DNA of 64,000 nucleotides from a virus. Both the position numbers and the translations under genes were made by a program. Below are positions 1-64,000 of the stretch, one piece after another. The stretch lies in UHGV virus genome UHGV-0072281; one strand, written 5' to 3'. Each line of letters opens with the position of its first letter. Within the stretch, counting starts at the first letter, position 1. The notes below the pieces were generated by a model that had not been told where the DNA came from, did no database searches, and worked only from the letters and a program-made list of their open reading frames with translations.

Positions 1-1
1 A

Positions 2-217
2 CGGGTAGAAGAACAAGGTAAGAATTGGGACGATGAGGTTCTTACCGTTAAGTATTTAAAAGACAACCAAAGCTGGGAAGCGTTACGTGATCACTACCGT
101 TTCGCCCACCACATTCTCACTGAAGGCGGTTGTCTGCACCATTTATTACTCGTGAAGCAAGACGACGATTACCGTTTAAAAGCGGCTGAAATCGTTGCTT
201 GTATTTTAGAGAATTAA
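2..217 (+). CDS. 3' end of an upstream CDS (5'-truncated by window edge), hypothetical protein
   Basis: Frame 2 is open from the window start to TAA at 215-217 and is followed by a hairpin terminator; no start codon in window. Confidence 0.4.
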   Translation, partial: RVEEQGKNWDDEVLTVKYLKDNQSWEALRDHYRFAHHILTEGGCLHHLLLVKQDDDYRLKAAEIVACILEN

Positions 218-224
218 TCACATA

Positions 225-259
225 CCCCTACCTTCGGGTAGGGGGTTATTTAATTTTTT
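225..259 (+). terminator. Rho-independent terminator
   Basis: Hairpin ccccTACC-ttcg-GGTAgggg followed by T-rich run. Confidence 0.6.
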
Positions 260-260
260 C

Positions 261-300
261 TCAGATATATATTACCTTAGTGAGATTACACAGTAATCTC
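261..300 (+). promoter_or_regulatory. Promoter-like motif TCAGATATATATTACC plus downstream inverted repeat (gagattac/gtaatctc)
   Basis: Same 15-16 nt motif recurs at 20149, 24537, 62581 (variants at 5299, 58236), each followed by a different short hairpin and then an RBS and gene. Confidence 0.5.
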
Positions 301-334
301 TTACGACTTGTTCTACAGATTAGGATTAATTATC

Positions 335-694
335 ATGGCTTACAATCACAACTCTATTGTTTTAGCAAAACGTAAATTCGGTCTTCATCTTTCTTACGTG
401 ATTCGTCATTTGACAGCGAAAGACATTACACAGCGTGAACTTGCCCAGCTTGCGAAAGTTTCACAACCGGTTATTTCATCTATTAAGAACGAACGCAGCG
501 AATGCCTGAGTCTCCCAATAATGATGAAGGTTGCTGATGCGATTCGTCTGAAATATCAGATTACGTTTAATTCTGTTAAAGGGAGTTGCTCAGTAACGGT
601 TCACGTAGAGTCTGCGTTGGACTACGTTGCAAATACGTCCCTTAAACGTACAGCGAAGAATATTCGTTTTGTTACTAACGGCGCAACACACTAA
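335..694 (+). CDS. Helix-turn-helix (XRE-like) DNA-binding protein
   Basis: HTH-like segment ITQRELAQLAKVSQPVISSIKN; AGGA RBS 10 nt upstream of ATG 335 (track ORF begins at in-frame TTG 308). Confidence 0.5.
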   Translation: MAYNHNSIVLAKRKFGLHLSYVIRHLTAKDITQRELAQLAKVSQPVISSIKNERSECLSLPIMMKVADAIRLKYQITFNSVKGSCSVTVHVESALDYVANTSLKRTAKNIRFVTNGATH

Positions 695-715
695 CCAACC
701 TAAAGGAGTATTATC

Positions 716-1402
716 ATGGCACCGAAAACTAAGAAAACTGAAGTTAAAGAAACTGAAGAAAAACCGGTTAACTTCTATAATGACGAACAGGTTAAGCAGA
801 CTGAGCCTAGCAAGAAGCTTGCGCTTATGCCGCCTACCACAGAAATACACGGGGATAAAATCTTAAGTTACACTCCGCGCATGAGTTTAGCGATCGATAT
901 TTACCATTACCCGGTATTCGACCTGTACACGCTTGTCTGTCGACTCGACGATGAGATACTGGCAGTCGTTCCAGGTATCCACAAAGAAAAACTGCTTACG
1001 GGTTCAGTCATTAGCGAGATTTTCCTGCGCCTGATGTTTAAATCAGACGATAAGAGAATCAGCCAGATTGCTGGTAAAATGACTGACTTCTTTGTTGAGG
1101 CTTCAACGTGGTTAGGCTTTCACCCAACGGCTTATTTCATTTTCGACACCAAAATGTTGTATGCTGAAATGGGCGACAGCGTTAAGTATCCTATCTTACT
1201 TAATGAAGAAGTCGTTCCGTTTTCCCTTTCCAGTCCTAACAAACATCTTCGCTTTCATCCGGCGTTAGAAAGCCTGATCGAACACCAACGGTTGGAAAAA
1301 TATTACGCTTATCATCGCATGTTCTTTGAGCTTCTGCGTGATAAATTAAGAGGCAAAGTTCCAGATTCTAGTGTATCGTTCACTAGTTCTAAGCTTTGGT
1401 AG
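716..1402 (+). CDS. Hypothetical protein
   Basis: 228-aa ORF with strong RBS AAAGGAG upstream of ATG. Confidence 0.65.
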   Translation: MAPKTKKTEVKETEEKPVNFYNDEQVKQTEPSKKLALMPPTTEIHGDKILSYTPRMSLAIDIYHYPVFDLYTLVCRLDDEILAVVPGIHKEKLLTGSVISEIFLRLMFKSDDKRISQIAGKMTDFFVEASTWLGFHPTAYFIFDTKMLYAEMGDSVKYPILLNEEVVPFSLSSPNKHLRFHPALESLIEHQRLEKYYAYHRMFFELLRDKLRGKVPDSSVSFTSSKLW

Positions 1403-1414
1403 TTTGTAACAAAC

Positions 1415-1443
1415 AGGGAGCTTCGGCTCCCTTTTTCTTTTTA
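1415..1443 (+). terminator. Rho-independent terminator
   Basis: Hairpin gggagc-ttcg-gctccc followed by TTTTTCTTTTT. Confidence 0.7.
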
Positions 1444-1488
1444 CAACTTTTTCTTTTGTTGTGAGGAAAGCCGATAAGGAGTATTAAA

Positions 1489-2475
1489 ATGGTATATCGT
1501 AAAACGATAGAAAGAACCTCTTCTGATTTAACAGTAGGACGCTTAGCCCGTAGAGATATTCGCAATCCTCAACTTCAGGCATGTTTAATGGGTCCTAACG
1601 GTGCGGTGATTCGTGAAGCACTGTGTAATACCGAGCTGAATACGTTCTCTTTACAAAAAGGAAAAACAATCCAAGGGTTTATCATCACAAAACACATTTA
1701 CGGTGATCCAACGTTACACTGCTTGTATATGCACGAAATTGTACCAGGCTGTTTGAACAAACTGAGTCTTCTATTGGTACTTGACTATACGGGTTTTACG
1801 TACCTTAACCGAATTGCCAGAGGCGTGGAAGAAATTGCTGAGCTTAACGATTTAGGGTTTAGACATACCCACACAGCATATCGTTTAGGTACACGTACGC
1901 TATCGGATGTCACTTTACCGACGAACGTGAAGAACGTCTCCGGCGACTTCTATAAAGACTTAACCGGAGCACAACGTGAGCAGCTCATGACATTGTTTGG
2001 CACTAGTGTCGTTGAAAATATCAATGCTGACCCTGTAACGCGTTCTCGACAAATAATGCCGCAAGTTGAAACATTGGTGGAGTTAGTGCGGCACGTCAAT
2101 CACTACACTTACGTTTGGATGGGCGGTAATGACGTTGTGGGTGTGGTGCAAGTTAAATCACGTAATCTTAGTGAGTGCGAACTAAAAGCCATTGCGGTAA
2201 GTGAATCACACCGGGGCCGTGGGATTGGGCGTGCGTTGCTGTATCGTGCTTTACAGATTGCATCGACAACAGCGGCACCATTAGAAATAGGGTGTTACAA
2301 TAACAATTCAGCATTTAGACACCTGGCTGTAGATTTGTTTAAATTCCGTCCCTACGAGTACGAATTTGTTTTAGTGCGCGACGACGATGTCGTCAGTTGG
2401 GAGCGTCGGAAAAACCGCGTCGCGTTAGTGTTAGGCGACGAAATGTCAACGTTACAAGGCGGAATTAATGCATAA
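1489..2475 (+). CDS. Protein with C-terminal GNAT-like acetyltransferase motif
   Basis: 328-aa ORF; segment IAVSESHRGRGIGRALLYRAL resembles the GNAT acetyl-CoA binding motif; RBS AAGGAG. Confidence 0.45.
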   Translation: MVYRKTIERTSSDLTVGRLARRDIRNPQLQACLMGPNGAVIREALCNTELNTFSLQKGKTIQGFIITKHIYGDPTLHCLYMHEIVPGCLNKLSLLLVLDYTGFTYLNRIARGVEEIAELNDLGFRHTHTAYRLGTRTLSDVTLPTNVKNVSGDFYKDLTGAQREQLMTLFGTSVVENINADPVTRSRQIMPQVETLVELVRHVNHYTYVWMGGNDVVGVVQVKSRNLSECELKAIAVSESHRGRGIGRALLYRALQIASTTAAPLEIGCYNNNSAFRHLAVDLFKFRPYEYEFVLVRDDDVVSWERRKNRVALVLGDEMSTLQGGINA

Positions 2476-3283
2476 ACCAATTATAAAGTGGATGGGTGGC
2501 AAATCGCGGATCATCGACACCTTACTACAAGTCTTACCTGAACGTACAACATTCGTTGAACCGTTTGTTGGTGCAGGGTCGGTGTTTTTGAACACACGTT
2601 ATAAACGTTACATTCTTGCTGACTCTAACCCTGACTTAATACAGTTGCTGAACGTGGCGAAAGACCAACCTGAAGAACTTATCTTAAAGTCGAAACCGCT
2701 ATTCGAAGACGGTAACGATTGTATTAAGTATATGGAGAGACGAGAACTGTTTAATCGCGAAACGGATATGGCCCCGTTAGACCGTGCTGCAATGTTTCTG
2801 TACTTAATGCGTCATGGTTTTAACGGGATGTGTCGTTACAACGGCGGCGGAGGTTTTAACGTTCCGTTTGGTCGCTATCCTAACGGTGTGTATTACCCGT
2901 TAGAAGAGATTCGTGGTTGGGCTAAACGTTGTCAAGAACCGGAATACTTAGAAATTGTTTGTGAAGATTTCCGAACAGTTTTAGAGCGTACACCGGAAGA
3001 CAGCGTGATTTACGCAGACCCACCTTATATACCGCTCTCAGAGACCGCTAAACACGCCCAATACCATCGGAAGGAGTTTTCCCAGGCTGACCATCGGGAA
3101 CTCGCCAGAGCGCTGTTTAAGCAGGTTGAGAAGGGGAATAGCGTTGTGTTGTCCAATGCAGATACGTTACTAACGCGTGAGATTTATTACGGGTTCGAAT
3201 GGCGTTCTGTGGAAGTAGGGCGGTATATGGGTGCATCGGGCGCTGCTCGTAAAACGGTAACGGAATTGTTAGGAGTGCTCTAA
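2468..3283 (+). CDS. dam: DNA adenine (N6) methyltransferase, Dam family
   Basis: Close match to E. coli Dam signature blocks: KWMGGK, VEPFVGAGSVFLNT, YILAD, and catalytic DPPY; overlaps upstream gene by 8 nt. Confidence 0.9.
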   Translation: MHKPIIKWMGGKSRIIDTLLQVLPERTTFVEPFVGAGSVFLNTRYKRYILADSNPDLIQLLNVAKDQPEELILKSKPLFEDGNDCIKYMERRELFNRETDMAPLDRAAMFLYLMRHGFNGMCRYNGGGGFNVPFGRYPNGVYYPLEEIRGWAKRCQEPEYLEIVCEDFRTVLERTPEDSVIYADPPYIPLSETAKHAQYHRKEFSQADHRELARALFKQVEKGNSVVLSNADTLLTREIYYGFEWRSVEVGRYMGASGAARKTVTELLGVL

Positions 3284-4056
3284 TGCGTATAGTGGATATC
3301 CACGATTATCGTAATGACCATTTAGCGATTGGTGTAGAAGGTAAAATGGTTTCGTTAACCCGTGTACGTAAAGGGTTAATGGAAAAGGAAATCATTCGGG
3401 AATCTGAAGACCCTACTTTTATCATCCTTTCGAATACTAACCAGTTACAGGGCATCTTTTCAGGGCGTGCAGACGGTAAGATTTTCTATATGTCCGCGAT
3501 CGTTGTGTTTGCGAAGAAGAACATCAACTTCGCCCAACTCAAACGTTTGTTAAACGTGAAGATGTTCGATGTCACGTACCCTGCTAACGACCTAAAACGT
3601 CGTAATCAATTAATGACGTTTTTAGGTATGCAACCAACGTCTATCGATTATGACCTTACGATTACTGAAAAGCCGGAAGTGCGCACTGACTTACCTGACG
3701 TAGACGATGTTGAATCCTTAACGTTAGAAGAGACGTTTACGATTCCTAAGGTTGTTAATGTCAACCTGGACACGCACTGTTTAGGGTTGTTAGCCGTAGG
3801 TGCAGCAGAAGGGTTGTGTTGTCGTAAAGACGGTAAGGTTGAAGGTATCTTAGTCTATTCGAAAATCAACGAAAAGACATTTGCCACCGAAGGCTTTTTC
3901 TATAACGATTGCACTTACGGAAACGCTCTACTAACCACGTATTTCCGTATTGCTTATCTGAAAGGCGCAACTGTACGCCTCACGTTTCCATACACAGCTC
4001 CACCGTCTATGGGTGGAGTTGAGGTAGAAGCATTAACCGGTCACTTTATCTTTTAA
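3283..4056 (+). CDS. Hypothetical protein
   Basis: 257-aa ORF, start overlaps previous stop (ATG/TAA overlap). Confidence 0.6.
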   Translation: MRIVDIHDYRNDHLAIGVEGKMVSLTRVRKGLMEKEIIRESEDPTFIILSNTNQLQGIFSGRADGKIFYMSAIVVFAKKNINFAQLKRLLNVKMFDVTYPANDLKRRNQLMTFLGMQPTSIDYDLTITEKPEVRTDLPDVDDVESLTLEETFTIPKVVNVNLDTHCLGLLAVGAAEGLCCRKDGKVEGILVYSKINEKTFATEGFFYNDCTYGNALLTTYFRIAYLKGATVRLTFPYTAPPSMGGVEVEALTGHFIF

Positions 4057-4065
4057 GGACGATGA

Positions 4066-4293
4066 ATGGAAATCAAACGTATTGTAACCAAAAACAAACA
4101 GATTGTTTACGTCGCAGGTGATAACGAATTCTCGGCGGTAATTAACAGCGAAAATGCGCTCATTATCGGTTATCCGGGTAAAGTTATTACGCGCAGTCAC
4201 CAACGTGCGATTGACAAACTTATCGCGAAAGCGAAAGCGCGCGACGGTGTTGGTTCAGTACAAACCCACACAGGGTTAACGCTGACCCTCTAG
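4066..4293 (+). CDS. Hypothetical protein
   Basis: 75-aa ORF with GGA-rich RBS. Confidence 0.5.
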   Translation: MEIKRIVTKNKQIVYVAGDNEFSAVINSENALIIGYPGKVITRSHQRAIDKLIAKAKARDGVGSVQTHTGLTLTL

Positions 4294-4332
4294 TCAGCAG
4301 GTAATATGACCTCTTAACTGGAGACTTTAATA

Positions 4333-4839
4333 ATGAGTGAGACTCTGGATTTTAATCAGCTCGAACAACACGATTTTGATCTCGGTGTTCGTGATATCGA
4401 TGCTGATCATGAAACACGTTGTAAAGAGCTGTTTAACCGTTACGGTCAGCTCATCACCGGTGCCTCTGATGACACCGAATTCAGTTTAGATGAGTTTGAA
4501 AAAGTTTTGTCGTGTTTTATCACCGATTGCCTGGCGAAGAAAGCGTTACTTGTAGAACTGAACTTAGACTCCGTCGAACCTACCGATGCCCACGCGGTGT
4601 TGAAAGAATCCATTATCCCAACTGATGAGATTATGGACACGGTAGCAGGTATTCGTGGTACGTTTGAAACCGCTGTAGATGAATACACGGAACAGCTTCG
4701 TGAGTCAGGACTGACGTTGTGTGCGCCAGCAGGCGAGCAATTACCGTCCGACGCAGAAACTGAAGAAGCGCGTAGCCGCTTAGCACGTTATGTTATCACG
4801 TCTATCTTGGTAGATGATCGCGAAGAGAATCTGCTGTAA
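4333..4839 (+). CDS. Hypothetical acidic protein
   Basis: 168-aa ORF, very acidic; followed by terminator. Confidence 0.6.
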   Translation: MSETLDFNQLEQHDFDLGVRDIDADHETRCKELFNRYGQLITGASDDTEFSLDEFEKVLSCFITDCLAKKALLVELNLDSVEPTDAHAVLKESIIPTDEIMDTVAGIRGTFETAVDEYTEQLRESGLTLCAPAGEQLPSDAETEEARSRLARYVITSILVDDREENLL

Positions 4840-4845
4840 GCTGCA

Positions 4846-4880
4846 CCCTCTCTCCAGACGGAGAGAGGGTGTATTTTTTT
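4846..4880 (+). terminator. Rho-independent terminator
   Basis: Hairpin ccctctctcc-agac-ggagagaggg followed by T7 run. Confidence 0.75.
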
Positions 4881-4935
4881 ACGCGTATAGCCGTAGTTAT
4901 GCACAAGTAAACAAAATTAATTGAGGAACAATCTG

Positions 4936-5253
4936 ATGTGGTTAAGTGCTATTCATCGCGATTTACCGAAAACGGCAGTGAGTTTTGCTAAGAAAACTCC
5001 TGTTCCTAACGTTGGTGTTGCTAAATTTGAACGAGTGGAAGAGGGGCAATTCGTTGTAACGGATCATAAAGAAAACGAATTTATGTTGTATCATCCAGAA
5101 GTGGATACCTCTGAAATTTGTGAGGGTGTTTTTTTATTGTCCTGGCAAGACCCTGAAACTAAAGAGTGGAAGTGGTGCACCGCTAAACCATTAAAAGAAA
5201 TCGAAAACGGTTATGGGATTGGAGAAATTTATGTCGAACCAGAACCACACTAA
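4936..5253 (+). CDS. Hypothetical protein
   Basis: ORF with GAGGA RBS before ATG 4936 (track begins at in-frame TTG 4921). Confidence 0.5.
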   Translation: MWLSAIHRDLPKTAVSFAKKTPVPNVGVAKFERVEEGQFVVTDHKENEFMLYHPEVDTSEICEGVFLLSWQDPETKEWKWCTAKPLKEIENGYGIGEIYVEPEPH

Positions 5254-5298
5254 TTTCGATATAACATCAGCATTGCGTTGTTAACGGTCTAAAAAATT

Positions 5299-5331
5299 TA
5301 AGATATATTTCATCTATGTGAGAATTCTCAC
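5299..5331 (+). promoter_or_regulatory. Promoter-like motif variant (AGATATATTTCATC) plus palindrome gtgagaattctcac
   Basis: Resembles the TCAGATATATATTAC family; sits 25 nt upstream of RBS of gene at 5355. Confidence 0.35.
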
Positions 5332-5354
5332 TTAACTAAATGGAGTAATCTAAA

Positions 5355-5624
5355 ATGGCTAAGATTTACATTGTTGAAAAACGTTCAGGTAATGTTCTTT
5401 CTTATCACGAAGAAGGCAAACCCGAAAGAGTTAAAACGCTCAAGCTTGAAGGTTTTGATGTGAAAAGCCTGCGTAAAGGCGTGAAGATTACTTTCAAAGG
5501 TTTGATTCGTGCAAGTAACTTACACATCATTAAAACGGACGGAACGATGGTTGCATTAGCACCGGCTACCGCTGCGAAAACGACAGCCGGTCGGGGTTGC
5601 TACGGCAGCAGTCGTAAGATTTAA
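5355..5624 (+). CDS. Hypothetical protein
   Basis: 89-aa ORF with RBS TGGAG. Confidence 0.6.
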   Translation: MAKIYIVEKRSGNVLSYHEEGKPERVKTLKLEGFDVKSLRKGVKITFKGLIRASNLHIIKTDGTMVALAPATAAKTTAGRGCYGSSRKI

Positions 5625-5630
5625 GCAGTG

Positions 5631-5669
5631 CCCCTCTCTCCTAGCGGAGAGAGGGTACTTTTATTTTTC
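5631..5669 (+). terminator. Rho-independent terminator
   Basis: Hairpin cccctctctcc-tagc-ggagagaggg followed by T-run; near-copy of the 4846 terminator stem. Confidence 0.75.
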
Positions 5670-5682
5670 TTCGAGGTGTGTG

Positions 5683-6171
5683 ATGACAACGGTATTAGTA
5701 ACAAAGGATTACATTTTAGCTGATCGTTTAGTGGAATATAGTGGAACAGTTAAAGAATTGCCCAAACTACACAAACACAAAAACAAGTTTGTTTTCTACA
5801 CGGGGGAACGTGTACTGGACACCGAGTTTTGGAAAATGTCGATGACCGTTACTATAGAAAAATATTTAGACGAGGATAAACGCAAGAAAGTTGAGCCGTT
5901 GCTTGTGGAACTTTTCGAAAAAGAGCAATTGTTTGATCAAATCGTCATTTTTACGGTCAGAGAAACCTATTGGCTAGGATTAGTATCAGATAAGTTTAAA
6001 ACGTTTGTAATAAATAAAAATGCGGTCTGGACGACGGGATCTGGTGGCGGCTTTGCGCGGGCAGCTTGGGCAACAGGAATATCAGAAAAGAAAATTATGC
6101 CATTGGTAGGATCAATTGATACAGCATCATCACAAACGTACGACTTGTTTTACAGGAAGCATTTACGATGA
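5683..6171 (+). CDS. Hypothetical protein
   Basis: ORF with GAGG RBS 6 nt before ATG 5683 (GTG at 5680 also possible). Confidence 0.6.
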   Translation: MTTVLVTKDYILADRLVEYSGTVKELPKLHKHKNKFVFYTGERVLDTEFWKMSMTVTIEKYLDEDKRKKVEPLLVELFEKEQLFDQIVIFTVRETYWLGLVSDKFKTFVINKNAVWTTGSGGGFARAAWATGISEKKIMPLVGSIDTASSQTYDLFYRKHLR

Positions 6172-6689
6172 AAATAAATGCGGTTTTAATTGGCGATGAA
6201 ATATTCGTTAATACAAAAACACAATATATGTGTTACGAAGGTATTACTGTAATAGACGATTATTACGGTAAATACGGTTGGTGGGTTCCGTCTCCTAATT
6301 CTTTACGATTAGAAGAGGCATTAACTGCCGAAGAGAACAAACTGGATGACGAATGGACTTATATCAGCTCCGTAATTGACGTCAGTGGACGAATTAAAGA
6401 CGTCTTCTGGGCTAAAGATATAGGGTGGCGTGTTACACTACACCAACCAACCCCGGTAAGATTGCTCTACGACCACGCCGATACTTCAGAGTTAGCGTTT
6501 ACCATTGAGACGCTCTCGGTACGTAAAGATTTAGATAACGTAGGTAAAGGGAAGTGGTCTATTGAACGCGTAGAGGAAATTCTTAGTCACTTTAAAGCCA
6601 ACAACAAATTTAAACGTTGGTGCACGTTACCTGAATTAGTAGAGGAGTTGAAAAAGCGGGATTGCAAGCCGCTACCTTTTAATCCGTAA
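6168..6689 (+). CDS. Hypothetical protein
   Basis: 173-aa ORF, ATGA overlap with upstream gene. Confidence 0.6.
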   Translation: MKINAVLIGDEIFVNTKTQYMCYEGITVIDDYYGKYGWWVPSPNSLRLEEALTAEENKLDDEWTYISSVIDVSGRIKDVFWAKDIGWRVTLHQPTPVRLLYDHADTSELAFTIETLSVRKDLDNVGKGKWSIERVEEILSHFKANNKFKRWCTLPELVEELKKRDCKPLPFNP

Positions 6690-6733
6690 CTTTTTACGAA
6701 TGTAGCTATTTTAATGATTAGGAGAATATAGAG

Positions 6734-7129
6734 ATGACAGCAATACTAGGTGTAATGACAAGAAAAGCCGATGCCATTGAAACGTTTATTGAACAATACA
6801 ACAACTCACCGTATACGCGTTTTAGATTGCATAAACCGAAGAATAGTACAGAATGGGTTCGTTGGTTTAGGATTTGGGATAAAACAATAAGTAAAATTGA
6901 TCCGTTATTTAGAATAACGGTTGAACCTGCTTATTGGATAGTAATGGAAATTTCGCTATTGCGTATTATCGAAAAACGTCCTATTGACACAAAGACGATG
7001 TTTGGGAATGATACGTATAAAATGTTGACTAACGGTTTTGTAGGTAATGGAGAACACACTTTGTATCAGGCGATGCTGGAAATGTGTTTGTTCGATTTAG
7101 TTACATACGAATTGGAGATTTCAAAATGA
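6734..7129 (+). CDS. Hypothetical protein
   Basis: 131-aa ORF with AGGAG RBS. Confidence 0.6.
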   Translation: MTAILGVMTRKADAIETFIEQYNNSPYTRFRLHKPKNSTEWVRWFRIWDKTISKIDPLFRITVEPAYWIVMEISLLRIIEKRPIDTKTMFGNDTYKMLTNGFVGNGEHTLYQAMLEMCLFDLVTYELEISK

Positions 7130-7590
7130 ATTGCTTCGAATCTAAAGAAATTGTTGAGTTGTTTAAACAGCGTGAGAAAACCTCTTTCCGTGACTTGTAC
7201 GATTCTGATTATCGTCCACTATTTGCGGTATTGTTGAAACTGGATAAAGAACCCGAAATCGCGTTAGCAGAAGTCCAACACCATCATGTCAGTTTCGTGT
7301 TAACTGAAAACAAGGAACGTTGGGTAGATGACATACTGAACCGTATCGCGCTTTTGGAAACGCCACATCGCTGGGAAGTGGTTATTCAGAAATCGTTGTT
7401 CCCGCGTGAAGACATTTTCAACAACTATCGTCCGAAACAATATTACAACCACGATGGGTCGCCAAAACGTGCTTTCCTGGCACCCCAGCATTTCGTAACC
7501 TACGTAACGTTGCGTTACAAAGACACCGTGGTGCCGTTTGACACCTATTTGGAAATGCGTGAGATAATTTTAGGGAAGAATCCGATATGA
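7126..7590 (+). CDS. Hypothetical protein
   Basis: ATGA start/stop overlap with upstream gene at 7126-7129; track ORF extends to 7084. Confidence 0.55.
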   Translation: MNCFESKEIVELFKQREKTSFRDLYDSDYRPLFAVLLKLDKEPEIALAEVQHHHVSFVLTENKERWVDDILNRIALLETPHRWEVVIQKSLFPREDIFNNYRPKQYYNHDGSPKRAFLAPQHFVTYVTLRYKDTVVPFDTYLEMREIILGKNPI

Positions 7591-8069
7591 TTCAATTTTG
7601 TGTTGACGCAGAAAGATTGGCGTCATTTAAAGAGCGTGCTCAGTTTGCAGTTAAAAACGGTTACATTGAGAAAGGTGTTCGTGATACTTGTAAACTAATC
7701 AACGACCATCCGCACCTGGCGACAATGTGGAGCTGTGAAGGCCACGGTATGTATTCTAAGTCGCCTGGAATTCTGCACATTGTTTTTGCAACAGATGCTA
7801 TTGGAAGCCAGCTTCCAATGCAGATTACGTCTGAACTTGCAAAATGCGATCTGCCCAATTTCTGGAATCTTAGTTTGCGTCGCCTTTTTTTACCTGACGA
7901 ATTTTCGGATTTGGTATATCTTGAACCCGATTACGGGTTAAACACAGACGACACTTCCTACTGGGCTTGGAGAGTCGGATACATGCGCTTGATTAATCGT
8001 CCTGCGTTAGTTGAAGCACGACAAGCTCTTTATAAAGCATTTCACACAGTATTAGTTGAGAATAAATAA
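7587..8069 (+). CDS. Hypothetical protein
   Basis: 160-aa ORF, ATGA overlap. Confidence 0.6.
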   Translation: MIQFCVDAERLASFKERAQFAVKNGYIEKGVRDTCKLINDHPHLATMWSCEGHGMYSKSPGILHIVFATDAIGSQLPMQITSELAKCDLPNFWNLSLRRLFLPDEFSDLVYLEPDYGLNTDDTSYWAWRVGYMRLINRPALVEARQALYKAFHTVLVENK

Positions 8070-8761
8070 TGGCTACCAAGCAAAAGAAACCTCGTAACAA
8101 AAAGTATAACCCGAAAGCAGCTGCTAACCGTACAGCACACGCCATTGCTGAAAATGCGCTAAACCGCATTACTTTCGTCGGTAGCTCTATTCGCCCCATC
8201 GGCCCGTATGCAGGACGCGGTTTCCAGTTTACAACGTCGCCGCGTATGCGCATGGCAGCCACCGATATGTTAATCGGTGGTTTGTTTGATGAACCGCGTA
8301 ATTGGAAGCTATGGGTTGCGCATTTGTACGAGATGGATAATGGCGTACAAGCAGAAACCATCGTTGCAACACTTGACGATTATACGTTGGGTGATTTCTG
8401 TCAACATGGTGATAAAATCATTAAGTCGCTACGTGAGACAGAAGAAAATTACTTCGGTTATGCTTTTGTTGCTGCACCTAACGAACGTTATGATTTCGAC
8501 CAGGGAGAAGAGCGCTTACTGGAAAACTTCATGCATTCTGGACTGTTAGACAAATCCTTACACTTACCTGAAGAAGAACTGGTGGTTACGCGTAAGGATA
8601 TGGTAACGTTGCTACTAGCCGATCGTGGTCGTTTTGATATTACTGAACCCCATGTACGTAAAGTACAGAAACTCGTGGATAAAGTAGACGAAACTGACCT
8701 GGACACTAACGAAGTCGCAACACGACTTCAGTCTGTGGTAAACCAGATTGAGGATTACTAA
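8069..8761 (+). CDS. Hypothetical protein
   Basis: 230-aa ORF, TAATG overlap with upstream gene. Confidence 0.6.
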   Translation: MATKQKKPRNKKYNPKAAANRTAHAIAENALNRITFVGSSIRPIGPYAGRGFQFTTSPRMRMAATDMLIGGLFDEPRNWKLWVAHLYEMDNGVQAETIVATLDDYTLGDFCQHGDKIIKSLRETEENYFGYAFVAAPNERYDFDQGEERLLENFMHSGLLDKSLHLPEEELVVTRKDMVTLLLADRGRFDITEPHVRKVQKLVDKVDETDLDTNEVATRLQSVVNQIEDY

Positions 8762-8763
8762 AC

Positions 8764-9294
8764 GTGATAGCGAGACTTATGAGTTGGTTTAAGCAATGTC
8801 GGGCAAAGGCGGTCGAATGGCCGCCTATTACGCACGATGAAAAGGTGGTTGCTTTTCTGAATTATAACAAAGACTTGAAGAGATTAGGCGAGTTAATGCG
8901 CTTAACGGAATGTCAGGTTTTTGCTAAGATTTCAAGTAGTGCTTTACGTAAACAGGTAATTCCCTACCTATCCTTTTCAGGGCAGGTTTATGCAATAACA
9001 GCAGAAGAATTTTTATCGATGGTGGGCAATGAAACCCCACGTATACGGTACTCGGTTGCGGGTTCATCTGATGCGGTCGGTACAGTTGATTTCGGACGGT
9101 TGTATCAGAGCATTAAAAGTGTGGGGCATATACATGTTAAGCGATTATCAGAAACTTCTGTAGTGATTTATCATCGCACTGAGCACGATTTGTTAGGGTG
9201 TGTTATAAGGCTAACAAATTTACATAGTTTTTACGTTGATTTACTTACAGAGTTTTATCCAGAATCATGGTGCTATATAGATGAAAATAAATGA
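8764..9294 (+). CDS. Hypothetical protein
   Basis: 176-aa ORF; GTG 8764 or ATG 8779 start, unresolved. Confidence 0.5.
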   Translation: MIARLMSWFKQCRAKAVEWPPITHDEKVVAFLNYNKDLKRLGELMRLTECQVFAKISSSALRKQVIPYLSFSGQVYAITAEEFLSMVGNETPRIRYSVAGSSDAVGTVDFGRLYQSIKSVGHIHVKRLSETSVVIYHRTEHDLLGCVIRLTNLHSFYVDLLTEFYPESWCYIDENK

Positions 9295-9493
9295 CGGATA
9301 TATCATCTCAGCAATTGTTTCAACTGCGTTGATTGTAGCGATGTTGATGTTCTACGTTAAGACGTTCGACGAATCACGTAGAGAGTCCCTTTATCGTGAA
9401 TGTATGTCAGGTACTACTGTAGATAACCCACGTTACGCTGAATTAGTAATGGCGTGTACGGAATACGCTAAACGAATGGGAGGCGGACGATGA
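9281..9493 (+). CDS. Small membrane protein (one predicted TM helix)
   Basis: 70-aa ORF with hydrophobic stretch IISAIVSTALIVAMLMFYV. Confidence 0.5.
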   Translation: MKINDGYIISAIVSTALIVAMLMFYVKTFDESRRESLYRECMSGTTVDNPRYAELVMACTEYAKRMGGGR

Positions 9494-9687
9494 AAATTTG
9501 GTTGCCGATTGTAGTTTTTATCCTTATCGCAGGGGCACTAGCGAACGCCGAGTACGAGAGTCGTGTTTTAGAAACGAAACGCATGTTGTATCTGAATTGT
9601 ATAAAGGATTATACACCAGGCACAGAGCTTCATGCACAGGCTGTAAAAAGCTGTGCATTGATGGCTGAATCACAGACTCGCTCCTAA
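9490..9687 (+). CDS. Small membrane or secreted protein
   Basis: 65-aa ORF; N-terminal hydrophobic segment WLPIVVFILIAGALANA; ATGA overlap. Confidence 0.5.
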   Translation: MKIWLPIVVFILIAGALANAEYESRVLETKRMLYLNCIKDYTPGTELHAQAVKSCALMAESQTRS

Positions 9688-10061
9688 TGCGTATCTGGAC
9701 GCTACAACTTGCTAAGTGGCGGTTAGCTAAGCAGAAAGGATTTCACGCAGTGGATATTACTGTGAAGTCAGGGCGAAAGGAACTCGCCCCCGACTGGGAT
9801 TTCCTAATGGCGTATAAAGTTTCTGCCCAGGACGCTACCGCTGAACGTGAGTACACGATAAAGTATTTGTACAAACTCGAACAACTGTTAGATACTGATG
9901 CCGAAGTTTTAGTGTCGTTACTCAGGCACGATGACTTGGTTTTGATGTGTTATTGTCCCGCAGGTAAGTTTTGTCATCGTTACTTACTGGCGAACAAACT
10001 TCAAGAAGTAGGAATGATATTCGGTATCGACGTTGAGTTATGTGGAGAATTAACCGAATGA
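9687..10061 (+). CDS. Hypothetical protein, possibly DUF488-like
   Basis: 124-aa ORF; motif LMCYCPAGKFCHRYLLA resembles the C-x-C...CHR block I associate with DUF488 (from memory, unverified). Confidence 0.45.
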   Translation: MRIWTLQLAKWRLAKQKGFHAVDITVKSGRKELAPDWDFLMAYKVSAQDATAEREYTIKYLYKLEQLLDTDAEVLVSLLRHDDLVLMCYCPAGKFCHRYLLANKLQEVGMIFGIDVELCGELTE

Positions 10062-10495
10062 AAGTAAAAGCAGCAGTAGAAGTTATTCCCAAAAAAGAAA
10101 TCGTAGTGTGTTCCGGTTTAGTATTCGAGCTGCCGCGCACTGAATGTTATAATAGCACCAATCCTGAAACGATAATTAGACGCCTTTCAAGACATTGCCT
10201 AAACTACTGTCAAGTTGTTACACCGACAAAGGATGGCGATATAGTCCAAGAACATTTGATTATTAATGAACTCGTGGGCGGTGTCCTTAACGGAATGGAG
10301 CTTGAAGAAGTGAATGGTTCGTTAAAGCTTTATGCCAACTTTCGTCCATGTGGACCACTGGGCAATAAAGTAAATGAATTTATTCAGTCACACGGGTATG
10401 TAAAGCTTAAACCACGTTTACACTATATCGATTCTAAAGTAGCTATGATTTCAGCTATCGATATTGACCTATCAAAACCTTCTGAAAATCACTAA
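10058..10495 (+). CDS. Hypothetical protein
   Basis: ATGA overlap with upstream stop at 10058-10061; track ORF begins at 10040. Confidence 0.5.
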   Translation: MKVKAAVEVIPKKEIVVCSGLVFELPRTECYNSTNPETIIRRLSRHCLNYCQVVTPTKDGDIVQEHLIINELVGGVLNGMELEEVNGSLKLYANFRPCGPLGNKVNEFIQSHGYVKLKPRLHYIDSKVAMISAIDIDLSKPSENH

Positions 10496-10526
10496 CCGTC
10501 CTTGATTTTCAGCTACAGATTAGTTT

Positions 10527-10572
10527 CCTACCGCCCGATTCTATGGGCGGTAGGTGTTTTATTTTTTTTTTT
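10527..10572 (+). terminator. Rho-independent terminator
   Basis: Hairpin cctaccgccc-gattctat-gggcggtagg followed by a long T-run. Confidence 0.8.
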
Positions 10573-10588
10573 GATCTTGGAGGGTTAA

Positions 10589-11152
10589 GTGGCCACATCT
10601 TACGTACCTGATTTGAGTCTGACCTCAGCAGAGCTAGTGGTCGCTTTAATCAATCATGATAACGGGTTACAGCTTACGCTAAACGAAATCCGTATTAGCG
10701 GAACCGTAACAAACCCATCACCAACAACTTCGCGTCGTAACACCATCACCGAAATCAGTAAAATCAGAAAACCGGATGGTGCGTCTGTTGTGGTCTACTA
10801 CGACAGACTTGACGCCGATGAGGTATTAACGTCTGAACCTATTTTGATTTCGTTAGACGGTACCGAAGCGAATATCCGTGACGTTCTGAGTGTTGTAAAT
10901 GAACACTGCGGTACGAACTTACAGCCTGAAGACTTACGCGTTTCTGATATTACTTCAGGTAACGATCCTATTGCCGTTAACGTTGCCGACGATTCACCTG
11001 CGTGGATGAATGCGTTTATGGTGACGTTATTTGATAAAACTGAGCGTGCGTTAGCGAACGAAGAAGATGAAATCTTCTGCATCGGTGACGATAGCGTTCT
11101 TACCTTTGAGGTTCCAGATGACGACTCAGCTGAAGAAAACCCGACTACATGA
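10589..11152 (+). CDS. Hypothetical protein, member of fibre-adjacent paralogue family
   Basis: GTG start with GGAGGG RBS; paralogous to 16883-17395 (shared PDLSLTS...NHD...YYDRLxA...GDDSV(V)LTF). Confidence 0.6.
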   Translation: MATSYVPDLSLTSAELVVALINHDNGLQLTLNEIRISGTVTNPSPTTSRRNTITEISKIRKPDGASVVVYYDRLDADEVLTSEPILISLDGTEANIRDVLSVVNEHCGTNLQPEDLRVSDITSGNDPIAVNVADDSPAWMNAFMVTLFDKTERALANEEDEIFCIGDDSVLTFEVPDDDSAEENPTT

Positions 11153-11357
11153 ACTTGATGATTTTTACCGGTAATGGAGGACAAAGCAAACTTTTATCAA
11201 GACTTAGCAAACCAAAATCATGAAAACGCGAAATTGAACATCGCTTTCACGTTAGAAGATGATGTATTAAAACCAGGGCAATAGTAACCCGCTTATAAAA
11301 AATTGGGGGGTAAACTACTCTCCTGATCTTTTAGCTCCCGATAGAGAATTAAATATC

Positions 11358-14300
11358 ATGGCTAAAGCGGTAAAGAAAATTCGTTTACACGATTTACGTC
11401 CATACACCGGTGATATCGGTGAAGGCGTTTTACTTTTCTCCAAGGATGAGAAAGATTATAAGTTACCAGTCCGTGAGGTTATTGCAGATATTGACACCGT
11501 ACGTAATGCGGTGGCTGATGCACAAACAGCAGCAGCACAATCACAAGAAGCTGCAACTCAGGCTACGCAAGCAAAAGTTTTAGCAGAAGCAGCAAAACAA
11601 CAAACTGACACAGTTGCGGCAACGGTTGCACAACAAGCGCAAACCGTAACCGAAAAAGCAACAGAAGTCAGTACAAAACATACCGAAGTGTTAGCCGCGA
11701 AAACGGCGGTAGACGCTCAGGCTGTGTCCATTAATGAGAAAGCACAAGCGGTAGCGACAAGTGAGGCAAACGTCACACAAGCAGAAACTACCGTTACGAA
11801 GAAAGCAGAAACTGTTGCCACACAAGCCGGGCGGGTCGAACAGTCACTTACGGCAGTTAACGAAGCTGTTGCGTCGGTAGAGTCGTCGAAAGCTGCCGTA
11901 GAAGCTAAAGCAACACAAGTTACTTCAGACAAAGAAACCGCAGAGAATGCGGCAACTCGTTCTGAGGCAGCCGCTAAGCGTGCGGAAGAAATCGTTGCTC
12001 AAGGTACTGTTGATGCAACAACGACCAGTAAAGGTGTCGTTAAACTTAATAATACCTTAACCAGTGACTCTGTTACTGAAGCGGCTACACCGTCAACGGT
12101 TAAGCAGTTAAATGATGAATTGCAGTTAAAAGCAAACCGTCACAACCCAACTTTTACCGGTGTGGTAAAAGCACCGACTCCTGCTTCGGATTCTAACGAC
12201 ACGAGCGTCTCAACGACTGCATGGGTACGGCAAGCGATTGCTGAATTAGTGGACTCTTCACCCGAGACGTTAGATACGTTATCAGAAATTGCAGCCGCGT
12301 TAGGAAACGATCCTAACTTTGCGACAACGATAACGAACCAACTAGCGGGTAAACAGCCGTTAAGTCCGTTACTGACAGCGATTGCCGCAGTCACCACCGC
12401 TGCAAACAAACTCCCTTACTTTACCGGTAGTAATCAGGTAGGGTTAGCGGATTTCACCTCGACTGCTCGCGAATTATTAGCGAAAGGGTCGACGGCCGAT
12501 ATCATCAGCTTCCTGGGGTTGAAAACCACCGTTGATAAAGCTGCGGGCGCTATGCAACGTAGTTCTAACGGTGCCGATATTCCCGATAAAGCCACCTTCG
12601 CGAAGAACATCGGGTTGTCAGCAGAGACGTACCTGAAGTTTAATGGGGAGATGCCAGTAGATGCAGACATCAACACCTTCGGCCCGGTTGAAGCGTTTAT
12701 GGGCGTTTGGTCTAAAGCCACGTCTACGAACGCAACAGTTGCAAAGAATTTTCCAGAAGAAAACGCAGTTGGTTGTTTAGAAGTTTTCAAAGCGGGTAAC
12801 TACAGCGGAAGTCAACGTTTTACTGTACGTAACGGTAACATCTATACACGTCATCTTACTGCTGCATGGAATGGGACAAACGGTCCTTGGTCAGAATGGC
12901 GTAATGTTGCTGGTTCCGCCAGAACGTTGAACGAACAAAATAATCTGAATGACTTGGGTGGTGAGGCCGCACTAGGTGTTTGGAGAAACAGTTCGAGTAC
13001 ATTAGCAACAACCGCGCTGAATTATCCTGAAGAAGGCTCTTTTGCCCAGGGCGTATTAGAAGTTCTCAAAGGTGGCAACTATAGTTACACACAACGCTAC
13101 ACTACCCGCAGAGGCAATGTATACGTTCGTTGTCTACAAGCCACGTGGGACGCTTCAAACCCGCAATGGGAAGAATGGCGCTGTGTTGGTCATCAATCTG
13201 TCAGCACATATTTCGAAGGCGATCTCGACACGTTAACTTCGCCTAACCGTTATAGCATTACTGATAAAGCGACAAACGTTCCTTTAATCGACGGTACTAA
13301 AATTATCGGTATCTTGGACGTCAGTCGTCGTTTTGATAACATTAGTGTCGAACAAAAATTCACCTCGTTTGGTTCTGGGAGCAAAACTACAGGGCGTATT
13401 TTCACACGTGTATTCTCCGGTCAATCAAACGGTAAATGGAGTGAGTGGCGAGAGGTTTTCACCTCGTATTCACTTCCGTTAGTTTTAGGTATCGGTGGGG
13501 TTGCAGCTAAGGTTGACCCGTTAGACTGGCAAACCTACGACTTCGTTCCTGGACAGATGTTAACGACGCCGTTGAACACCATGAAAAACATTCCTGCAGG
13601 AATGGATTGGGGTACTATTGACGGTAACTTAGTTAACATCCTTGTAGGGCCGTCTGACGACACCGGTACTGGTCGGAGTATGCTGGTTTGGCGTAGCACA
13701 GTGTCTGTTGCTAACTATCGCTTCTTTGCGGTACGTATCGCTGGTGAGAAGGGTAGTCGTACGATTACGCCGCGTCAGATGCCTGTGTTGAACGCAGCGC
13801 ACACCTGGTCAGAGAAACAAACGTTCTCTAAAGGTTTAGCGGGTGAATTAACCGGTAATGCTTCTTCAGCAACGAAACTTCAAACAGCCCGTTTAATCGG
13901 CGGCGTAAGTTTCGACGGCACCAAGGACATTGCACTCCCTGGCGTTAACGCACAAGGTACGCAGAACACCACTGGGAATGCGGCTACCGCAACCAAATTA
14001 CAAACGGCTAGAAATATCAACGGTGTGAAATTCGATGGCTCTGGAGACATCAATATCAACACCTTAGTAGGTCGTGGACGTGTCACTGCTCTGGCTGGAT
14101 CAAACAAAGGTACACCTGGTATCCAGATGTACGAGGTTTACAATAACGGTTATCCGACCGCGTATGGTAATTTACTGCATTTAGGTGGTGCTACTGCCGT
14201 AGGTGAAGGTGAACTACTGATCGGTTGGTCTGGTACCAGTGGCGCACACGCACCTGTTTATATCCGTAGTCGTCGAGACACTACAGATGCGCCGTGGTCA

Positions 14301-15674
14301 GAATGGGCGCAAGTTTATACTGCACGAGACAGCATTCCGGGTGTCAACACCACAGGTAATCAGGATACGACCGGAAACGCAGCTACCGCTACAAAACTTA
14401 AAACCACACGTAAAATAGGCGGGGTTAATTTTGACGGAACGGGTGATATTAACCTACCAGGTGTAAACCAGCAGGGCAACCAGAACACAACAGGTAACGC
14501 TGCGACAGCGACTAAACTCCAGACTGCCCGAAATATTGGTGGTGTGGCTTTCGATGGTACTAAAGACATCAGTTTACCTGGGGTAAACCAAACAGGGAAT
14601 CAGTCAACTACGGGGAACGCTGCTACTGCAACGAAGTTGCAGACAGCAAGAAGTATCAACAACGTACCATTCGATGGTTCGAAAGATATTACTCTAACGC
14701 CAAGTAATATCGGTGCGGCTGCCTCCTCAATGACTTGGTTAAATACCGGGGATAATGGTGCAGCGCTTAGTACAGATTCTTTTATTACTTTGTTGCAAAA
14801 TAACGGGGCTTTTAATTCCAGAACTTGGATAGCCCGATGCTCTTGGGCGTATGCTCAAAATGGCGTGATTCCAGATAGTGAAACAAAGTGCGGTACTATT
14901 CCACTTGCAGGCTCAGTTATTGAAGTTGTAAGTTTTGGGATGACCAACTACACCATTCGTATCACAACCCCTACGACGACATCGGTTAGCGGAGCAAAAA
15001 CCAACTCTGAGTTTATTTATTGCTATAATGGTAAAGATTATTCTCCAGGTTGGCGACGGCAGTATAACACTGTTAATAAACCGTCTGCTAGTGACGTTGG
15101 CGCTCTACCAACTGGTGGCGGTACTGTCAGTGGCGATTTGACGGTTAATGGTAAACTGGTTACGAAAAATGCCGATTTTCGAATTGCTTACGGTAGTTAC
15201 GGTTTCATTTTACGTAACGATGGCAATAGCACCTATTTCTTAGTAACAGCATCTGGTCAAGCTGCAACGGGTTCCTGGAATAACTTACGACCGATGTATT
15301 TTAGCAACTCTACCGGTCAAGTAACCTTCGGGCACAACGTTACTGGTAACGGGAACGGTTCGTTTAACGACGTACAGATTCGTTCTGACCGTCGTAACAA
15401 ACGTAATCTGGTGAAACTGGATAATGCATTAGACCGTTTAGAACTCCTTACCGGGTATCTGTACGAAGTTCAACATCCTGACGATGGATGGAATACTTCG
15501 GTAGGCTTAATTGCCCAGGATGCATTAGTTGCGTTACCTGAATTGGTTACTGAAGACGATGACGCTATTTCTGGTGAAAAACGTTTACGTTTGAACTATA
15601 ATGGTGTTATTGCGTTGTTGGTAGAGGGCATTAAAGACCTTCGTCGTGAGCTTAAGGAACTCAAGGGGAAATAA
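11358..15674 (+). CDS. Long tail fibre protein with C-terminal intramolecular chaperone (peptidase S74-like) domain
   Basis: 1438 aa; Ala/Thr/Gln-rich coiled-coil-like N-terminal region, about six copies of a ~30-aa repeat (TTGNAATATKLQTAR...FDG..DI.LPGVN), C-terminal block resembling the self-cleaving chaperone of endosialidase-type fibres. Confidence 0.8.
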   Translation: MAKAVKKIRLHDLRPYTGDIGEGVLLFSKDEKDYKLPVREVIADIDTVRNAVADAQTAAAQSQEAATQATQAKVLAEAAKQQTDTVAATVAQQAQTVTEKATEVSTKHTEVLAAKTAVDAQAVSINEKAQAVATSEANVTQAETTVTKKAETVATQAGRVEQSLTAVNEAVASVESSKAAVEAKATQVTSDKETAENAATRSEAAAKRAEEIVAQGTVDATTTSKGVVKLNNTLTSDSVTEAATPSTVKQLNDELQLKANRHNPTFTGVVKAPTPASDSNDTSVSTTAWVRQAIAELVDSSPETLDTLSEIAAALGNDPNFATTITNQLAGKQPLSPLLTAIAAVTTAANKLPYFTGSNQVGLADFTSTARELLAKGSTADIISFLGLKTTVDKAAGAMQRSSNGADIPDKATFAKNIGLSAETYLKFNGEMPVDADINTFGPVEAFMGVWSKATSTNATVAKNFPEENAVGCLEVFKAGNYSGSQRFTVRNGNIYTRHLTAAWNGTNGPWSEWRNVAGSARTLNEQNNLNDLGGEAALGVWRNSSSTLATTALNYPEEGSFAQGVLEVLKGGNYSYTQRYTTRRGNVYVRCLQATWDASNPQWEEWRCVGHQSVSTYFEGDLDTLTSPNRYSITDKATNVPLIDGTKIIGILDVSRRFDNISVEQKFTSFGSGSKTTGRIFTRVFSGQSNGKWSEWREVFTSYSLPLVLGIGGVAAKVDPLDWQTYDFVPGQMLTTPLNTMKNIPAGMDWGTIDGNLVNILVGPSDDTGTGRSMLVWRSTVSVANYRFFAVRIAGEKGSRTITPRQMPVLNAAHTWSEKQTFSKGLAGELTGNASSATKLQTARLIGGVSFDGTKDIALPGVNAQGTQNTTGNAATATKLQTARNINGVKFDGSGDININTLVGRGRVTALAGSNKGTPGIQMYEVYNNGYPTAYGNLLHLGGATAVGEGELLIGWSGTSGAHAPVYIRSRRDTTDAPWSEWAQVYTARDSIPGVNTTGNQDTTGNAATATKLKTTRKIGGVNFDGTGDINLPGVNQQGNQNTTGNAATATKLQTARNIGGVAFDGTKDISLPGVNQTGNQSTTGNAATATKLQTARSINNVPFDGSKDITLTPSNIGAAASSMTWLNTGDNGAALSTDSFITLLQNNGAFNSRTWIARCSWAYAQNGVIPDSETKCGTIPLAGSVIEVVSFGMTNYTIRITTPTTTSVSGAKTNSEFIYCYNGKDYSPGWRRQYNTVNKPSASDVGALPTGGGTVSGDLTVNGKLVTKNADFRIAYGSYGFILRNDGNSTYFLVTASGQAATGSWNNLRPMYFSNSTGQVTFGHNVTGNGNGSFNDVQIRSDRRNKRNLVKLDNALDRLELLTGYLYEVQHPDDGWNTSVGLIAQDALVALPELVTEDDDAISGEKRLRLNYNGVIALLVEGIKDLRRELKELKGK
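13850..14700 (+). repeat. In-frame tandem repeats inside the tail-fibre gene (coordinates approximate)
   Basis: Recurring nucleotide/peptide unit encoding NTTGNAATATKLQTAR-IGGV-FDG; repetition gives spurious antisense ORFs at 13880-14107 and 14360-14569. Confidence 0.7.
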
Positions 15675-15677
15675 AGG

Positions 15678-16220
15678 ATGGCAGTTGTTGAAGTTCCAGG
15701 TTATATCGGTTCTTCTGCAAAGGAAGTTACTGGCGAAGAGATGATGTCTGAAGCGATGACCGAACTCGGCGTTGTCGTACCAGGGATGATGTCTGAAATG
15801 GCAGGTCTGTCAATGGGTTGCTATGTAACGTTTGAGGAGTGGACTACCGTTGAAGATGGCCTTGATGTTCGATGGATCGGTGCGTCTACTTCCGAGTGGA
15901 CAGACGGCTACGGCAAACCGGTCGTTAAAGGAAAAATATCCGGGGCGAAGATGTTTGGTTTGAATGTCGAAGCGGAGCTGATCGGAATGCACTATAAAAA
16001 GCATCCGCGATTCCCTTGGTCAGTCGAACTAAAATGTCGCTGCGAAAAAGGTAGCAATTTCAGTTATACGTTAGACGGTGTAAGCGGTTCTGTATCGAGT
16101 GATGGTACCGGTACAACCGGAATGCAAATTCGTACATTCAAATTTAACAATTTCAGTGCAGCATTTAAGGAAAAGATAGAGCAAGTTGGTGTCAAGATGC
16201 CAACATCACGTAAATATTAA
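15678..16220 (+). CDS. Small Gly-rich protein immediately after the tail fibre gene (possible adhesin or assembly factor)
   Basis: 180 aa; paralogous to 16277-16780 (shared N-terminus MAV...G.SAK..TGE..MS.A...LG...P.MMS.M.G.SMGC). Confidence 0.6.
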   Translation: MAVVEVPGYIGSSAKEVTGEEMMSEAMTELGVVVPGMMSEMAGLSMGCYVTFEEWTTVEDGLDVRWIGASTSEWTDGYGKPVVKGKISGAKMFGLNVEAELIGMHYKKHPRFPWSVELKCRCEKGSNFSYTLDGVSGSVSSDGTGTTGMQIRTFKFNNFSAAFKEKIEQVGVKMPTSRKY

Positions 16221-16227
16221 AAGAGTA

Positions 16228-16253
16228 GCGTAGGGGTGACCTCCCCCCTACGC
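16228..16253 (+). other. Stem-loop (gcgtagggg...cccctacgc) in intergenic region
   Basis: Inverted repeat with 8-nt loop; no clear T-run. Confidence 0.3.
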
Positions 16254-16264
16254 GAATCTTAACA

Positions 16265-16274
16265 GGGGGGGGGG
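16265..16274 (+). repeat. Homopolymeric G10 tract 2 nt upstream of ATG 16277
   Basis: Direct count of 10 consecutive G; occupies the RBS position. Confidence 0.9.
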
Positions 16275-16276
16275 TA

Positions 16277-16780
16277 ATGGCGGTTAACTCGGGTTGGGTC
16301 GGTTCTTCGGCTAAGAGCGAAACGGGCGAACAGTGGATGAGCGCTGCGGGTGCCAAATTGGGATTGGGTAAACCTTTTATGATGAGTCAAATGGTGGGAC
16401 GATCTATGGGCTGTAAAATTTCAACTGCTGCATATAGTGATTCTTTAGGTAAGAAATGGGGTGCTGTGGGATCAAGTTGGCCATTAACTCAGAAAAATCA
16501 GGGAACCATTCAAAACGCGGGTAACTGCGGGGTGGGAACTTTAGTAGGTATAGAGTTACAATTAACGACGGTAGTTGCCAACGCAACGCCTACTCTAGCG
16601 GTCTATTTACAAGGCGGCAGGGCCTCTAACATCACTGCAAATCTAGGCGGTAACACTTGTGCGCTGACCTATCAGCAGGTTATTAATGGCCAACATTATT
16701 ACTGGACCAATAACATTAGTGCCGCGTTCCAAAACGTGATGAAATCGACCGGTACACTAAGAGATTTCAAAATTAGTTAA
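16277..16780 (+). CDS. Small Gly-rich protein, paralogue of 15678-16220
   Basis: 167-aa ORF; N-terminal similarity to upstream gene; poly-G immediately upstream. Confidence 0.6.
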   Translation: MAVNSGWVGSSAKSETGEQWMSAAGAKLGLGKPFMMSQMVGRSMGCKISTAAYSDSLGKKWGAVGSSWPLTQKNQGTIQNAGNCGVGTLVGIELQLTTVVANATPTLAVYLQGGRASNITANLGGNTCALTYQQVINGQHYYWTNNISAAFQNVMKSTGTLRDFKIS

Positions 16781-16817
16781 TTATTTTTCAAACGAATGTG
16801 TTTGAAAACGTAATCGA

Positions 16818-16827
16818 GGGGGGGGGG
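16818..16827 (+). repeat. Homopolymeric G10 tract in intergenic region
   Basis: Direct count of 10 consecutive G between genes 16277-16780 and 16883-17395. Confidence 0.9.
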
Positions 16828-16882
16828 TGAAGTGTTTTTAGCCAACATTTTATGTCTCCCCAACCGTAGGAGGTAAATATAC

Positions 16883-17395
16883 GTGGAACAATTCACGCCA
16901 GATTTGTCGTTAACTTCACTTAACATGGTTATTTCACTGGTTAACCATGACCTCCAACTTGACTTGCAAGAGAATGAGGTCGAAGTCAGTGACGTAAAGA
17001 CCAGTGACGAAATGGAACGTGACACCACTGCTGTTGTAAAGATAAAACGTTCTGGTAACAGAACGTTACAAATCTACTACAACCGTTTAACTGCAGAGCG
17101 GTGGTTAAACCGACAACCTGTACTTGTAAAAGTAACAGGCGAAGGGTTTAATGCGCACGATCTAATCGAATCCATCAACACCGTTTGTGGTGCTAACTTA
17201 CAAACCGACGATTTAACCGACCAGTCGTTCACGGTGGGTAAAGACGCGGTAATATTTAGCATCGCTCCGAGTTCCCTCGGCTACAAAGGTCAGTTCTCCG
17301 TGGTGGTTTTCGGTCCAGATGAAACACCGTGTGGTATCGGTGACGATTCTGTCGTGCTAACGTTTGACAATAAAATCTTAACCTTTGGAGAGTAA
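16883..17395 (+). CDS. Hypothetical protein, paralogue of 10589-11152
   Basis: GTG start with AGGAGG RBS; shared motifs with 10589 gene; precedes second fibre gene. Confidence 0.6.
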   Translation: MEQFTPDLSLTSLNMVISLVNHDLQLDLQENEVEVSDVKTSDEMERDTTAVVKIKRSGNRTLQIYYNRLTAERWLNRQPVLVKVTGEGFNAHDLIESINTVCGANLQTDDLTDQSFTVGKDAVIFSIAPSSLGYKGQFSVVVFGPDETPCGIGDDSVVLTFDNKILTFGE

Positions 17396-17398
17396 TAG

Positions 17399-19531
17399 AT
17401 GAGTCAGCCAATTGGAAAGAAGCGTATTCATGAGCTGGAAACATTTGAAGGTGAATTAGCAGGAGTCGTTCTGCTGATGTCCAAAGACGACAAAGAATAT
17501 AAACTTGACGCATCTCGTTTACAAAACGATAAGCTGTATCTAGCTTGCGGTACACCTTTTCCTAAACTAGTATTCCAAAACGATAAAACACTTTACAATA
17601 TTAATCCGTACAGTGACTACGACACTTATGAAGTTTCTGCAAATAAAGGTCGGGTATCTAAAGTTACTCGTGCCACATTTAGCGTGATGGCTGGGTCTTT
17701 ATCGGTTGGCGAGAAAATACAACTTACAGTTACGCGCAATGGCGTACCATTTCAATTTGAAGTTACCGTATCGGGACCGCGTATCACTACTCCCACTTGG
17801 ACACTTCCAGTTAATGGCGGTAAATTGAGCGTAACGCCAACCTTTGAAGTAACTGACTATCAAGCCTATCCATATACCAACACCGGTAATCAACAGACCG
17901 CTGCCAGTTGGGAAATTTCCACTAGTGAAGATTTCTCAACTACAGTTTTCCAATCACTGAACGACACCGTCAACAAAACAACCATCAGTATCCCAGAAGG
18001 TAAGTTAGAACCAGGTCAAACTTACTACGCACGTGTTCGCTTCCATAACGCAGTAACCGAAAGTGATTGGTCCGTTGTTCAATTCTCAGTCGGCGAAGCA
18101 TTTATTCAGCGTCCTGCACTGATCGAACCCACCGTAGACATGGTGTTAAGCGCATCGAATATTACACTTAAAACTGATGTTTTTAAATGGGTCGGTGACG
18201 AACCTGCGGAGACCCACGTATCGACTGACTGGCAGGTTACTTACGGTAGCAACGATTTTGACGAAATGAATAATCTCGTTAACCAATTAGAAGATGCGAT
18301 TAACCTGACGTCGCTTAAATTACCGTCTGATCGGGTTTACGTTAATAACAGTTATCGTGCACGCGTGCGTTTTCGTGGTGAGAGAAGCGTCAGTGATTGG
18401 TCTGAACCTTTAACGTTCCGTGTAAGTCGCGGGAACGTACCAACAAGTGAATTCCAGTCAATTTCTGCTTCTGGATTTACAGGTAATTCAATCGGTGCTG
18501 AGTTGGCATGTACTGACGACGGTTTGCTGTTTGCTGCTACTGGCGTTGCACAGAAAGCGAAATTCTTACATATCTTTAAGAAAGACTTCCCGTCTTACAA
18601 CAAAGTTGCCTCTTTAACAGCTGCTACTGAGGTTGACGCAGACAGAGATGGTCGCTGTCCGGTCAGTATGTCAGCCGACGGTAAGATTATTGTTGTCGGT
18701 GTTAGCGCATCTAAAGCTAACGAAGACCACGGCGAAGTTATCGTTTACCGTAACCCAGATAACGCTGAGTGGAGTACAATCAACGGAATAACTTTAGCGG
18801 GATTACCCACAGAAGGGTTCCATGGCCTTGCAGTAAAACTGTCAAAAGACGGCAATCGTTTGATTGTGGGTAACGGTACGAAAGTGCTGTCTATGTATTC
18901 CAATACCGATCAATTTGCTACACGTACGGCTGTGTCGCCGACACTAAGTGCCGAAGACGCCACTTGTGGTGGTATTGGTAGCATTGCAATGTCTGAAGAC
19001 GGTAACGGTTTAGTGCTTGGCGAAACTAACGGAACGAAATTCCACGTACTGGCTTGGGAATCGGATAGTTGGGTGACTAAGGCATCTATTACACCAAAAG
19101 ACTTGACTGAGAAAGCAACGATTAAAGTCGCTGCTTCTTCTGACTTGTCTACGATTCTTGTTTCTGTAGTTGAGACACACAAATACTACGTTTACAAGAA
19201 AACCGGTGATAGTTGGTCTCTGTTCCAAACCTTGGATTATACCGAACTGGATTACTCCATTACTTCTACCCGTTACCCGACGGGAGACATTAATGTTGCG
19301 CCTTCCGGAAGCTGGTTAATTTTCGGTATGGTGGGTTCGTTGGGTTCTATTTTCGAATTTCGTAATAGTACCTACCAACGACAAAATAGCATTTACGGCA
19401 GTAGTCTTAGCGATCCTGAGAATTACCACTTCTATACGTCACAAGCCATCAGTGCACAAAACGATTTGTTCGTCGGTGCTGATGTTAAAGAAAGTGCTTC
19501 GTACTTCCCACAAATCAAAGTTTACATGTAA
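17399..19531 (+). CDS. Tail fibre / tail spike-like protein with probable fibronectin type III-like repeats
   Basis: 710 aa; N-terminus (KKRIHELETFEGELAGVVLLMSKDDKEYKL) parallels N-terminus of 11358 fibre (KKIRLHDLRPYTGDIGEGVLLFSKDEKDYKL); repeated ~90-aa beta-rich units ending ..YYARVRFHN.., ..YRARVRFRG.. Confidence 0.65.
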   Translation: MSQPIGKKRIHELETFEGELAGVVLLMSKDDKEYKLDASRLQNDKLYLACGTPFPKLVFQNDKTLYNINPYSDYDTYEVSANKGRVSKVTRATFSVMAGSLSVGEKIQLTVTRNGVPFQFEVTVSGPRITTPTWTLPVNGGKLSVTPTFEVTDYQAYPYTNTGNQQTAASWEISTSEDFSTTVFQSLNDTVNKTTISIPEGKLEPGQTYYARVRFHNAVTESDWSVVQFSVGEAFIQRPALIEPTVDMVLSASNITLKTDVFKWVGDEPAETHVSTDWQVTYGSNDFDEMNNLVNQLEDAINLTSLKLPSDRVYVNNSYRARVRFRGERSVSDWSEPLTFRVSRGNVPTSEFQSISASGFTGNSIGAELACTDDGLLFAATGVAQKAKFLHIFKKDFPSYNKVASLTAATEVDADRDGRCPVSMSADGKIIVVGVSASKANEDHGEVIVYRNPDNAEWSTINGITLAGLPTEGFHGLAVKLSKDGNRLIVGNGTKVLSMYSNTDQFATRTAVSPTLSAEDATCGGIGSIAMSEDGNGLVLGETNGTKFHVLAWESDSWVTKASITPKDLTEKATIKVAASSDLSTILVSVVETHKYYVYKKTGDSWSLFQTLDYTELDYSITSTRYPTGDINVAPSGSWLIFGMVGSLGSIFEFRNSTYQRQNSIYGSSLSDPENYHFYTSQAISAQNDLFVGADVKESASYFPQIKVYM

Positions 19532-19540
19532 GGAAACGCG

Positions 19541-20101
19541 ATGAAATATGCTTATTTAAAAGACGGTAATGTGATCGACTGGAATGTTACCGAAGACATG
19601 ATTGCTTTGCGTGGCCACACTGTAGATATTTATACGCCTGTAGTAGAATCTGCTAAACCGGTTGTTAACCCTGATTGTTATATCGTGTTCGAAACAACAC
19701 CAAAACTGGTAAAAGGCAAGCTGGTTCAACAGTGGGTGACTGAAGTGCTGCCTAAAGAAACGGTAGTACGTAACCAGAAGGCACGTTTAGCGGAAATTCG
19801 TTATGCGAAAGAAACTGCCGGGATTACGTTTAAAGACCAAACTATTCCTACGACACGTGATGTACGTTATCAGTTAATTCAGTCTAAACACGTTGATTCT
19901 ACGCAACCTATTAACTGGAAGCTAGGCGATACGTGGCTAAGTCTTACTCAGGAAGACATTGATGCGCTGCTGGTTGCAATCGCAACTTATGTTGAGAAAT
20001 GCTACGCGGCAGAACGCACAGTCTCCGAGAAAATCACTAAGGTGAAAGCACCTGAAAAACTGGATGTAGAAACCTTATTTAACGACGCTTTCGCAGCGTA
20101 A
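19541..20101 (+). CDS. Hypothetical protein (possible fibre assembly factor by position)
   Basis: 186-aa ORF immediately downstream of fibre gene; function inferred only from position. Confidence 0.5.
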   Translation: MKYAYLKDGNVIDWNVTEDMIALRGHTVDIYTPVVESAKPVVNPDCYIVFETTPKLVKGKLVQQWVTEVLPKETVVRNQKARLAEIRYAKETAGITFKDQTIPTTRDVRYQLIQSKHVDSTQPINWKLGDTWLSLTQEDIDALLVAIATYVEKCYAAERTVSEKITKVKAPEKLDVETLFNDAFAA

Positions 20102-20104
20102 CAC

Positions 20105-20148
20105 GGTAGCAGGGGCTAAGCCCCTGCTACCTTTTTCTTTATTTTTTC
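20105..20148 (+). terminator. Rho-independent terminator
   Basis: Hairpin ggtagcagggg-ctaag-cccctgctacc followed by T-rich run. Confidence 0.8.
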
Positions 20149-20194
20149 TCAGATATATATTACCTAGAGGAGAGTGAAATTTACATTCACTCCA
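20149..20194 (+). promoter_or_regulatory. Promoter-like motif TCAGATATATATTACC plus downstream inverted repeat (gagtgaa/ttcactc)
   Basis: Exact motif copy; precedes gene 20222. Confidence 0.5.
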
Positions 20195-20221
20195 TTAGTT
20201 ATAGCCGAAAAGGAGGATTAG

Positions 20222-21073
20222 ATGTATCACCCGTATTATCTCCCGCACATTCTAGCAAATAGAGACCCTGGTTATTACTACGAACAAACAAAAGGATCTT
20301 TTAATCGGCTCTACATTCGCGAATTTAATACTGATGAAATGACCGATGACCAGTATCTGGAGTATCTAAAAGACCTCTACGGTTTTTCAAAATCGAATAA
20401 AGGTGGCTTTGGACGTTCCGCAGTTATTAGAGTTGGTGAATATCGTCATTTGGCTAAGCCCGTTACGTATCCTATTGTTACACGCGCTTATACATCGGAT
20501 AGGCAATATATTGCTGAACTAAAATTTCCTTTACGGATAGACGGGCCACAAATTAGCGCTATAGAAGTAGAAATTCAACCAATTGCTGAAGACTATATTG
20601 AAGTCTACTTCAAGAAAGCTAAAGAGGTACTCGAGGAGGGTTTAAGCTACTATGAAGAAGGAACGATTTGTCTTCTTTCGTTACTCACGAAGGCTTATGT
20701 CACAGCAAATTTCCGTATCTCCGACTCCAGTGACTATAACACATTTACCCCCTCTAAGGCAAAACCTGTTTATTGGGACGATCAGTTAGTCGACAGACAA
20801 CGCTGGCTTACTATCTTAGATAAAGTAAAATTCGAACCCCCTAAACACACTGAAGACAACTTTATTCTATCCCACAACTTCGAACCGATCTATATTCCGA
20901 CGCATTTTGAGCAAGCCTTACGTCATCGATTGAAGTATGTGTTGGAATTACGGTACGGGAAGATAAATGGGCTAACTTGTTCTGGTGAATTGAGTGAAGA
21001 AGAACGCGAGAAGATAAAAATCGTGTTTGATAAGTTGGTTGAAGATTACATTAAGAAGGAAGGACAGTTATGA
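20222..21073 (+). CDS. Hypothetical protein
   Basis: 283-aa ORF with AAGGAGG RBS. Confidence 0.65.
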   Translation: MYHPYYLPHILANRDPGYYYEQTKGSFNRLYIREFNTDEMTDDQYLEYLKDLYGFSKSNKGGFGRSAVIRVGEYRHLAKPVTYPIVTRAYTSDRQYIAELKFPLRIDGPQISAIEVEIQPIAEDYIEVYFKKAKEVLEEGLSYYEEGTICLLSLLTKAYVTANFRISDSSDYNTFTPSKAKPVYWDDQLVDRQRWLTILDKVKFEPPKHTEDNFILSHNFEPIYIPTHFEQALRHRLKYVLELRYGKINGLTCSGELSEEEREKIKIVFDKLVEDYIKKEGQL

Positions 21074-21513
21074 AACCAAATACTACTAACGGCATTATGT
21101 TACTTTGTGATTCTGAAACGTTAGCAAACCGTATTCGTGGTTTGATGCAAGTACGTTGGCAGCAAAAGGTTCGCGTGGATTATGCTGCTCCGTTTGTTCA
21201 CGTTAGTTGGTTGCCAGAAGCTAACGATTTCAAAGAAAATATCACCACGAAAAGAATTAAAAATTGGTTAATGGCAATCATTAACAAACAGATTACCGTT
21301 ATCAATTTCCAGTTGTTCGGTAGTAAAGAGGAACATGATACCTTAAAACGCTGTTTAAGGGGATTGGATCTTGCCTTTTCTGTTCGTGGAAATTGTTACA
21401 CAGCGTTCTTCATCGGTTCTCTCGAGTTATTTCAGGGAACATTAAACATTCAACTAAAAGAAGATTACGGGATTGTAAATAAGATTGATTTCGAATTCCC
21501 AGCAATGATTTAA
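21070..21513 (+). CDS. Hypothetical protein
   Basis: 147-aa ORF, ATGA overlap. Confidence 0.6.
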   Translation: MKPNTTNGIMLLCDSETLANRIRGLMQVRWQQKVRVDYAAPFVHVSWLPEANDFKENITTKRIKNWLMAIINKQITVINFQLFGSKEEHDTLKRCLRGLDLAFSVRGNCYTAFFIGSLELFQGTLNIQLKEDYGIVNKIDFEFPAMI

Positions 21514-21524
21514 GGAGTAGTAGC

Positions 21525-22352
21525 ATGTTACAGTTCGAACTCACCGAAGAAAGAAAAGTCGTTAACGAGTTTAAAATTTCCCCTATCCCTACCGAAAAAC
21601 AAATTAAAGAAATCGCTGAGTTACAAAATAAGTACAGCTTTTACTATAAAGTTAAATCGGAAACATTTAATATTTTCTGGACCGAAGACGAGGTCAATTT
21701 CCCTAACAAACTCATTAATGCGGCTCTAGATATTTTAGTACGGCCTGTTGAGACGTCTAAAGATCCAGAACAAACCACTTGTAGGTTGAAAGTCGAGCGC
21801 CCAGCGAAGGATGTTGCTTACTTCACAGACGAGATTCTACTTACCTCCAAACAGGCAGGTAAAATTGGATCAATATTATACCTTTTTTACAGCGACAAAT
21901 TCACTTATCTGGTTGAAAACAACGTACTTAAAGTGAACTATGAATATGCTAGTTATCGTGTTCTTTTAAATCAACTATTGGAAGACATAGAGGGAGAAAA
22001 TGTTCTGGTATTTACAGTTGAATATATTAGCAAAGCCGATGCTGGCGAGTTTATCCGCCGCGTGAAAGATGAACTCGAAGACCGTGAATTTATGATTTAT
22101 CAAAGCAAATATCTTGAAGGTAACTTGAATCTCTTGATCAGAAACGAATCATGGATTCTTAAAGTTTTGGAATCCCATGCGCAGAAAATTAAGAGAGGCA
22201 GTGATTGTTTTAAACAAATTTTCGAGAAATACGAAACGGAAATTAGACAACGGCTTGCATCCCACTGGGCCGTAGATCAGGATGTGGAATACGCCCAGCT
22301 ATTTGATAAGTTTTATAACGAGATGAGGAGGGTTTGGGATCTTAAACAATAG
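21525..22352 (+). CDS. Hypothetical protein
   Basis: 275-aa ORF with AAGGAG RBS. Confidence 0.6.
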   Translation: MLQFELTEERKVVNEFKISPIPTEKQIKEIAELQNKYSFYYKVKSETFNIFWTEDEVNFPNKLINAALDILVRPVETSKDPEQTTCRLKVERPAKDVAYFTDEILLTSKQAGKIGSILYLFYSDKFTYLVENNVLKVNYEYASYRVLLNQLLEDIEGENVLVFTVEYISKADAGEFIRRVKDELEDREFMIYQSKYLEGNLNLLIRNESWILKVLESHAQKIKRGSDCFKQIFEKYETEIRQRLASHWAVDQDVEYAQLFDKFYNEMRRVWDLKQ

Positions 22353-22432
22353 GCCGAAGATCATTTCCGTAAGTATTAAACAGGGGGATTTACGTCCCCT
22401 CAACACAGAGCAAACCCCTAAAGGAGCATTAA

Positions 22433-22948
22433 ATGTCAGTAAATATTAACATGAATCTTTATACTAAACGTGAACGTCAGATTCTGGCGAATCAACCCGG
22501 TGTTACGACTATTGACGGTAAACCCATTGACCGTTTAAAAGTTATCGTTGCGCGAAATTGCCATGAACGCGATTGGGACATTACCTACTTCCGTTGTTGT
22601 TCGGTCGCAAACGCGCTTACCCAACTCTCCAACTACCACCCAGGGCCGTTATTAAAAGACTGGGTTTGGTTAGTACCCAAAACACCTTCGGCGATTGAAT
22701 ACCCCTCAGGGTTGGTTTATATCCGTCCTGTTGCTTATCCAGAACGTCTGAAAGAGTATCTTGAAGTTATCTGGAACCGTCCTCGTAAAGAGCTGGTGAC
22801 GATCATTAATTTACTGCAACAGATCGATATCCCCGGAGTTTTGAATTTGAAACTCACGTCTCGCGATATTAACCAGGCTTACTGGGAACTAGAGTGGACA
22901 GAACCGAAATTCGAAAACACTAACCGTATTTTCTTGCACCGGGGGTAA
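22433..22948 (+). CDS. Hypothetical protein
   Basis: 171-aa ORF with AAAGGAG RBS. Confidence 0.6.
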   Translation: MSVNINMNLYTKRERQILANQPGVTTIDGKPIDRLKVIVARNCHERDWDITYFRCCSVANALTQLSNYHPGPLLKDWVWLVPKTPSAIEYPSGLVYIRPVAYPERLKEYLEVIWNRPRKELVTIINLLQQIDIPGVLNLKLTSRDINQAYWELEWTEPKFENTNRIFLHRG

Positions 22949-22950
22949 AA

Positions 22951-23232
22951 ATGTTAAATTGGTTGTTGGGTTTAATTAACTCACGTCAACAGGAGCTTTA
23001 TAAAGAAAACACACGATTACGGCAGGAACTTAATAACAATCGTCAGACCAAACGACAATTAATTCGGATGGTAAAACAACAGGCGCGTTGTATACGGGAT
23101 ATCGATTATCAGTATCACCGTCTGAATACCTTAGACCCAACAACAAAAGCTTTAGGTAGTACGATTGGACACGCACGTAAAGTCAGTCACGATGCGTTAG
23201 TTCGAATCGATACAATAGAAGAGAAACTGTGA
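22951..23232 (+). CDS. Hypothetical coiled-coil protein
   Basis: 93-aa ORF, basic/Gln-rich heptad-like sequence. Confidence 0.5.
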   Translation: MLNWLLGLINSRQQELYKENTRLRQELNNNRQTKRQLIRMVKQQARCIRDIDYQYHRLNTLDPTTKALGSTIGHARKVSHDALVRIDTIEEKL

Positions 23233-23275
23233 TTAGCACTCCCTCGGTTTTCCCGAGGGAGATAAGGTGTTTTGC

Positions 23276-23665
23276 ATGAAGCGTTTATCTTACTTAAAAA
23301 GACGTTTGTTACTAAAGGTCCAATTATTCATCAATGGGAAAGTTAAAAACTGGCTATGTGGTGAAAGGGTACAACGTATCGTCAGTGAGGGCGACTGGTA
23401 TACGGAAATCGTGGTTTCCCCAAATGGCGAGCTTATAAACGTTACCATTCGTGACGTTTTGGTTAAGATTGGCAGGGAAGGTGGTTTGCTGTTTGAATCG
23501 GAAACTACAAAAGTCGTTGCTAAACAATTGAAAGAAGGTCGGATTATATTCAACGTTGCTGCCCAAAAATACTACGACAATTTATTCGAATGTCAACGAG
23601 CAATAGGCAGAATGACTCGTGAGATGCGAAGAATGCACATCACGGAGATCACTATAGGAGTTTAA
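23276..23665 (+). CDS. Hypothetical protein
   Basis: ATG 23276 with TAAGG RBS (track begins at GTG 23267). Confidence 0.5.
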   Translation: MKRLSYLKRRLLLKVQLFINGKVKNWLCGERVQRIVSEGDWYTEIVVSPNGELINVTIRDVLVKIGREGGLLFESETTKVVAKQLKEGRIIFNVAAQKYYDNLFECQRAIGRMTREMRRMHITEITIGV

Positions 23666-23667
23666 CG

Positions 23668-23976
23668 ATGGAAAATAAAATCGCAAACACAACGGCACCT
23701 GAGAACATCGTCAACTATATTCTCAGTGGCGGGTTATTAGAAGACAACAAAGAAACGTGCGATAAACTCGTTTCACAACTACTGCCTATTCGTTCAGAAT
23801 ACTGCGAAATCGTTATCTTAGGTTCTGAGTATTGCGTACGTTCTTACTGTCGTCGTTTCGAAGCCTTACGCGTTCCACGTACGTTAGGTGGCGTGATACT
23901 CTTAGTCTCTAACTTTCACAGTGCACACGTTCGTGTTGCAACCTGGATTGCAAACGGTGGCGATAATGGTTTTTAA
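23668..23976 (+). CDS. Hypothetical protein
   Basis: 102-aa ORF, TAACGATG overlap region. Confidence 0.5.
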   Translation: MENKIANTTAPENIVNYILSGGLLEDNKETCDKLVSQLLPIRSEYCEIVILGSEYCVRSYCRRFEALRVPRTLGGVILLVSNFHSAHVRVATWIANGGDNGF

Positions 23977-24065
23977 TTTATTTAAACGTAAGGAATGTCC
24001 TGTCTGCGAAACCTGCGAAAAAAATTATCTCTACGCAAGATGAGCTAATCAAACAGCAAGATAAG

Positions 24066-24254
24066 TTGCTCACTGAAATGGGCGAACTCTATTTTAAACT
24101 TTGTGCTATTACCGAACTGGTTAGTGAAGGTGTGTTAACGAAAGACGGTGGATTAGAGTTGGTCAAGAAGGCAACGATTCACTGTCGTCCTGAAGTAGAA
24201 AAATATAAACTTGAAGTGAAACGTGAAATGTGGGAGATTATTAATGAAGCGTGA
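24066..24254 (+). CDS. Hypothetical small protein (start uncertain)
   Basis: 62-aa ORF from TTG; weak RBS. Confidence 0.3.
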   Translation: MLTEMGELYFKLCAITELVSEGVLTKDGGLELVKKATIHCRPEVEKYKLEVKREMWEIINEA

Positions 24255-24525
24255 AACAGTTGTATTTCGTAGTAATGGTGATGTGGTTTTGTATCGTGGT
24301 AAGAAACGTATTCGTACGTTAGAATACCGTGAAGCAAAACGTTTTGTTGAAGAGTGTGCATGGTTAATGCATTACGAAGGGAACTATCGTGCTATCTTAG
24401 AAGCTCCGCGTTTAGAACGTGCGGTTGCACAGATGGCAATAGGTAATCCTAAGAACTGTTACCTGGCCCGTAAGCCAAAATACTTACAGCGTCTTTCGTT
24501 AGGCAGCTTTATTGCTGGATTTTAA
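24244..24525 (+). CDS. Hypothetical protein
   Basis: ATG 24244 with GGAG RBS, overlapping upstream stop; track ORF begins 24223. Confidence 0.45.
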   Translation: MKRETVVFRSNGDVVLYRGKKRIRTLEYREAKRFVEECAWLMHYEGNYRAILEAPRLERAVAQMAIGNPKNCYLARKPKYLQRLSLGSFIAGF

Positions 24526-24536
24526 TAAAAATAATT

Positions 24537-24577
24537 TCAGATATATATTACCTAGGTGAGAGTTCAGTTACTCTCAC
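24537..24577 (+). promoter_or_regulatory. Promoter-like motif TCAGATATATATTACC plus downstream inverted repeat (gtgagagt/actctcac)
   Basis: Exact motif copy; precedes gene 24608. Confidence 0.5.
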
Positions 24578-24607
24578 TTAACCAAAACCATTTTAGGAGC
24601 ATATACC

Positions 24608-25102
24608 ATGAACTTCACTAGACTTGACTACACTAACGAATTAGTCGACAAAGAAAAATACAAATTCACCGTTGGCTTGGGTTACGGATTACTGGACGTA
24701 GAAAAAGACGTCCTGCACAAAGAATTCCGTGAACAGTTCGGTGCTCTGTTCTGCGCAGGTTTCCGCAGAAACACTATCGATATCGGTTATAGCGCAACAG
24801 CGTATACCGACGAAGAAATGTTTAAGCTGGTAACACAGATTATCGGTACGCGTGGAGCCAAACGACTCAACTATTCCAACGAACTTGTTTCGAAAGAACA
24901 TTACAAGTTCACCGTTAGACTACCTGTTCCCCTCACAGAAGAGGATAAGAACATCCTCTATAAAGCCCTTCAAACCGAATTCGGTAAAACGCTCAAAGTA
25001 GGGTTCCGTAATCGTAGTATCGATATCGGAATTAGTGTAGACGTATGCAGTGACGATGACCTTTACGAACTAGTTTCGGAAGTTATCGGAAAACATCTTT
25101 AA
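24608..25102 (+). CDS. Hypothetical protein built from two tandem ~80-aa repeats
   Basis: Two internal copies: L(D/N)Y(T/S)NELV(D/S)KE(K/H)YKFTV.L....E.....L...F...FG...(C/K).GFR(R/N)(N/R)(T/S)IDIG(Y/I)S..........(M/L)(F/Y)(K/E)LV(T/S)..IG. Confidence 0.65.
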   Translation: MNFTRLDYTNELVDKEKYKFTVGLGYGLLDVEKDVLHKEFREQFGALFCAGFRRNTIDIGYSATAYTDEEMFKLVTQIIGTRGAKRLNYSNELVSKEHYKFTVRLPVPLTEEDKNILYKALQTEFGKTLKVGFRNRSIDIGISVDVCSDDDLYELVSEVIGKHL

Positions 25103-25145
25103 CGTAAATTAACACTTCGACTTGTAAATCTAAAAGGAAAATAAA

Positions 25146-25937
25146 ATGGCTACTTTAACTATTGCTAATACTCTTACTCCTCGTAAAATGAAACGTCTTA
25201 CGACTTTTATCTCTCGCTGCACACCTAGCGTCAAATTGGAAACGACCTCTGACAAAATCACGTTTTGGACTTATAGTGACGTAGAACTTGAAACTGTGAA
25301 AGGGTTTGTTAATGGGCTAGTTGAAAATACCGCATCATCACTCGTTATTAGCTTCACTAGCGAAAATAGCGAGATGAACGAAGCAACAATTTCGGATGCA
25401 ATCTATTACGCGACTGGCAATAATTTTGATACCGCCGACAGACTTAATCTTTCTAATAACCTTTGTAAAATCGACGACAAGACTTACATCCTGTATTTTA
25501 ATAGTCCGTTCCCACAAATCGGAGGTTTTAAACATTATCTTTCAATGAAACCTATCTTGGGTATAGAAGTTTTCTCTACGGATCTTGAAGACAATGTACA
25601 GCTAAACCGTATTCGTTATCGTGGTAAACGTCCAACCGAAACAGATTCTGAATACGGTGCTTGTGCTGAATGTATTCTGGTTCATAAAGATCGCTTCGCT
25701 TACTACAACCAAGACGATATTGAACGTCTTGTAGAAGCCGTCAATTTATACACTCGCGATTTTGCATTCCGATTGGTTTATAACACTTATCCGAATGGTG
25801 TAACGGCTTTCTATATCCCTCCCTACCTTTTCGACAAGGTTTATTGTATTCTGTCTAAAGAACTGGAAAAAATTAAACCGGTTTTCGTGGGCGAAGACGC
25901 TATGGCTTATATCAGGAGTGGTGCTAATGTCCTCTAA
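25146..25937 (+). CDS. Hypothetical protein
   Basis: 263-aa ORF with AGGAAAA RBS-like region. Confidence 0.6.
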   Translation: MATLTIANTLTPRKMKRLTTFISRCTPSVKLETTSDKITFWTYSDVELETVKGFVNGLVENTASSLVISFTSENSEMNEATISDAIYYATGNNFDTADRLNLSNNLCKIDDKTYILYFNSPFPQIGGFKHYLSMKPILGIEVFSTDLEDNVQLNRIRYRGKRPTETDSEYGACAECILVHKDRFAYYNQDDIERLVEAVNLYTRDFAFRLVYNTYPNGVTAFYIPPYLFDKVYCILSKELEKIKPVFVGEDAMAYIRSGANVL

Positions 25938-26358
25938 ACTTAAAGATGAATTGCGTGATTACATTCGTAAATACCCAGCCAGTATTCCGGTACTGGCTTC
26001 ACTCTCTCTGTCGGGTATGGACCTTAATACCTTAACGGTAGAAAAATTCCACGAAGTGGTAAAATCATCGTACCAAATTGTTACCGATATGTCAGTGCGG
26101 AAACGTGCTGACTACCCAGACGGTGATTTCGGTACGGAGATGTTCACAGACTACGCAGTTGCGTATCTGATGGGACGTCACTTTATCGATAAACTCAATA
26201 CGGCTGTAGAAGGAGAAACAGTTTCGGAAATTGTCAATGCTTGGCAACAACGTACTGTGAGTGATGCTTACTGTCGTCAAGCCTTAAAGAAAATGTCGGC
26301 AGTAGCGCTAACCAATGACCAACGTGCTTTAGAGTTCCTTAAGCACAATTACGAATAA
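25927..26358 (+). CDS. Hypothetical protein, paralogue of 27642-28073
   Basis: ATG 25927 with GGAG RBS; N-terminus LKDELRDYIRKYPASIPVLA parallels LKDDIRNYIRNNPIALGVLA. Confidence 0.55.
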   Translation: MSSKLKDELRDYIRKYPASIPVLASLSLSGMDLNTLTVEKFHEVVKSSYQIVTDMSVRKRADYPDGDFGTEMFTDYAVAYLMGRHFIDKLNTAVEGETVSEIVNAWQQRTVSDAYCRQALKKMSAVALTNDQRALEFLKHNYE

Positions 26359-26379
26359 TTTACCAAAAGGAAAAGTACC

Positions 26380-27564
26380 ATGTTTAATATTGAAATTACC
26401 CCGCTCGTTAAAACTAAAATCCGTCCGGTTCCCGAAGCACAATTACTCGTACAGCTTTATCATGTATTCCTAGATAAAGGTGTGGATTTCCGTGTAGAAC
26501 AGGTCAACGATGAAAGCATCGTATTCTACTGGACTCACAGCAATGATTACCTTTACACTATCGTGAAAGAAATCGGTGAGTTACTCAACCCAGTAGCCAC
26601 GAACGCCTGGGTAGAATCGACCGAGACTGAACAACCGAAAGTCGAAGAACAGCAACAGTCTATAAACAAGAGTCACGACCCGTACGTTTGCCGATATGAT
26701 GTCGAAACGATCGAGAAAATTAAAGAAGTGTTAGAGATCTTCTATCCTGATGACTTATACATCAGTCGGCAATACGACATGTTAGCTGTCAGTATGAAGG
26801 AATTCGATCCTAAGATCATGAAAGATATTCGTAGCATCATTGCTTCGATTGTTTACGACACCGTTCGACTTATTTCGTTTCAAGGTATCGGAAAAGGTGA
26901 AGCGGACGAATTCATGCGTATGGCTGTTCACGAACACAAGGAGAAAATTCGCCAGTCTAATTACGCTAACGATACTTTAACTGTGCTTGTTGATAATGAC
27001 CCTGTTGTTATTAACCAGCTGAACATCCGTATGCGTCAGTTAACAAAGAAAATTTTTCTTAAAGAGGAGCAATCGCTTGAAGAGTCCAAAGTGTCGAAAG
27101 TCTTTACTTACACTGGCCCAGATGCCAAAGCGATTGACGATACTTTGACAGCTTTCTATTCTAGCAAAGTGGAGACTAAACTCGAGGGCGAAGAACTCAC
27201 TATTAAATGGAAATGGTGGGACATTGCTCTTGAAGAAGAAATTCATAGTCTCATTAAAGAGATTGTTGACGACCGTCTACGTCTTCTAACAATCACTACT
27301 ATTGGGAAAGAAGATGCCGATACGTTTATGCGTGGTATCACTCGTTGGTTCCCTGAGAAAGTCCGTCAGTGGACTTACACAAACGATACACTTACCATTC
27401 TGCTCAATTATGAACCCGGTATTATTGGAAAGTTAAAAACTCATCTGCGTGACTTGTGGTCAGTTCGTTTTCTTAATAATAACGAGCACTTACTCGACGC
27501 GTACTTTAGAGAAATATCTTCTGGCGTAGGTTGCAACTGCCCTAACTGTCAAAAACGTCGTTAA
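26380..27564 (+). CDS. Hypothetical protein with internal repeats and C-terminal Cys motif
   Basis: 394 aa; repeated (I/T)GK(G/E)(E/D)AD.FMR.......EK(I/V)RQ..Y.NDTLT(V/I)L(V/L) units; ends GCNCPNCQKRR. Confidence 0.6.
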   Translation: MFNIEITPLVKTKIRPVPEAQLLVQLYHVFLDKGVDFRVEQVNDESIVFYWTHSNDYLYTIVKEIGELLNPVATNAWVESTETEQPKVEEQQQSINKSHDPYVCRYDVETIEKIKEVLEIFYPDDLYISRQYDMLAVSMKEFDPKIMKDIRSIIASIVYDTVRLISFQGIGKGEADEFMRMAVHEHKEKIRQSNYANDTLTVLVDNDPVVINQLNIRMRQLTKKIFLKEEQSLEESKVSKVFTYTGPDAKAIDDTLTAFYSSKVETKLEGEELTIKWKWWDIALEEEIHSLIKEIVDDRLRLLTITTIGKEDADTFMRGITRWFPEKVRQWTYTNDTLTILLNYEPGIIGKLKTHLRDLWSVRFLNNNEHLLDAYFREISSGVGCNCPNCQKRR

Positions 27565-27587
27565 TTAACGACTTTCTAAATTCATCT

Positions 27588-27625
27588 AGAGGGGTGGTTT
27601 ACCACCCCTCTATTATTGTATTTAC
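27588..27625 (+). terminator. Rho-independent terminator (probable)
   Basis: Hairpin agaggggtgg-ttt-accacccctct followed by T-rich sequence. Confidence 0.6.
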
Positions 27626-27641
27626 CTAAAGGAGTATTAAA

Positions 27642-28073
27642 ATGTTTTTCGTATTAAAAGATGATATCCGTAACTACATTCGTAACAACCCTATTGCTCT
27701 GGGCGTTTTAGCAGGTTTCTGTCGTCCAAATACTGATTTCGATTTAGTTAAGTTAGAAGAATATCAGGAAATTGTGAATACTAACTACATGCACATCTGT
27801 AGCTGGGGTAAACGTCCTCGCGAAGAGTACCCTGTAGGTGAGTTAGGTGACACTATGCATCGTGACCAGAATCTGATGCACGAATTCGTTGAATACACAC
27901 TGGAAAATCTTAACTATCCGCTTCTGGTCGACACTGTACCAGAAATGGTTGACGAATGGTTAAGTCGTGTTTACAATGACCCTACTGCCAGCACTCTACT
28001 GAGTCAGATGTCGCAAACTTCTCGTGATATCGACACCCGGACCCTGATGTACCTAGCACACAACGTTCGCTAA
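27642..28073 (+). CDS. Hypothetical protein, paralogue of 25927-26358
   Basis: 143-aa ORF with AAAGGAG RBS. Confidence 0.6.
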   Translation: MFFVLKDDIRNYIRNNPIALGVLAGFCRPNTDFDLVKLEEYQEIVNTNYMHICSWGKRPREEYPVGELGDTMHRDQNLMHEFVEYTLENLNYPLLVDTVPEMVDEWLSRVYNDPTASTLLSQMSQTSRDIDTRTLMYLAHNVR

Positions 28074-28080
28074 CCTTACT

Positions 28081-28140
28081 CCGCTATAGGCTTCGGTCTA
28101 TAGCGGAATTAATTTTCTTTCCCTTTTCTTTTTTGTTATT
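28081..28140 (+). terminator. Rho-independent terminator
   Basis: Hairpin ccgctatagg-cttcgg-tctatagcgg followed by long T-rich tract. Confidence 0.7.
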
Positions 28141-28239
28141 TTGACACCACTTTACTTACACCCTACCCGACTATTCCTATGCTGGCTGAGGGATGTAAAA
28201 CGACCTCTTAAACCTTTTTACTTACTGTGAGTTAACGCG

Positions 28240-29088
28240 ATGTCTCTTACGTCAAAACAGAAACTGCTAAAACTCATCAACACTGAAAACAATATTAGTC
28301 CACCGTTGACTTTCAGTGATGTTGATATCGGAGAACCTACTGGTACTGGGGTTGATACCCAGGTGGTTCTGACCTCTAAACTCAAAGGCGATGAGTCTAC
28401 TACTTTAACAGTGACTTACCACCGTCGTAATTTACCTGACTACTTAACCGGTGAGTTGGTTTTCGGTAACGACAGTGTGGTAACCGCATCAGATTTGCTT
28501 AATGCGATCAACGCAAAATACAACCTAAATATTTTACCCTCGGATATCGTTGACGCAAAAGTTGAAGGTGAAACCCATCAGCTTACCGCTAACGAGAAAT
28601 CTTACGAGTGGTGCGGTGTAGTAACACTTACGCTGCGTGATCCTATTGACCTGACTGAACTGTTACCAGTTACTCAATTAGAGAATCTGGTAGAGTATCC
28701 GTCCACTAAGAAAGGTAACGCTGCGGTTTATTCTCACCCGATCGATTTCACCGCAGAAAAAGATTACCTTGACCCGATTACTATCAACGACACCGTAGAC
28801 TTGGTCGAGTTAGCCGCTAAACTGGATGGCGTCGTTGACGAGAAATGGGTAAGTGTGCCTAAGAACGCGACTAACAACCTGTACGGTGCGAAGGTTATTT
28901 ACGATGGCCCAACCGCAGGTTACGAAGGCGCAAATACGAAGTTCACTCGTGTGTTGGTGCTGACGCTCAGCCCGCTGTGTTCTAACCTGACAGGTAATCT
29001 GTTAATCCACTTTAACGGTACCGATCGTCCGAAGTCGAAGATTGAATTAGCACAGACTAATCCGGTCTTACCGGGATTCTTAGATTAA
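28240..29088 (+). CDS. Hypothetical protein, fibre-adjacent-type paralogue family
   Basis: 282-aa ORF; N-terminal region similar in pattern to 29102 and 32238/32820/33394 family. Confidence 0.55.
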   Translation: MSLTSKQKLLKLINTENNISPPLTFSDVDIGEPTGTGVDTQVVLTSKLKGDESTTLTVTYHRRNLPDYLTGELVFGNDSVVTASDLLNAINAKYNLNILPSDIVDAKVEGETHQLTANEKSYEWCGVVTLTLRDPIDLTELLPVTQLENLVEYPSTKKGNAAVYSHPIDFTAEKDYLDPITINDTVDLVELAAKLDGVVDEKWVSVPKNATNNLYGAKVIYDGPTAGYEGANTKFTRVLVLTLSPLCSNLTGNLLIHFNGTDRPKSKIELAQTNPVLPGFLD

Positions 29089-29101
29089 GAGGATTACAGT
29101 A

Positions 29102-29581
29102 ATGACCAATCAAGAAACTATCTTCGACCTTATTAAAAAGGCTAACCCAGACGCTGAGTTCGACACCACCAAAGTCACACTGGGTGACCCGGTCGTAACC
29201 ACCGGTACGTACAATACCGAAATCACAGTTGCGTCAATTAAGAATCTCGGTTATACTAACGAACAAACGTTCCAGTATAACCGGATCGACGCAGGTTTGT
29301 ATTTCCTGAACGTATTACCGAAACTGTTGGTGGAATCGGCAACAACGACCGCTGACTTACTGCCTGTCATTAACGAGCAGTACAGCCTAACCCTTACAGA
29401 AGACGATGTATGGGTAGAGCAGGTTGGTGAGTTACCGTTAGACGGAAGCGCAATCGAACACGGTATTTTCTTCCGTCCTGAGTGTCTGACCTGGGTTGGC
29501 GGTTTTACAGTGCGAGTTGCGCGTAAACCGGCTGGCGCTACGCCACCCGAGACGGGGGCTCGCGCTAAGAAGAAAAAATAA
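29102..29581 (+). CDS. Hypothetical protein, same family
   Basis: 159-aa ORF, GAGGA RBS; basic C-terminal tail ARAKKKK. Confidence 0.55.
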   Translation: MTNQETIFDLIKKANPDAEFDTTKVTLGDPVVTTGTYNTEITVASIKNLGYTNEQTFQYNRIDAGLYFLNVLPKLLVESATTTADLLPVINEQYSLTLTEDDVWVEQVGELPLDGSAIEHGIFFRPECLTWVGGFTVRVARKPAGATPPETGARAKKKK

Positions 29582-29585
29582 TTAC

Positions 29586-29620
29586 AGGGTGGGGTAATCC
29601 CCACCCTCTTTTCTTTTTTG
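29586..29620 (+). terminator. Rho-independent terminator
   Basis: Hairpin agggtgggg-taat-ccccaccct followed by T-run. Confidence 0.8.
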
Positions 29621-29643
29621 TGTAAAATAGGAGTTAAACGAAA

Positions 29644-30234
29644 ATGGCTGAACGTTGGACTAAAGAAGGTATTATTGAATCCAAAACCGATTTGGAAGGT
29701 GGGTACGTAAACGACCCTGACGACAAAGGTGGAGAAACCTGTCACGGGGTAACCTTAAAAACTGCACGCGAGTACGGATACACAGGGAAAATGAAAGACC
29801 TAACGCGCGCACAAGCGTTTGATATTTACGATCGGGGTTGGTGGAAGAAACTCAAACTCGATGAAATTTTCGCTATCTCACCGTTACTCGCAGACCGGAT
29901 GTTTGATTTTGGTATTAACGCAGGGCGTGCTAACTGTGTGAAATCGTTACAACGTATTCTCAACGTTTTAAACAACGAAGGGAAACTTTACGCAGATATT
30001 GACACCGACGGCGGTATGGGTCCTAAGACACTGGGTGCGTTGAACGCGTACCTGAAATATCGTAAAGATGAAGGATTGAGCATTTTAATCTTTGCGTTAA
30101 TCTCTCACCAAGTAACTTACTACACGGAAATCTCCGAAAAACGTAAGAGAAACGAGAAATACACCTACGGCTGGTACGCACGTGTGTTTAGAGAAATGGC
30201 AGATTATACGGTAAAAGCGGGATTAGTAAAATGA
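29644..30234 (+). CDS. Endolysin, glycoside hydrolase family 108-like with C-terminal peptidoglycan-binding region
   Basis: N-terminal motif EGGYVNDPDDKGGETCHGVT matches GH108 signature (EGGY..DP.D.GG.T..GIT); C-terminal W/G-containing region. Confidence 0.75.
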   Translation: MAERWTKEGIIESKTDLEGGYVNDPDDKGGETCHGVTLKTAREYGYTGKMKDLTRAQAFDIYDRGWWKKLKLDEIFAISPLLADRMFDFGINAGRANCVKSLQRILNVLNNEGKLYADIDTDGGMGPKTLGALNAYLKYRKDEGLSILIFALISHQVTYYTEISEKRKRNEKYTYGWYARVFREMADYTVKAGLVK

Positions 30235-30335
30235 ACTGGTTTGCTAAACTCTTAGCGTTATTGTGGAAAGCGTTAACGTCTGGTCGAAAACGTAAAGACG
30301 AAAAACGTGGGCAAGAGTTCTTCTGGTTTTTGTAA
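30231..30335 (+). CDS. 34-aa amphipathic/basic peptide (MNWFAKLLALLWKALTSGRKRKDEKRGQEFFWFL), candidate lysis accessory
   Basis: ATG overlaps endolysin stop (ATGA); too short for ORF track; hydrophobic N-half and highly basic C-half. Confidence 0.35.
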   Translation: MNWFAKLLALLWKALTSGRKRKDEKRGQEFFWFL

Positions 30336-30350
30336 GGAAAGGTGTGGGTA

Positions 30351-31016
30351 ATGGAGAAGCTTCAATATAAACGTTTAGACAATAAGTGGTTTGTATTAAC
30401 GGAGGATTACCATTATCCGTTTACGTTACGTGAGATTTATCACGACCACGTACACTTAGACCGTGCGGTTTATTTAACGGGTGTATTGCCTGACACGCAA
30501 CTGTGGTTAACAGCACCTAAAGGGTTCGTTACTGATTTAGCGTCAATTCCTGAACACCTCCAGGGAATTTTCCATCCTGACGGACCGTGGGCACCTGCGG
30601 CCTGCATTCACGACTTACTGTATCAAAAATGTAACACGGAGCGTAGCTATCCCATGACACCGGGTGGTAACGTTTCGCGTATTATCGATAAAGAGTTCTC
30701 TGACTTAACATTCCTGCGTATTATGCAGTCGTTGGAAATCTCACCGTATATCTGCCAAACGTTTTATAAAGCCGTGGCGGGGTTCGGTTGGGATGCTTAC
30801 GTAGACCCTAACGCGAAACCGTCTTATACCACTAACGATTACCGTACGTTAGATTACAATCGAAACTATTTGTTCGTTCGTGAGTTTAAGGAGCCTGCTA
30901 TTCCTGACCACGAACGTGTTGATATCACCACAGGTTGTCCCGTTAATGTCAAATACCTGAACATCAAACGGGCTTTTCTGTCTGGGAGGGAAGATGTTTC
31001 ATCCAAATCCGAGTAA
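30351..31016 (+). CDS. DUF1353-like protein
   Basis: Motif FVTDLASIP resembles the TDxASIP block of DUF1353 (from memory); ATG 30351 with AAGGAAAGG RBS (track begins at GTG 30342). Confidence 0.45.
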   Translation: MEKLQYKRLDNKWFVLTEDYHYPFTLREIYHDHVHLDRAVYLTGVLPDTQLWLTAPKGFVTDLASIPEHLQGIFHPDGPWAPAACIHDLLYQKCNTERSYPMTPGGNVSRIIDKEFSDLTFLRIMQSLEISPYICQTFYKAVAGFGWDAYVDPNAKPSYTTNDYRTLDYNRNYLFVREFKEPAIPDHERVDITTGCPVNVKYLNIKRAFLSGREDVSSKSE

Positions 31017-31509
31017 CTTTAAACTCAAAGAGTTAGTACCACAATCGTACATCGCCAAATACGGTGATTCTGCAATTCGGTTTATGAACCCGTTGTTAAT
31101 GATCTCCCTACAACAGATTCGTAACCGTTTCGGCAGAATGGTGATTAACTCGTCTGCTGCGCAACAGCGTGGCCTAAGAACCTTAGACTTTTTCATCAAC
31201 CAAGAAAAGCCTAAGGGTGGTAACTATAAACAACGTGCGTTACAACTCTACTCTGATTCAGGGAGTCAACACAAGTTCGGTAATGCATTTGACGCGACAC
31301 TGTTAGACTCAACGGTAAAACAAGTCCACGACTATATCGCCGCTAATCCTGACGAATTTCCGTTCATTCATTTTATCGAATGCGACATCAGTTGGTTGCA
31401 TATCGACGTTCGTAACCAACCGAATATCACGTTCTGGTCACCGAATCGCGGTACTGTGAAAGTCGTGAAACAAAGCCCTATCGATTGGAGCGCCTTAGTT
31501 AAAATCTAA
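30994..31509 (+). CDS. Peptidase M15-like cell-wall hydrolase (L-Ala-D-Glu endopeptidase / carboxypeptidase fold)
   Basis: Motif SQHKFGNAFD fits the Zn-binding S.H..G.A.D block of M15 peptidases; GGGAGGG RBS. Confidence 0.5.
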   Translation: MFHPNPSNFKLKELVPQSYIAKYGDSAIRFMNPLLMISLQQIRNRFGRMVINSSAAQQRGLRTLDFFINQEKPKGGNYKQRALQLYSDSGSQHKFGNAFDATLLDSTVKQVHDYIAANPDEFPFIHFIECDISWLHIDVRNQPNITFWSPNRGTVKVVKQSPIDWSALVKI

Positions 31510-31579
31510 GCGCATAATCCTTAACTTAGGGTGATTGTACCTTATTTTGTATAAACCGTCTTAGAACGCGTTCTACGGA

Positions 31580-31625
31580 CAAAATAAGCCTACCCTCCTG
31601 CTAAGCAGGAGGGTATTTATTATTC
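31580..31625. terminator. Bidirectional rho-independent terminator between convergent genes
   Basis: Hairpin accctcctgc-taa-gcaggagggt flanked by A-run upstream and T-run downstream. Confidence 0.75.
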
Positions 31626-32099
31626 TACCGGGTGCAGCATAGTGCCGGTATCCGGAATGCTGCCTTCGTGACATCTGAAGAACGTTACACCTTTACCTTC
31701 ACCCGTTTTGTAGCTGATGCTAGAATAGGCAAACGTTGGGGTTTTTGACAGTAACCCGTTTACACGGTAATAGCGCTCACCGGTAACGACGTTTAAGTTA
31801 CTGTCCACCTTACCTAACAAATCTTTATAAAGTTGCGGAGATTCGATTTTACCTTCGTTCCATGTAGCGACCCAATTCGCCCCTGTATCCATGACTAACA
31901 CCGAAAGGGGCATCAGTTTTAGACTAGACGGTACCGGTTTAAAATCCACGAATTCTTGAGAAGCACCTGTACAGGTGTAAATGACCATATCGTGTTGGTC
32001 AACAGGTACGGTGGAGAACTGACCTTCTGCGTTCGGCTGAATAGCACAACTTGCCAATGTCATTACAAAAGCAACGACCACGAGAATGCGTTTTAGCAT
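31620..32099 (-). CDS. Putative lipoprotein
   Basis: N-terminus MLKRILVVVAFVMTLASC has signal peptide plus lipobox-like LASC; lone minus-strand gene among plus-strand genes. Confidence 0.6.
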   Translation of the reverse strand: MLKRILVVVAFVMTLASCAIQPNAEGQFSTVPVDQHDMVIYTCTGASQEFVDFKPVPSSLKLMPLSVLVMDTGANWVATWNEGKIESPQLYKDLLGKVDSNLNVVTGERYYRVNGLLSKTPTFAYSSISYKTGEGKGVTFFRCHEGSIPDTGTMLHPVE

Positions 32100-32237
32100 A
32101 ATCTCACCCTTATTAAAATTAAGAAAAAATATTTTTTCAGGTTAGCGCCTACTGCCAACCGTCATATCTATATTTTACGAAATGTCTAAAATAACATTCT
32201 TATGCAATCCACCCCTACCACTTACGAGGTAAAAACG

Positions 32238-32768
32238 ATGGCTAAAGCCTTCAATCAGCAGCTTATCGAAGCTGTAAAAGCCAAAAACCCTGAAACTTCT
32301 TCTAATCTAACCGTAGAAGACGTTGACTTTGGTGCCGTGGAAGCACATAGCGGAAATGGTGGCCGTAACACCAAAGTTACGCTGACTGCAAAAGAAGAAA
32401 GTGCTAACTTTACTGGCAGCAAAGAATTCCACTACACTCGTCTGGCTTCCCAAGACTTGATCGGTGCCAAAGCTTACGAACAAGCTGGTAATCTCGATCT
32501 GGAAAACTCAGCCATCGTAACCAAACTCAACGAAGAAATGGTTACTAAAGGTTATACCGACGACGCGTTTGTCGAAAATGAACTGACAATTGAGAAAACT
32601 GACGGCGATAGCGGTGCTAAAGTTTACACTATCAAAGTAAAAGATGCCCACATCAAATTCTTGACCGGCACCATTGCCACTTTCACTTATACCAACCCAG
32701 CGCCTGAAAAAGTAGCCCTTAGCGGTCTGGAAGGTGAACTTGATGGCTTCACAGCCCCAAAAGACTAA
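32238..32768 (+). CDS. Hypothetical protein, first of three tandem paralogues
   Basis: ATG 32238 with GAGG RBS (track begins 32202); shared core ..NTKVT(L/M)TA...S.NF.G...(L/F).Y.RL....GELDGF(T/K). Confidence 0.6.
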   Translation: MAKAFNQQLIEAVKAKNPETSSNLTVEDVDFGAVEAHSGNGGRNTKVTLTAKEESANFTGSKEFHYTRLASQDLIGAKAYEQAGNLDLENSAIVTKLNEEMVTKGYTDDAFVENELTIEKTDGDSGAKVYTIKVKDAHIKFLTGTIATFTYTNPAPEKVALSGLEGELDGFTAPKD

Positions 32769-32819
32769 TGCTTTAACAACCAAACTAAGGCGGTAAATCC
32801 GCCTTATTAGGAGAAAAAA

Positions 32820-33359
32820 ATGGATAGTCAAGCTACTAACCAAATGCAGCTAGTCGAGTTATATAACGCTGCCAACACTGGTTTGCCGCACAAATTGGTG
32901 TCGTCTGAAGTAAAATTTGGTCTGCCCTCTGCAAACGACGACGGTGAAAAAAATACCAAAGTTACAATGACCGCTTTACCCGGCTCAGAAAATTTCCGTG
33001 GTCAGATTGAACTTAAGTACGACCGATTAAACCCCTCCATAATTTCTGATTCTCTGGGAGTGGTCAAACTCGAGGGGGAGATAGAAAAATGGCGGGAAGA
33101 TAACTATGTTCGCGCCTATCTGCAACATTATATTAACCAAGTAAAACCCAGAGACACAATAGCCACAGGCGATATTGTTTATAGTTACGAAGAAGTAAAA
33201 GAACAGGATAAACTTGTCGCACTACGAGTTACCTGCACTGTCGCTGAAAGAAACCATAAATATCTGCAAGGCGTAATGCTTGTCTTTGAAGTTAGTCCAG
33301 AAAAGATCGATCTTTCCACCACTAACGGAGAGTTGGACGGCTTTAAACCGACCGAGTAA
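32820..33359 (+). CDS. Hypothetical protein, tandem paralogue
   Basis: 179 aa; strong similarity to 33394 gene (QM.LV.LYNAANTGLPH...KNTKVTMTAL.GSENF.G.IELKYDRL). Confidence 0.65.
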   Translation: MDSQATNQMQLVELYNAANTGLPHKLVSSEVKFGLPSANDDGEKNTKVTMTALPGSENFRGQIELKYDRLNPSIISDSLGVVKLEGEIEKWREDNYVRAYLQHYINQVKPRDTIATGDIVYSYEEVKEQDKLVALRVTCTVAERNHKYLQGVMLVFEVSPEKIDLSTTNGELDGFKPTE

Positions 33360-33393
33360 CCACTAACAACCAACTTTTATAGAGATTAAATTA

Positions 33394-33924
33394 ATGGCAG
33401 CTACTAACCAGATGATGTTGGTCGCGTTGTATAATGCTGCTAATACTGGGCTACCGCATCAGATTACTGATAAAGAAGTGTCCTTTGGTCAACCTGTTGC
33501 GCTGGAAGGCGAAGGTAAAAACACCAAAGTTACCATGACAGCATTGGCGGGTTCCGAAAACTTTAAAGGCTCAATCGAACTGAAATACGATCGACTGGAA
33601 CCGGGTGTTGTAGGGCGTATTGAACTAACTGACGATCTGTCTCGTTGGGTAGAAGAGAACGAACTGCGAGCCTGGTTACAGTATTATATCAACAAAGTAA
33701 AACCTAACGACACGATCGCGCCGGGAGATGTTGTTTATTCTACAGAAGACCAAAAAGACGAGCATGAAAACGTTACTCTGCGAACAGTAACGTGTACCGT
33801 TACCGAAAGAAACCTCCGTTATAAACCAGGTGTAATGGCAACTTTCGTAATTACACCGAAGGTTGTCGATAATCGTATTGACCTGGCCACCACCAACGGT
33901 GAATTGGACGGTTTTACTGCTTAA
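33394..33924 (+). CDS. Hypothetical protein, tandem paralogue
   Basis: 176 aa; see previous. Confidence 0.65.
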   Translation: MAATNQMMLVALYNAANTGLPHQITDKEVSFGQPVALEGEGKNTKVTMTALAGSENFKGSIELKYDRLEPGVVGRIELTDDLSRWVEENELRAWLQYYINKVKPNDTIAPGDVVYSTEDQKDEHENVTLRTVTCTVTERNLRYKPGVMATFVITPKVVDNRIDLATTNGELDGFTA

Positions 33925-33944
33925 TCGCTAAGTCAACTACTATA

Positions 33945-34000
33945 ACAAAAAAAAACAATAAGTTTACCTACCTCCTTTACGGAGGTAGGTATTTTTTATT
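33945..34000. terminator. Bidirectional rho-independent terminator between convergent operons
   Basis: A9 run, hairpin cctacctcc-tttac-ggaggtagg, T-run. Confidence 0.75.
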
Positions 34001-34670
34001 CTAATCCCATTTCCAGTGCAAGTGCACGGATAGTGTCGTAGTCACGCTGTTCAGCTAAGAGGCGAAGCTCTTTTTTCTGTGCGGTCATTTGTCCATGCAA
34101 CTTCTGATCACGTTTTACGATCTCGGACAATAATTCCTTACACTCTTCTAATGTAAAGGGTTCTAAACGTGTATTGGCGGTATCCAACCAATATTCTGGC
34201 GCAGTTTCAGATTGGATGTATTGCCCTAACATTTGTCGGGAGATTGCATCAGCCTGAAAATGACGTTCATTTAGCTGAATTGGTTCGTAACGTTGTGCTT
34301 CGTAACGCTTCTCCAACGCCATCATGATCTTTTGAACATCTAAATAAATATATCGTGCTGTTGAACGAACGTTACTTCGAATCTCATCCAGATCTATCTC
34401 CAATTTATCTGAAATGAACTCTTTTGCTTTTTTCAAGGTGAAATTTGCTTCAATATCTGACATATTGTAACTACGCATTTGATCTAACGCGTCTTCATCG
34501 GACATGCCGTCGAGTAGTTTGTAATGAAGCAGTGTACAAAAACCCGTTCTGCCGCGATCTTCAGTACCTATATGGCCCAAAAAGTTTCCGTGGCGATCAA
34601 TTGGGGAAAGTCGGCTAAAAAATCTGGCGCGAATATCTTCGTTTATTAAGCTTTTGTCAAGAGCAGGCAT
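33996..34670 (-). CDS. Hypothetical protein, last gene of the radical SAM/peptide locus
   Basis: 224-aa ORF, overlaps upstream gene by 25 nt (translational coupling). Confidence 0.55.
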   Translation of the reverse strand: MPALDKSLINEDIRARFFSRLSPIDRHGNFLGHIGTEDRGRTGFCTLLHYKLLDGMSDEDALDQMRSYNMSDIEANFTLKKAKEFISDKLEIDLDEIRSNVRSTARYIYLDVQKIMMALEKRYEAQRYEPIQLNERHFQADAISRQMLGQYIQSETAPEYWLDTANTRLEPFTLEECKELLSEIVKRDQKLHGQMTAQKKELRLLAEQRDYDTIRALALEMGLE

Positions 34671-35218
34671 TCGTCTTCTCCTTTAATTAAACCCAGCTCG
34701 ATCAGAAGATCAAAATCGATTTTACGAAACTTACTATCAAAATTTGAGTCCCAGTCAATATGTAGTCCTTGACGTTCGTCTTCTGTAAACTCGGGATAAA
34801 CTAAACTATGAAAAGTTTCCCTTTCATCGTAAAAACCATCGATGGTGGACTCTGGGTTTCGTGTGACATAAATTGTTACACCGGGAAACGATAAGCCTAG
34901 GGCGGCTACAGATTCAACACTCGGCTCTTGCAAAGCGCGTCGCAAAAGAACGATTTTATGTTTAGGGAATTCCAGCACGCGCTGTTCAAAACCTGGGTTT
35001 CGTTTCTCGATTTCAGCCACAGAAAGATCGGTAAGTTCTGTACAATACATCGGAATAACAACGGTAACTCCGTGACGAATTAATAATCGCTTAACATCGT
35101 CATTGAAATCTTCGCCGTTAATCTGTACATAACAGCCAAACAGTTTCGTAGTTTCTAAAAACTTTTCCAGAAAACGGAATTTACGCTTCGTAATATTGTG
35201 GATCAGAATTGGCTTCAT
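34646..35218 (-). CDS. Hypothetical protein in radical SAM/peptide locus
   Basis: 190-aa ORF overlapping the SPASM rSAM gene end. Confidence 0.5.
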   Translation of the reverse strand: MKPILIHNITKRKFRFLEKFLETTKLFGCYVQINGEDFNDDVKRLLIRHGVTVVIPMYCTELTDLSVAEIEKRNPGFEQRVLEFPKHKIVLLRRALQEPSVESVAALGLSFPGVTIYVTRNPESTIDGFYDERETFHSLVYPEFTEDERQGLHIDWDSNFDSKFRKIDFDLLIELGLIKGEDECLLLTKA

Positions 35219-36503
35219 CTTTGGCTTCTCTCAATTGTTTTTCTTTCTGGGCGCGTTCACGTACACAGCGAGGACAGTAACACATGCTATTATCGTGAAA
35301 ATCCTTCACGGATGTTGTGCCCATTTTCTGCTTCCAATATTCCGCAACCATCAATTTTGCAGTTGTCCAACCACACTGACGACGTTCAGCGTGATATGCT
35401 TTACGGTCTTCTAACGTCCCTTCCCCATTCTCGTAGGAAGCTGCTGCACAGCTACCACAAGCGTGTTTCATTGGACAACCTAAGCACGTCTCAGGATAGT
35501 TGGTGTATTGCGTCTGAATCTCTTCCAGCAGTTTCCCACCGTCTAAACTAACGAATTCGCGACCGACTAACTCAAATACCGCAGAGCGTGACGTTACAGT
35601 CGACATGAAACGGTTACAACCGAAAATCTTCCTGTCAAACCCTAAACAAGTCATGTGCGTTAATGTCCCGCAGAACGGGCGCAAGCGTTCCGGGTTTAAA
35701 CGTACAGTATCGTTGTAAAGTAGCTGATCACGCCAGTTCGGTTCCCAGATAGTGTCGAAATCTAACCCTTCCGGGATGATATGCGAAAGGGTATTACGTG
35801 GGTTGGTGTGTAAACCCTTTTCAACCCAATAATCGACTACATCCATCATTTGTAGCGCTATCGACGTAGCCATACTCCGTGGCATAATGTCTTCGAAGGT
35901 TACGTTACCAGAAATGGTTCCACCTCCCGCCAAATCGATTAGGGATTTCATACCCGCCGCATAATGTGGGAGTGTCTCCAAAGTAAATGTCGCTTTAACC
36001 CCAAGCTCCGCGATACCTACTTCTTTTAGATAATTGTAACCACGTACAGCGGCCTCGTAGGAACCTTCGCGACTCGTTGTAAAAATACGGTACTTATCGT
36101 GCGACTCAGGTAACCCATCAATAGATACCCCGATAGAAAGTCTGTCCTTCCAACGTTCAATAATTTCCCTGTTCAACGGCCTATCTAATAATGTCCCATT
36201 AGTAGAGATACTAAACATAAACGGACGTTTATGTTCTTCACACAACTGCTCGGCTGTTTCGAAAGCAGTCATTAGAAGCTTAGGCTGCATAAACGGTTCA
36301 CCGCCGATAATGTCAATGATGACTTCTACGTTTGGTAAATCTTTATCGCGTTCAAAGCAGGCATGAAGAAAGTCTACAATATCCGCTGCTTTGTTATTGC
36401 GGGGATATTTACGCTCGTAACAATACTCACAGTCCAAATTACACGACAAGTTTGTAACAATCTGGTAAGTCAACTGTTTCGGGTAATTATTTTCTTGGTT
36501 CAT
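35181..36503 (-). CDS. Radical SAM enzyme with C-terminal SPASM-like Cys-rich domain (putative peptide-modifying maturase)
   Basis: N-terminal CNLDCEYC (C-x3-C-x2-C), IIGGEPF glycine-rich SAM motif, C-terminal Cys clusters incl. CLGCPMKHACGSC. Confidence 0.8.
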   Translation of the reverse strand: MNQENNYPKQLTYQIVTNLSCNLDCEYCYERKYPRNNKAADIVDFLHACFERDKDLPNVEVIIDIIGGEPFMQPKLLMTAFETAEQLCEEHKRPFMFSISTNGTLLDRPLNREIIERWKDRLSIGVSIDGLPESHDKYRIFTTSREGSYEAAVRGYNYLKEVGIAELGVKATFTLETLPHYAAGMKSLIDLAGGGTISGNVTFEDIMPRSMATSIALQMMDVVDYWVEKGLHTNPRNTLSHIIPEGLDFDTIWEPNWRDQLLYNDTVRLNPERLRPFCGTLTHMTCLGFDRKIFGCNRFMSTVTSRSAVFELVGREFVSLDGGKLLEEIQTQYTNYPETCLGCPMKHACGSCAAASYENGEGTLEDRKAYHAERRQCGWTTAKLMVAEYWKQKMGTTSVKDFHDNSMCYCPRCVRERAQKEKQLREAKDEANSDPQYYEA

Positions 36504-37410
36504 TTAATACTCCACTATTACGGTTGGCCATAACCACTCGTCGAATATACTCGTAGGCTTCTAACCCGATGGAACAAGCTAATTGGTTACATCCCGATTC
36601 TAATAATCTCGGGGCATTTTGCAACTGATATTCGGTTCCATCTGCTCTTAACCATAAACTATTGCTGCATACGTTACACCCACCATCAAAAACTTTGCTT
36701 ACGACATAGTCACACCTTTTCGAGTTGGAAACATTCAGTCTTTCTATATTTTCCTGAATTCTAAAATACCCGTAAATAAAGTTCATAACGTGATCGGGAG
36801 ATAACGGTTTTGGCATATTTGCGTCTAACAGCAACGTCATGGTACGATAACCGTAGTGATAGATCGCATTATGAAGCTCAATAATGTCTTCATGCCACCG
36901 TTTGTTACCCAACTGTTCTCGAGTTAAAACGGCCCATGTATGAACATTTTCAAGCTCATGCATTACTTCTAAAGCTTCGTAGCAATCATCGCTAATAAAA
37001 CGCTTAAAAGGGCGTTCAGACAACTCAAACCCGTCGATGCTAACATATACGTTATCAAATTGTTTTAACAACGGTAGATGCGTTTTACGCATCTTTAAGC
37101 CATTGGTGTATAACTGATGTTTGAGTTCTGGGCGAACTGCTTTTAACTCGTCAACAAACGCCTCAATTTTACGAGTGGCTAACAAAGGCTCACCACCCGT
37201 CCATTGAATCTCGGTAATTGTTGGGTTAGCTTCTAACGCCTCCATAATTCGGTCACGTTGAAACTCTCGAGAAGAATCTTCACGATTCATGTAATAGGCT
37301 CCGCCGCAGAAACTACAGTCCAGATTACATTTGGATGTAGTAATAACGGCTAATATAGTTGGATTATCAAATAGCTGATCTGATAATTTTGGTTCCGCAT
37401 TGGTCGCCAT
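36487..37410 (-). CDS. Radical SAM enzyme (paralogue B)
   Basis: VITTSKCNLDCSFCGG (C-x3-C-x2-C), WTGGEPLL; C-terminal Cys residues; paralogue of 39018-39929 with blocks of perfect nucleotide identity. Confidence 0.8.
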   Translation of the reverse strand: MATNAEPKLSDQLFDNPTILAVITTSKCNLDCSFCGGAYYMNREDSSREFQRDRIMEALEANPTITEIQWTGGEPLLATRKIEAFVDELKAVRPELKHQLYTNGLKMRKTHLPLLKQFDNVYVSIDGFELSERPFKRFISDDCYEALEVMHELENVHTWAVLTREQLGNKRWHEDIIELHNAIYHYGYRTMTLLLDANMPKPLSPDHVMNFIYGYFRIQENIERLNVSNSKRCDYVVSKVFDGGCNVCSNSLWLRADGTEYQLQNAPRLLESGCNQLACSIGLEAYEYIRRVVMANRNSGVLNEPRK

Positions 37411-37432
37411 TGCAGGTGACTCCGTTAATTAT

Positions 37433-38320
37433 TTAATTATAGTCGATAGCGAACAATGGATCTTCGTCGAAATTGACTCCAGGTTTTAAAACCTTAGTCG
37501 AATTATACGCCTCTAGCAACCGATTAAGATCGTTATAACGACTATTCATTCTTTTGAGGTCTTCTAAGGTCACAATACGATCAAGCATCGGCTTAACGGC
37601 CTCGGCTTCTTCATCAGTCAATTCAACCTTAGACAACAAAAAACTAACAAGTTTAGAAATATCAGCCTCGGTTACTGGACTTTGGCCAAATCGTATTTGA
37701 ACAAGATGTTGCATCCATGGTTTACGAATACGCTTCGTAATAACATGCTCATCAGTAATGGCTTTCCAAACAGAACGTTCACGAATCCATTCGAACTTAT
37801 AGCTATAGGCCATTAAATCAGCTAAATGTGCAATCCCGAGGTCCTGATAACCTTCAATGTTGGTGTATGGTTCACTGTCGGAATACTCTTCAACATCCTT
37901 ACCAACAAGAGTATAGTAATACGGAAAAGCCCCCATGTAATCTGGACTCCACCATCTCCGAACCATAGGCTTAGCGTCAAGCTCAGCAAACGGTGTAAAA
38001 AAAAGTTCTAAATCGCTACCAGCATTTAGAACTCCGTCACTGAAGAAGTATTTACCATCAACAATCATTCCATAAAGTTCATCATCTCCTGTAAAAACTA
38101 TCACACGTTCGACCGGCAGATCACGAATTGTAAAAGTATTTTCTACAGAGATATTATCACGGTTGACGATATCACGACCCCGTAATTTCGGCCATTCGCC
38201 AGGTAGCATGGTAATTAAACGAACGTCGTCACTTAAATGATAACGTACAGAATCTGGAGAAGAGATTTGCAAAGGATGGTTAAATGTAGTGTTATATGCT
38301 AAATGTAAATCGTTTTTCAT
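37433..38320 (-). CDS. Hypothetical protein between precursors and radical SAM gene
   Basis: 295-aa ORF; no recognisable motif. Confidence 0.55.
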   Translation of the reverse strand: MKNDLHLAYNTTFNHPLQISSPDSVRYHLSDDVRLITMLPGEWPKLRGRDIVNRDNISVENTFTIRDLPVERVIVFTGDDELYGMIVDGKYFFSDGVLNAGSDLELFFTPFAELDAKPMVRRWWSPDYMGAFPYYYTLVGKDVEEYSDSEPYTNIEGYQDLGIAHLADLMAYSYKFEWIRERSVWKAITDEHVITKRIRKPWMQHLVQIRFGQSPVTEADISKLVSFLLSKVELTDEEAEAVKPMLDRIVTLEDLKRMNSRYNDLNRLLEAYNSTKVLKPGVNFDEDPLFAIDYN

Positions 38321-38343
38321 TGAATACCTCTGACACGTTTCTA

Positions 38344-38553
38344 CTACTTATTACCGCCAGCACCACGGCTACAACTACCGCTACAGGACCAGCTACACCC
38401 ACCGTTACAGTTATAGTGACTCAACGGTAAACCAGAAAGGTTATTAGTGGACGACACCGTACCCTGGTTTGCAATATAGTTGTTTGCTCCTGCTGTGGTA
38501 ATGTATCCTTCCGCCGTTACTAATCTGTCGCGTATGTTTTTAAGACTTATCAT
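38344..38553 (-). CDS. Cys-rich precursor-like peptide A (leader + short CxxxC core)
   Basis: 69 aa: leader MISLKNIRDRL...HYN then core CNGGCSWSCSGSCS; conserved leader and junction shared with B and C. Confidence 0.65.
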   Translation of the reverse strand: MISLKNIRDRLVTAEGYITTAGANNYIANQGTVSSTNNLSGLPLSHYNCNGGCSWSCSGSCSRGAGGNK

Positions 38554-38556
38554 TTC

Positions 38557-38955
38557 TCATCTTCCCGTACACGATTGCGAACAGCCACCATGACAGGTAC
38601 GACTACATGTACCTGTACATGTAGTCGTACATTGACCTATACATGTCCCCGTGCACCCACCAGAACATGAACTAGTACAACCTGAACATCCAGAACTACA
38701 ACCAGAAACACAGTTTGCTGAACATGAGGAACCACAACCTCCAGAAGCATTACCGGTACAACCACCAGAACAACTGGAGCACGTCCAGCTACAGCTACCA
38801 CCACAGTCGTAATGATTTTTAGGTTGCCCGCCAAATAGGTCGACATTATTCGTAGCCTTTCCACGAATATAGTTCTGTACTGCTCCAGTGTTTTTTAGCG
38901 CGGAAGAATCTATATTATCCAAGCGCGCTTTTAAAGAAGATAAACCAATCGCCAT
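38557..38955 (-). CDS. Cys-rich precursor-like peptide B (leader + long CxxxC-periodic core)
   Basis: 132 aa: ~50-aa leader then ~80-aa core with about 20 Cys at regular 4-residue spacing in G/S/T background, beginning DCGGSCSWTCS. Confidence 0.7.
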   Translation of the reverse strand: MAIGLSSLKARLDNIDSSALKNTGAVQNYIRGKATNNVDLFGGQPKNHYDCGGSCSWTCSSCSGGCTGNASGGCGSSCSANCVSGCSSGCSGCTSSCSGGCTGTCIGQCTTTCTGTCSRTCHGGCSQSCTGR

Positions 38956-39017
38956 TTTAACACCTACTGGTTCAGTGCCAGCTAAGGCACATTATAATTC
39001 ATTCTCTGTAAAAAATA

Positions 39018-39929
39018 TCACAATTTTGCCGGAATCCTATTCTTAGCCCCTACTACTCGTCGTATATAATCGTAAGCATCTAAGCCAACCTTTCTGGCTA
39101 AGTCACTACAGCCATGTTGCGTTACGATTTCAACGTTTTTTACTTGATTCTGGACACCGTCAGACTCGATACGTAAACAACGACTACATGTATTACAGGG
39201 TTCATCAAATAACGCGTTTAGCGTAAACGCGCACTCGCTTCGATTGGACGAATTCAGTCTTTCTATATTTTCCTGAATTCTAAAATACCCGTAAATAAAG
39301 TTCATAACGTGATCGGGAGATAACGGTTTTGGCATGTTTTTGTCCAAAACTAGCGACATCTCGCAAAAACCGTAATGGTAGATGTGATTATGTAGCGCAA
39401 TTATATCCTCATACCAGCGTTTATCACCGATACGTTCTCGTGTCAAGACTGCCCAGGTACGAATATTTTTCAATTCGTAAATTGTCTCCAACACCTCGTA
39501 TTGTTTTTCTTCGATAATCCGCATAAATGGACGCTCTGATTCTTTGAATCCGTCCATGCTAAAAAAGATGCTATCGAAACCCTTTAACAACGGTAGATGC
39601 GTTTTACGCATCTTTAAGCCATTGGTGTACAGGTAATGATCACAGCGAGGATACTTCTCCCTTATCTCTTCTATAAGGGCATCAATTTTACGCGAAGCGA
39701 GTAATGGTTCACCTCCCGACCACTGAATATTTGTGATGGTCGGGTTATTTTCCAGCGCCTCGATAATACTTTTCTTTTGTACTTCTGCGGTTGTATCCTC
39801 TCTATGCATGTAATAGGCTCCGCCGCAGAAACTACAGTCCAGATTACATTTGGATGTAGTAATAACATTTAACGTTCTTGGTTCAGAATACAATTGATCG
39901 GATACTGTCGGTGTGGTTAACTCTATCAT
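39018..39929 (-). CDS. Radical SAM enzyme (paralogue C)
   Basis: VITTSKCNLDCSFCGG, WSGGEPLL; immediately downstream of precursor C. Confidence 0.8.
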   Translation of the reverse strand: MIELTTPTVSDQLYSEPRTLNVITTSKCNLDCSFCGGAYYMHREDTTAEVQKKSIIEALENNPTITNIQWSGGEPLLASRKIDALIEEIREKYPRCDHYLYTNGLKMRKTHLPLLKGFDSIFFSMDGFKESERPFMRIIEEKQYEVLETIYELKNIRTWAVLTRERIGDKRWYEDIIALHNHIYHYGFCEMSLVLDKNMPKPLSPDHVMNFIYGYFRIQENIERLNSSNRSECAFTLNALFDEPCNTCSRCLRIESDGVQNQVKNVEIVTQHGCSDLARKVGLDAYDYIRRVVGAKNRIPAKL

Positions 39930-39953
39930 CAGTAATAGTACCTATCTGTTAAA

Positions 39954-40346
39954 TTAAGTCGGTCCTGAACAAGACGCACATGCGCCACTACATCCCGAGC
40001 TACAACGCCCGGAGCATCTACCACTGCATGTAGCGCTGCAACCAGTGCACCCACCAGAACACGTAGCGCTGCAACCAGTGCATTGATTACCGCAGGCGGA
40101 TGAACAGCTTCCAACACACACTGAGGTGCACGTACCAGAACAACTTGTACAACCATGCGTACAACCGTTCGAGCACGTCCAGCTACAGCTACCACCACAG
40201 TCTAATCGACCCGGTGTCCAGCCTGAAAAAGAATCTGCGGCATTGTGAGCTTTTGATGCAACCTGTGGATCGACGCGGGGTCCTGTCGCCATTTGATTCT
40301 CTACGTTGGTGATTCGATCGCGAACGTTTTTAACACTAATCGCCAT
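39954..40346 (-). CDS. Cys-rich precursor-like peptide C (leader + long CxxxC-periodic core)
   Basis: 130 aa: leader MAISVKNVRDRI...GRLD then core CGGSCSWTCS... with about 21 Cys; AAGGA RBS. Confidence 0.7.
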   Translation of the reverse strand: MAISVKNVRDRITNVENQMATGPRVDPQVASKAHNAADSFSGWTPGRLDCGGSCSWTCSNGCTHGCTSCSGTCTSVCVGSCSSACGNQCTGCSATCSGGCTGCSATCSGRCSGRCSSGCSGACASCSGPT

Positions 40347-40358
40347 TCCGTATCCTTA

Positions 40359-40400
40359 AAATAAAAAAAGAGGAGGACTACGCCCATAAGCATAGTTCCT
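40359..40400 (-). terminator. Rho-independent terminator (minus strand) after gene 40413-41618
   Basis: On minus strand: hairpin aggaggaact...agtcctcct followed by TTTTTTTATTTT. Confidence 0.6.
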
Positions 40401-40412
40401 CCTGTAATAAAG

Positions 40413-41618
40413 TTATTTCGTACCCGCTTCCGCCTGTACGTCATCACGAGACGTCAAGTTAGCGTTAACGTGTACTGGGGCCTGAACCACACCACCGTAT
40501 TTCTTGTGGAGATAACCGGTATGTGGGTTATCTGCCGCAATGTGGTTTTGTAGGTTCTGGTTCGCCTGACTGATTGCGTTCGTGTTGTTAGCAACTTGCT
40601 TTTTGAGCGCATCCAGGTTCTGTTGTAACTGATCGATTTTCTGATCGGTTTCTTGACCCTGTTGCTCTAACGCGTCAACACGCTGAATAACCTGATTCAG
40701 TTTCGTGTTCAAATCGTTAATGCTCTTTTGCAGCTGTAACACTAACGAGTTCAGGTTCGCTAACGCTAAAGCCATTTTCTGGTAGTTTTGAGCAACCACG
40801 TTAAGTTGGTCGTTCCACGCTTCCAGAGAGTTGACAACAGCGTCAATACGCTTACCTAAAGCTTCATCTGCTTTCTTCAGTGCATTGATTTCCGTAATCG
40901 TTGCGTCGATAGCAGACTGGACGTCACGAATAAGCGCACGGATTTCAGTTTCTGTTAACCCGTTAACCTGATGAATATCAAGATGGTGAACGTTACCGGT
41001 TGCGTTAATGTGTGCATTTAAAGCGTCTAAGAAGTCATTTTTCAGGCTTTCTAAAATCGCTTTAATGTTCTCTAACTGTACCGCGTCACCAGAACTGATC
41101 GCATCTTTAATACCCGCCAATACGGTAATGATATATTCAAAACCGTAAATATCACCTACGTCTTTATACGTCGGTGCAGAAGGGAATGTATCTGGTACGT
41201 TACGCAGGTCTTTAAACGCAACCGTACGGTTATCGAGGTTTAATTCAGCAATCGCCTGTTCGATAGCCACGATGTTCGCAGACTGTGGGCCACCAACGAC
41301 CTGCGCAGATACCGTAATATCTGTTGGAATCGCTGTGTTAGTGACCACCACCGCCATAACAATCTCGCGGTTTTTAGTCAGCTTTTCATAAGTCGGGTGT
41401 GCAAAAATCAACTCATAATCGGTACCACGTTCGTAGGTTGCATCCGGTCGGTTAGCAACGCGTAAACGGAACGTGTCCGCAAAGAACGGGCCGTCAGGAA
41501 AAGCAAAAGCACGGTTTACTTTACCTGTACCTAACGTAATCTGACGCTCCACAGCGTTAGACGTTAGCGAGCCCGTTAAATCTAAAGGATATTGATAAAC
41601 AATGGAGGCCATGGCCAC
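40413..41618 (-). CDS. Fibre-like structural protein with N-terminal shared anchor module and coiled coil
   Basis: 401 aa; N-terminal block (FPDGPFFADTFRLRV...GTDYEL) shared with the three giant proteins upstream; long heptad-like segment; C-terminal NPH motif. Confidence 0.6.
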   Translation of the reverse strand: MAMASIVYQYPLDLTGSLTSNAVERQITLGTGKVNRAFAFPDGPFFADTFRLRVANRPDATYERGTDYELIFAHPTYEKLTKNREIVMAVVVTNTAIPTDITVSAQVVGGPQSANIVAIEQAIAELNLDNRTVAFKDLRNVPDTFPSAPTYKDVGDIYGFEYIITVLAGIKDAISSGDAVQLENIKAILESLKNDFLDALNAHINATGNVHHLDIHQVNGLTETEIRALIRDVQSAIDATITEINALKKADEALGKRIDAVVNSLEAWNDQLNVVAQNYQKMALALANLNSLVLQLQKSINDLNTKLNQVIQRVDALEQQGQETDQKIDQLQQNLDALKKQVANNTNAISQANQNLQNHIAADNPHTGYLHKKYGGVVQAPVHVNANLTSRDDVQAEAGTK

Positions 41619-41652
41619 TCTCCTTTATTCGAGACGTCCTTGTCCCGAGTCA

Positions 41653-44600
41653 TTAAGATGTAAACATAAGATTGAACTGGAGTTTGTCGATATCGCGAGT
41701 TTCTGCTGGATTCACGCCGTCGTACGCGGTCGCTACGTAAACCGTTAGCGTACCGTCAGCGTACGAGGATATTACCGGTGGGTTAGTTCCGGTCTGACCA
41801 TCTCGCACAATGAGTGCAGGCTCGCTGGGAAGATTATCAAACTGCCCTTTAACCGCTTTGTATACCAAACCGGACTGTGCAGATAACTCCGTGTCTGTGT
41901 ACACACAGAACGGTGTATCGATGTCAGCTTGTTTGATAGTGGTACCGGATTCGACATCAACCAACTGTACTGCTCCAAACTTCGTGCGATAACTTTCATA
42001 TTCGTTCTTCGGAATAACAAAAGTAACGTGAACACGAACTTCTTCAGCGGGCTTAAAGCCAGTATGTTCTTTTTCCAAATACTGGTTGGCTGATAGTGTC
42101 ACTTTTTGTTCGGCCATCGAACCACCTGCCTGATTTATTCCGTACCGGGCTTCAACAATACCGGTTGGTGCAGCAAGTCGCAATTTCAGAGTCCGATTCG
42201 CCGTTCCTGGATTACCTGGCACTTGAACGCGCAAACTCAATGCTAAGTAAGCATACGTTCCGGTAGTCGGTTTCGTATACGCACCTATCCATTTCATGTT
42301 CGCAGACGCTGCCTGCGTGTTCTCAGAAGCAATGGCTGTCGTAATGTTAGCAGCTACCGCTTTCTGCCAGAATTGGTCGGCGCAGTTCTCATACGCTACT
42401 CTGGCCACGCTCTTATAACCCGAATACGTTTCCTGAATTGGTAACTTAGGACGCGTCGTGATGCCAGACAATGAACCCCATTTTTGACCGTCAACATACC
42501 CTTCGCCCTTCGACGCAGCCGCCGTAGGTGCTTTAACGGGCTTGTTAACCAGGGTTAATAGAGGACCCGTCTTTCTGTCAAACGCTGCTGCTACATCGTG
42601 TTGGTCGATAATTGCTGCGTGGTCTTCCAGCTCTTTCACACGACCCAAGCGTTTTACTTTGTCGATACTGATATCAGTAATACGGCTGGAATCGGTGGTT
42701 ACTGTCCCGACGAACAGTCTCGTTGAAGTATCGGCTAACTGCTCCAAACCGATGCGGTATTGTGCGGTAGAATCCGACACCTCAGCGTGCACGTAGAACG
42801 TCTGGTTAGCGTGATTGGACGGGAACTCGCTGCTTAAATCCACAGACCACGTTGGGAGTGTGTAGCTGCTGCTACCGAAGTCTAATTTGACTTCTTCTGT
42901 CAAATACAGAATCCAACCTTCCGCTGTCTCCACACCAGCAATAATAACCGCCTGACCACCGGTTGAGAACGTCGTGTCGTTAACGAACTCTGCGGCTGTA
43001 TACGCGTTACCTGAACAGAAAACACGGTCAGCTTTAGAGAAAATCAACGCCATCTTGTCCCAATTACCGGCACCCATATAGCATCCAGATTCTGGGTTAT
43101 GCGCAGGAGCCATCTGACGTAACTGCGACTTACCAGGAACGCGAGACCAACCTGAACCTGGGTCGTAGGTATACTTCGCGGCGTAACCTAGTGCGTTTAA
43201 GTCCCCGATATTTCGGATAGTTAACGTATAAGGTAGCCAGATACCGAAGTTAGTTCCATCCGCAGAAGCGAAAATAGGCTGTCCGACGCGACGGGTCTTA
43301 TTACCAGCCTCCTCTCTTAACGACTGATAACTTAAACCGTAGTCTTTATCCAGGAACCAATCCACCAACTTAAAGTTAGCGGAGTTGAACCGTAAGTAAC
43401 CATTCTCTTTAGATGGACTCACCATGAAGTAATAGATGTCAAGAATTCGACGACCGTTACTTAAGGTTTTCATGCACGAAACTTGCAACAAGTCAAATTC
43501 GCACACGGTGTTGATACCCAACATCCAAAGAGCAAACAATGCATTACCGGTTTGATGGGCAGCACTAATACGTTCGTTCGCGTATCCGTTCGCTTGGCCA
43601 GAAGGTGCACCGTCAACGATCATCCGAATCATTTTCTGTCGATCGGCTTCTTCTAGCGTTAAGCGTTCGGAAGACAACGCGAAGTTACCGTAGATGTTAC
43701 GATACGGGAACGTTTCTGCTTTGGTCAAATACCAACCGTTTAACTGTCCGTGACGCTCCTCAGGAGTCATGCACGCAGCCATACAGCTAAGCTGCTCATA
43801 TAGCGTTGGATCGACTTCACGACGGTTGTTGTTCGGACCGTATCCGCTATAACCCGGAACATCGTAAGGTTTGTTCGGATCAACTTCTACTTCGATGGTG
43901 TAACGGTTACGTGGGTTAGACATCCACACTTTGTTCGAACCACCAATCCCAACAGGATGGGAAAGACCAATGGTATAAATAGAACCACGACCTTTATCCC
44001 AGGTAAACGTTCCTTCGCCTGAGGTATTGTTTGGGTTATCGTAACGCAGATAATCGAAAAATTCTTTGCCTTGTGTTCCTTTAATAGAAACGTTAGGCAT
44101 TTGGTCCGCGTCGTTAATCTGCCAGCAGGAAAGCATCATTCCTGTTCCATTAGGCTTAGCGTACGTTGCAAAACAACGATTGTTTGCTTGACCACCGCCC
44201 CACTTACGGCTGGTTTCTACAGTTGAACCATCCGCGAAAGAGAGTGTAGTAGCATCAGCCTTGATGGGAAAGCGTTCGCGGCCTTCTAACGTAACCTTGC
44301 CCGTCGACGTATCGATTGTAAAACTTGTTGCCCACTGACGAAAGTTAATTTGTGAGCTGTCAGCCGCTGCAAACCACACAGTAGGCATATGGTTCACACG
44401 AATCACGCCGTCGCGCACTGCACAAGCATGGTTACATTCTGGACCGTGAACAAAGTTGCAACCAATTGTCCATTTAGCCCGTGCTTCCGGCGTCAAATAC
44501 GTAAAGAACTGACCCGTTTGTGACTCTTCGGTTTTCTGGCCAATGCGTAGGCAGAGGTTATCTCCGAATTGTCCCATCTCCCCGTTTAGTGTTACGCGTT

Positions 44601-46836
44601 CAAACTCCAGCGTGGTGCTAGTAGACAAATCGTCCTTACGTAGACGCCAAGCTGCTACTGCGTAAGCAGAGTTATTTACCGTAGAGCGGAGAAGATAAAC
44701 GTAATCCTCAACCAACACAACATCATCGGCTTCTGGCCACGGATTCCAGGTTTGTTCCACAGTACCGCTGGGGTTGCCGTTACGGTACACGGGCATCGTA
44801 ACGCGACATACCACCGTGTGTTTAGTGTGATCCATCGAACCATTAAACAACACCAAATAACGGTTATTATCAGAACCCAGACAAATAATCGCTTCCTGAC
44901 CACCGATCAATATAGCTTTCAGGGTCACTCCAGGATATTTACTCATCCCGGCAGGGTGATATTTCACTGAGGTCTGCTGCGGATTTACAAACGCGTTTGA
45001 CGTGTTAATGTCAGCATAGCCGTAATAAATGGCTTCTGTACCCGGTACGCCGTTAGAACCGTTACGGAGCGAATAAACCTTACCCTGCTGATACCCAACA
45101 ACCCCTTTTTGATAAGACTGGTTTTTGGTATAACCCGAATAGTTACCTAGCGCTGGGATAGGTAAGAAGTTCTTGTTACCGAACTTCGCACCACCTACCG
45201 TCCACGCCGGTAAGATGGTATTCAGTTTATCAGAGACTTTCTTAATCTCTTTTGCGAACAGCCACCCTTGACGCGACGTGACAGCTTTATCGTTAGTAGT
45301 GTCAATCGCATCCCAGAGCTGCAAGATACCGTCAACCGATGCACTACCAATTGGAATGTTATCCAAGTCAGCAGTGGTGTGTGTATGCGTCTTCAAACTC
45401 TTGTTTTTCAACACGTTCGTTAACGCTTTCGTCACCGGCTTAGCACTTGGCGTGGTGTTATCCATCTTATCGGTACCGAAATCGGTTTTCGTTAAGGTTA
45501 ACACCATACTGTCGCCTACCTTAACAAACCCTTTACCGTTAACGGTATAGTCATCGTCAACGTACAGGTCCAAGCGGTCTTTTAATTCGGTTACGGCTTT
45601 CTGGGAGATAGCAGTACCTAACGCCGCAGACGTGGAGATATTCGTAATCGAGAACAACCCATAAACTGATTCGGTCGCTGTGGGAATATTCGCGTTTAAC
45701 GTAACCGGGTTAGTCTGTTTTGCGGTACCGTACGGTTTTACAGTGTCTGACGCTTTGAAATACGCGTTTGCTTCGAGCAACGTTACTGACGTCAGGTACA
45801 TGTTCACCATTTCTGGCGTAACCAGATACACGGAGTTATAAACCGGCGCTAATACATCCTGTTCTGACCCCGAGTGAACCCAAAGCGTATTCAGACCCGC
45901 ACTGAATTCAACCGCTAAACCTGATTCGTTGTTGTCCTGGTCTGCTTTAATCACCAACGGTTGTGGCGAGGTAATTAACCACTTATCACCGCGAATACTG
46001 ATGATGTGGCCACCTGACGTTTTAAACGTTAATTCAATACCGTTAGTAGTGCCCCATCGACCGTAAACAGTACCGAGGGCTTCACCCATTAACTGGTCAA
46101 CGTCTGATTGCTCAATACCCGCTGAACCCATCAGCGTAGCCAACTCGTCAATCGTCAACCCAAACGCTTTTGTAGCGTCAACAGCGCGGCCTAATACCGG
46201 GAGAGCAGCAATGTCGTCAGTGGTATAATGATGAGCGTTAGGATTCCGGTGGTGTTGGTATAACTCTTCGTCGAAAACCTTTTTACCGTTCTCGTAAATC
46301 AGGTTAGTAACTTCACTAAACGCAGCATCTAACTCTGTAGAACGCTTAATGATTTTCTTACGAATGTCTTCTAACGCCTTAACAACCTCATCTCTCAGAA
46401 TAGCTTCTTCTAAGTTAGCAGGCGGGTCGATTGGTTGAATAACCGGCGCATACGCCATTAGTTCAGACCAGTCCACGTTACGTGGGTCTTTCAGGTCAGT
46501 ACGAACTAAGAACTTCCCGATTTCAGATTGCGGTACACGATATTGACGTGCTACCCCTAAAATCTCATATTCGATTTCTGTTGCAGTAAGCAACATAAAC
46601 CCGCCGTAAATCTGATCTTGTTCAGCTTCTGCGAGTTCTTTAAAGTAATAGCCTAAATAGTAGTCCAACCCCTCAATCAGAGTACGACGTCCGTTAGGCG
46701 CGGTATCGTCGGCTACTGTGAGTTTTAATCCGATACGATAAAAAGGTCCTTCAGGTGGAATGACCACGTTAAATCGGTTAGGGTACGTTGCTGTGCTTAG
46801 CGTACCGTTAAACTGCGCCGCGTCTTCTCTCGGCAT
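41653..46836 (-). CDS. Giant tail fibre / tail spike-like structural protein
   Basis: 1727 aa; N-terminal block PPEGPFYRIGLKL...GLDYYL homologous to neighbours; AGGAG RBS. Confidence 0.65.
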   Translation of the reverse strand: MPREDAAQFNGTLSTATYPNRFNVVIPPEGPFYRIGLKLTVADDTAPNGRRTLIEGLDYYLGYYFKELAEAEQDQIYGGFMLLTATEIEYEILGVARQYRVPQSEIGKFLVRTDLKDPRNVDWSELMAYAPVIQPIDPPANLEEAILRDEVVKALEDIRKKIIKRSTELDAAFSEVTNLIYENGKKVFDEELYQHHRNPNAHHYTTDDIAALPVLGRAVDATKAFGLTIDELATLMGSAGIEQSDVDQLMGEALGTVYGRWGTTNGIELTFKTSGGHIISIRGDKWLITSPQPLVIKADQDNNESGLAVEFSAGLNTLWVHSGSEQDVLAPVYNSVYLVTPEMVNMYLTSVTLLEANAYFKASDTVKPYGTAKQTNPVTLNANIPTATESVYGLFSITNISTSAALGTAISQKAVTELKDRLDLYVDDDYTVNGKGFVKVGDSMVLTLTKTDFGTDKMDNTTPSAKPVTKALTNVLKNKSLKTHTHTTADLDNIPIGSASVDGILQLWDAIDTTNDKAVTSRQGWLFAKEIKKVSDKLNTILPAWTVGGAKFGNKNFLPIPALGNYSGYTKNQSYQKGVVGYQQGKVYSLRNGSNGVPGTEAIYYGYADINTSNAFVNPQQTSVKYHPAGMSKYPGVTLKAILIGGQEAIICLGSDNNRYLVLFNGSMDHTKHTVVCRVTMPVYRNGNPSGTVEQTWNPWPEADDVVLVEDYVYLLRSTVNNSAYAVAAWRLRKDDLSTSTTLEFERVTLNGEMGQFGDNLCLRIGQKTEESQTGQFFTYLTPEARAKWTIGCNFVHGPECNHACAVRDGVIRVNHMPTVWFAAADSSQINFRQWATSFTIDTSTGKVTLEGRERFPIKADATTLSFADGSTVETSRKWGGGQANNRCFATYAKPNGTGMMLSCWQINDADQMPNVSIKGTQGKEFFDYLRYDNPNNTSGEGTFTWDKGRGSIYTIGLSHPVGIGGSNKVWMSNPRNRYTIEVEVDPNKPYDVPGYSGYGPNNNRREVDPTLYEQLSCMAACMTPEERHGQLNGWYLTKAETFPYRNIYGNFALSSERLTLEEADRQKMIRMIVDGAPSGQANGYANERISAAHQTGNALFALWMLGINTVCEFDLLQVSCMKTLSNGRRILDIYYFMVSPSKENGYLRFNSANFKLVDWFLDKDYGLSYQSLREEAGNKTRRVGQPIFASADGTNFGIWLPYTLTIRNIGDLNALGYAAKYTYDPGSGWSRVPGKSQLRQMAPAHNPESGCYMGAGNWDKMALIFSKADRVFCSGNAYTAAEFVNDTTFSTGGQAVIIAGVETAEGWILYLTEEVKLDFGSSSYTLPTWSVDLSSEFPSNHANQTFYVHAEVSDSTAQYRIGLEQLADTSTRLFVGTVTTDSSRITDISIDKVKRLGRVKELEDHAAIIDQHDVAAAFDRKTGPLLTLVNKPVKAPTAAASKGEGYVDGQKWGSLSGITTRPKLPIQETYSGYKSVARVAYENCADQFWQKAVAANITTAIASENTQAASANMKWIGAYTKPTTGTYAYLALSLRVQVPGNPGTANRTLKLRLAAPTGIVEARYGINQAGGSMAEQKVTLSANQYLEKEHTGFKPAEEVRVHVTFVIPKNEYESYRTKFGAVQLVDVESGTTIKQADIDTPFCVYTDTELSAQSGLVYKAVKGQFDNLPSEPALIVRDGQTGTNPPVISSYADGTLTVYVATAYDGVNPAETRDIDKLQFNLMFTS

Positions 46837-46931
46837 CGTAAAGACTCCTACTTTTTAAATAAAATGGATACCCCTCCCCATTACAGGGAGGGGTTACCTA
46901 CGGACACACAACTGCCCGCAGGCAGCCTGTC

Positions 46932-49900
46932 CTAAGTACGATCCCCTAACTGCTTCCCGTTAAGTTCTCGTTTCAGTACAGAAAGTATCCATTTCCACGC
47001 TTTACTCGTGATATGGTACGGATTGCGTTTCTCCATTAAGAACTGCTTTTCACCGCTACGCAGTTCAAAGCTCTGCGCATTAAGGTAGTCCTGACGATAG
47101 ATTTTCTCATCAAAAACTTCCAATGAACAGGTAAAGTTAAGTTCGTACCCTTCAGGATTATTACCCGGCGGGTCTAAGACAATATAGATGTCCTGGCCTA
47201 CACGTAAATCCGTTGGAGTGATGGTAATCGCTTTACCCACATCGGCGTTAGTCGACAGAGCAAACTCCGCACTGTCCGTAGACGCTAAGAATGGGTCTTT
47301 CCCTGCGTCGCCAATAATCACTTTACCTGGCCAGTTACTTTTTATCGTTCCCGTCACTTTTGCAATTCGATATTGCTGTTTATCAACACCTTGTGCAAAA
47401 CGGAGAATGAGTTTGTGACGATAACGACTTGCAGCAACCTTAGTCGTACTCCACACATTGTTCCAGGAAGTGTGCAGTTCATTGTTCTTCGCCATCAACG
47501 CACCACGAGACAGTTTACGGTCAAAGAACTGCGCAGGTAACTGCCCATCGTGAGAAACCGCAACACTTCCCTGACCAGTTGGCAAGGCAATGCTCTCCGT
47601 GGCACGGTATTTTTGACTAATCTCATAAGTCGCAGGGTCAATCACAGACTGACTATAATCAGCGTCTTTGTTATCAGCCAAATACCCAACGGATGAATCC
47701 AGATACGACTCAAACAACGAACGTAAGTAATGATACTTATCAATGTCGATATTGTTCGTAACCGGATCAATCAGTGCGTGGCTAATCGTTACTCGGCATT
47801 TCGCGCTCAGTTCTTTAAACGATAATCCTATTCCGTCACCGGTGAAATAATCCACTAAGTCGAACGGGAATTGAATTTCCAACTGACGTTGTTTAACTGT
47901 CGTCGTCCCAAACTGCGAGAACGACAACGCTAAACGTAACACACGCGTACTTACGTTATAACGGTAACGAATCATCCCACGAGGTGCATGGTTTGCAGAG
48001 ATTTTATCTCGGGCGGCGCCCCAGCCAATCAAATCGAGAATCGCAGCATTCGTTTCTTCACCGTTGAACAACACATCCTTAAACGTTGCATTCACCGCTG
48101 TTTCCCCAGACTCTTCCATTACCAACGGAATGTCAGTAACGGCAGAATCTGAACGGGAACCAATCCCCAGCTTACACGCTTTGGCAGTTAGGTCAATGCG
48201 CAGATAGCGACGTTTAACGCTACTCCCTTGCGTTGACGAGCATAGAACCAAATCCGGCGCAGCAGCAAGGGCTTGCGTCCCACCAACATCGTCAACATCG
48301 AATGCAAACGAGCCTTCGAAAGTCGGTGCGTTGTTTTCTTTCGGGTTAAACGGTGTAAACCAACAATACGGCGTAGCACCTTCAGGTATCACAACGTATT
48401 GAAGACTGGATTTCACGTTTTGGTTGTGTGCGTAAGTATAAAGACCGCGACTGACAAGATGGAAAACATCACCTGTACCGGCTGTTAACGCTTTCCTAAA
48501 GATACACGCTCTCGGTTCGGCAATAGCACGGTTTAATAACGGCAAACGTGGGTTATCCGTTAGCGTCCAGTCCACAGAACTGAGTCCGTGCGCTTTACGA
48601 GTGTCGATGTGTTCACTAACCTCGGCACTTTTCCCGAAATCGAACGTGGTTTCGAACCCAACTGTTTTATTCGCGTAATTCTCACCAGCAACAATATCAA
48701 CGTAACCGATATAACCACGTTCAGGATCAACTGCGATGCTCTGAATAGGTTCAGCACGCGAATATAGAGAGCCTGTGAGCATGTTAACGTACAGATAGTG
48801 ACGAATCCCTACGTGGGTTGTAACAAACTCCTGGAGAAGCTCTACGCGCGTTTCAGGGCCACTGAAGTAAACAGGGTAATCACCGTCGTAAACTTCAAAT
48901 TGCACAGCTGCTGATTTTGCAGTGTCACTGCATTCTGCTTTAACAGCGATTGTGTAATTTTCAACATCTAACGACGTTGTGTAGTTCATTAACAACGGAG
49001 ATTCACCGGTAGCGGCCACAACACCATTTACATAAATGGTTATCCTTCCACCGCCAGCGGCGTAAACAAACAGCCTATTCTGATAAGCTTTGACCCGTAT
49101 TTTAGCCAACACTGATACAACGGACTGTTCACCCATCTGTGTAGCGCTTTTACCTACCGGAACTGACTGAAACCCCATTGTTGGAGGATCAACAATTCCA
49201 TCCCAACTAATCCCAGTACCTCTACTAACTTTCCCCGTAGGCCAAGTCAGCTCAAGCTGGTTGTTCGGTGAGAACCAGTTAAACATCGGGGTGGTTTGTA
49301 AGTCAATCGCACCAGTAACGACACCGTCGGCCTTTCCTCCATTCAGCAAATAGAAGTATTTCAAATCCTGAACGGAGATTGTCGTACCCTGGCTATTAAA
49401 ACGCCAGTCTGCGCCTTTTACAGCAGCGAAATCAGTTACTGTTCCTTCTTTCGCGTTTGCTATCGCAGCGGCCACCACATCTAAACGTGCTGAAAGCTCT
49501 TTTAAGATGTTCGGTACCACTGCTCGGTTTTCAACTAAACCGTTCTGGTTAGTTGCGTAACGGCCAATACCGTAAATAGACTGCGAGGCTTTATAAATGC
49601 CTAACTCTGACCAGCCGTGATGGTGGCCGACATCTGCTAAACCGCTAACCGATGTATTCAATGCGGTAGACAACGGTTTGTCAAGGTCTGCGGTGTTGTC
49701 CGCTTGCCCTAATCCCAGATCGGCTTTCGTGATTGTCCTGGAACCGTCGTCCATCGCTTTACCGTTAATCATGGTCGTTTTAGTCACGTACCCTGATAAG
49801 TCGGTTGAATACGGCGTTAATGACGCAGGGGTTGCAGCAACCCCAACCGTTTCTGTGCCTTTACCGGTTTTAAGTTTAACGACACCTTTTTCAGTGGTTG

Positions 49901-51116
49901 ACGCTTTCGTCGGGTCGATAGCCCCCACGATAGGATCGGCTCGAGAACCTTTACCAGTGAAACTGATCCCATTACGGCCTTCGATATACACTTTGGAGTC
50001 ATCAGGGTCGCTACCGCCACCAGAACCCGCATCAGGGTCTTGTTGGTATTCCATAAGTGCGGTGGTGGTCAGTAACGGGTTACCGTTCAGGGTGAGTTTG
50101 TTCATCCCTAAAACATCGCCCGTTGACTCGATGCGTAACATGTTTTTACCCGCACGCCAGTTAATGTAACGTCCCGCGCTAGTGCCTTCCAAATGACCTA
50201 CCGCCAATACCACAGAACCGTTGGATTTTAACGTAAAGCCGTCATTCGCAAAAATGATTTCTGACTCACCGTTTTTCGAACGGAATTGTGCGCGGTTTCC
50301 TGACACCGTACAGTTAAACACACCCCGTACTTCCGAAGAAATCCAGTGGGAGATATACGTGTCAATAACCGACTGTGGTAAACGAAACGCTTTCAGCTCA
50401 TCCGTCAACGCTTTCAACTTTAACCCGTACGCCATAAAGGTGTCAGGGGTTTTCAGGTTAACGGGATGTGCATTAATTTGTGCACTTGTGGTTTCGTGTG
50501 GGTTCGTCGCGGCAATATGTGCTGGGTAGTTAAACGCTTCGATTTCTTTACCCAACGCGGTCACTAACGCTTTAACTTCAGCTAATTTATCTTTAATTAG
50601 CTGGTTAGCGTCATCGGTTTTCAGCTCGATATCGTGAATCGCCGACGCTAAGTATTTTTTGTTCAGCAAATCCGCCCAGGACGTTGCCGCAGGCGTAGCT
50701 GGGTATAGCGACGGTCTACCGTCTAACAACAACCAGTCTGCACTGACTGGGTTATTCAAATATTTCACCAACTCGTCGAGCATCTCAACGAACGGGTCGT
50801 AGAACGTACCGCCGAGCATTTGTCCTTCAAAGGTTACGATGCCTTTGATGGATGGGTTGATAAGGTGTACCCCACAATACACGTTGGCTGCTACCGAGTC
50901 ATCCAGTTCCGTCAGCTGATATTGTAGTTCGTAGTCCACCCCACGACTCAGTGGGGTGGTTGAACCCGGTTGTCTGACGACTAAGTCTTCAAAGAACGGG
51001 CGATGGTCTAAAATCACCACCCGGTCGTTGTTGTTTTCTGACCCGATGATACGCTCCTCTAAGAAGTGATTCTCGGTTTTCGTCCCCCGAGGATCGTAAG
51101 GATACGCTTTCATCAA
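46932..51116 (-). CDS. Giant tail fibre / tail spike-like structural protein
   Basis: 1394 aa; N-terminal block DHRPFFEDLVVRQ...GVDYEL homologous to neighbours. Confidence 0.65.
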   Translation of the reverse strand: MMKAYPYDPRGTKTENHFLEERIIGSENNNDRVVILDHRPFFEDLVVRQPGSTTPLSRGVDYELQYQLTELDDSVAANVYCGVHLINPSIKGIVTFEGQMLGGTFYDPFVEMLDELVKYLNNPVSADWLLLDGRPSLYPATPAATSWADLLNKKYLASAIHDIELKTDDANQLIKDKLAEVKALVTALGKEIEAFNYPAHIAATNPHETTSAQINAHPVNLKTPDTFMAYGLKLKALTDELKAFRLPQSVIDTYISHWISSEVRGVFNCTVSGNRAQFRSKNGESEIIFANDGFTLKSNGSVVLAVGHLEGTSAGRYINWRAGKNMLRIESTGDVLGMNKLTLNGNPLLTTTALMEYQQDPDAGSGGGSDPDDSKVYIEGRNGISFTGKGSRADPIVGAIDPTKASTTEKGVVKLKTGKGTETVGVAATPASLTPYSTDLSGYVTKTTMINGKAMDDGSRTITKADLGLGQADNTADLDKPLSTALNTSVSGLADVGHHHGWSELGIYKASQSIYGIGRYATNQNGLVENRAVVPNILKELSARLDVVAAAIANAKEGTVTDFAAVKGADWRFNSQGTTISVQDLKYFYLLNGGKADGVVTGAIDLQTTPMFNWFSPNNQLELTWPTGKVSRGTGISWDGIVDPPTMGFQSVPVGKSATQMGEQSVVSVLAKIRVKAYQNRLFVYAAGGGRITIYVNGVVAATGESPLLMNYTTSLDVENYTIAVKAECSDTAKSAAVQFEVYDGDYPVYFSGPETRVELLQEFVTTHVGIRHYLYVNMLTGSLYSRAEPIQSIAVDPERGYIGYVDIVAGENYANKTVGFETTFDFGKSAEVSEHIDTRKAHGLSSVDWTLTDNPRLPLLNRAIAEPRACIFRKALTAGTGDVFHLVSRGLYTYAHNQNVKSSLQYVVIPEGATPYCWFTPFNPKENNAPTFEGSFAFDVDDVGGTQALAAAPDLVLCSSTQGSSVKRRYLRIDLTAKACKLGIGSRSDSAVTDIPLVMEESGETAVNATFKDVLFNGEETNAAILDLIGWGAARDKISANHAPRGMIRYRYNVSTRVLRLALSFSQFGTTTVKQRQLEIQFPFDLVDYFTGDGIGLSFKELSAKCRVTISHALIDPVTNNIDIDKYHYLRSLFESYLDSSVGYLADNKDADYSQSVIDPATYEISQKYRATESIALPTGQGSVAVSHDGQLPAQFFDRKLSRGALMAKNNELHTSWNNVWSTTKVAASRYRHKLILRFAQGVDKQQYRIAKVTGTIKSNWPGKVIIGDAGKDPFLASTDSAEFALSTNADVGKAITITPTDLRVGQDIYIVLDPPGNNPEGYELNFTCSLEVFDEKIYRQDYLNAQSFELRSGEKQFLMEKRNPYHITSKAWKWILSVLKRELNGKQLGDRT

Positions 51117-51126
51117 AAAATTCTCC

Positions 51127-54100
51127 TTAATCGCGAATGATTACCGCCTGCACTAAATTGTTGGTGTCGATAAACGACATTACGCGCTCCTTGTTAAGAT
51201 AAGGAGGTATCGGTAACGCAGCGTAATCCGCCAGGTTGTTATTAAACTCGGTTGCCACTAGCGCATTAAGCGTTTCAGGGTCTGAGCTTGTCCCGGCCAA
51301 TTCCATAACACGTACACGATTTAACGAGGAATAGTTGCTGATATAATCCAACAGCGTACCGTAGAGTTTATTCCCGGTTATGCTGTCCGCCGTAGAGCGG
51401 ATATTGGCACGCACTTCGTCCTCATAAAGTCCCCCTAATCCGTAGTAAATAGGGGTATACGGATCGTTAACGATAGGCGCGAGGTTGAACCCGGTTAAAC
51501 GGTCGGTCAGCGAGATTTTCTGCGTAGTACCACCTACCGCCGTACAGCTTACGTATTTATCTGCGGCAGATAAATACACCACAATAGTGTAAACAGTACC
51601 TGCTAAGGTCAGCGTTGCGTTAAACGTTAATTCGTTATTCGCATCACGCGTATGGCTAAATGACACATCGGGTTGTAACGTACTCCACGGTGCAGGTGTA
51701 ACACGTTTCGTTGGCGTGAAACCTAACACCACAGATTTCCCGTTACCGAAGTTTAAACCAAACCCGGCGTAACAATATTCACCATTACTGTCAGTTAAAC
51801 GATAGCCGCGAGTGATAAGTAACGACAACCGCATAAACTCGCCATCGGTGTTTTTCCAACAACCTAAAATGGTTTCTAACACCGTGCCGGTTTTTGCGTT
51901 GCTTTCGGTTTCCCAACTGACTCGCATCCCCGCATTGCTAAATAGGGGGAACAGGTTGTGGATAAATCCATGAACGTTATCACTTACCCCTTTCGCGTCA
52001 AACATCCACTTCGCCGTAAGCTGATCGTATTTCACACCGTCGAGCGCTTTATAACCGTCTCCAACCACATAACGCCAGTCTGCTTCACCACGCACAACCG
52101 CTTGGAGTCCAGAAGCCCAGCAGGGCGCACCTACTGTTAAATTGCTTAACCCCAACACCGCGCGCGAGGCATAACGTTGAATGTGTGCGTTATCGTTAGC
52201 GACGTGGTCTTTCAGCTCACGGAAATCGCCTAACCGCGTCACGTTACGCAACTCCACTACGTCCACTTCGGAAAGATCATTAACAACGAGCCTTCCCACA
52301 CGCGTCATGGTATCCGTCTCAGCTTGATTATAGCTGTCGTGAATAATGTACTTCGCTTTGTTATCGACAATGTCAACAAAAATCCCTGCGTAAACTTCCT
52401 TATTCAGATTCGGGAAACGTTCGGTGACGTTAACCGACATCAACGGTACGTCGTACGTTTCACCACCAATGAAATACGTGGAAGCAGGAAGTGTCACCAG
52501 GATATTGTCTTTAACCGTAACGTCAATTAAGTCGTTACCAGACTTACCAAAACGAATAATGTCAATGCGAGCGCCTGAGTCAACACCACCGACAGTGTTC
52601 TCCAAATCTTCAATCTGGGAAGTCTGCGCCATCACCACACTACTATCGAGTGCTAAAGTGTCATCATCCACATCCAGACCGAATTTAATCAGACCCCGTT
52701 TCGTGGTGTCTGCGTTAGCAACACCGAATACGGAAGACGGGTGTTGGTGAACCTTCGGTGAGTATTTGTCCAGCTCGGTCTGCTGTGCAACAGAAATCGG
52801 TAAGTCAACGTCCGGGGTATTCGCAACGTTACCTAAACCAAAGGTAATTTTGTCGATAGTAACCGAACTGGTAAGCTGCATGTCGTTGATGTACGACTTG
52901 GCGGCAACTAACTTACCGGTAAACTCTGCGTCCAGTTTTTCAATTAACGCGGGTGTCGCTGCAAGGTTTTCAGCCGTACCGAATTCGTCCGTTAACTGCC
53001 AGCAGGCTAAGGTAGTAACGTCATTGGCAACCGGAAGGATAAACGTTACGACAAAGGGCGATGCTTTAATCCCGCTGCCAGTAAGTTCTACGGTAGACGT
53101 AGACGCACCGTAGAACAGACCTGTACCGCCTGCGGTATTACCCGGCAAATACGGCCCGACTGTAGTGGGGTCTAAGAGCTTCTTACCACGCCACAGTAAT
53201 CCACGGTCATCAGGATATAGCACAAGCTGGTTATCGCCCGCCTGTAACGTTACCGGGTTGTTACCCACGTTAACGTCAGTAGAACCTTGACCGATGAACT
53301 TAATGGATTTCGGATCAACGACAAACTGGGCACCTAAACGTGTCTCGTCAACAACATCAGGTGCTTTCTTAATGGTAACCGTGTTACCTTTGTTTTGCGA
53401 ACTAATGGTGACAGCATCAGCAACGTTGTTAATCCACGTTTTAAAATGATATTGATTTTCCAACGCTTCTAGCGCAGAATCCATGTTATCAAAATTAATT
53501 CTGGCACTGTAAGTTTTACCGTTTACCGTAACGACAGCATCGAACACGTTCCCCGTGCGCTTCAACTGGAAACGTAATGAGAAATCGCTGTTAGGTATTG
53601 CCGGATCAGGAGCTTGAGAAATATACCTTACCTGCGGAACTGTACCAACAGTATTAAGGCTTAGCGAAACTTCAATAGAGATAGTATCGCCCCAGATTCC
53701 GGCTTTTATCTCGACAAACTTGCCAGCGATTGTGCCCGGGTTCTCGTAAAACCGCATAATCGCGGAACCGACCGCCTCATTACCCGACGCAGTTTTTATA
53801 CCAGTGACAATAAAGTCAATATCTTGCAGGTTAGCGGGTACCGCATTAAAAGAAGCACTAAATCCATTCTTCGTTCCTGTGTAACGAAGCGCGCCGTGAT
53901 ACCTGTGACCACTACTAACATAGTTTTCGCTAAAATAAGGGTTCACGTATTTAGACATCGAAACCGGATCAACTTCTGTCGTGAACGAAGTAAAACCGGG
54001 CAGCGTTCCAATGGTTCCGTCGGCCGTTTTCGTAGTTGACGTGCGCAGTAGTTTCTTTTGCGCAATCAATGTTTCTTGCGTTGGATACTTAGCATTAACA

Positions 54101-55452
54101 TAATCTGTTAACTGCGGCTTCGTTTTTCCGTAAGCTAACGCTGTATCCGTCGCAATACCATTCAACTCTAACGCACGGATCGCCCCCCACGTGTCGCTGT
54201 GCGGGTTGTCCTTACGTGTAACGTGTTCGTGTGCGGGTGCGTTACGATACAACTGCTCAACTAACTGATGGTACTTAACGATTAACTGATAAACGTCATT
54301 ACTTACGTCAGCTTCTGGCGAACCAGGTAACGCAAGGAATTGAGCGTAATCGTTTTCAGCCGCCCACCAGTTTAAGTTAACGTTGGTTTTGTATTTCAGC
54401 CACTTCGCAACGTCTGTTTTGCTGTAACCTGCTGAGAATTCGTCTGGCGGTGTGTCAACGTTAAACGTATAGTCCATGGACTGTTTGTTAGTCGTCACCT
54501 CGATAACGTATACACCGTTACCCGGTTGACGGACAACGCTAAACGTTAACTCGCCTTTTAATTCATCGTCGGTCAAACCGTTGATTAACGTATAATCGTA
54601 ATCGGTTGAACCACTGCCTAACGCAACCGTCAGTCGTAGGCCAATTTTACGTTGTTTTAATTGGAGACGAAGGATACTTGCGCCACCGTTCGCGTAGCAC
54701 AACATCCAATCGATTTGTTCATTCGGGTTAATACTCCCCATATTCGGAAAAATAGCCGGAATACGGTATTTCATCGACAGGGAATATTCATTTAACGTGG
54801 TGGTTTTGTACGTAACGGAGAAACGACGTTTGGCGGTGTTGTAGGTATACCCACCTTTGTTATCGTACGTTGCGTACTGTTCAGACGTGATAACCGTACC
54901 ATTAGCACGATGTTCGATATCTAACGTGTTGCGCGCAATCGGGTCTAACCGATTCACCACGTTGCCTAACGAATCACCTAAGCCTGCAATGGCCTGCATT
55001 AATTCCAGTTCACCTTTCCAGTTTTCCCAGTCGAACTGAATGTCAACCGGTGGAAAGTAAACATCACCAATAACGGTATCCCATTGACACGCAGACGGGT
55101 ATTTATCTTTATTGAGTTCGCGTTCTGCGGTAATCTGTTCTTGGGTCGCTTCACCACAACCTACGGCGTGGTAATCTACCGTGAAATTCGATTTGTATTT
55201 GTCGTTAACAATCCAAATCATCCCGTGCACGAGATAGGCTGTGCGCAACATACCGGTCTCGTACGGGTGTGTAATAACGTAATCGTCGCCTAAGGTCAGT
55301 ATTTTGCCGCCGCTCTTGACCACCAGGGATGTGGTGAAAAAAGGGGCGTGGGCAGGTACCAACATTCGGTACTTCGTACCAATGACGGCGACCGCTTCAC
55401 CGGTTATTTTATTCCCCGGTTCTTTGAAGTGTGGGTCTAGGACGACAGCCAT
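51127..55452 (-). CDS. Giant tail fibre / tail spike-like structural protein
   Basis: 1441 aa; N-terminal block AHAPFFTTSLVVK...GDDYVI homologous to neighbours; first gene of minus-strand operon. Confidence 0.65.
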   Translation of the reverse strand: MAVVLDPHFKEPGNKITGEAVAVIGTKYRMLVPAHAPFFTTSLVVKSGGKILTLGDDYVITHPYETGMLRTAYLVHGMIWIVNDKYKSNFTVDYHAVGCGEATQEQITAERELNKDKYPSACQWDTVIGDVYFPPVDIQFDWENWKGELELMQAIAGLGDSLGNVVNRLDPIARNTLDIEHRANGTVITSEQYATYDNKGGYTYNTAKRRFSVTYKTTTLNEYSLSMKYRIPAIFPNMGSINPNEQIDWMLCYANGGASILRLQLKQRKIGLRLTVALGSGSTDYDYTLINGLTDDELKGELTFSVVRQPGNGVYVIEVTTNKQSMDYTFNVDTPPDEFSAGYSKTDVAKWLKYKTNVNLNWWAAENDYAQFLALPGSPEADVSNDVYQLIVKYHQLVEQLYRNAPAHEHVTRKDNPHSDTWGAIRALELNGIATDTALAYGKTKPQLTDYVNAKYPTQETLIAQKKLLRTSTTKTADGTIGTLPGFTSFTTEVDPVSMSKYVNPYFSENYVSSGHRYHGALRYTGTKNGFSASFNAVPANLQDIDFIVTGIKTASGNEAVGSAIMRFYENPGTIAGKFVEIKAGIWGDTISIEVSLSLNTVGTVPQVRYISQAPDPAIPNSDFSLRFQLKRTGNVFDAVVTVNGKTYSARINFDNMDSALEALENQYHFKTWINNVADAVTISSQNKGNTVTIKKAPDVVDETRLGAQFVVDPKSIKFIGQGSTDVNVGNNPVTLQAGDNQLVLYPDDRGLLWRGKKLLDPTTVGPYLPGNTAGGTGLFYGASTSTVELTGSGIKASPFVVTFILPVANDVTTLACWQLTDEFGTAENLAATPALIEKLDAEFTGKLVAAKSYINDMQLTSSVTIDKITFGLGNVANTPDVDLPISVAQQTELDKYSPKVHQHPSSVFGVANADTTKRGLIKFGLDVDDDTLALDSSVVMAQTSQIEDLENTVGGVDSGARIDIIRFGKSGNDLIDVTVKDNILVTLPASTYFIGGETYDVPLMSVNVTERFPNLNKEVYAGIFVDIVDNKAKYIIHDSYNQAETDTMTRVGRLVVNDLSEVDVVELRNVTRLGDFRELKDHVANDNAHIQRYASRAVLGLSNLTVGAPCWASGLQAVVRGEADWRYVVGDGYKALDGVKYDQLTAKWMFDAKGVSDNVHGFIHNLFPLFSNAGMRVSWETESNAKTGTVLETILGCWKNTDGEFMRLSLLITRGYRLTDSNGEYCYAGFGLNFGNGKSVVLGFTPTKRVTPAPWSTLQPDVSFSHTRDANNELTFNATLTLAGTVYTIVVYLSAADKYVSCTAVGGTTQKISLTDRLTGFNLAPIVNDPYTPIYYGLGGLYEDEVRANIRSTADSITGNKLYGTLLDYISNYSSLNRVRVMELAGTSSDPETLNALVATEFNNNLADYAALPIPPYLNKERVMSFIDTNNLVQAVIIRD

Positions 55453-55519
55453 TATCTACTCCTATAGTCCGTGGGCGTCGAGTTCATACTATGACTTGAA
55501 TCTATTGAGGAAAAGAGCT

Positions 55520-56782
55520 GTGACTACTGCTTATCAAGTACGGCCTGACAGCGCTTTTGGCTTCTCTCGAGAGACCCGTACCTGGGGAGCCATCGACGTC
55601 ACGCAACCCTTAGAAACCTTGTGTTCTGATTACCATATTTTCGAAGTCGGTCTGAGTGCGCTTGGTAAAGACTATACGTTAATTAGCCAATATCACCTCG
55701 CTGACTTACAAAACCGTACCGATACTTTACAAGACTGGCTGAATGAAAAAGCCGGTATCGTTATCTCTGAGTTGAATGACGGTTTACCGACGTTAGAGTT
55801 TGATTGGGCACACTACCAATCGATTAATGCCGATGTTCCGGTAGAAACCTACCTGTGTCCTCCCGGTTATCACTACAGTCAAGATTTCAGTATAGACGAT
55901 GCTGACGACGTTGTGATAGTGTGTGAAGATAAATGGAAAGACAAATACCGTAACGGGGTGTTGTACAACATCAACGGACAGTGGGTACCGCATCAATCCG
56001 ATACTGTTGGTGTACGTTTACCAGGTGCGGGTAAGATAGTACGTCGTGCAGGGACACCGGATATCGGGTGCATGGTCTTTAGTAAATTGGGGAATGTTAA
56101 AACGTACCCCATTGCTAACTTGACCTTAAACAAGCTCGACACCACCCGTGACTATTATTCCACGTTAATGATTTCTTTACCGGAATCTATTACGGGTAAA
56201 ACCGTGGGGTTTGTTATCGGGGGACTGATACACTGGTTGCCTGTTACTGGGTACTTCTCCGACAAAGCCATTATGGTGTCGCTACCGAACTTTGACGTTG
56301 CGCGTACTGTGTTAGAAACGCGTCGTTATTACGACTGGGATAGCATAGGCGTTGGCGATTTGTCATCACCGACCAGTGTGCAGCGTATCCGTAACCCAGA
56401 AACGTTAAAGGCGCTTTTAACCCACGAGTCGTCGTTTATCTTTACGGTGGATAATCCGTACCTGGAAGAAGAAGTTGTGGGGGTTTCTCACAACGCTATC
56501 TGGGGACGTTTATACCTTAAAGATCCTAATGACCCTGACGGTGAGAAACAACTGGGGTATCTGTTAAACCGCTTCGGTAAAACTGTTGCTTATTGGCCGA
56601 CGTGGGAAGAAGGGGAATGGGTATTTAACACCACGGAATTCGACAGTCAAAACTACGTGTTCCGTGAGGCCCGTTGGTATAACCAGAATAAAATTAACGA
56701 TGCACAGGCAATCGTAGGGCCTTTCGGTCCCTGGGAAAAAGTCTATTTGGAAATGCATCGTTTCCGTGCAAGAAAAAAATAA
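55520..56782 (+). CDS. Hypothetical protein
   Basis: GTG 55520 with GAGGA RBS; track ORF begins at 55304 but that would overlap the divergent minus-strand gene by ~150 nt. Confidence 0.5.
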   Translation: MTTAYQVRPDSAFGFSRETRTWGAIDVTQPLETLCSDYHIFEVGLSALGKDYTLISQYHLADLQNRTDTLQDWLNEKAGIVISELNDGLPTLEFDWAHYQSINADVPVETYLCPPGYHYSQDFSIDDADDVVIVCEDKWKDKYRNGVLYNINGQWVPHQSDTVGVRLPGAGKIVRRAGTPDIGCMVFSKLGNVKTYPIANLTLNKLDTTRDYYSTLMISLPESITGKTVGFVIGGLIHWLPVTGYFSDKAIMVSLPNFDVARTVLETRRYYDWDSIGVGDLSSPTSVQRIRNPETLKALLTHESSFIFTVDNPYLEEEVVGVSHNAIWGRLYLKDPNDPDGEKQLGYLLNRFGKTVAYWPTWEEGEWVFNTTEFDSQNYVFREARWYNQNKINDAQAIVGPFGPWEKVYLEMHRFRARKK

Positions 56783-56830
56783 GTAACCTCCTACCCTCTA
56801 AGAGGGTAGGAGTAGCACGTTTTTTTTTTC
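56770..56830. terminator. Bidirectional rho-independent terminator
   Basis: A-run, hairpin cctaccctc-taag-agggtagg, then T10 run. Confidence 0.75.
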
Positions 56831-56832
56831 AC

Positions 56833-57042
56833 TTAGTCTTTTTTGTAGACAATCGCGTTACCGTGCAGTTTGTTGTTACCGGAAATACCGATAACTTTAA
56901 ACGCTTCACCGCCGATCTTTTCAGCTTCGACAGCCAGCTTAGCAGTAACGTCGTCTACGGTATCACCGAAAGCGCTTACGTTACCAATTTTCTTGAACTC
57001 TTCAGGAATGTGTTCAGCAGAAGAGAATTCTTTAATAGCCAT
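56833..57042 (-). CDS. Small protein resembling the DUF1471 (YdgH/BhsA/McbA) domain, without signal peptide
   Basis: 69 aa; C-terminal ISGNNKLHGNAIVYKK resembles the conserved G.NnkL.GTA..YK end of that family (from memory); GGAGAG RBS. Confidence 0.45.
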   Translation of the reverse strand: MAIKEFSSAEHIPEEFKKIGNVSAFGDTVDDVTAKLAVEAEKIGGEAFKVIGISGNNKLHGNAIVYKKD

Positions 57043-57103
57043 AGCTACTCTCCAGTTAAAGAAAGGAAGGACTGTATCGTGTTACAACCAAAGCATATGA
57101 TAG

Positions 57104-57124
57104 CTCCTCCCCGAAGGGAGGAGA
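57104..57124. other. Stem-loop ctcctcccc-gaa-gggaggag
   Basis: Perfect 8-9 bp inverted repeat between two minus-strand genes; T-run geometry not canonical for either strand. Confidence 0.3.
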
Positions 57125-57241
57125 GAGTGCGCGAAAAAAGTGGCCTGCTTAACTAAACGATGAGGTTTAAGAAAAGTGTTGATAAGAAGCTTACCAACGT
57201 CAGGTCACAATATATAATACCAACGTAAGAAAAAGGGGAAA

Positions 57242-58207
57242 TCAGCGTGGGCCTGAAGTTGGGCCATGGACGCCGTCATGGATGTGTACGCTGAAGGTAA
57301 TACCGGAAATAACCGCATCCTTAACCGTAAAGATACCCACGCCTTCGCCCGTACCACCGTATTTGAAGTTCTTAGCAACTTCCAAATTACCGGTGAACAT
57401 CGCTTCTTTACCTTCTTGCTTAAAGTTCGGCGTTTTATACGTTGTTGAACCAGAAGCTTCAGTTAGCCAGGTTTCTGTTTTAAAGGTGACCGATTTCGAC
57501 GCTTCGGTATTCCGAACTTCGCATTTCTCATTAATCGTTTTCGTTTCCAGGTTAATCGAACGTTTTGCGTAAATGAATGCATCTTCTTTATTGATGTTCA
57601 CTTTTGAAAGCATCGCGTTCTCAAAACCTAAATCGTCTTCCACCGAGTTAATGTAATACTTATTCCCTTTATGGTCAACGCACTGCCACGACCCGTTAGC
57701 GTTATCGAATTGGAATAACCACGCCGCTTTCTCCCCATTCACCATACTTGTTCTTAGGGTAACGTGTTTGTCAATCGTTGAGACGTTTAACACATACGCG
57801 TTCGACAAGTCATCCGCCATCTGGTTTTCAGGGTCAGCCGACCACGCGTAAACCGCATCTTCTAATCGCTTAACGTTAGCGAAATTCAGATCAATCCAAA
57901 AATAAATATCCGTTTTCCCCAAACGTAACAAGATAACGTAATCTTCTCGTTTAACGTCAGGGGAATTAATTCGGTTGGAGTTAAACTTCCACCACTTTGC
58001 CGTTATCGTGTTACCCGTCTTAATGGTTAGGTTATCTGTTGCACCAGATGTTTCATGCGTCTTTTCAGTTGCTGAAGAAACAGATTGTACCACGGTAGGG
58101 TTAGCAAAGTTAGTTTCAATTGGTATCACTTTTACCCGATCTGTACCACGGGGTTTGTCTTCCGCGACGATACCAATTGAGAAAAAATCAACGCTGGATT
58201 TCTCCAT
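57242..58207 (-). CDS. Hypothetical protein
   Basis: 321-aa ORF on minus strand. Confidence 0.55.
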   Translation of the reverse strand: MEKSSVDFFSIGIVAEDKPRGTDRVKVIPIETNFANPTVVQSVSSATEKTHETSGATDNLTIKTGNTITAKWWKFNSNRINSPDVKREDYVILLRLGKTDIYFWIDLNFANVKRLEDAVYAWSADPENQMADDLSNAYVLNVSTIDKHVTLRTSMVNGEKAAWLFQFDNANGSWQCVDHKGNKYYINSVEDDLGFENAMLSKVNINKEDAFIYAKRSINLETKTINEKCEVRNTEASKSVTFKTETWLTEASGSTTYKTPNFKQEGKEAMFTGNLEVAKNFKYGGTGEGVGIFTVKDAVISGITFSVHIHDGVHGPTSGPR

Positions 58208-58235
58208 TAGGTCGTTCCTTAGATCGGAAATAGAT

Positions 58236-58290
58236 TCAGATATATTTTACTTAAGTGAATAGGAGCTGAAGTGCGAATTCAGCTCCTATA
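58236..58290 (+). promoter_or_regulatory. Promoter-like motif variant (TCAGATATATTTTAC) plus 11-bp-stem hairpin (taggagctgaa/ttcagctccta)
   Basis: Motif family member; sits in divergent intergenic region. Confidence 0.4.
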
Positions 58291-58595
58291 GGCACGTTTC
58301 TTTCGAAACGGAGTTACCACGTGATTAAGAGACAGACCAATGTCTACTGAGAAGAAAAGCGGATTGGACGAAGTCATCGAACTGTTCAAACGCTACAACC
58401 CAGCTATTCCTCGGTAATCATAGTATTACTTAAAATTTACAGATTGTCCCTTTATTCTGCTACTCGGGATACCGGTAGGGGGTAGGGGGCAATATGTATA
58501 CGGATATAAATAGCGGAGGTATACGTAGTATACCGACATACTCTTCCCAGAGGAACGTAGTGACTTCCTTATTCCAGTTTAGGAGAATAAACCCC

Positions 58596-59330
58596 ATGAG
58601 AGAATTATTAGACGATATCTTTACCAACACCAGTTTAGAACTTTCTTCTACGCTGGTTAACGAGCTAATAAAACAATACCAACCTGCTAAGTTAATCTCT
58701 GTCTGGATAGTTAAACCCGAAGAATATCCAGACAGTGACATTATCGACTGTATGATTGACGAATACGCTATAGGCAGTTACGCCAACCAGATCTACTTTA
58801 TTCTTAATACCGAAACCAGCATCATGTTAATCTATAAGTTGATCAGTGACGCCGAACTTGAAGTTGTGGCTGACCACATTCGTCTTCTTGCGAATGCGCC
58901 TACTGGTTACAAAGTTGCGCTTATTGGTGACGGTTGGCCTTTGCCACCGCTATTCACTTACTTCCCTCTGTTTAAACATGGGATAGGGTTACTCCGTCAT
59001 GCAGAAAATCTTCCCGATAACGTAGAGTTATCACTGCTTGGGCCCGGCATCGATCTTTATCCATTAAAAGACGAGGGCACGCTATATGGTTTGCGCATCT
59101 ATGTTTCTGTGTTAAAGGGATACCGCGTTATTGAATTGATTGCATCAGACTTAGCAAAACAGATCCCCGAAGCAGAAACGATTTCTAAAGCCACCCACCT
59201 GGTTGAAATTAACCCGGACGATCCGTTATTACGGTATCACAAAGAAATTGACCTTCGTAAAATCGCCACGATAAGAGGATGGGATTGTGCTGAGATTACG
59301 AATAATAACCTGTTACTAGTACGTAAGTAA
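58596..59330 (+). CDS. Hypothetical protein (possible member of tandem paralogue family)
   Basis: ATG 58596 with AGGAG RBS (track begins 58494); C-terminus GW...NNNLLLV loosely matches family motif. Confidence 0.5.
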   Translation: MRELLDDIFTNTSLELSSTLVNELIKQYQPAKLISVWIVKPEEYPDSDIIDCMIDEYAIGSYANQIYFILNTETSIMLIYKLISDAELEVVADHIRLLANAPTGYKVALIGDGWPLPPLFTYFPLFKHGIGLLRHAENLPDNVELSLLGPGIDLYPLKDEGTLYGLRIYVSVLKGYRVIELIASDLAKQIPEAETISKATHLVEINPDDPLLRYHKEIDLRKIATIRGWDCAEITNNNLLLVRK

Positions 59331-59350
59331 AAAACCTAAAGGAGAATAAA

Positions 59351-59908
59351 ATGTCTACTATTGAACTGAAACAACAAGTTATTGGGTTTATTAAGCTGGG
59401 TACAGGTAAACACCGACTTGATTATCCTTGCGTTATACAGTCTAACATTATCCCGGTCGATACAATGATTACCGGTCTTCAGGTTGAAGAATTTGATGGA
59501 GATGCTGTGGTTTGGGAACGCCATTTCACACGACTTAATTATCGTAAAGTCGGAGATAGTTTTACCGAAATATTCCGTCATCTGTTTTCCGGTACCGGAT
59601 GGAAAGTAACGAGTGCGTTCTACGGTGGCAATGTTGTTACGCTTCTAGACAGAGGAGATGCACGTTATCTCGTGAACTTTACTTTCGCAAGACACTATGC
59701 GTATTTCCCTAACCCTCTTACGTGTACGTTAAGTAACCCAGGAATACTACTAACAGATAAAGAAGCAGACGTTCTACTCGCCGAACTGCGAAAAGACGGT
59801 TGCGACGTTGACGATTGGGAAACATTAATCGCGGTTGCCAAAGCACACGGTTGGTACAGCGTACGTAAAATCGGTCAGCAGTTATTATTCTTAGCTTACC
59901 CTGTTTAA
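59351..59908 (+). CDS. Hypothetical protein, tandem paralogue family
   Basis: 185 aa; C-terminal HGWYSVRKIGQQLLFLA; conserved upstream CCTAAAGGAGAATAAAATG. Confidence 0.6.
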   Translation: MSTIELKQQVIGFIKLGTGKHRLDYPCVIQSNIIPVDTMITGLQVEEFDGDAVVWERHFTRLNYRKVGDSFTEIFRHLFSGTGWKVTSAFYGGNVVTLLDRGDARYLVNFTFARHYAYFPNPLTCTLSNPGILLTDKEADVLLAELRKDGCDVDDWETLIAVAKAHGWYSVRKIGQQLLFLAYPV

Positions 59909-59938
59909 GTAACAAAAAAACCTAAAGGAGAGTAAAAA

Positions 59939-61090
59939 ATGCGAAATATTATTTCTAAACCAGGACATGTCAAGATCCTAAAAGAACTGATGGACAGATG
60001 CTATAATCGGACTTGGCCTCTGCCAAGCTTAACCATCGAGTCTTCATTACAACGCGAGTTGTTTGGTTATAACTTGGGCTGCTGCGTACTGAGTGAATAC
60101 GATGAGATTATCGCGCCTGTCGATGTCTGTACTTACGATGAAGAAATTGAAGGTTACCAGTTCGAGGTTTACACAAATTCTGGACTAAATTACCGTAAAC
60201 TCGTTGTTAGAGAAAAGAGTAGCGGCCGGAAGATTATGTTTAAGGTCTTCCCAAGCGGTAAAGTCAGTAGTTTATGTTTTCAGCTTGAGCAAGTGTCCTT
60301 TCACGGCGCAGCTATTTTAACTAAAGCAGAACGTGCGTTATTAAGCGGGTTAATCGGCTTTGAAGCAAAAACCATCAAAGTAGAACAGGAACTCACACGA
60401 AACGATTTCGGCTCGACCTGGTACGAAAGTTTCTTCCGCTACGAAATTTTAAGTGATAAAGCTATCAAACTCACTTACCGTTCTACCGACGATCTCGTTT
60501 ACCACATTTTAATTAGCGGCGAACCCCATCTGATTATTGAAGACAAAGGAGAAAATCAAATGTCTGGCTTAAGAGACGAATTAGCCCAATTCATTCGTGA
60601 CGTCGAAGAGAAAAGCAAGAGCGATCACATTTTCTCACAACGCTATCCTGAACTTATTGACGAAACCACCGATAGTGTCGTCGATGTTATACGCATTTTC
60701 CCAAGTGGTTTTGCAATCTACCGACTGCCTAGCGTTAATCAGCTTAAAGTCATGGAAATGCTAAAAGACGTTTTAGCAGAAGCGGGTTGGGAATATCGTT
60801 TCGATTGCAATTTCGAAGGGATGGCGTTATTCGTTACAAAGAAAAATTATACGTTGTCAATCGATCTGCCCAAAAGTCAATATTACAGTTTCTTCCCAAA
60901 AGCGTATGACCGCACTGAAAAAGAACCTGCGTTGTTACTCGATGCGGCAGAATCCAATACGCTAATGATGCGTCTGCGGATGGTTGACAAAAAGTTAAAT
61001 ACCGGCCATCTAACGACGATCGGTAAAGATTACGGTTGGAAATCTGTCGAACCGTACGGCAGTCAGCTGCTGTTTGTTGCTGACCTTTAA
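59939..61090 (+). CDS. Hypothetical protein, tandem paralogue family
   Basis: 383 aa; C-terminal YGWKSVEPYGSQLLFVA. Confidence 0.6.
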   Translation: MRNIISKPGHVKILKELMDRCYNRTWPLPSLTIESSLQRELFGYNLGCCVLSEYDEIIAPVDVCTYDEEIEGYQFEVYTNSGLNYRKLVVREKSSGRKIMFKVFPSGKVSSLCFQLEQVSFHGAAILTKAERALLSGLIGFEAKTIKVEQELTRNDFGSTWYESFFRYEILSDKAIKLTYRSTDDLVYHILISGEPHLIIEDKGENQMSGLRDELAQFIRDVEEKSKSDHIFSQRYPELIDETTDSVVDVIRIFPSGFAIYRLPSVNQLKVMEMLKDVLAEAGWEYRFDCNFEGMALFVTKKNYTLSIDLPKSQYYSFFPKAYDRTEKEPALLLDAAESNTLMMRLRMVDKKLNTGHLTTIGKDYGWKSVEPYGSQLLFVADL

Positions 61091-61117
61091 TAAGTAAAAA
61101 TACACTTTCTCTAACTG

Positions 61118-61143
61118 CCGCGCTTTAGTCGCGGCTTTTGTTA
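61118..61143 (+). terminator. Rho-independent terminator (probable)
   Basis: Hairpin gccgcg-ctttagt-cgcggc followed by TTTTGTT. Confidence 0.55.
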
Positions 61144-61157
61144 AGAAGGAAAAAGAA

Positions 61158-61931
61158 ATGAAAATCCATTTAGATCACCTCTTTAAATCTGAACCGTATA
61201 TGGTTAAAGGTTCGCTGGCTTCATTGTTGCTAGACGATAGATTTCATCGAACGCTGCAATTACAATCGGTCGAATCCGCGCCAACAGAAGACGTGGGTCT
61301 TTATCAACGTATCACTTATACACGTGGAGAATATCGGCGATATAAACCTGATACGCTAACCGTTAAGCTCTGGCAAGTGGCCACAGGCAAAGTATTAACT
61401 TATCGCGCTGTTGGTCTGTACTACGTTGAACGTGCCTACGCATGGTTAGAAGAAGTTAAAGAAATGGATTACGACCGTTTAAGCAAAAGACTACGCGATA
61501 ATAACGCCAGTTTACCGCTACGTAATTATTTCTCCACAATTGAAAATAGTCGTTGTTTCGTTTCACGCGAATCCATGATATTGCCTGGGGCTGATGTTCA
61601 GACGACACTAAAAGATGTGGTTGTGAGGAAAATCTTTCATGAATCTGAACACGTTGGATTTCGTATCTATTTAACGCACAAGAGGCCATTTACCGTGATT
61701 CATCTTGTTACCGTACCCGAAGGCTCGGCAGTCGTACGTGAACTTCCTGACGCACGTGACCGTAGCCCTAATGAGCCACTTTACTTAATGTCAGGAACAA
61801 AATCAGAATCTTTGATGTCCCGTTACAGCATGGTTGATGTTGTTGATACTGCTATGAAATTAGGTTGGAAAGAAGTACAGCAACACGGCAAACAATTGCT
61901 GTTTATCGCAGATGTAAATCTCAATAACTAA
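61158..61931 (+). CDS. Hypothetical protein, tandem paralogue family
   Basis: 257 aa; C-terminal LGWKEVQQHGKQLLFIA. Confidence 0.6.
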   Translation: MKIHLDHLFKSEPYMVKGSLASLLLDDRFHRTLQLQSVESAPTEDVGLYQRITYTRGEYRRYKPDTLTVKLWQVATGKVLTYRAVGLYYVERAYAWLEEVKEMDYDRLSKRLRDNNASLPLRNYFSTIENSRCFVSRESMILPGADVQTTLKDVVVRKIFHESEHVGFRIYLTHKRPFTVIHLVTVPEGSAVVRELPDARDRSPNEPLYLMSGTKSESLMSRYSMVDVVDTAMKLGWKEVQQHGKQLLFIADVNLNN

Positions 61932-61943
61932 AGAGGTGGTACC

Positions 61944-62522
61944 GTGTACCGATTAATAGAAATGAGAAAAGACGTTTGGTTGGAAAACCTCGTCGATGGG
62001 GAGCTTGAGGGAATAGAGCTTTCCTTACCAGAGAGAGCGGACACGGTATTGGCCTTTCTGGTAAAACAGGCAGACCGTGAACCGGTAGGAATCTTCACTG
62101 TGGACTATAAAGACCCGCGAGGGATTCATTTACGGAACATTTGCAGTGGTTTGGAAAACTTACCGGCTAATCCGTTCTTAAACTACGCAAAACGTAAACT
62201 CCGACCGGGACAACACCTCTGGGTAACGTTAGCGCCTGACATTAGAATCATGCGTGACGATTACTCGGCGTTTGTACAGGCAACGAAAGTCAGTCTGTAT
62301 AACCCGAACGCAGAGCGTACCGATATGCCGTTTATAATTACCTTAGAAGACGATGGAACGCAAGAAGGTATTGAGGCAATTACGGAATTAGTAAACTCTT
62401 ATCCGGTTGCCACTATCGAGTTAGAAAACCCAGGTCGTTTACAACTGGGTGACCTGCTCGAATGGATTGAACTGAATACAGAATTCTTAATCAATTCTCG
62501 TCAGTATCGATTCGACGTTTAA
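61944..62522 (+). CDS. Hypothetical protein
   Basis: GTG start with AAGAGGTGG RBS. Confidence 0.55.
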   Translation: MYRLIEMRKDVWLENLVDGELEGIELSLPERADTVLAFLVKQADREPVGIFTVDYKDPRGIHLRNICSGLENLPANPFLNYAKRKLRPGQHLWVTLAPDIRIMRDDYSAFVQATKVSLYNPNAERTDMPFIITLEDDGTQEGIEAITELVNSYPVATIELENPGRLQLGDLLEWIELNTEFLINSRQYRFDV

Positions 62523-62526
62523 CAAC

Positions 62527-62560
62527 GGTGGGGTGTAAACCCCACCTTTTATTTTTTGTT
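62527..62560 (+). terminator. Rho-independent terminator
   Basis: Hairpin ggtggggt-gtaa-accccacc followed by T-run. Confidence 0.8.
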
Positions 62561-62580
62561 CTCTAACATTAAAAATAATC

Positions 62581-62620
62581 TCAGATATATATTACTTAGG
62601 TGAGAGTTAAGATTAACTCT
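62581..62620 (+). promoter_or_regulatory. Promoter-like motif TCAGATATATATTAC plus downstream inverted repeat (gagagttaa/ttaactct)
   Basis: Exact motif copy directly after terminator; precedes gene 62652. Confidence 0.5.
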
Positions 62621-62651
62621 TTTACTTGTTAACCCCACGAGGAGAAAAACA

Positions 62652-63113
62652 ATGAAAATTTTCACTTCCTTTTTAATCGTTCTTTTCGCAATCGGATTCA
62701 ATACTGCACACGCTGCAATCAATAGTTGGGAACAACTACAGAACCCAGGTCAGGCTGTTTACGAAATTGAAGACACCGCCGGAAACGGACTGTCTATCAA
62801 CTGTGACACTGAAACTGCGAATCGCAAATTTTACGGTCGCATGGTTTGGTATTACGGGGAACCTGTAGGTGCAACTAACGCTGAAGACAACACGCTGGAT
62901 ATCGTCGTAAATGGCAAAACTTACAACATCCCTACCGTGGATGGTAGTGACAAAGCAGAACACGCTTGGGTGGCTTTCGTTAATGCTATCGGCAATGCCA
63001 AAACTTTCAGTGTGAATATCAACGGAAACGAAGCCGCTAACTTTACCGTAGAAGGTGAACGTCTGTCTGAAACTTTCTTCCAGAACTGTGGACACACCCG
63101 TCCTAACAAATAA
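62652..63113 (+). CDS. Secreted protein (signal peptide)
   Basis: N-terminus MKIFTSFLIVLFAIGFNTAHA-A typical Sec signal with AxA site; GAGGAG RBS. Confidence 0.6.
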   Translation: MKIFTSFLIVLFAIGFNTAHAAINSWEQLQNPGQAVYEIEDTAGNGLSINCDTETANRKFYGRMVWYYGEPVGATNAEDNTLDIVVNGKTYNIPTVDGSDKAEHAWVAFVNAIGNAKTFSVNINGNEAANFTVEGERLSETFFQNCGHTRPNK

Positions 63114-63141
63114 GTATTAATCTTTTTTAGAGTGCGTGAAA

Positions 63142-63528
63142 ATGAATATCAGAACTATACTTTATACCATCATTATTTTCTGTGCAGTCGGTATTACTGC
63201 CACTTATGCTTTCGGTGAATCGGATGTCCGCTATTACGAACCGGCTCCTGACTCACCGATTATCAACCCGGATGAGACGCCTACGTTAATGCGCAGTTTC
63301 GGTAAACTGCAAGTTTATCGTTTAGTGCGTGGTGAAACGTGTACGGGATTGCTCATTGCTGACACTCGTGCACAAGTCTACCAACGTCTGACGGATATCG
63401 CCTGCGAACAACCAAAAGTCATGTCGGTCAGTATTCATCCGTTAGAGGTCGGTAACTATACTGCTGTGGACTTCTTCCATAATGCAGAACTGATTGGTCG
63501 TATTACTTTAAATCGTAGCGCTGAATAA
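63142..63528 (+). CDS. Secreted or membrane-anchored small protein
   Basis: N-terminal hydrophobic segment ILYTIIIFCAVGITATYA; ATG 63142 (track begins GTG 63136). Confidence 0.55.
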   Translation: MNIRTILYTIIIFCAVGITATYAFGESDVRYYEPAPDSPIINPDETPTLMRSFGKLQVYRLVRGETCTGLLIADTRAQVYQRLTDIACEQPKVMSVSIHPLEVGNYTAVDFFHNAELIGRITLNRSAE

Positions 63529-63546
63529 TTTAATGGAGAATTTACA

Positions 63547-64000
63547 ATGAAACGTTTACATACCCTGATGCTCTTCGTGGCTATTCTGTTCACGGGCTTT
63601 AACTTTAACGCAGAAGCGGCTAGTGTAAAACAAGCACTTAGCTGTAACCCGGAAGCCTGGGCTGAACAACCTGGTGCGTGTCCTGATATCAATACGCTCT
63701 ATACCGACGACGCTACTTATAAAGCCGCAATCGATAAAGCGTTGAAACCTGTCGGACTAGACGGGTTATTCGGTAAAGATGGCGTGATGGATGGTCCTGG
63801 CGGCGATGTTTTCCCTGTACAAATCAACGGCAAAGTCTGGCTTGAGTCTACCTCTTGCAAAAGCAATGCTTGTGGTTGGGAATACATCACGACGCTTTAT
63901 AACCCGCAGACCCATGTCGTGGTAGGTTACTATTACAACGTCGACCCAGGTTACCTGGTTTGGTTTGGCGATATCGGCGTTAATGAATTCGCCTATCTGG
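63547..64000 (+). CDS. Secreted protein, 3'-truncated by window edge
   Basis: ATG 63547 with GGAGAA RBS; signal peptide MKRLHTLMLFVAILFTGFNFNAEA; frame open to window end. Confidence 0.55.
   Translation, partial: MKRLHTLMLFVAILFTGFNFNAEAASVKQALSCNPEAWAEQPGACPDINTLYTDDATYKAAIDKALKPVGLDGLFGKDGVMDGPGGDVFPVQINGKVWLESTSCKSNACGWEYITTLYNPQTHVVVGYYYNVDPGYLVWFGDIGVNEFAYL

What the first reader, a model, noticed from the sequence alone, without database searches (positions are those of the whole stretch)
261..62620. Recurring promoter-like motif TCAGATATATATTAC(C) followed by gene-specific hairpins
Seen in sequence: exact or near-exact copies at 261-276, 20149-20164, 24537-24552 and 62581-62595, with variants at 5301-5314 and 58236-58250. 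Each lies on the plus strand, usually right after a terminator, and is followed within ~5-10 nt by a different perfect inverted repeat (e.g. gagattac/gtaatctc, gtgagagt/actctcac) and then an RBS. Inference: a phage-specific promoter class, host sigma70-like or phage-RNAP-dependent, whose transcripts start with a 5' stem-loop; the hairpins could stabilise mRNA or bind a regulator.
Basis: partly seen in the sequence, partly recalled or inferred. Interest (0 to 1): 0.6.

Follow-up and report, generated by a model that had tools for sequence, protein, structure and literature searches.

The report
Jumbo-phage early promoters with 5' hairpins
The repeated motif is this giant phage's version of the known "early" promoter that phiKZ-like jumbo phages read with an RNA polymerase carried in the virion; the one less ordinary point is that in this enterobacterial clade nearly every such transcript starts with a small hairpin.

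Summary
The window holds six co-oriented, intergenic copies of one promoter-like element: 261, 5299, 20149, 24537, 58236 and 62581. All are on the + strand, and each is followed by a stem-loop and a ribosome-binding site.

The motif is larger than reported, about 40 bp: gATTaAAAataaTT-TCAGATATATATTAC-yTAr-GTGAGA. It matches the published early-promoter consensus of RNAP-encoding jumbo phages (phiKZ TATATTAC; 201phi2-1 ..TATATTACDWHDGTG). The window is syntenic with Erwinia phage Asesino of the SPN3US group, which carries phiKZ-type RNAP genes. In that genome all 18 motif sites lie on one strand, just upstream of genes.

So this is a new member of a known kind. Its consensus string appears in no paper I could search. 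Recognition by the virion RNA polymerase is inferred by homology, not measured.

The hairpins are real. Leaders fold far better than controls, the helix usually starts at the inferred +1 to +3, and orthologues keep it through compensatory changes. Its 5' arm is often the conserved GTGAGAGT, so it is only partly gene-specific. phiKZ leaders lack the hairpin, so it is specific to this clade. I found no description of it.

The most likely role is protection from 5'-end-dependent mRNA decay. That role is inferred.

The parts
247..285 (+). Early-promoter copy 1: -33 to +6, core TCAGATATATATTAC at 261-275, inferred start G280
   Evidence: Exact 15-mer. Weight-matrix score 50.4 bits.
282..300 (+). 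5' leader hairpin of copy 1 (GAGATTAC-aca-GTAATCTC). The HTH-protein gene starts at ATG 335.
   Evidence: -8.2 kcal/mol, helix begins at +3. The orthologue in L027 keeps a hairpin with a different stem sequence. HTH assignment.
5285..5323 (+). Weaker variant promoter: TAAGATATATTTCATctatGTGAGA, core at 5299-5313, inferred start G5318
   Evidence: 21.8 bits against a shuffle maximum of 8.0. 19 of 23 matches to the consensus.
5318..5331 (+). 5' leader hairpin of the variant copy (GTGAGAATTCTCAC palindrome). The gene starts at 5355.
   Evidence: -7.3 kcal/mol, z -2.65, helix begins at +1.
20135..20173 (+). Early-promoter copy 3: core at 20149-20163, start region reads AGGAGA instead of GTGAGA
   Evidence: Exact 15-mer. 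37.5 bits.
20172..20192 (+). 5' leader hairpin of copy 3 (GAGTGAA-atttaca-TTCACTC). The gene starts at 20222.
   Evidence: -7.4 kcal/mol, z -2.1. Conserved in orthologue L103.
24523..24561 (+). Early-promoter copy 4: core at 24537-24551, the best match to the family consensus
   Evidence: 59.6 bits. This was the only part of window 20000-32000 that megablast matched in GenBank jumbo phages.
24556..24577 (+). 5' leader hairpin of copy 4 (GTGAGAGT-tcagtt-ACTCTCAC). The gene starts at 24608.
   Evidence: -12.2 kcal/mol, z -4.8, helix begins at +1. Orthologues L033 and L090 have a different loop and keep the stem.
58222..58260 (+). Early-promoter copy 5: core TCAGATATATTTTAC at 58236-58250, divergent from the baseplate gene on the - strand
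   Evidence: One mismatch. 39.3 bits.
58255..58293 (+). 5' leader hairpin of copy 5 (12-bp core ATAGGAGCTGAA/TTCAGCTCCTAT at 58259-58289)
   Evidence: -21.1 kcal/mol, z -5.8. Two base pairs change on both sides among four orthologues, and 96% of cells are paired.
62567..62605 (+). Early-promoter copy 6: core at 62581-62595
   Evidence: Exact 15-mer. 58.1 bits.
62602..62621 (+). 5' leader hairpin of copy 6 (GAGAGTTA-agat-TAACTCTT). The gene starts at 62652.
   Evidence: -7.2 kcal/mol, z -2.3, helix begins at +3.
225..244 (+). Intrinsic-terminator-like hairpin closing the upstream operon before copy 1
20105..20131 (+). Intrinsic-terminator-like hairpin (12 bp, T-run) before copy 3
62527..62546 (+). 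Intrinsic-terminator-like hairpin before copy 6

Best explanation
**What it is.** The six elements are early promoters of a phiKZ-related, RNAP-encoding jumbo phage of the SPN3US/Erskinevirus group. I put this at about 0.85.

**How it is read.** By homology, the multisubunit RNA polymerase packaged in the virion and injected with the DNA recognises the roughly 40-bp element: an A/T-rich block at -33 to -20, then TCAGATATATATTAC containing a -10-like TATATT. It starts transcription about 7 nt downstream, at the G of the conserved GTGAGA. The start position is inferred, give or take 2 nt.

**What it drives.** Each promoter heads an operon of small, mostly uncharacterised genes. These include an HTH protein and a DNA methyltransferase. 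The operon often begins right after the terminator of the preceding one.

**The hairpin.** The transcript starts with a 7-12 bp stem-loop beginning at +1 to +5. Its 5' arm is usually the conserved initial transcribed sequence, and its 3' arm has co-evolved to pair with it. The hairpin ends 10-20 nt before the Shine-Dalgarno sequence, so it does not occlude it.

**Most likely role of the hairpin (about 0.45, inferred).** It hides the 5' end from RppH and from the 5'-end sensor of RNase E. That would stabilise the first mRNAs, which are made by a few injected polymerases. The same principle applies to the ompA and papA leaders and to the T7 gene 10 leader.
For: **Shown here**
- *Copies:* four exact 15-mers, one near-exact copy and one variant. 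All lie on the + strand and between genes, and nothing comparable exists elsewhere on either strand.
- *Consensus:* it extends over -33..+6, with A-27 invariant in 55 of 55 related instances.
- *Published motifs:* it matches phiKZ TATATTAC and 201phi2-1 TTTRARR_BTATATTACDWHDGTG. phiKZ early promoters have an extended -10 plus a T-rich block upstream of -19. 201phi2-1 promoters are conserved at -10, -20 and -30 and sit in front of hypothetical genes. A review states that every RNAP-encoding jumbo phage has such a -10-centred AT-rich motif upstream of its early operons.
- *Relatives:* megablast of 12 kb of the window against GenBank phages matched only the promoter, in about 240-kb Erwinia and Salmonella jumbo phages. 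The virion genes are about 76% identical to Asesino, phiEaH2 and SPAsTU.
- *Asesino:* it carries eight genes annotated as RNAP beta-type. Its gp40 matches the phiKZ protein gp55, annotated there as an RNA polymerase beta subunit (BLASTP E 3e-41). All 18 of its motif sites are on the + strand, 16-17 are intergenic, and one pair lies upstream of gp39-gp40.
- *Strand partition:* the - strand virion and baseplate block at 34-58.2 kb has no copy.
- *Hairpins:* in 50 non-redundant instances the mean leader free energy is -9.1 kcal/mol. It is -4.2 for chance hits of the same 15-mer and -3.6 for shuffles (p about 1e-10 and 5e-14). Across 36 sequence clusters the mean z-score is -1.9, and the first paired base is at +1 to +3 in 29 of them.
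- *Compensatory change in orthologues:* ggagc/gctcc versus ggggc/gcccc versus gggac/gtccc, and gagattac/gtaatctc versus gagagtta/taactctt in front of the same gene.

**From the literature**
- RppH and RNase E both need single-stranded 5' ends, which explains why 5' structures stabilise mRNA (PMC3997798).
Against: - No start site, timing or polymerase dependence was measured for this phage or any SPN3US-group phage in the papers I could read. The +1 position rests on analogy with a -10 element.
- The window contains no RNAP gene, so the presence of the polymerases is inferred from a syntenic relative.
- The element also looks like a sigma-70 promoter: TATATT as the -10, and about half of the family has TTGAtT at the right spacing.
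- For the stabiliser role, the sense strand folds only marginally better than the antisense strand (p = 0.05). A DNA-level or protein-binding palindrome is therefore not excluded.
- phiKZ early leaders manage without hairpins (22 sites, mean z -0.25), so the hairpin is not needed by this polymerase class in general.
- The roughly 50 instances come from related genomes and are not fully independent.
Confidence: 0.8

Rival explanations
1. These are strong host sigma-70 promoters, like T4 or T5 early promoters, used by the bacterial RNA polymerase immediately after injection. The extra conservation would reflect UP-element-like and discriminator preferences.
For: TATATT matches TATAAT at 5 of 6 positions. 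The family consensus has T(t)GAtT at -35..-30 with a 17-bp spacer in about half of the instances, plus an A/T-rich upstream block. The sites at 24537 and 5299 pass a 9-of-12 sigma-70 scan.
Against: Four of the six sites, including two of the three best by weight-matrix score, fail the sigma-70 scan. The 15 bp from -19 to -5 are identical in four window copies, and the 55 family instances share conserved flanks from -33 to +6. That is far more than sigma-70 requires. The same core and the downstream RTG are shared with phiKZ and 201phi2-1, where early transcription is independent of host RNAP and insensitive to rifampicin (PMC7598289; PMC13282480). In this phage family the injected DNA sits in a vesicle that separates it from host machinery.
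Confidence: 0.08
2. The promoter assignment is right, but the leader hairpin is a regulatory handle, not a stabiliser. It could bind a phage protein or nuclease that shuts off or processes early mRNAs at the early-to-middle switch. Alternatively it could be a promoter-proximal pause or attenuation signal.
For: The 5' arm (GUGAGAGU or GAGAUU) is conserved in sequence as well as in pairing, which would suit sequence-specific recognition. Hairpins accompany the TATATTAC class but mostly not the GATATTAT class of sites in Asesino, suggesting class-specific handling. Premature termination in 5' UTRs is common in phiKZ and 201phi2-1.
Against: Loops and stem lengths vary freely: loops of 3-12 nt and stems of 6-13 bp. 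Many hairpins use quite different sequences, for example AUAGGAGCUGAA and GAAUGAC. The stems are AT-rich, and five of the six window copies have no U-tract, so they are poor terminators. No candidate binding protein was identified.
Confidence: 0.2
3. The inverted repeat acts in DNA as part of the promoter, as in the hairpin promoters read by the virion RNA polymerase of phage N4.
For: Both systems use a virion-delivered polymerase. Sense and antisense strands fold almost equally well, as expected for a DNA palindrome.
Against: The repeat lies downstream of the -10-like element, at the inferred +1 to +25. It is not upstream of the start as in N4. Loop length is not fixed at 3 nt. phiKZ promoters of the same class have no repeat. 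The variable position of the helix, at offset 0-9 after TTAC, does not fit a fixed protein-DNA geometry. The polymerase family is multisubunit, not N4- or T7-like.
Confidence: 0.03

Closest known systems
Early (virion-RNAP) promoters of phiKZ and 201phi2-1, and the predicted motifs of OBP, EL and N1M2
   Same: They share the TATATTAC core centred near -10, an RTG(A) 4-5 nt downstream, and A/T-rich conserved blocks near -20 and -30. There are tens of copies per genome, intergenic and co-oriented, in front of small hypothetical early genes.
   Different: The local consensus is longer and stricter: TCAGATATATATTACyTArGTGAGA with GATTAAAAATAATT upstream. Transcripts almost always start with a hairpin, which phiKZ leaders lack. 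There is no experimental mapping for this clade in the literature I could reach.
5'-terminal stabiliser stem-loops (ompA and papA leaders; the T7 gene 10 leader GGGAGACCACAACGGUUUCCC, from my own knowledge)
   Same: A stem-loop lies within 0-4 nt of the 5' end, upstream of and separate from the ribosome-binding site. In T7, as here, the 5' arm is the conserved initial transcribed sequence of a phage-polymerase promoter. RppH and RNase E need a single-stranded 5' end (PMC3997798).
   Different: Here the hairpin is attached to a whole promoter class across many genomes, not to one gene. No half-life data exist.
N4 virion-RNAP hairpin promoters
   Same: A virion-packaged polymerase transcribes early genes, and an inverted repeat is associated with the promoter.
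   Different: The N4 hairpin is a DNA structure upstream of the start, with a 3-nt loop, read by a single-subunit polymerase. Here the repeat lies in the transcribed leader, its loop varies, and the polymerase is multisubunit.
PeSL cassettes (promoter-early stem-loop) of T4-like phages
   Same: Short composite terminator-plus-early-promoter repeats sit between small variable genes. Three of the six copies here sit right after a terminator. One related contig (L073) carries the 24537-type promoter and leader in front of a different gene, which hints at cassette-mediated shuffling (PMC2839356, PMC4122927).
   Different: PeSLs are sigma-70 early promoters, and their stem-loop is the upstream terminator. 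Recombination at the repeats was not tested systematically here.

Membership tests
Early virion-RNAP promoters of RNAP-encoding (phiKZ-like) jumbo phages | Highly conserved AT-rich element of about 10 nt centred near -10, with a TATATTAC-type core | tested here: met
   TATATTAC is exact in four copies. The other two read TATTTTAC and TATTTCAT. The published consensus is quoted.
Early virion-RNAP promoters of RNAP-encoding (phiKZ-like) jumbo phages | Further conserved A/T-rich blocks near -20 and -30 | tested here: met
   gAtT.aAaataaTt at -33..-20. A-27 is present in 55 of 55 instances, A-32 in 49 of 55 and T-30 in 48 of 55.
Early virion-RNAP promoters of RNAP-encoding (phiKZ-like) jumbo phages | Many copies per genome, intergenic, co-oriented with the downstream operon and absent from late-gene blocks | tested here: met
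   All six window sites are on the + strand and intergenic, and none lies in the - strand structural block. In Asesino all 18 sites are on the + strand and 16-17 are intergenic.
Early virion-RNAP promoters of RNAP-encoding (phiKZ-like) jumbo phages | The genome encodes virion and non-virion multisubunit RNAP subunits | tested here: inconclusive
   No RNAP gene was found among the window proteins I scanned. The syntenic relative Asesino has eight annotated genes. Its gp40 matches the phiKZ protein gp55, annotated as an RNA polymerase beta subunit, at E 3e-41. The rest of this phage's genome was not available.
Early virion-RNAP promoters of RNAP-encoding (phiKZ-like) jumbo phages | Transcripts start a few nt downstream, appear first, and need neither host RNAP nor new protein synthesis | not testable with these tools
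   This needs dRNA-seq or 5'-RACE with and without rifampicin and chloramphenicol.
Bacterial sigma-70 promoters | -35 TTGACA and -10 TATAAT hexamers separated by 16-18 bp | tested here: inconclusive
   The -10 is good (TATATT). The -35 reaches the 9-of-12 threshold at only two of six sites. The family consensus has a partial TTGAtT.
N4-type DNA hairpin promoters | A hairpin with a 5-7 bp stem and a 3-nt loop upstream of the start site, read by a single-subunit virion RNAP | tested here: not met
   The hairpins lie at the inferred +1 to +25, with loops of 3-12 nt. The related polymerases are multisubunit.
5'-terminal mRNA stabiliser stem-loops | A stem-loop beginning within about 0-4 nt of the transcript's 5' end and not overlapping the ribosome-binding site | tested here: met
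   The first paired base is at +1 to +5 in all six window leaders and at +1 to +3 in 29 of 36 family clusters. This depends on the inferred start site.
5'-terminal mRNA stabiliser stem-loops | Removing the structure shortens mRNA half-life in an RppH- or RNase E-dependent way | not testable with these tools
   This needs half-life measurements on stem and compensatory mutants.
Intrinsic terminators or attenuators | A GC-rich stem followed directly by a U-tract | tested here: not met
   The stems are AT-rich, with tails such as TTACGAC, TTAACC and AGGCAC. The scan flags only the 20172-20192 hairpin, weakly.
Rfam RNA families | A match at the gathering threshold | tested here: not met
   No hits in the whole window.

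The most novel reading that the evidence does not exclude
The obligatory 5'-terminal hairpin is more than a generic stabiliser. It would be a clade-specific tag on transcripts made by the virion polymerase. One version is a handle for moving early mRNAs out of the membrane-bound early-infection vesicle, or for recognition by a phage factor. Another is the enterobacterial counterpart of phiKZ's protein-based inhibition of the RNA degradosome. Dip is that phiKZ inhibitor (from my own knowledge), and no Dip homologue was detectable in Asesino or the window. How mRNAs leave the vesicle is listed as an open question in a 2026 review.
Probability: 0.1. Interest if true: 0.7.

Novelty: new member of a known kind. 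Interest (0 to 1): 0.3.

Why it matters
**For annotation.** The six sites mark the starts of early operons in an uncultivated jumbo phage of the SPN3US group. They give a sharp 40-bp model for finding early genes in related genomes. Those genes are where host-takeover and anti-defence functions tend to sit.

**For biology.** The promoter itself adds little, because the class is established. The useful extra is the comparison:
- Enterobacterial members of the family attach a 5'-terminal hairpin to almost every early transcript.
- phiKZ does not.

That contrast gives a simple, testable handle on how the first mRNAs of a nucleus-forming phage survive host RNases. It also offers ready-made promoter-plus-leader parts for engineering these phages.

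Tried and rejected
- **Rfam.** A scan of the whole window gave no family.
- **Sigma-70 scan.** Consensus scans around all six sites gave only 2 of 6 weak passes.
- **N4-like DNA hairpin promoter.** Rejected on geometry.
- **Attenuator or terminator reading.** Rejected because the stems are AT-rich and lack a U-tract.
- **Hairpin as a general feature of the promoter class.** Rejected. The 22 phiKZ sites give a mean z of -0.25, with one site below -2.
- **Sense versus antisense folding.** Meant to show an RNA-level structure, but only marginal (p = 0.05).
- **phiKZ Dip in Asesino and the window.** tblastn found nothing. This is weak evidence, because the protein evolves fast.
- **Asesino gp39 against the phiKZ nuclear-shell protein.** BLASTP showed no similarity. 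I therefore do not claim that the promoter-shell-RNAP arrangement is shared, only the RNAP homology.
- **Published start-site coordinates.** The phiKZ paper of Ceyssens et al. 2014 is not held. No supplementary tables are held for the dRNA-seq and ONT-cappable-seq papers. The distance from TATATTAC to +1 could therefore not be taken from data.
- **The motif string in the literature.** GATATATATTAC occurs in no held paper. No paper combines Chimalliviridae, early genes, hairpin and promoter.

Full report
**Observation**

The 15-mer TCAGATATATATTAC occurs exactly at 261, 20149, 24537 and 62581. A one-mismatch copy lies at 58236. All are on the + strand. From base composition I estimate about 3e-4 exact copies expected by chance in the two strands, so this cannot be chance.

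Aligning the flanks shows that conservation continues downstream, as TCAGATATATATTAC-yTAG-GTGAGAGT.

I built a weight matrix only from related sequences outside the window. It finds exactly these six sites, at 59.6 to 21.8 bits. The next-best position on either strand scores -5.5, and shuffles reach at most 8.0. By comparison with the ORF list, all six lie between plausible genes and point into a downstream + strand gene. Three follow an intrinsic-terminator-like hairpin directly: 225-244, 20105-20131 and 62527-62546.

Each site is followed by a stem-loop and then a Shine-Dalgarno sequence and ATG. The data fail that test clearly, in favour of a real signal.

**Identity of the element**

Megablast of window 20000-32000 against about 50,000 GenBank phage records matched nothing except the roughly 60 bp around the 24537 copy. 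Those matches were in about 240-kb jumbo phages of Erwinia (Huxley, Machina, the pEa_SNUABM series) and Salmonella (SPN3US-like SPFM, SPAsTU, STsAS). The virion-gene block at 34-58 kb is about 76% identical to Erwinia phages Asesino, phiEaH2 and Stratton and to Salmonella SPAsTU. Gene order in the window follows Asesino from about 96.8 to 166 kb:
- HTH protein and DNA methyltransferase
- tail fibre and a family of virion paralogues
- endolysin and radical-SAM genes
- giant virion proteins and baseplate

. The last 5 kb of the window is 100% identical to an IMG/VR viral contig. The source is therefore an uncultivated member of the SPN3US/Erskinevirus group.

Published work describes this motif as follows:
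- The phiKZ early promoter consensus is TATATTAC, that of 201phi2-1 is TTAWTAVAA_HYWTTTRARR_BTATATTACDWHDGTG, and OBP and N1M2 have ..KATATTATYWAAGTG (PMC7058600).
- dRNA-seq of phiKZ describes an extended -10 box plus a T-rich block upstream of -19 at 32 start sites (PMC8244752).
- ONT-cappable-seq of 201phi2-1 finds conservation at -10, -20 and -30, always in front of hypothetical genes (PMC11512511).
- A review states that every RNAP-encoding jumbo phage has such a conserved AT-rich motif centred near -10 upstream of early operons. These motifs define promoters for the virion-packaged polymerase (PMC7598289).

The window motif fits this point by point.

**Wider sampling**

About 50 non-redundant instances lie in 205-246-kb contigs and share the extended consensus. 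Several of these contigs have the exact lengths of SPN3US, phiEaH2, Huxley and CR5. The remaining hits are chance matches with unrelated flanks, which makes them a natural control.

The family consensus is gAtT.aAaataaTt-TCAGATATATATTAC-yTAr-GTGAga. A at -27 is invariant in 55 of 55 instances.

In the complete Asesino genome the matrix finds 18 sites above the shuffle maximum. All are on the + strand, and 16-17 are intergenic, 50-120 nt upstream of a gene (read against the annotation). Asesino has eight genes annotated as RNAP beta-type. Its gp40 is a clear homologue of the phiKZ protein gp55, which is annotated as an RNA polymerase beta subunit (E 3e-41). Two motif sites lie upstream of gp39-gp40.

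The phage family, the polymerase genes and the promoter architecture therefore go together. What is not shown is recognition by the virion RNAP, early timing, or the start site in this clade. These are inferred from phiKZ, 201phi2-1 and AR9.

**The hairpins**

If TATATT is taken as -12..-7, the start is the G of GTGAGA, give or take 2 nt. All six window leaders then fold into a helix starting at +1 to +5. Free energies are -7.2 to -21.1 kcal/mol and z-scores are -1.1 to -5.8.

| Set | Mean 40-nt leader free energy (kcal/mol) |
|---|---|
| Family promoter instances | -9.1 |
| Chance hits of the same 15-mer | -4.2 |
| Shuffles | -3.6 |

The differences are significant at p about 1e-10 and 5e-14. 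After collapsing to 36 clusters below 70% identity, the mean z is -1.9 and 19 of 36 fall below -2. The first paired base is at +1 to +3 in 29 of 36 clusters. The uninterrupted helix most often begins at the third transcribed base.

Orthologous leaders keep the helix while the sequence changes:
- At 58236 the stem reads ggagc/gctcc, ggggc/gcccc or gggac/gtccc in different phages. Two pairs change on both sides, 96% of cells are paired, and the loop varies freely.
- In front of the same HTH gene, the window has gagattac/gtaatctc and a relative has gagagtta/taactctt.

The 5' arm is frequently the conserved GTGAGAGT or GAGATT, so the hairpins are variations on one theme. They are not unrelated gene-specific structures.

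The hairpins end 10-20 nt before the Shine-Dalgarno sequence, so they do not mask it. They are AT-rich and have no U-tract, so they are poor terminators.

phiKZ does not share the feature. Its 22 promoter-like TATATTAC sites have leaders with a mean free energy of -3.2 and a mean z of -0.25, and only one falls below -2. In Asesino the hairpin goes with the TATATTAC-type sites. It is much less common at a second sub-class, ACAGATAGATATTATcttgGTGA.

**Mechanism**

The best-supported chain has three steps:
1. The injected virion RNAP binds the 40-bp element and starts at GTGAGA. This is inferred by homology, at about 0.85.
2. The nascent RNA folds at once into a 5'-terminal stem-loop. The structure is shown computationally and supported by conservation.
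3. The paired 5' end resists RppH and the 5'-end-dependent entry of RNase E. Both need single-stranded 5' termini (PMC3997798). This would prolong the life of the first phage mRNAs. This step is inferred, at about 0.45.

The T7 gene 10 leader is a close analogy, from my own knowledge. There, too, the conserved initial transcribed sequence of a phage-polymerase promoter forms the 5' arm of a stabilising stem-loop.

The rivals are:
- recognition by host sigma-70 (about 0.08)
- a regulatory, processing or attenuation role for the hairpin (about 0.2, compatible with the promoter assignment)
- an N4-like DNA hairpin (about 0.03)

The sense-versus-antisense folding test was only marginal (p = 0.05). 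An RNA-level function is therefore favoured by position and context, but not proven.

**Comparison and novelty**

The promoter class is known, and similar motifs have been predicted for every RNAP-encoding jumbo phage. This is a new member of that class. I found no paper that states this clade's consensus or describes a systematic 5' hairpin on early leaders. The held library is incomplete, however, and key papers were not readable.

The hairpin regularity and its absence from phiKZ are a modest new observation that can be tested. The most novel reading not excluded is that the hairpin is a functional tag of virion-RNAP transcripts. It might serve export from the early-infection vesicle, which is an open question. 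It might instead be an alternative to phiKZ's degradosome inhibitor. I give this about 0.1.

**Verdict**

It is mostly explained by existing knowledge. Interest is 0.3.

Noticed in passing
L122-L126 (Asesino NC_031107.2): 16335, 24554, 73979, 74898, 111654 and others: A second sub-class of the motif, ACAGATAGATATTATcttgGTGA, is also strictly on the + strand and intergenic. One example lies upstream of gp39-gp40, the homologue of phiKZ RNAP subunit gp55. These sites mostly lack the leader hairpin. They could be a weaker early class or a distinct temporal class. The only site in the window that leans this way is 5299.
   Followed up: partly
window 58255-58494: The 58236 promoter has an unusually long leader of about 240 nt before the 278-aa ORF. 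It contains a second conserved hairpin (cgtttc-tttc-gaaacg, 58295-58310) and a 25-codon ORF (58340-58417). The second hairpin is conserved in L119 and L065 but replaced in L073. This may be a small early protein or a non-coding leader RNA.
   Followed up: partly
L073 9505-9600 compared with window 24537-24610 and 62652: A related contig carries the 24537-type promoter, hairpin and leader through to the Shine-Dalgarno sequence, but in front of a different gene. The orthologue of the window's 62652 gene lies about 440 nt further on. This looks like promoter-cassette-mediated gene shuffling, as described for PeSL elements of T4-like phages.
   Followed up: partly
window 40413-55452 (- strand): Four adjacent virion proteins of 401, 1727, 1394 and 1441 aa cross-match the same PHROG families (2163, 7449, 8078, 7557). 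They form a tandem paralogue family of giant structural proteins, as in Asesino gp187-gp190.
   Followed up: no
window 35181-36503 and 39018-39929 (- strand): Two radical-SAM domain genes sit inside the structural-gene block. They are syntenic with Asesino gp180 and gp181. Their function in the phage is unknown.
   Followed up: no
window 21525-22352: This 275-aa ORF has no PHROG match and is absent from the otherwise collinear relative L103, an indel of about 870 bp. Divergent segments also lie just upstream of the 24537 promoter, so this is a plastic early region.
   Followed up: no
window 59028-64000: 100% identical over 4973 bp to IMG/VR contig IMGVR_UViG_3300014543_000002 (L110). Four other uncultivated contigs of 150-225 kb match at 85-96%. 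The window's phage is not in the GenBank phage collection that was searched.
   Followed up: yes
window 11358-15674: A 1438-aa tail-fibre protein whose C-terminal 110 residues match the distal long-tail-fibre tips of T4-type phages (PHROG 1699, 11011, 5667). This suggests a swapped receptor-binding tip.
   Followed up: no

What the first reader, a model, noticed from the sequence alone, without database searches (positions are those of the whole stretch)
1489..3283. E. coli-like Dam methylase adjacent to a GNAT-like protein in the early region
Seen in sequence: the Dam protein matches E. coli Dam blocks almost residue-for-residue (VEPFVGAGSVFLNT, DPPY), suggesting GATC methylation to evade host restriction or drive phage processes. 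The upstream 328-aa protein has a GNAT-like acetyl-CoA motif only in its C-terminal part. Inference: an anti-restriction or host-modifying pair; the Dam similarity also points to an enterobacterial host.
Basis: partly seen in the sequence, partly recalled or inferred. Interest (0 to 1): 0.35.

Follow-up and report, generated by a model that had tools for sequence, protein, structure and literature searches.

The report
Jumbo-phage Dam methylase beside double-GNAT acetyltransferase
Both genes are real: a GATC-type DNA adenine methylase and a two-domain acetyltransferase, already annotated side by side in SPN3US-like giant phages, and nothing shows that they work together.

Summary
Both ORFs are at the stated coordinates. 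The 271-aa protein (2468-3283) is a full-length Dam-family methyltransferase. It has the FxGxG and DPPY motifs and every EcoDam GATC-contact residue, but only about 44% overall identity to E. coli Dam. The 328-aa protein (1489-2475) has a sequence-detectable GNAT domain only at aa 199-275. A structure model shows two GNAT folds in tandem, as in MshD, with a degenerate N-terminal copy.

The order HTH - x - GNAT - Dam - unknown matches Salmonella jumbo phage SPN3US and Erwinia jumbo phages. Erwinia phage phiEaH2 keeps Dam but lacks the GNAT gene, so the pair is not obligatory. Dam is 67-74% identical to its closest jumbo-phage homologues (49-52% in two Erwinia genera). The GNAT protein is 24-28% identical.

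The enterobacterial host call is right, but on other evidence. Circular "plasmids" of about 222 kb in E. coli and Enterobacter ludwigii assemblies are 96-97% identical over the 3.5 kb compared and carry the same genes. These fit the published "persistent" Seoul-like jumbo phages.

The anti-restriction role and early timing remain inference. GATC is depleted about twofold although the phage encodes Dam. Verdict: an ordinary new member of a known kind.

The parts
262..282 (+). Early-type promoter-like motif CAGATATATATTAC-N6-G, followed by a hairpin, upstream of the HTH gene. It is the nearest upstream promoter candidate for the block.
   Evidence: The 14-mer has 5 matches (up to 2 mismatches), all on the + strand and intergenic, against 0.47 expected; 0 of 100 shuffles reach 5. 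The identical 14-mer lies at the syntenic place in SPN3US, L003 and L008. It resembles the AR9 vRNAP early consensus AAATATATATTAT-6N-G (PMC5312081). Window 224-289 was the only megablast match of the first 6 kb to the phage collection.
335..694 (+). XRE/Cro-type HTH DNA-binding protein (119 aa from the ATG at 335). It is the syntenic anchor, equivalent to SPN3US gp165.
   Evidence: Pfam HTH_37/HTH_3 and phrog_7126. PGAP annotates the same 360-nt CDS in the E. coli and Enterobacter records.
716..1402 (+). 228-aa protein of unknown function, fast-evolving.
   Evidence: No Pfam, PHROG or PADLOC hit. dN is 0.50 against the metagenome relative L003, while flanking genes have dN 0.05-0.07.
1415..1441 (+). 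Intrinsic terminator (AGGGAGC-TTCG-GCTCCCT plus a T run) directly upstream of the GNAT gene.
   Evidence: Terminator scan; sequence read.
1489..2475 (+). 328-aa tandem-GNAT protein. The N-terminal GNAT fold is degenerate (aa 14-133, nt 1528-1887). The C-terminal GNAT domain (aa 147-296, nt 1927-2376) has an intact acetyl-CoA motif A, R242-G-R-G-I-G247 (nt 2212-2229). The tail aa 303-328 is low-confidence.
2468..3283 (+). 271-aa orphan Dam-family N6-adenine DNA methyltransferase, predicted target GATC. Motif I F33-V-G-A-G37 is at nt 2564-2578 and motif IV D184-P-P-Y at nt 3017-3028. Its start overlaps the GNAT stop by 8 nt.
   Evidence: The EcoDam contact residues K9, Y119, N120, L122, R124, P134, R137 and Y138 correspond to K7, F118, N119, M121, R123, P133, R136 and Y137. 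dN/dS is 0.015. The overlap was read.
3283..4056 (+). 257-aa protein, translationally coupled to Dam (TAATG overlap). It is probably a degenerate GNAT-fold paralogue without the acetyl-CoA motif and is an orthologue of SPN3US gp160. It stays next to Dam even where the GNAT gene is missing.
4066..4293 (+). 75-aa protein of unknown function (SPN3US gp158-like), in the same terminator-bounded unit.
   Evidence: phrog_7896; 41% identical to gp158.
4333..4839 (+). 168-aa acidic protein of unknown function (SPN3US gp157-like), last gene of the unit.
   Evidence: phrog_8221; 40% identical to gp157.
4842..4880 (+). Strong intrinsic terminator (14-bp stem plus T7) closing the five-gene unit.
   Evidence: sequence read.

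Best explanation
The finding lies in a conserved, terminator-bounded five-gene cassette (1433-4880) of an SPN3US-like ('Seoul-like', Chimalliviridae-type) jumbo phage of Enterobacteriaceae.

Gene 2 is an orphan Dam-type methyltransferase. It most likely uses S-adenosylmethionine to flip out and N6-methylate the adenine of GATC, as E. coli Dam does. It probably acts on the phage's own DNA.

Gene 1 is a tandem-GNAT protein. Its C-terminal domain most likely binds acetyl-CoA and acetylates an amine on a protein or small molecule; the target is unknown. Its degenerate N-terminal GNAT fold probably serves as a substrate-binding or scaffold lobe, as in MshD-type double GNATs.

The two enzymes are neighbours by inherited gene order. 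They are co-transcribed and translationally coupled, but they are probably not an obligate functional pair.

Shown: the gene structures, families, motifs, predicted folds, synteny, purifying selection and host range. Inferred: GATC specificity in vivo, phage DNA as the substrate, acetyl-CoA use, and every biological role, whether anti-restriction, packaging or replication control, or substitution for a host Dam that cannot reach DNA inside the phage nucleus.
For: Dam family membership and motifs. All EcoDam DNA-contact residues are identical or conservatively replaced (alignment; residue roles from PMC4417163). The best PADLOC model is 'orphan methyltransferase', and no neighbour matches a nuclease or defence model. 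dN/dS is 0.015-0.02.

Synteny: the same order is found in SPN3US, Huxley and Wellington. The GNAT gene is absent while Dam is kept in phiEaH2. Conservation is unequal.

Lineage and host. Seoul-like phages all encode chimallin and are common as persistent elements in bacterial assemblies (10.1101/2024.12.31.630880).
Against: No experiment exists on this protein or its SPN3US orthologues; no mention of gp160-162, methylase or acetyltransferase was found in two SPN3US papers.

GATC is the second most depleted of all 256 tetranucleotides (observed/expected 0.52). It is also depleted in the related loci (0.21-0.63). This is unexpected if self-methylation fully neutralised whatever selects against GATC.

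Tight translational coupling of GNAT, Dam and ORF257, with GNAT-fold proteins on both sides of Dam, leaves some room for a joint function.

The window itself contains no chimallin gene that I identified, so nucleus formation is inferred from the relatives.
Confidence: 0.75

Rival explanations
1. The GNAT-fold proteins and Dam form one DNA-modification module. In this reading the tandem GNAT, and perhaps ORF257, acylates a DNA base, as Mu Mom (a GNAT-fold enzyme) does at adenine N6. It would work with Dam or alongside it to give a composite anti-restriction modification.
For: There is an 8-nt and a 1-nt start/stop overlap between the three genes. The GNAT-Dam adjacency is kept in four lineages. 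Dam is flanked by GNAT folds on both sides. There is a precedent: Mom-family and other GNATs have been predicted to modify DNA in jumbo phages (PMC7824862).
Against: There is no significant similarity to Mu Mom (best BLASTP E 0.06 over 18 aa). The nearest sequence and fold matches are protein or small-molecule N-acetyltransferases: RimI, IAA acetyltransferase, RibT, MshD, VipF. phiEaH2 keeps Dam and ORF257 but lacks the GNAT gene. The GNAT protein is 28% conserved against 67% for Dam, so there is no co-evolution signal.
Confidence: 0.07
2. Dam is not mainly anti-restriction. In this reading it marks phage DNA for a phage process, such as packaging-site cleavage as in P1, replication or segregation control during persistent carriage, or gene timing. 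It would stand in for a host Dam that is excluded from the phage nucleus.
For: P1 needs GATC methylation at pac, and its own Dam is essential in dam-negative hosts; the in vivo role of T4 Dam is unclear (PMC12707154). Chimalliviridae are already shielded from Type I and II restriction by the nucleus (same review). Near-identical genomes persist as 222-kb circular elements in cultured E. coli and Enterobacter. Dam is the most conserved protein of the block.
Against: No conserved GATC cluster was found. The only significant cluster (34106-34708) is absent from the E. coli-record relative and from SPN3US. General GATC depletion argues against a genome-wide signalling role. There are no localisation or timing data.
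Confidence: 0.15
3. Dam is a recent capture of the host's dam gene, so its similarity reports the current host.
For: It belongs to the EcoDam/DpnM subfamily rather than the T4 Dam type (E 1.5e-63 against 1.6e-7).
Against: Identity to E. coli Dam is only 44%, and the score is below the enterobacterial-Dam equivalog cut-off. It is 49-74% identical to Dams at the same syntenic position in Salmonella and Erwinia jumbo phages. This points to an old acquisition followed by inheritance within the phage lineage.
Confidence: 0.03

Closest known systems
Salmonella phage SPN3US gp161 (DNA methyltransferase) and gp162 (GNAT family N-acetyltransferase), with orthologues in Erwinia phages Huxley/Machina and Wellington/Kwan
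   Same: Same gene order: HTH - x - GNAT - Dam - gp160-like - .... Same protein lengths and same families. Dam is 67% identical to gp161.
   Different: The GNAT protein is only 28% identical to gp162 and ORF257 only 24% to gp160. The window has one gp160-like gene where SPN3US has gp160 and gp159. The genes overlap here but are separated by 10-30 nt in SPN3US. There is no nucleotide-level match to any record of the phage collection apart from the promoter element.
E. coli Dam (PDB 2G1P) and DpnM (2DPM)
   Same: Full-length alignment with FxGxG and DPPY. GATC-contact residues K9, N120, R124, P134, R137 and Y138 are identical; Y119F and L122M are conservative.
   Different: 44% identity; below the NF008152 equivalog cut-off; phage-encoded orphan. 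The C-terminal 10 residues of E. coli Dam are absent.
Phage Dam homologues with studied roles: P1 Dmt and T4 Dam
   Same: Phage-encoded orphan GATC methylases (PMC12707154).
   Different: T4 Dam is only distantly similar (E 1.6e-7). No pac-like conserved GATC cluster was found here. Those phages do not build a nucleus.
MshD mycothiol synthase (1OZP) and other tandem GNATs (MAB_4324 7Q3A, Legionella VipF 6WQB, ORF14 2WPW)
   Different: 10-13% identity. The MshD equivalog model scores 20.6 bits against a cut-off of 163. The substrate is unknown, and the family is confined to a few jumbo-phage clusters.
Phage Mu Mom (GNAT-fold adenine N6 acyltransferase)
   Same: A GNAT-superfamily protein in a phage, functionally linked to Dam in Mu. 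That link is from my own knowledge of mom regulation.
   Different: No detectable sequence similarity. Different length and domain architecture.

Membership tests
Dam family / D12-class N6-adenine DNA methyltransferase (TIGR00571, PF02086) | Full-length match to the family models above the curated cut-offs | tested here: met
   PF02086 scores 194 bits (cut-off 22) over aa 8-250. TIGR00571 scores 253 bits (cut-off 114.85).
Dam family / D12-class N6-adenine DNA methyltransferase (TIGR00571, PF02086) | AdoMet-binding motif I (FxGxG) and catalytic motif IV (DPPY) | tested here: met
   F33-V-G-A-G37 and D184-P-P-Y187.
Dam family / D12-class N6-adenine DNA methyltransferase (TIGR00571, PF02086) | GATC-recognition residues of EcoDam (K9, Y119, N120, L122, R124, P134, Y138) | tested here: met
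   K7, F118, N119, M121, R123, P133 and Y137 in the 2G1P alignment. Residue roles are from PMC4417163.
Dam family / D12-class N6-adenine DNA methyltransferase (TIGR00571, PF02086) | Methylation of GATC adenine demonstrated | not testable with these tools
   Needs a methylome or DpnI/MboI digestion of phage DNA from a dam-negative host.
Enterobacterial Dam orthologue (NCBIfam equivalog NF008152 / PRK10904) | Score at or above the equivalog cut-off | tested here: not met
   254 bits against a cut-off of 441; 44% identity to E. coli Dam.
Type II restriction-modification system | Cognate restriction endonuclease encoded next to the methyltransferase | tested here: not met
   The neighbours give no PADLOC, Pfam or PHROG nuclease hit. 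The best PADLOC model for the methyltransferase is 'orphan methyltransferase'. ORF257 looks GNAT-like.
GNAT superfamily (PF00583) | Domain match above the gathering score, with motif A Q/R-x-x-G-x-G/A | tested here: met
   Acetyltransf_1 scores 42.6 bits (cut-off 20.7) at aa 199-275. Motif A is R242-G-R-G-I-G247, and G247 is invariant in the family.
GNAT superfamily (PF00583) | GNAT fold | tested here: met
GNAT superfamily (PF00583) | Acetyl-CoA-dependent acyl transfer | not testable with these tools
   Needs a binding or activity assay.
Tandem (double) GNAT architecture, MshD-like | Two GNAT folds in one polypeptide | tested here: met
Mycothiol synthase MshD (TIGR03448) | Equivalog-level sequence match | tested here: not met
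   20.6 bits against a cut-off of 163.1, covering one domain only.
Mom family (DNA adenine N6 acyltransferase) | Sequence similarity to Mu Mom | tested here: not met
   BLASTP best E 0.059 over 18 residues.
Seoul-like (SPN3US-like) jumbo phages, Chimalliviridae | Shared gene content and order with SPN3US | tested here: met
   Seven of eleven tested genes in 1-6.7 kb match SPN3US gp154-gp162 in order. SPN3US-type giant virion proteins, a baseplate protein and radical SAM genes are present.
Seoul-like (SPN3US-like) jumbo phages, Chimalliviridae | Chimallin (nuclear shell protein) gene | not tested
   No chimallin query sequence was available, and none of the window ORFs I scanned was identified as chimallin. 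It is inferred from the statement that all 299 Seoul-like phages encode it (10.1101/2024.12.31.630880).

The most novel reading that the evidence does not exclude
The phage carries its own Dam because its chimallin nucleus shuts out the host enzyme. The methylase would be imported to keep the roughly 222-kb genome G6mATC-marked. The mark would serve packaging, replication or segregation control during the plasmid-like persistent state, or protection in the window before the next nucleus forms. The co-translated GNAT-fold paralogues on either side of Dam would act in the same pathway. The group-wide GATC depletion would then be the trace of a defence or repair pressure that acts on this mark.
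Probability: 0.1. Interest if true: 0.55.

Novelty: new member of a known kind. Interest (0 to 1): 0.2.

Why it matters
As it stands, the result is a correct but routine annotation. Orphan Dam methylases and GNAT acetyltransferases are common in phages. This exact pair is already annotated in SPN3US-like phages and in two RefSeq 'plasmid' records.

Three by-products have modest value:
- The 'GNAT-like' protein is a lineage-restricted double GNAT, and Dam probably sits inside a small array of diverged GNAT-fold paralogues.
- The phage lineage exists as circular elements of about 222 kb in sequenced E. coli and Enterobacter isolates, which fits the recently described persistent jumbo phages.
- A Dam-encoding, probably nucleus-forming phage group nevertheless avoids GATC strongly. 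This raises a testable question: what does GATC methylation do for a phage whose DNA is physically shielded?

Tried and rejected
1. Mom-like DNA acylation: direct BLASTP against Mu Mom found nothing.

2. A Dam-regulated GATC cluster, pac- or ori-like: the only significant cluster (9 sites in 600 bp, 34106-34708, inside a DUF4376 gene) is not conserved in the E. coli-record relative (1 site in that gene) or in SPN3US (3 sites). It lies in a mosaic region only 75% identical at nucleotide level, so I rejected it.

3. ORF228 (716-1402) as a further GNAT paralogue: alignment with the positional counterparts in SPN3US and Wellington gave only 4 invariant columns. I did not pursue it.

4. ORF257 fold: the AF2 model is poor (pLDDT 57). 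The GNAT assignment rests on consistent but weak evidence and is given as probable only.

5. Literature on SPN3US gp160-162: no mention in the two SPN3US papers I checked. Searches for methylation data on Seoul-like phages returned only general statements.

6. Searching papers for the promoter core TATATTAC returned only unrelated hits. Two guessed identifiers for the 2006 EcoDam structure paper were not held, and a residue-name search was swamped by unrelated papers.

7. No tRNA genes in the window. There is no excess of sigma-70-like promoters in 1-6000 (7 found against 10.4 expected).
Full report
**What is there.** The window carries ORFs at exactly the reported coordinates: 1489-2475 (+, 328 aa) and 2468-3283 (+, 271 aa). 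The second starts 8 nt before the first ends (ATGcaTAA). A third ORF (3283-4056, 257 aa) starts on the last base of the Dam stop codon (TAATG), with an AGGAG 8 nt upstream. An intrinsic terminator lies at 1415-1432 plus a T run. The next strong one is at 4842-4873. Between them lies a five-gene unit: GNAT, Dam, ORF257, ORF75 and ORF168.

**The methylase.** The 271-aa protein matches Pfam MethyltransfD12 over aa 8-250 (E 3.8e-57). It scores 253 bits on NCBIfam TIGR00571 'dam' (cut-off 115).
- It aligns end to end with E. coli Dam 2G1P (E 1.5e-63), more weakly with DpnM (E 3e-41), and only distantly with T4 Dam (E 1.6e-7).
- Identity to E. coli Dam is 116/261 = 44%. It does not reach the enterobacterial-Dam equivalog cut-off (254 against 441 bits).
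VEPFVGAGSVFLNT is identical to E. coli Dam, and DPPY is at aa 184-187.
- The residues that read GATC in EcoDam are R124, Y119, N120, L122, P134, K9 and Y138; their roles are given in PMC4417163. Here they are R123, F118, N119, M121, P133, K7 and Y137. GATC specificity is therefore well supported by sequence, though not demonstrated.
- The best PADLOC model is 'orphan methyltransferase', and no neighbour looks like a nuclease.
- Against a 96%-identical relative the gene shows 2 non-synonymous and 34 synonymous changes (dN/dS 0.015).

**The acetyltransferase.** Motif A is R242-G-R-G-I-G247, with G247 and Asn273 invariant in the family.
- I built an alignment of nine family members. It gave an AlphaFold model with pLDDT 82 and pTM 0.75.
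- In the model the GNAT strand-helix pattern occurs twice, at aa 14-133 and at aa 147-296.
- The N-terminal half is thus a second, degenerate GNAT fold without the acetyl-CoA loop.
- The protein is not MshD itself (20.6 bits against a cut-off of 163). It has no similarity to the DNA-modifying GNAT Mom of phage Mu.
- A profile search of 1.84 billion cluster representatives found only seven full-length clusters (E <= 1e-30). After that come generic single-domain GNAT hits near E 1e-9. The architecture is therefore lineage-restricted.
- dN/dS is 0.07-0.12.

**The neighbour of Dam.** ORF257 has no Pfam hit. Its AlphaFold model is poor (pLDDT 57), so this part is tentative.
- Profile-profile alignment with the 328-aa family is colinear over 174 columns, but weak (E 0.0017, probability 15%).
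- The tandem-GNAT model matches BFVD structures of uncharacterised 256-285-aa proteins of Erwinia phages Kwan and phiEaH2 at E 5e-10 to 9e-9. By length, these correspond to the genes downstream of Dam.
- Dam therefore probably sits inside a small array of diverged GNAT-fold paralogues.

**Context and lineage.**
- tblastn places the GNAT protein in 48 jumbo phages of Salmonella, Erwinia, Escherichia and Proteus at 24-29% identity. It places Dam at 65-73% in the closest of them.
- The order HTH - x - (x) - GNAT - Dam - gp160-like is the same in SPN3US (Seoulvirus), Huxley (Machinavirus) and Wellington (Wellingtonvirus). The same order holds in a 225-kb metagenome contig.
- Erwinia phage phiEaH2 (Erskinevirus) keeps the HTH gene, Dam and the downstream genes but has no GNAT gene. 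The pair is therefore not obligatory.
- Across the block, identity to SPN3US is: GNAT 28%, Dam 67%, ORF257 24%, and the remaining genes 40-59%.
- The rest of the window carries SPN3US-type giant virion proteins, a tail fibre, a baseplate protein and radical SAM genes.

**Host.** Megablast finds no phage record. It does find two circular 'plasmids' matching window 1400-4900:
- E. coli 98232 p98232-contig_4: 221,873 bp, from urine, Egypt, 95.6% identical.
- Enterobacter ludwigii 51A:C unnamed1: 222,441 bp, from gull cloaca, 96.7% identical.

PGAP annotates both with the same GNAT and Dam genes. ORF257 relatives at 88-91% identity include a 187-kb Shigella sonnei contig. This matches a preprint describing Seoul-like jumbo phages as frequent persistent elements in bacterial assemblies, all of them encoding chimallin (10.1101/2024.12.31.630880). 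The enterobacterial host is thus well supported, but not by Dam similarity. Dam is 49-74% identical to the other jumbo-phage Dams and 39-45% to E. coli Dam, which fits long residence in the phage lineage.

**Timing.** A 14-mer, CAGATATATATTAC, occurs five times (up to 2 mismatches) against 0.47 expected; 0 of 100 shuffles reach five.
- All copies are on the + strand and intergenic. Each is followed by N6-G and a hairpin.
- The copy at 262-275 precedes the HTH gene. The same 14-mer sits at the same place in SPN3US.
- It resembles the vRNAP early promoter of phage AR9, AAATATATATTAT-6N-G (PMC5312081).
- The GNAT-Dam unit has no such motif of its own and lies behind a terminator. 'Early' is therefore possible by read-through, but not shown.

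**Function.** The most likely reading is an orphan GATC methylase acting on phage DNA, next to an unrelated acetyl-CoA-dependent acetyltransferase with an unknown protein or small-molecule target. They are co-expressed because of inherited gene order.
- Anti-restriction has been proposed for the SPN3US-group methylase (PMC6614189). A comparative study suggests nucleus-forming phages might use such enzymes just after DNA entry (PMC7824862).
- Other known roles of phage Dams include P1 packaging. The role of T4 Dam is unclear (PMC12707154).
- One observation does not fit neatly. GATC is the second most depleted of all 256 tetranucleotides (132 sites, observed/expected 0.52). It is also depleted in the loci of SPN3US (0.38), phiEaH2 (0.25), Huxley (0.21) and Wellington (0.26) (small samples of 8-11 kb).
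- A GATC cluster at 34106-34708 is not conserved in relatives and was rejected as a regulatory site.

**Verdict.** The genes are new members of known families in a known phage group. Near-identical copies are already annotated in RefSeq. Interest is low.

Noticed in passing
window 262-282, 20150-20170, 24538-24558, 62582-62602; variant at 58237-58257 (all + strand): Conserved promoter-like element (T)CAGATATATATTAC-N6-G, always intergenic, often just after a terminator and followed by a 5' hairpin. The same 14-mer sits upstream of the HTH gene in SPN3US. It resembles the AR9 virion-RNAP early promoter consensus.
   Followed up: partly
window 1400-4900, against NZ_CP173450.1 (L007) and NZ_CP134650.1 (L008): The phage lineage is deposited as circular 'plasmids' of about 222 kb in complete assemblies of E. 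coli (urine, Egypt) and Enterobacter ludwigii (gull cloaca, France). They are 96-97% identical over this 3.5-kb stretch. This is consistent with persistent or carrier-state jumbo phages. No record in the phage collection matches at nucleotide level.
   Followed up: partly
whole window; also loci L001, L002, L004, L005: GATC is depleted about twofold (observed/expected 0.52, second only to CTAG among all 256 tetranucleotides) in a phage that encodes Dam. Related Dam-encoding jumbo phages show 0.21-0.38 in the 8-11 kb sampled. The cause is unexplained.
   Followed up: partly
whole window: TATG/CATA is the third most depleted tetranucleotide (0.59). TATG is the late-promoter core of the phiKZ non-virion RNAP, so this may reflect avoidance of spurious late promoters.
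   Followed up: no
window 33996-34708 (DUF4376 gene, - strand): Nine GATC sites lie within 600 bp (background 2 per kb). The region is only 75% identical to the E. coli-record relative, against 96% around Dam, and the cluster is absent there and in SPN3US. It is probably a recombined host-range module with a different sequence history.
   Followed up: yes
window 2468-3283 against L003 6980-7795: Against the 225-kb metagenome relative, the Dam gene has saturated synonymous divergence and 82% protein identity. Both flanking genes are 89% identical with dS of 0.8-1.0. This suggests that the Dam allele was exchanged by recombination within the phage group.
   Followed up: partly
window 716-1402: ORF228 is 37% identical (dN 0.50) between the window and the metagenome relative, although its neighbours are about 89% identical. 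It has no detectable match to the SPN3US genes at that position. It is a hyper-variable or replaced gene.
   Followed up: partly
window 4842-4873 and 5632-5655: Two intrinsic terminators share the same stem sequence (CCCTCTCTCC ... GGAGAGAGGG). This is a repeated terminator module.
   Followed up: no
window 35181-36503 and 36487-37410 (- strand): Two adjacent, overlapping radical SAM genes of the same PHROG (phrog_1802). Their function is unknown.
   Followed up: no
window 40413-55452 (- strand): A run of four paralogous virion structural proteins (401, 1727, 1394 and 1441 aa) cross-match the same PHROGs (2163, 7449, 8078, 7557). This is the SPN3US-type giant virion protein family.
   Followed up: no

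What the first reader, a model, noticed from the sequence alone, without database searches (positions are those of the whole stretch)
10589..33924. Dispersed multigene family of small proteins, mostly next to fibre genes
Seen in sequence: 10589-11152 and 16883-17395 are clear paralogues, each immediately upstream of a fibre gene. 32238-32768, 32820-33359 and 33394-33924 form a tandem triplet with a shared core (NTKVTMTAL.GSENF.G.IELKYDRL...GELDGF); 28240-29088 and 29102-29581 show a similar pattern more weakly. Inference: diversified accessory or structural proteins (decoration, adaptor, or receptor-binding helper) expanded by duplication.
Basis: partly seen in the sequence, partly recalled or inferred. 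Interest (0 to 1): 0.5.

Follow-up and report, generated by a model that had tools for sequence, protein, structure and literature searches.

The report
Jumbo-phage DUF7941 virion protein family
The seven small genes are real relatives of one another, but they belong to an already described family (Pfam DUF7941, "paralog family B" of Salmonella phage SPN3US) of virion proteins of nucleus-forming jumbo phages. The family is thought to link head-to-tail into flexible filaments and adaptors at the edge of the baseplate.

Summary
All seven ORFs pass the curated Pfam threshold for PF25613 (DUF7941), and a family HMM finds exactly these seven in the window.

They form three groups:
- **A/B** (10589, 16883): PHROG 2935.
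- **C/D** (28240, 29102): PHROG 1037. These are the best Pfam matches and the hub of the family, not weak members.
- **E/F/G** (32238, 32820, 33394): PHROG 4862.

A/B and E/F/G are related only through C/D.

The window is a new ~225 kb relative of Salmonella phage SPN3US (Chimalliviridae). The family is SPN3US "paralog family B" (2016-17). It has one solved member, phiKZ gp127, in the outer baseplate (PDB 9XQD). A 2026 Goslar preprint proposes that members polymerise head-to-tail into host-recognition filaments. So these are new members of a known kind.

Only two of the seven adjoin fibre genes. In the window and relatives, 16 of 17 A/B-type genes are followed by a gene that opens with the same ~40-residue module. 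The rest of that protein is interchangeable: a T-even-like long fibre, a 710-aa fibre, or 206-aa and 133-aa proteins. I did not find this cassette described; I read only the DUF7941 passages of the preprint.

Where the family sits in the virion is contested: head in SPN3US proteomics, baseplate in phiKZ cryo-EM.

The parts
10589..11152 (+). A: short DUF7941 protein (187 aa), fibre-linked subgroup (PHROG 2935). Orthologue of SPN3US gp122 (45% identity).
   Evidence: Pfam PF25613 at 71.5 bits. PHROG 2935, E=4e-28. AF2 model has mean pLDDT 79.9; residues 11-150 mostly 80-92 per ten-residue block, tail 151-175 at 52-60, and 176-187 below 50. The only significant PDB fold hit is phiKZ gp127 N-terminal domain, 9xqd_0, E=2.3e-6, TM 0.64. 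Orthology.
11118..11174 (+). 18-codon stub (MTTQLKKTRLHELDDFYR*) of a deleted gp123-like gene: a truncated copy of the fibre N-terminal module, overlapping the 3' end of A.
   Evidence: Read from the sequence. Window 11000-11158 aligns to L004 255-413 at 89%, and window 11246-11389 aligns to L004 3802-3950 at 84%. About 3.4 kb carrying a gp123-like and a 1001-aa gp124-like gene is therefore missing here.
11358..15674 (+). Long tail fibre (1438 aa). It has the N-terminal ~40-aa module, a long Ala/Thr/Gln-rich segment, a phage fibre repeat, a T4 gp34-like trimerisation domain and a C-terminal S74 intramolecular chaperone.
   Evidence: Pfam hits: Gp34_trimer, Phage_fiber_2, Peptidase_S74. Module at residues 1-41: 56% identical to SPN3US gp123 and 44% to fibre 2.
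15678..16780 (+). Two paralogous gp38-type adhesin genes (15678-16220 and 16277-16780). They are cargo accessories, not family members.
   Evidence: Pfam Gp38_N at 43 and 73.6 bits. The pair is paralogous, E=1.6e-12. About 150 nt are 85-89% identical to adhesin genes of Stx phages.
16883..17395 (+). B: short DUF7941 protein (170 aa), a lineage-specific paralogue of A. Its stop lies 3 nt before the start of fibre 2.
   Evidence: Pfam at 51.4 bits. PHROG 2935. 33% identical to A. Relatives at 69-95% identity sit on 220-226 kb contigs.
17399..19531 (+). Fibre 2 (710 aa), opening with the same N-terminal module. This is the variable cargo of the B cassette.
   Evidence: The module scores 86 bits against the module HMM. 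In relatives the same position holds a 206-aa protein, or a 133-aa plus a 348-aa protein, or nothing.
28240..29088 (+). C: full-length DUF7941 protein (282 aa) with N-terminal domain, linker and C-terminal domain, plus a clade-specific 23-residue C-terminal extension that carries a second linker-like motif (KIELAQTNPVLPGF).
   Evidence: Pfam at 176.1 bits over profile positions 5-275 of 276. The C-terminal domain matches phiKZ gp127, 9xqd_0, E=6e-6. 46% identical to the SPN3US orthologue. The extension is conserved in L004 and L006 and absent in SPN3US.
29102..29581 (+). D: short DUF7941 protein (159 aa) that ends in a basic Pro/Ala/Lys tail instead of the linker motif.
   Evidence: Pfam at 98.7 bits. 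PHROG 1037. 37% identical to the N-terminal domain of SPN3US gp141. Tails compared.
32238..32768 (+). E: short DUF7941 protein (176 aa from this start). Orthologue of SPN3US gp160 (49% identity).
   Evidence: Pfam at 38.5 bits. PHROG 4862, E=1.5e-42. Most homologues are 178 aa, which favours the 32238 start over the ATG at 32202. Orthology.
32820..33359 (+). F: short DUF7941 protein (179 aa), a lineage-specific duplicate.
   Evidence: Pfam at 41.6 bits, matching residues 10-176 to profile positions 11-171. 59% identical to G.
33394..33924 (+). G: short DUF7941 protein (176 aa), a lineage-specific duplicate.
   Evidence: Pfam at 39.8 bits. AF2 model has mean pLDDT 91.2 and pTM 0.77. It gives 60 BFVD fold hits at E<=1e-3. 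The hits that carry a name are jumbo-phage proteins: virion structural proteins, one tail fibre protein and two uncharacterised entries.

Best explanation
The seven ORFs are paralogous members of the chimallivirus DUF7941 family (SPN3US 'paralog family B'; phiKZ gp126/gp127; Goslar gp22/gp23 and relatives).

Each has a ~150-residue alpha/beta N-terminal domain followed by a tail or linker peptide. Only C also has the family's C-terminal domain. The most likely mechanism, taken from Goslar and phiKZ, is that the linker or tail of one protomer docks on the N-terminal domain of the next. The proteins would then chain head-to-tail into flexible filaments or adaptors anchored at the outer rim of the baseplate, where they help the virion find its host.

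In this phage the family has three roles, each in its own terminator-bounded transcription unit:
1. **C+D.** The phiKZ gp127/gp126-like pair. C is the likely baseplate-proximal anchor and hub.
2. **E/F/G.** Counterparts of the very abundant SPN3US gp160, and so the likely bulk building blocks. They share an almost invariant C-terminal donor peptide (DLSTTNGELDGF). This peptide aligns with the linker of the full-length type and is repeated at the extreme C-terminus of C.
3. **A and B.** Each is followed by a gene for a receptor-binding protein that opens with a shared ~40-residue module. They are the likely adaptors that plug interchangeable fibres into the network.

Shown here: homology, fold, gene order, and the module-cargo pattern. 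Taken from orthologues: presence in the virion and abundance. Inferred: polymerisation, which peptide docks where, and the adaptor role of A and B.
For: **Family membership**
- Pfam gathering score passed by all seven.
- Exactly seven hits in the window.
- hhalign links both outer groups to the C/D type.
- The C-terminal domain of C matches phiKZ gp127 by sequence.
- The A model's only significant PDB fold hit is 9xqd_0.
- The G model's named BFVD hits are jumbo-phage virion or fibre proteins.

**Chimallivirus context**
- Gene-by-gene synteny with SPN3US: DUF488, A-type gene, module gene; then C-type gene, endolysin, DUF1353, E-type gene, DUF4376, radical SAM.
- Seoulvirus is a genus of Chimalliviridae.
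- Relatives lie on 220-226 kb contigs.

**SPN3US family B is DUF7941**.

**Virion presence of orthologues**
- SPN3US gp160 has SC/M 9.46 and gp141 has 9.39, both above the tail sheath at 8.84.
- Goslar gp22 is estimated at about 580 copies and gp23 at about 2140 copies per virion. Purified gp22 forms filaments, and AF3 predicts head-to-tail dimers.
- phiKZ gp127 caps the band of gp139 dimers in each star lobe of the outer baseplate.

**Tail equals linker**
- The hhalign alignment of E/F/G runs through the tail onto the linker of the full-length type.
- The tail is nearly invariant across homologues.
- The same motif occurs only four times in the six-frame window, each at the C-terminus of C, E, F or G.

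**Cassette**
- The module is conserved in front of unrelated cargo.
- 16 of 17 strong A/B-type genes are followed within 250 nt by a module ORF.
- Stop and start are 3 nt apart or overlapping.
- DUF7941 fused directly to beta-propeller, Ig or glycine-rich domains exists elsewhere (Goslar gp86/92/161).

**Transcription units**: terminator-like hairpins at 10527-10554 and 20105-20131, at 28080-28107 and 29586-29607, and at 33965-33991.
Against: - SPN3US family B proteins were all detected in tailless particles and were therefore assigned to the head (PMC5105663, PMC5694885). This conflicts with an exclusively baseplate-anchored model.
- The SPN3US orthologue of A (gp122) was not detected in wild-type virions. 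Its neighbours gp123 and gp124 were detected.
- Some relatives carry three module-bearing proteins but only two A/B-type genes, and one relative has a B gene with no cargo. The pairing is therefore not strictly one to one.
- No docking could be computed here. The structure tool returns no coordinates and accepts no two-chain input.
- The G tail is modelled with fairly high confidence in the monomer, so it is not simply disordered.
- The Goslar work is a preprint, and its filament cloud is a model.
Confidence: 0.7

Rival explanations
1. The proteins are head components, either decoration or internal/ejected proteins as first proposed for SPN3US paralog family B, and have nothing to do with the baseplate or host recognition.
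For: All SPN3US family B members were found in purified tailless particles of the 64_112(am27) mutant and were labelled 'Head' or 'Head ejection?'. gp160 and gp141 are as abundant per unit mass as the tail sheath.
Against: [quoted passage not shown]
- Goslar's DUF7941 proteins are listed among the unmodelled virion proteins, so they were not placed in that structure, capsid or otherwise. Purified gp22 self-assembles into filaments, which could co-purify with any particle, tailed or not.
- Family members are fused to carbohydrate-binding, beta-propeller or Ig domains, and two sit in a fibre operon.
- The reported prohead-protease substrates in SPN3US (gps 45, 47, 50, 53, 54, 75, 81, 245) do not include family B members.
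Confidence: 0.12
2. A and B only are not structural adaptors. They are assembly or attachment factors (chaperone-like) for the module-bearing fibres encoded next to them, and are absent or sub-stoichiometric in the finished virion.
For: SPN3US gp122, the A orthologue, was not detected in wild-type virions, although gp123 and gp124 were. It did appear in a mutant particle preparation. The genes are tightly coupled to the fibre genes.
Against: - They share fold and family with proteins that are structural in phiKZ and Goslar.
- Known fibre chaperones are usually encoded downstream of the fibre; this statement rests on general knowledge.
- gp123 itself gave only 7 spectra, so a partner of similar abundance could fall below detection.
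- All ten Goslar DUF7941 proteins were detected in virions.
Confidence: 0.15
3. The two subgroups are not one family, and the weak similarity between the triplet and the fibre-adjacent pair is chance.
For: The direct comparison is weak: BLASTP E about 0.3 and hhalign E=0.2.
Against: All seven pass the curated Pfam threshold. Both groups match the C/D-type profile, at E=2e-19 and E=2e-13. All cross-hit PHROG 1037. The G model retrieves DUF7941-type virion proteins by fold.
Confidence: 0.01

Closest known systems
Salmonella phage SPN3US 'paralog family B' (the 17-gene tandem array ending at gp154, plus gp83, gp160/161, gp237 and candidate gp122; Thomas 2016 PMC5105663, Ali 2017 PMC5694885)
   Same: Same Pfam family in syntenic positions. 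A matches gp122 at 45%, C matches the first gene of the array at 46%, and E matches gp160 at 49%. The same neighbours are present: DUF488, endolysin, DUF1353, DUF4376 and radical SAM genes.
   Different: Copy numbers differ. This window has 2 genes where SPN3US has 17 in tandem, 3 where SPN3US has one gp160, and 2 fibre-linked copies where SPN3US has one. C carries an extra C-terminal motif that the SPN3US orthologue lacks. The cargo behind A is a T-even-like long fibre with gp38 adhesins, not gp123+gp124.
phiKZ gp127 (with gp126), outer peripheral baseplate, PDB 9XQD (PMC13250141)
   Same: The C-terminal domain of C matches gp127 by sequence (E=6e-6). The A model matches the solved gp127 N-terminal domain (E=2.3e-6, TM 0.64). 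A long-plus-short gene pair occurs in both phages.
   Different: Sequence identity is low (18% in the structural alignment). phiKZ is reported to have only two or three members. Whether C occupies the same site next to a gp139 homologue is untested, and no gp139 homologue was sought in the window.
Goslar gp22/gp23 and eight further DUF7941 proteins (bioRxiv 10.64898/2026.04.21.720040)
   Same: Both have a full-length member (N-terminal domain, linker, C-terminal domain) next to a short member (N-terminal domain plus linker), several dispersed copies, and a link to host-recognition genes. A, C and D match Goslar gp34, gp33 and gp31 weakly.
   Different: In Goslar the receptor-binding domains are fused to the DUF7941 module (gp86, gp92, gp161). 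Here they are separate polypeptides with their own conserved N-terminal module, encoded directly after a short DUF7941 gene. The module was found only in SPN3US-like and Asesino-like phages.
Modular N-terminal anchor domains of receptor-binding proteins in other phages (for example the conserved N-termini of tailspikes and fibres of T7-like, K1-5/SP6-like and Viunalikevirus phages). This comparison rests on general knowledge and was not tested here.
   Same: A conserved short N-terminal attachment module sits in front of freely exchangeable receptor-binding bodies, and recombination breakpoints fall at the module boundary.
   Different: The module gave no match in the PDB sequence search or in Pfam/PHROGs scans of the fibres. 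The proposed partner is a DUF7941 protein, not a gatekeeper or baseplate hub protein.

Membership tests
Pfam PF25613 DUF7941 (SPN3US paralog family B) | Sequence match to the family model above the curated gathering score (27 bits) | tested here: met
   All seven pass, with 71.5, 51.4, 176.1, 98.7, 38.5, 41.6 and 39.8 bits. SPN3US family B members give 79-284 bits, and gp160 gives 42.6.
Pfam PF25613 DUF7941 (SPN3US paralog family B) | N-terminal ~150-residue globular domain with the fold of the solved phiKZ gp127 N-terminal domain (9XQD chain 0) | tested here: met
   The A model has 9xqd_0 as its only significant PDB hit: E=2.3e-6, probability 1.00, 149 columns, TM 0.64. The G model gives no PDB hit at E<=1e-3 (best E=0.08) but 60 BFVD hits at E<=1e-3, the named ones being jumbo-phage virion or fibre proteins. 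The feature is therefore met for A and only indirectly for G. B to F were not modelled.
Pfam PF25613 DUF7941 (SPN3US paralog family B) | Architecture: N-terminal domain, then a flexible linker, with or without the C-terminal globular domain | tested here: met
   C covers profile positions 5-275 of 276, and its C-terminal domain matches gp127. The other six match mainly the N-terminal part of the model: up to about position 155 for A, B and D, 171 for F, and only 74-106 for G and E. Each then ends in a short tail. The A tail has pLDDT 52-60, then below 50. The G tail is modelled at about 84, so disorder is not shown for it.
Pfam PF25613 DUF7941 (SPN3US paralog family B) | Encoded by a chimallivirus (nucleus-forming jumbo phage) | tested here: inconclusive
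   There is strong synteny and 45-49% orthologues with SPN3US (Seoulvirus, Chimalliviridae), and relatives lie on 220-226 kb contigs. The hallmark genes themselves (chimallin, PhuZ, split RNA polymerases) were not looked for in the window. The domain is also reported outside phages, in Spiroplasma Spaid-like proteins.
Pfam PF25613 DUF7941 (SPN3US paralog family B) | Incorporation into the virion | not testable with these tools
   Known only for orthologues. SPN3US family B members, including gp160 and gp141, are virion proteins, but gp122 (the A-type) was not detected. All ten Goslar members were detected.
Pfam PF25613 DUF7941 (SPN3US paralog family B) | Head-to-tail self-association (linker of one protomer on the N-terminal domain of the next) and filament formation | not testable with these tools
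   The structure tool takes one chain and returns no coordinates or PAE. Indirect support: the E/F/G tail aligns to the linker of the full-length type and is nearly invariant.
Phage tail-fibre assembly chaperones (Tfa / gp38 / gp57-like) | Match to a chaperone or adhesin family | tested here: not met
   The seven give no such Pfam match and the four tested (A, C, G and fibre 2) give no NCBIfam match. The true gp38-type genes are separate ORFs at 15678-16780. A and B lie upstream of the fibres, not downstream.
   The models are mixed alpha/beta, with two to three helices plus six to nine strands. No Ig-like hits were found in the PDB.

The most novel reading that the evidence does not exclude
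The short A/B-type DUF7941 proteins and the ~40-residue N-terminal module of the genes behind them form a plug-and-socket system. It lets SPN3US-like jumbo phages hang interchangeable receptor-binding proteins on the DUF7941 network; in this clade these include a T-even-style long fibre with gp38 adhesins. Cassette swaps, deletions and orphaned sockets, visible between near-identical phages, would then set host range. In this picture the family is a set of typed donor peptides and acceptor domains: the GELDGF type on C, E, F and G; the CIGDDxVLT-plus-acidic type on A and B; and a basic cap on D. These would determine filament order and branching.
Probability: 0.3. Interest if true: 0.55.

Novelty: new member of a known kind. 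Interest (0 to 1): 0.3.

Why it matters
The family itself is not new. It was seen as a paralogue family in SPN3US in 2016-17, it has a Pfam entry, one member is solved in phiKZ, and a 2026 preprint gives it a function.

The window adds three things:
- **A compact, well-ordered example.** Seven genes fall into three terminator-bounded units, in an undescribed ~225 kb phage lineage that turns up in Salmonella, Shigella and E. coli assemblies.
- **A testable rule.** A short DUF7941 gene is followed by a gene whose product starts with a conserved module and continues with exchangeable receptor-binding parts. If the two bind each other, this is a handle for re-targeting jumbo phages and for reading their host range from sequence.
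- **A sharper open question.** SPN3US proteomics places the family in the head, while phiKZ cryo-EM and the Goslar model place it at the baseplate.

Tried and rejected
- **Read-through construct.** B and the start of fibre 2 are in the same frame, so I tried to model them as one chain to test docking. The structure tool also returns no coordinates or PAE, so docking cannot be judged here.
- **Large-database search with the module.** The 47-residue module profile returned only three short fragments and gave no view of cargo diversity.
- **Genome-contig scan for A/B-type genes.** No confirmed locus.
- **Module against PDB sequences.** Only chance hits, to Elongin-C, at E>=0.12.
- **G model against the PDB.** Nothing significant.
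- **Direct hhalign of A/B against E/F/G.** Not significant; the link is only through the C/D type.
- **Rosetta-stone test.** No DUF7941 fusion protein among 344 collected sequences carries the module in cis. Fibre 2 is not homologous to the beta-propeller cargo of the fusion P0283.
- **Hypervariable segment in E-type proteins.** In 96 sequences at 76-89% identity, variation is spread evenly, so there is no sign of targeted diversification.
- **False positives.** Two long hits of the representative search (P0318, P0302) are YDG/Big_9 adhesins, not family members.
- **Sigma-70 promoter scan.** No more hits than in shuffled sequence. It is also not appropriate for these phages.
- **Ig-like decoration and fibre-chaperone readings.** Considered and rejected; see the membership tests.

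Full report
**1. The observation**

The region is a run of + strand phage genes. The seven named ORFs exist at the stated coordinates.

All-against-all BLASTP of 37 ORFs gave:
- 10589 vs 16883: 33% identity, E=6e-30.
- 32820 vs 33394: 59%, E=1e-71.
- The third triplet member vs both: about 30%, E=1e-12.
- 10589 vs 28240: E=1e-5.
- 28240 vs 29102: E=0.02.
- Triplet vs the rest: only E about 0.3.

Two results settle the family question. All seven pass the curated Pfam threshold for PF25613 (DUF7941), and 28240 covers the whole 276-position model at 176 bits. An HMM of the seven finds exactly seven ORFs in the six-frame translation of the 64 kb window, with the next hit at E=0.19.

PHROGs divides them into three groups, and all cross-hit PHROG 1037:
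- A/B (10589, 16883): phrog_2935.
- C/D (28240, 29102): phrog_1037.
- E/F/G (32238, 32820, 33394): phrog_4862.

Profile-profile comparison links A/B to the C/D type (probability 99.2%, E=2e-19) and E/F/G to the C/D type (98%, E=2e-13). A/B against E/F/G directly is not significant (E=0.2).

**2. What phage this is**

The window has no close DNA relative among 50,697 deposited phage genomes. It is gene-for-gene syntenic with Salmonella phage SPN3US (Seoulvirus) and Erwinia phage Asesino:
- DUF488 gene, then an A-type gene, then a module gene.
- Later a C-type gene, GH108 endolysin, DUF1353 gene, a reverse-strand gene, an E-type gene, a reverse-strand DUF4376 gene, and radical SAM genes.

Seoulvirus and Erskinevirus are genera of Chimalliviridae. 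Proteins 70-95% identical to B, and 75-98% identical to E, F or G, sit on contigs of 220-226 kb. Many of these contigs are deposited as Salmonella, Shigella or E. coli assemblies. The window therefore comes from an undescribed ~225 kb SPN3US-related jumbo phage lineage of enterobacteria.

**3. The family is already known**

*Goslar.* A full-text search for DUF7941 found the Goslar cryo-EM preprint. It reports:
- Ten DUF7941 proteins in Goslar virions.
- gp22 at about 580 copies, with N-terminal domain, linker and C-terminal domain.
- gp23 at about 2140 copies, with N-terminal domain plus linker.
- AlphaFold3 head-to-tail dimers in which the linker of one protomer docks on the N-terminal domain of the next.
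- Filaments formed by purified gp22.
- Fusions of the module to carbohydrate-binding, hydrolase and LRR domains.
- A proposed 'fibre cloud' anchored on the peripheral baseplate.

*phiKZ.* The phiKZ structural atlas places one gp127 at the end of the band of gp139 dimers in each of six star lobes of the outer baseplate.

*SPN3US.* Proteomics had earlier defined 'paralog family B': about 20 members, mostly a 17-gene tandem array ending at gp154, plus gp160/161, gp83, gp237 and candidate gp122. I confirmed that nine sampled genes of that array, and gp160, are DUF7941.

Orthology, from position and identity:
- A matches gp122 (45%).
- C matches the first gene of the array (46%).
- E matches gp160 (49%).
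- B (29% to gp122), D (37% to the N-terminal domain of gp141), F and G (35-36% to gp160) are lineage-specific paralogues.

This phage therefore has 2 genes where SPN3US has 17, and 3 where SPN3US has 1.

**4. Structure**

- AF2 with alignments of homologues gave a confident model of G: mean pLDDT 91.2, pTM 0.77.
- It gave a good model of the N-terminal domain of A, with a low-confidence tail.
- Both models are mixed alpha/beta, not Ig-like.
- The A model has one significant PDB fold match, the solved N-terminal domain of phiKZ gp127 (9xqd_0, E=2.3e-6, TM 0.64).
- The C-terminal domain of C matches the same chain by sequence.
- The G model has no PDB match. It has 60 BFVD matches, and the named ones are jumbo-phage proteins: virion structural proteins, two uncharacterised entries, and a 683-aa 'tail fiber protein' of Serratia phage Moabite. 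The Moabite alignment covers only about 165 of its residues.
- A phmmer scan of 1.84 billion representatives found only 220 relatives. Most are 160-180 or 270-290 aa, and a few are fusions.

**5. Tails**

The E/F/G proteins end in an almost invariant peptide, (K)xDLSTTNGELDGF or VALSGLEGELDGF. hhalign aligns this peptide with the linker of the full-length type.

C has, beyond the end of the Pfam model, a 23-residue extension carrying the same kind of motif (KIELAQTNPVLPGF). It is conserved in close relatives and absent from the SPN3US orthologue. A pattern written after seeing these four tails occurs only at these four C-termini in the six-frame window. Because the pattern was derived post hoc, this is descriptive, not a test.

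A and B end in a different conserved tail (CIGDDxVLT), which is followed by acidic residues in A and most of its homologues but not in B. D ends in a basic Pro/Ala/Lys tail.

If the Goslar docking model holds, these are distinct classes of donor peptide. C would carry two donors, and D none of the known kind. That is inference.

**6. The fibre link**

Only A and B adjoin fibre genes. The two fibres share nothing except their first ~40 residues, which are 44% identical. The same module opens SPN3US gp123 (56% identical), Asesino gp140, and the genes behind B in relatives.

The rest of the protein behind B differs completely:
- 710 aa here.
- 206 aa in L004, L005 and L008-L011.
- 133 aa plus a separate 348-aa protein in L006.
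- Nothing in L012.

Across the window and 16 loci, 16 of 17 strong A/B-type genes are followed within 250 nt by a module-bearing ORF. One further A-type gene (L015) lies at a contig end and could not be scored. Stop and start are 3 nt apart or overlap.

tblastn finds the module only in SPN3US-like and Asesino-like phages, and always at that position.

The pairing is not strictly one to one. L004, L013 and L014 have three module proteins for two A/B genes, in the order A, gp123-like, gp124-like, long fibre. In the window a ~3.4 kb deletion has removed the gp123-like and gp124-like genes. It left an 18-codon stub of the module at 11118-11174 and brought the long fibre next to A.

Strong terminator-like hairpins define three units:
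- 10527-10554 and 20105-20131 bracket A, fibre 1, two gp38 adhesin genes, B, fibre 2 and a DUF4376 gene.
- 28080-28107 and 29586-29607 bracket C and D.
- 33965-33991 follows G.

**7. Conflict and rivals**

SPN3US family B proteins were found in tailless particles and called head proteins. gp160 and gp141 are as abundant per unit mass as the sheath. This disagrees with a purely baseplate-anchored model. Self-assembling filaments might simply co-purify with any particle, or the family might also bind the head or neck.

gp122, the A orthologue, was not detected in wild-type virions, although gp123 and gp124 were, as tail-side proteins. This keeps open the possibility that A and B are assembly factors and not stable adaptors.

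The 'not one family' rival is refuted.

**8. Verdict**

These are new members in a new phage lineage. The conserved-module cassette behind the A/B-type genes is a modest new detail that is worth a docking test.

Noticed in passing
window 11358-16780: A chimallivirus carries a T-even-style host-recognition set: a 1438-aa fibre with a T4 gp34-like trimerisation domain and an S74 chaperone, followed by two paralogous gp38-type adhesin genes. About 150 nt at the start of the second adhesin gene are 85-89% identical to adhesin genes of Stx phages. This points to recent exchange with E. coli/Shigella phages.
   Followed up: partly
window 11118-11174 and 11159-11245: An 18-codon stub of a module-bearing gene and about 88 nt of filler mark a ~3.4 kb deletion of gp123-like and gp124-like genes, relative to L004 and L013. 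The same deleted layout is found in L006.
   Followed up: yes
L012 6001-6812 (IMG/VR UViG_3300045988_095954): A close relative has a B-type DUF7941 gene with no module-bearing cargo behind it, an orphaned 'socket'. Its tail is altered.
   Followed up: partly
window 19541-20101 (+) and 33996-34670 (-): Two DUF4376 proteins each sit at the end of a DUF7941 unit, one after fibre 2 and one convergent with G. The SPN3US counterpart of the second is gp161, which one SPN3US paper lists in the text as a family B member while its table lists gp160. My family HMM does not hit either DUF4376 ORF.
   Followed up: partly
window 32238-32768; L007 4974-5501: E and its SPN3US orthologue gp160 give weak, sub-threshold hits to the Spiralin domain PF05215 (E=0.005 and 3e-4). 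Separately, a 2026 paper reports DUF7941 in Spaid-like proteins of Spiroplasma. The family may therefore not be strictly chimallivirus-specific.
   Followed up: no
window 25918-26358 and 27642-28073; 24608-25102: Another paralogue pair of unknown function (31% identity, E=1.5e-24). Also a 164-aa ORF made of two ~80-residue internal repeats, visible in the translation (RLDYTNELVDKEKYKFTV / RLNYSNELVSKEHYKFTV).
   Followed up: no
window 40413-55452 (-): Three giant paralogous virion proteins (1727, 1394 and 1441 aa), plus a 401-aa one sharing their N-terminal region (phrog_2163). They are probably the counterparts of SPN3US paralog family C (gp168-170), which that paper likens to phiKZ gp131, a baseplate/fibre protein. 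This equivalence rests on size and position and was not tested by direct comparison.
   Followed up: no
window 35181-36503 and 39018-39929 (-): Two radical SAM proteins (phrog_1802). The first is syntenic with SPN3US radical SAM genes that also lie just beyond the E-type DUF7941 gene.
   Followed up: no
window 29102-29581 (last ~20 codons): D ends in a Pro/Ala-rich basic tail (…RKPAGATPPETGARAKKKK). The tail varies in sequence but is always basic in relatives. It stands where other short family members carry a conserved docking-type peptide.
   Followed up: partly
contigs of P0002, P0011, P0023, P0038, P0084, P0159 and others: Near-complete ~220-226 kb genomes of this phage lineage are repeatedly deposited inside Salmonella, Shigella and E. 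coli isolate assemblies. This suggests carriage of the phage in cultures (carrier state or pseudolysogeny) or contamination.
   Followed up: no
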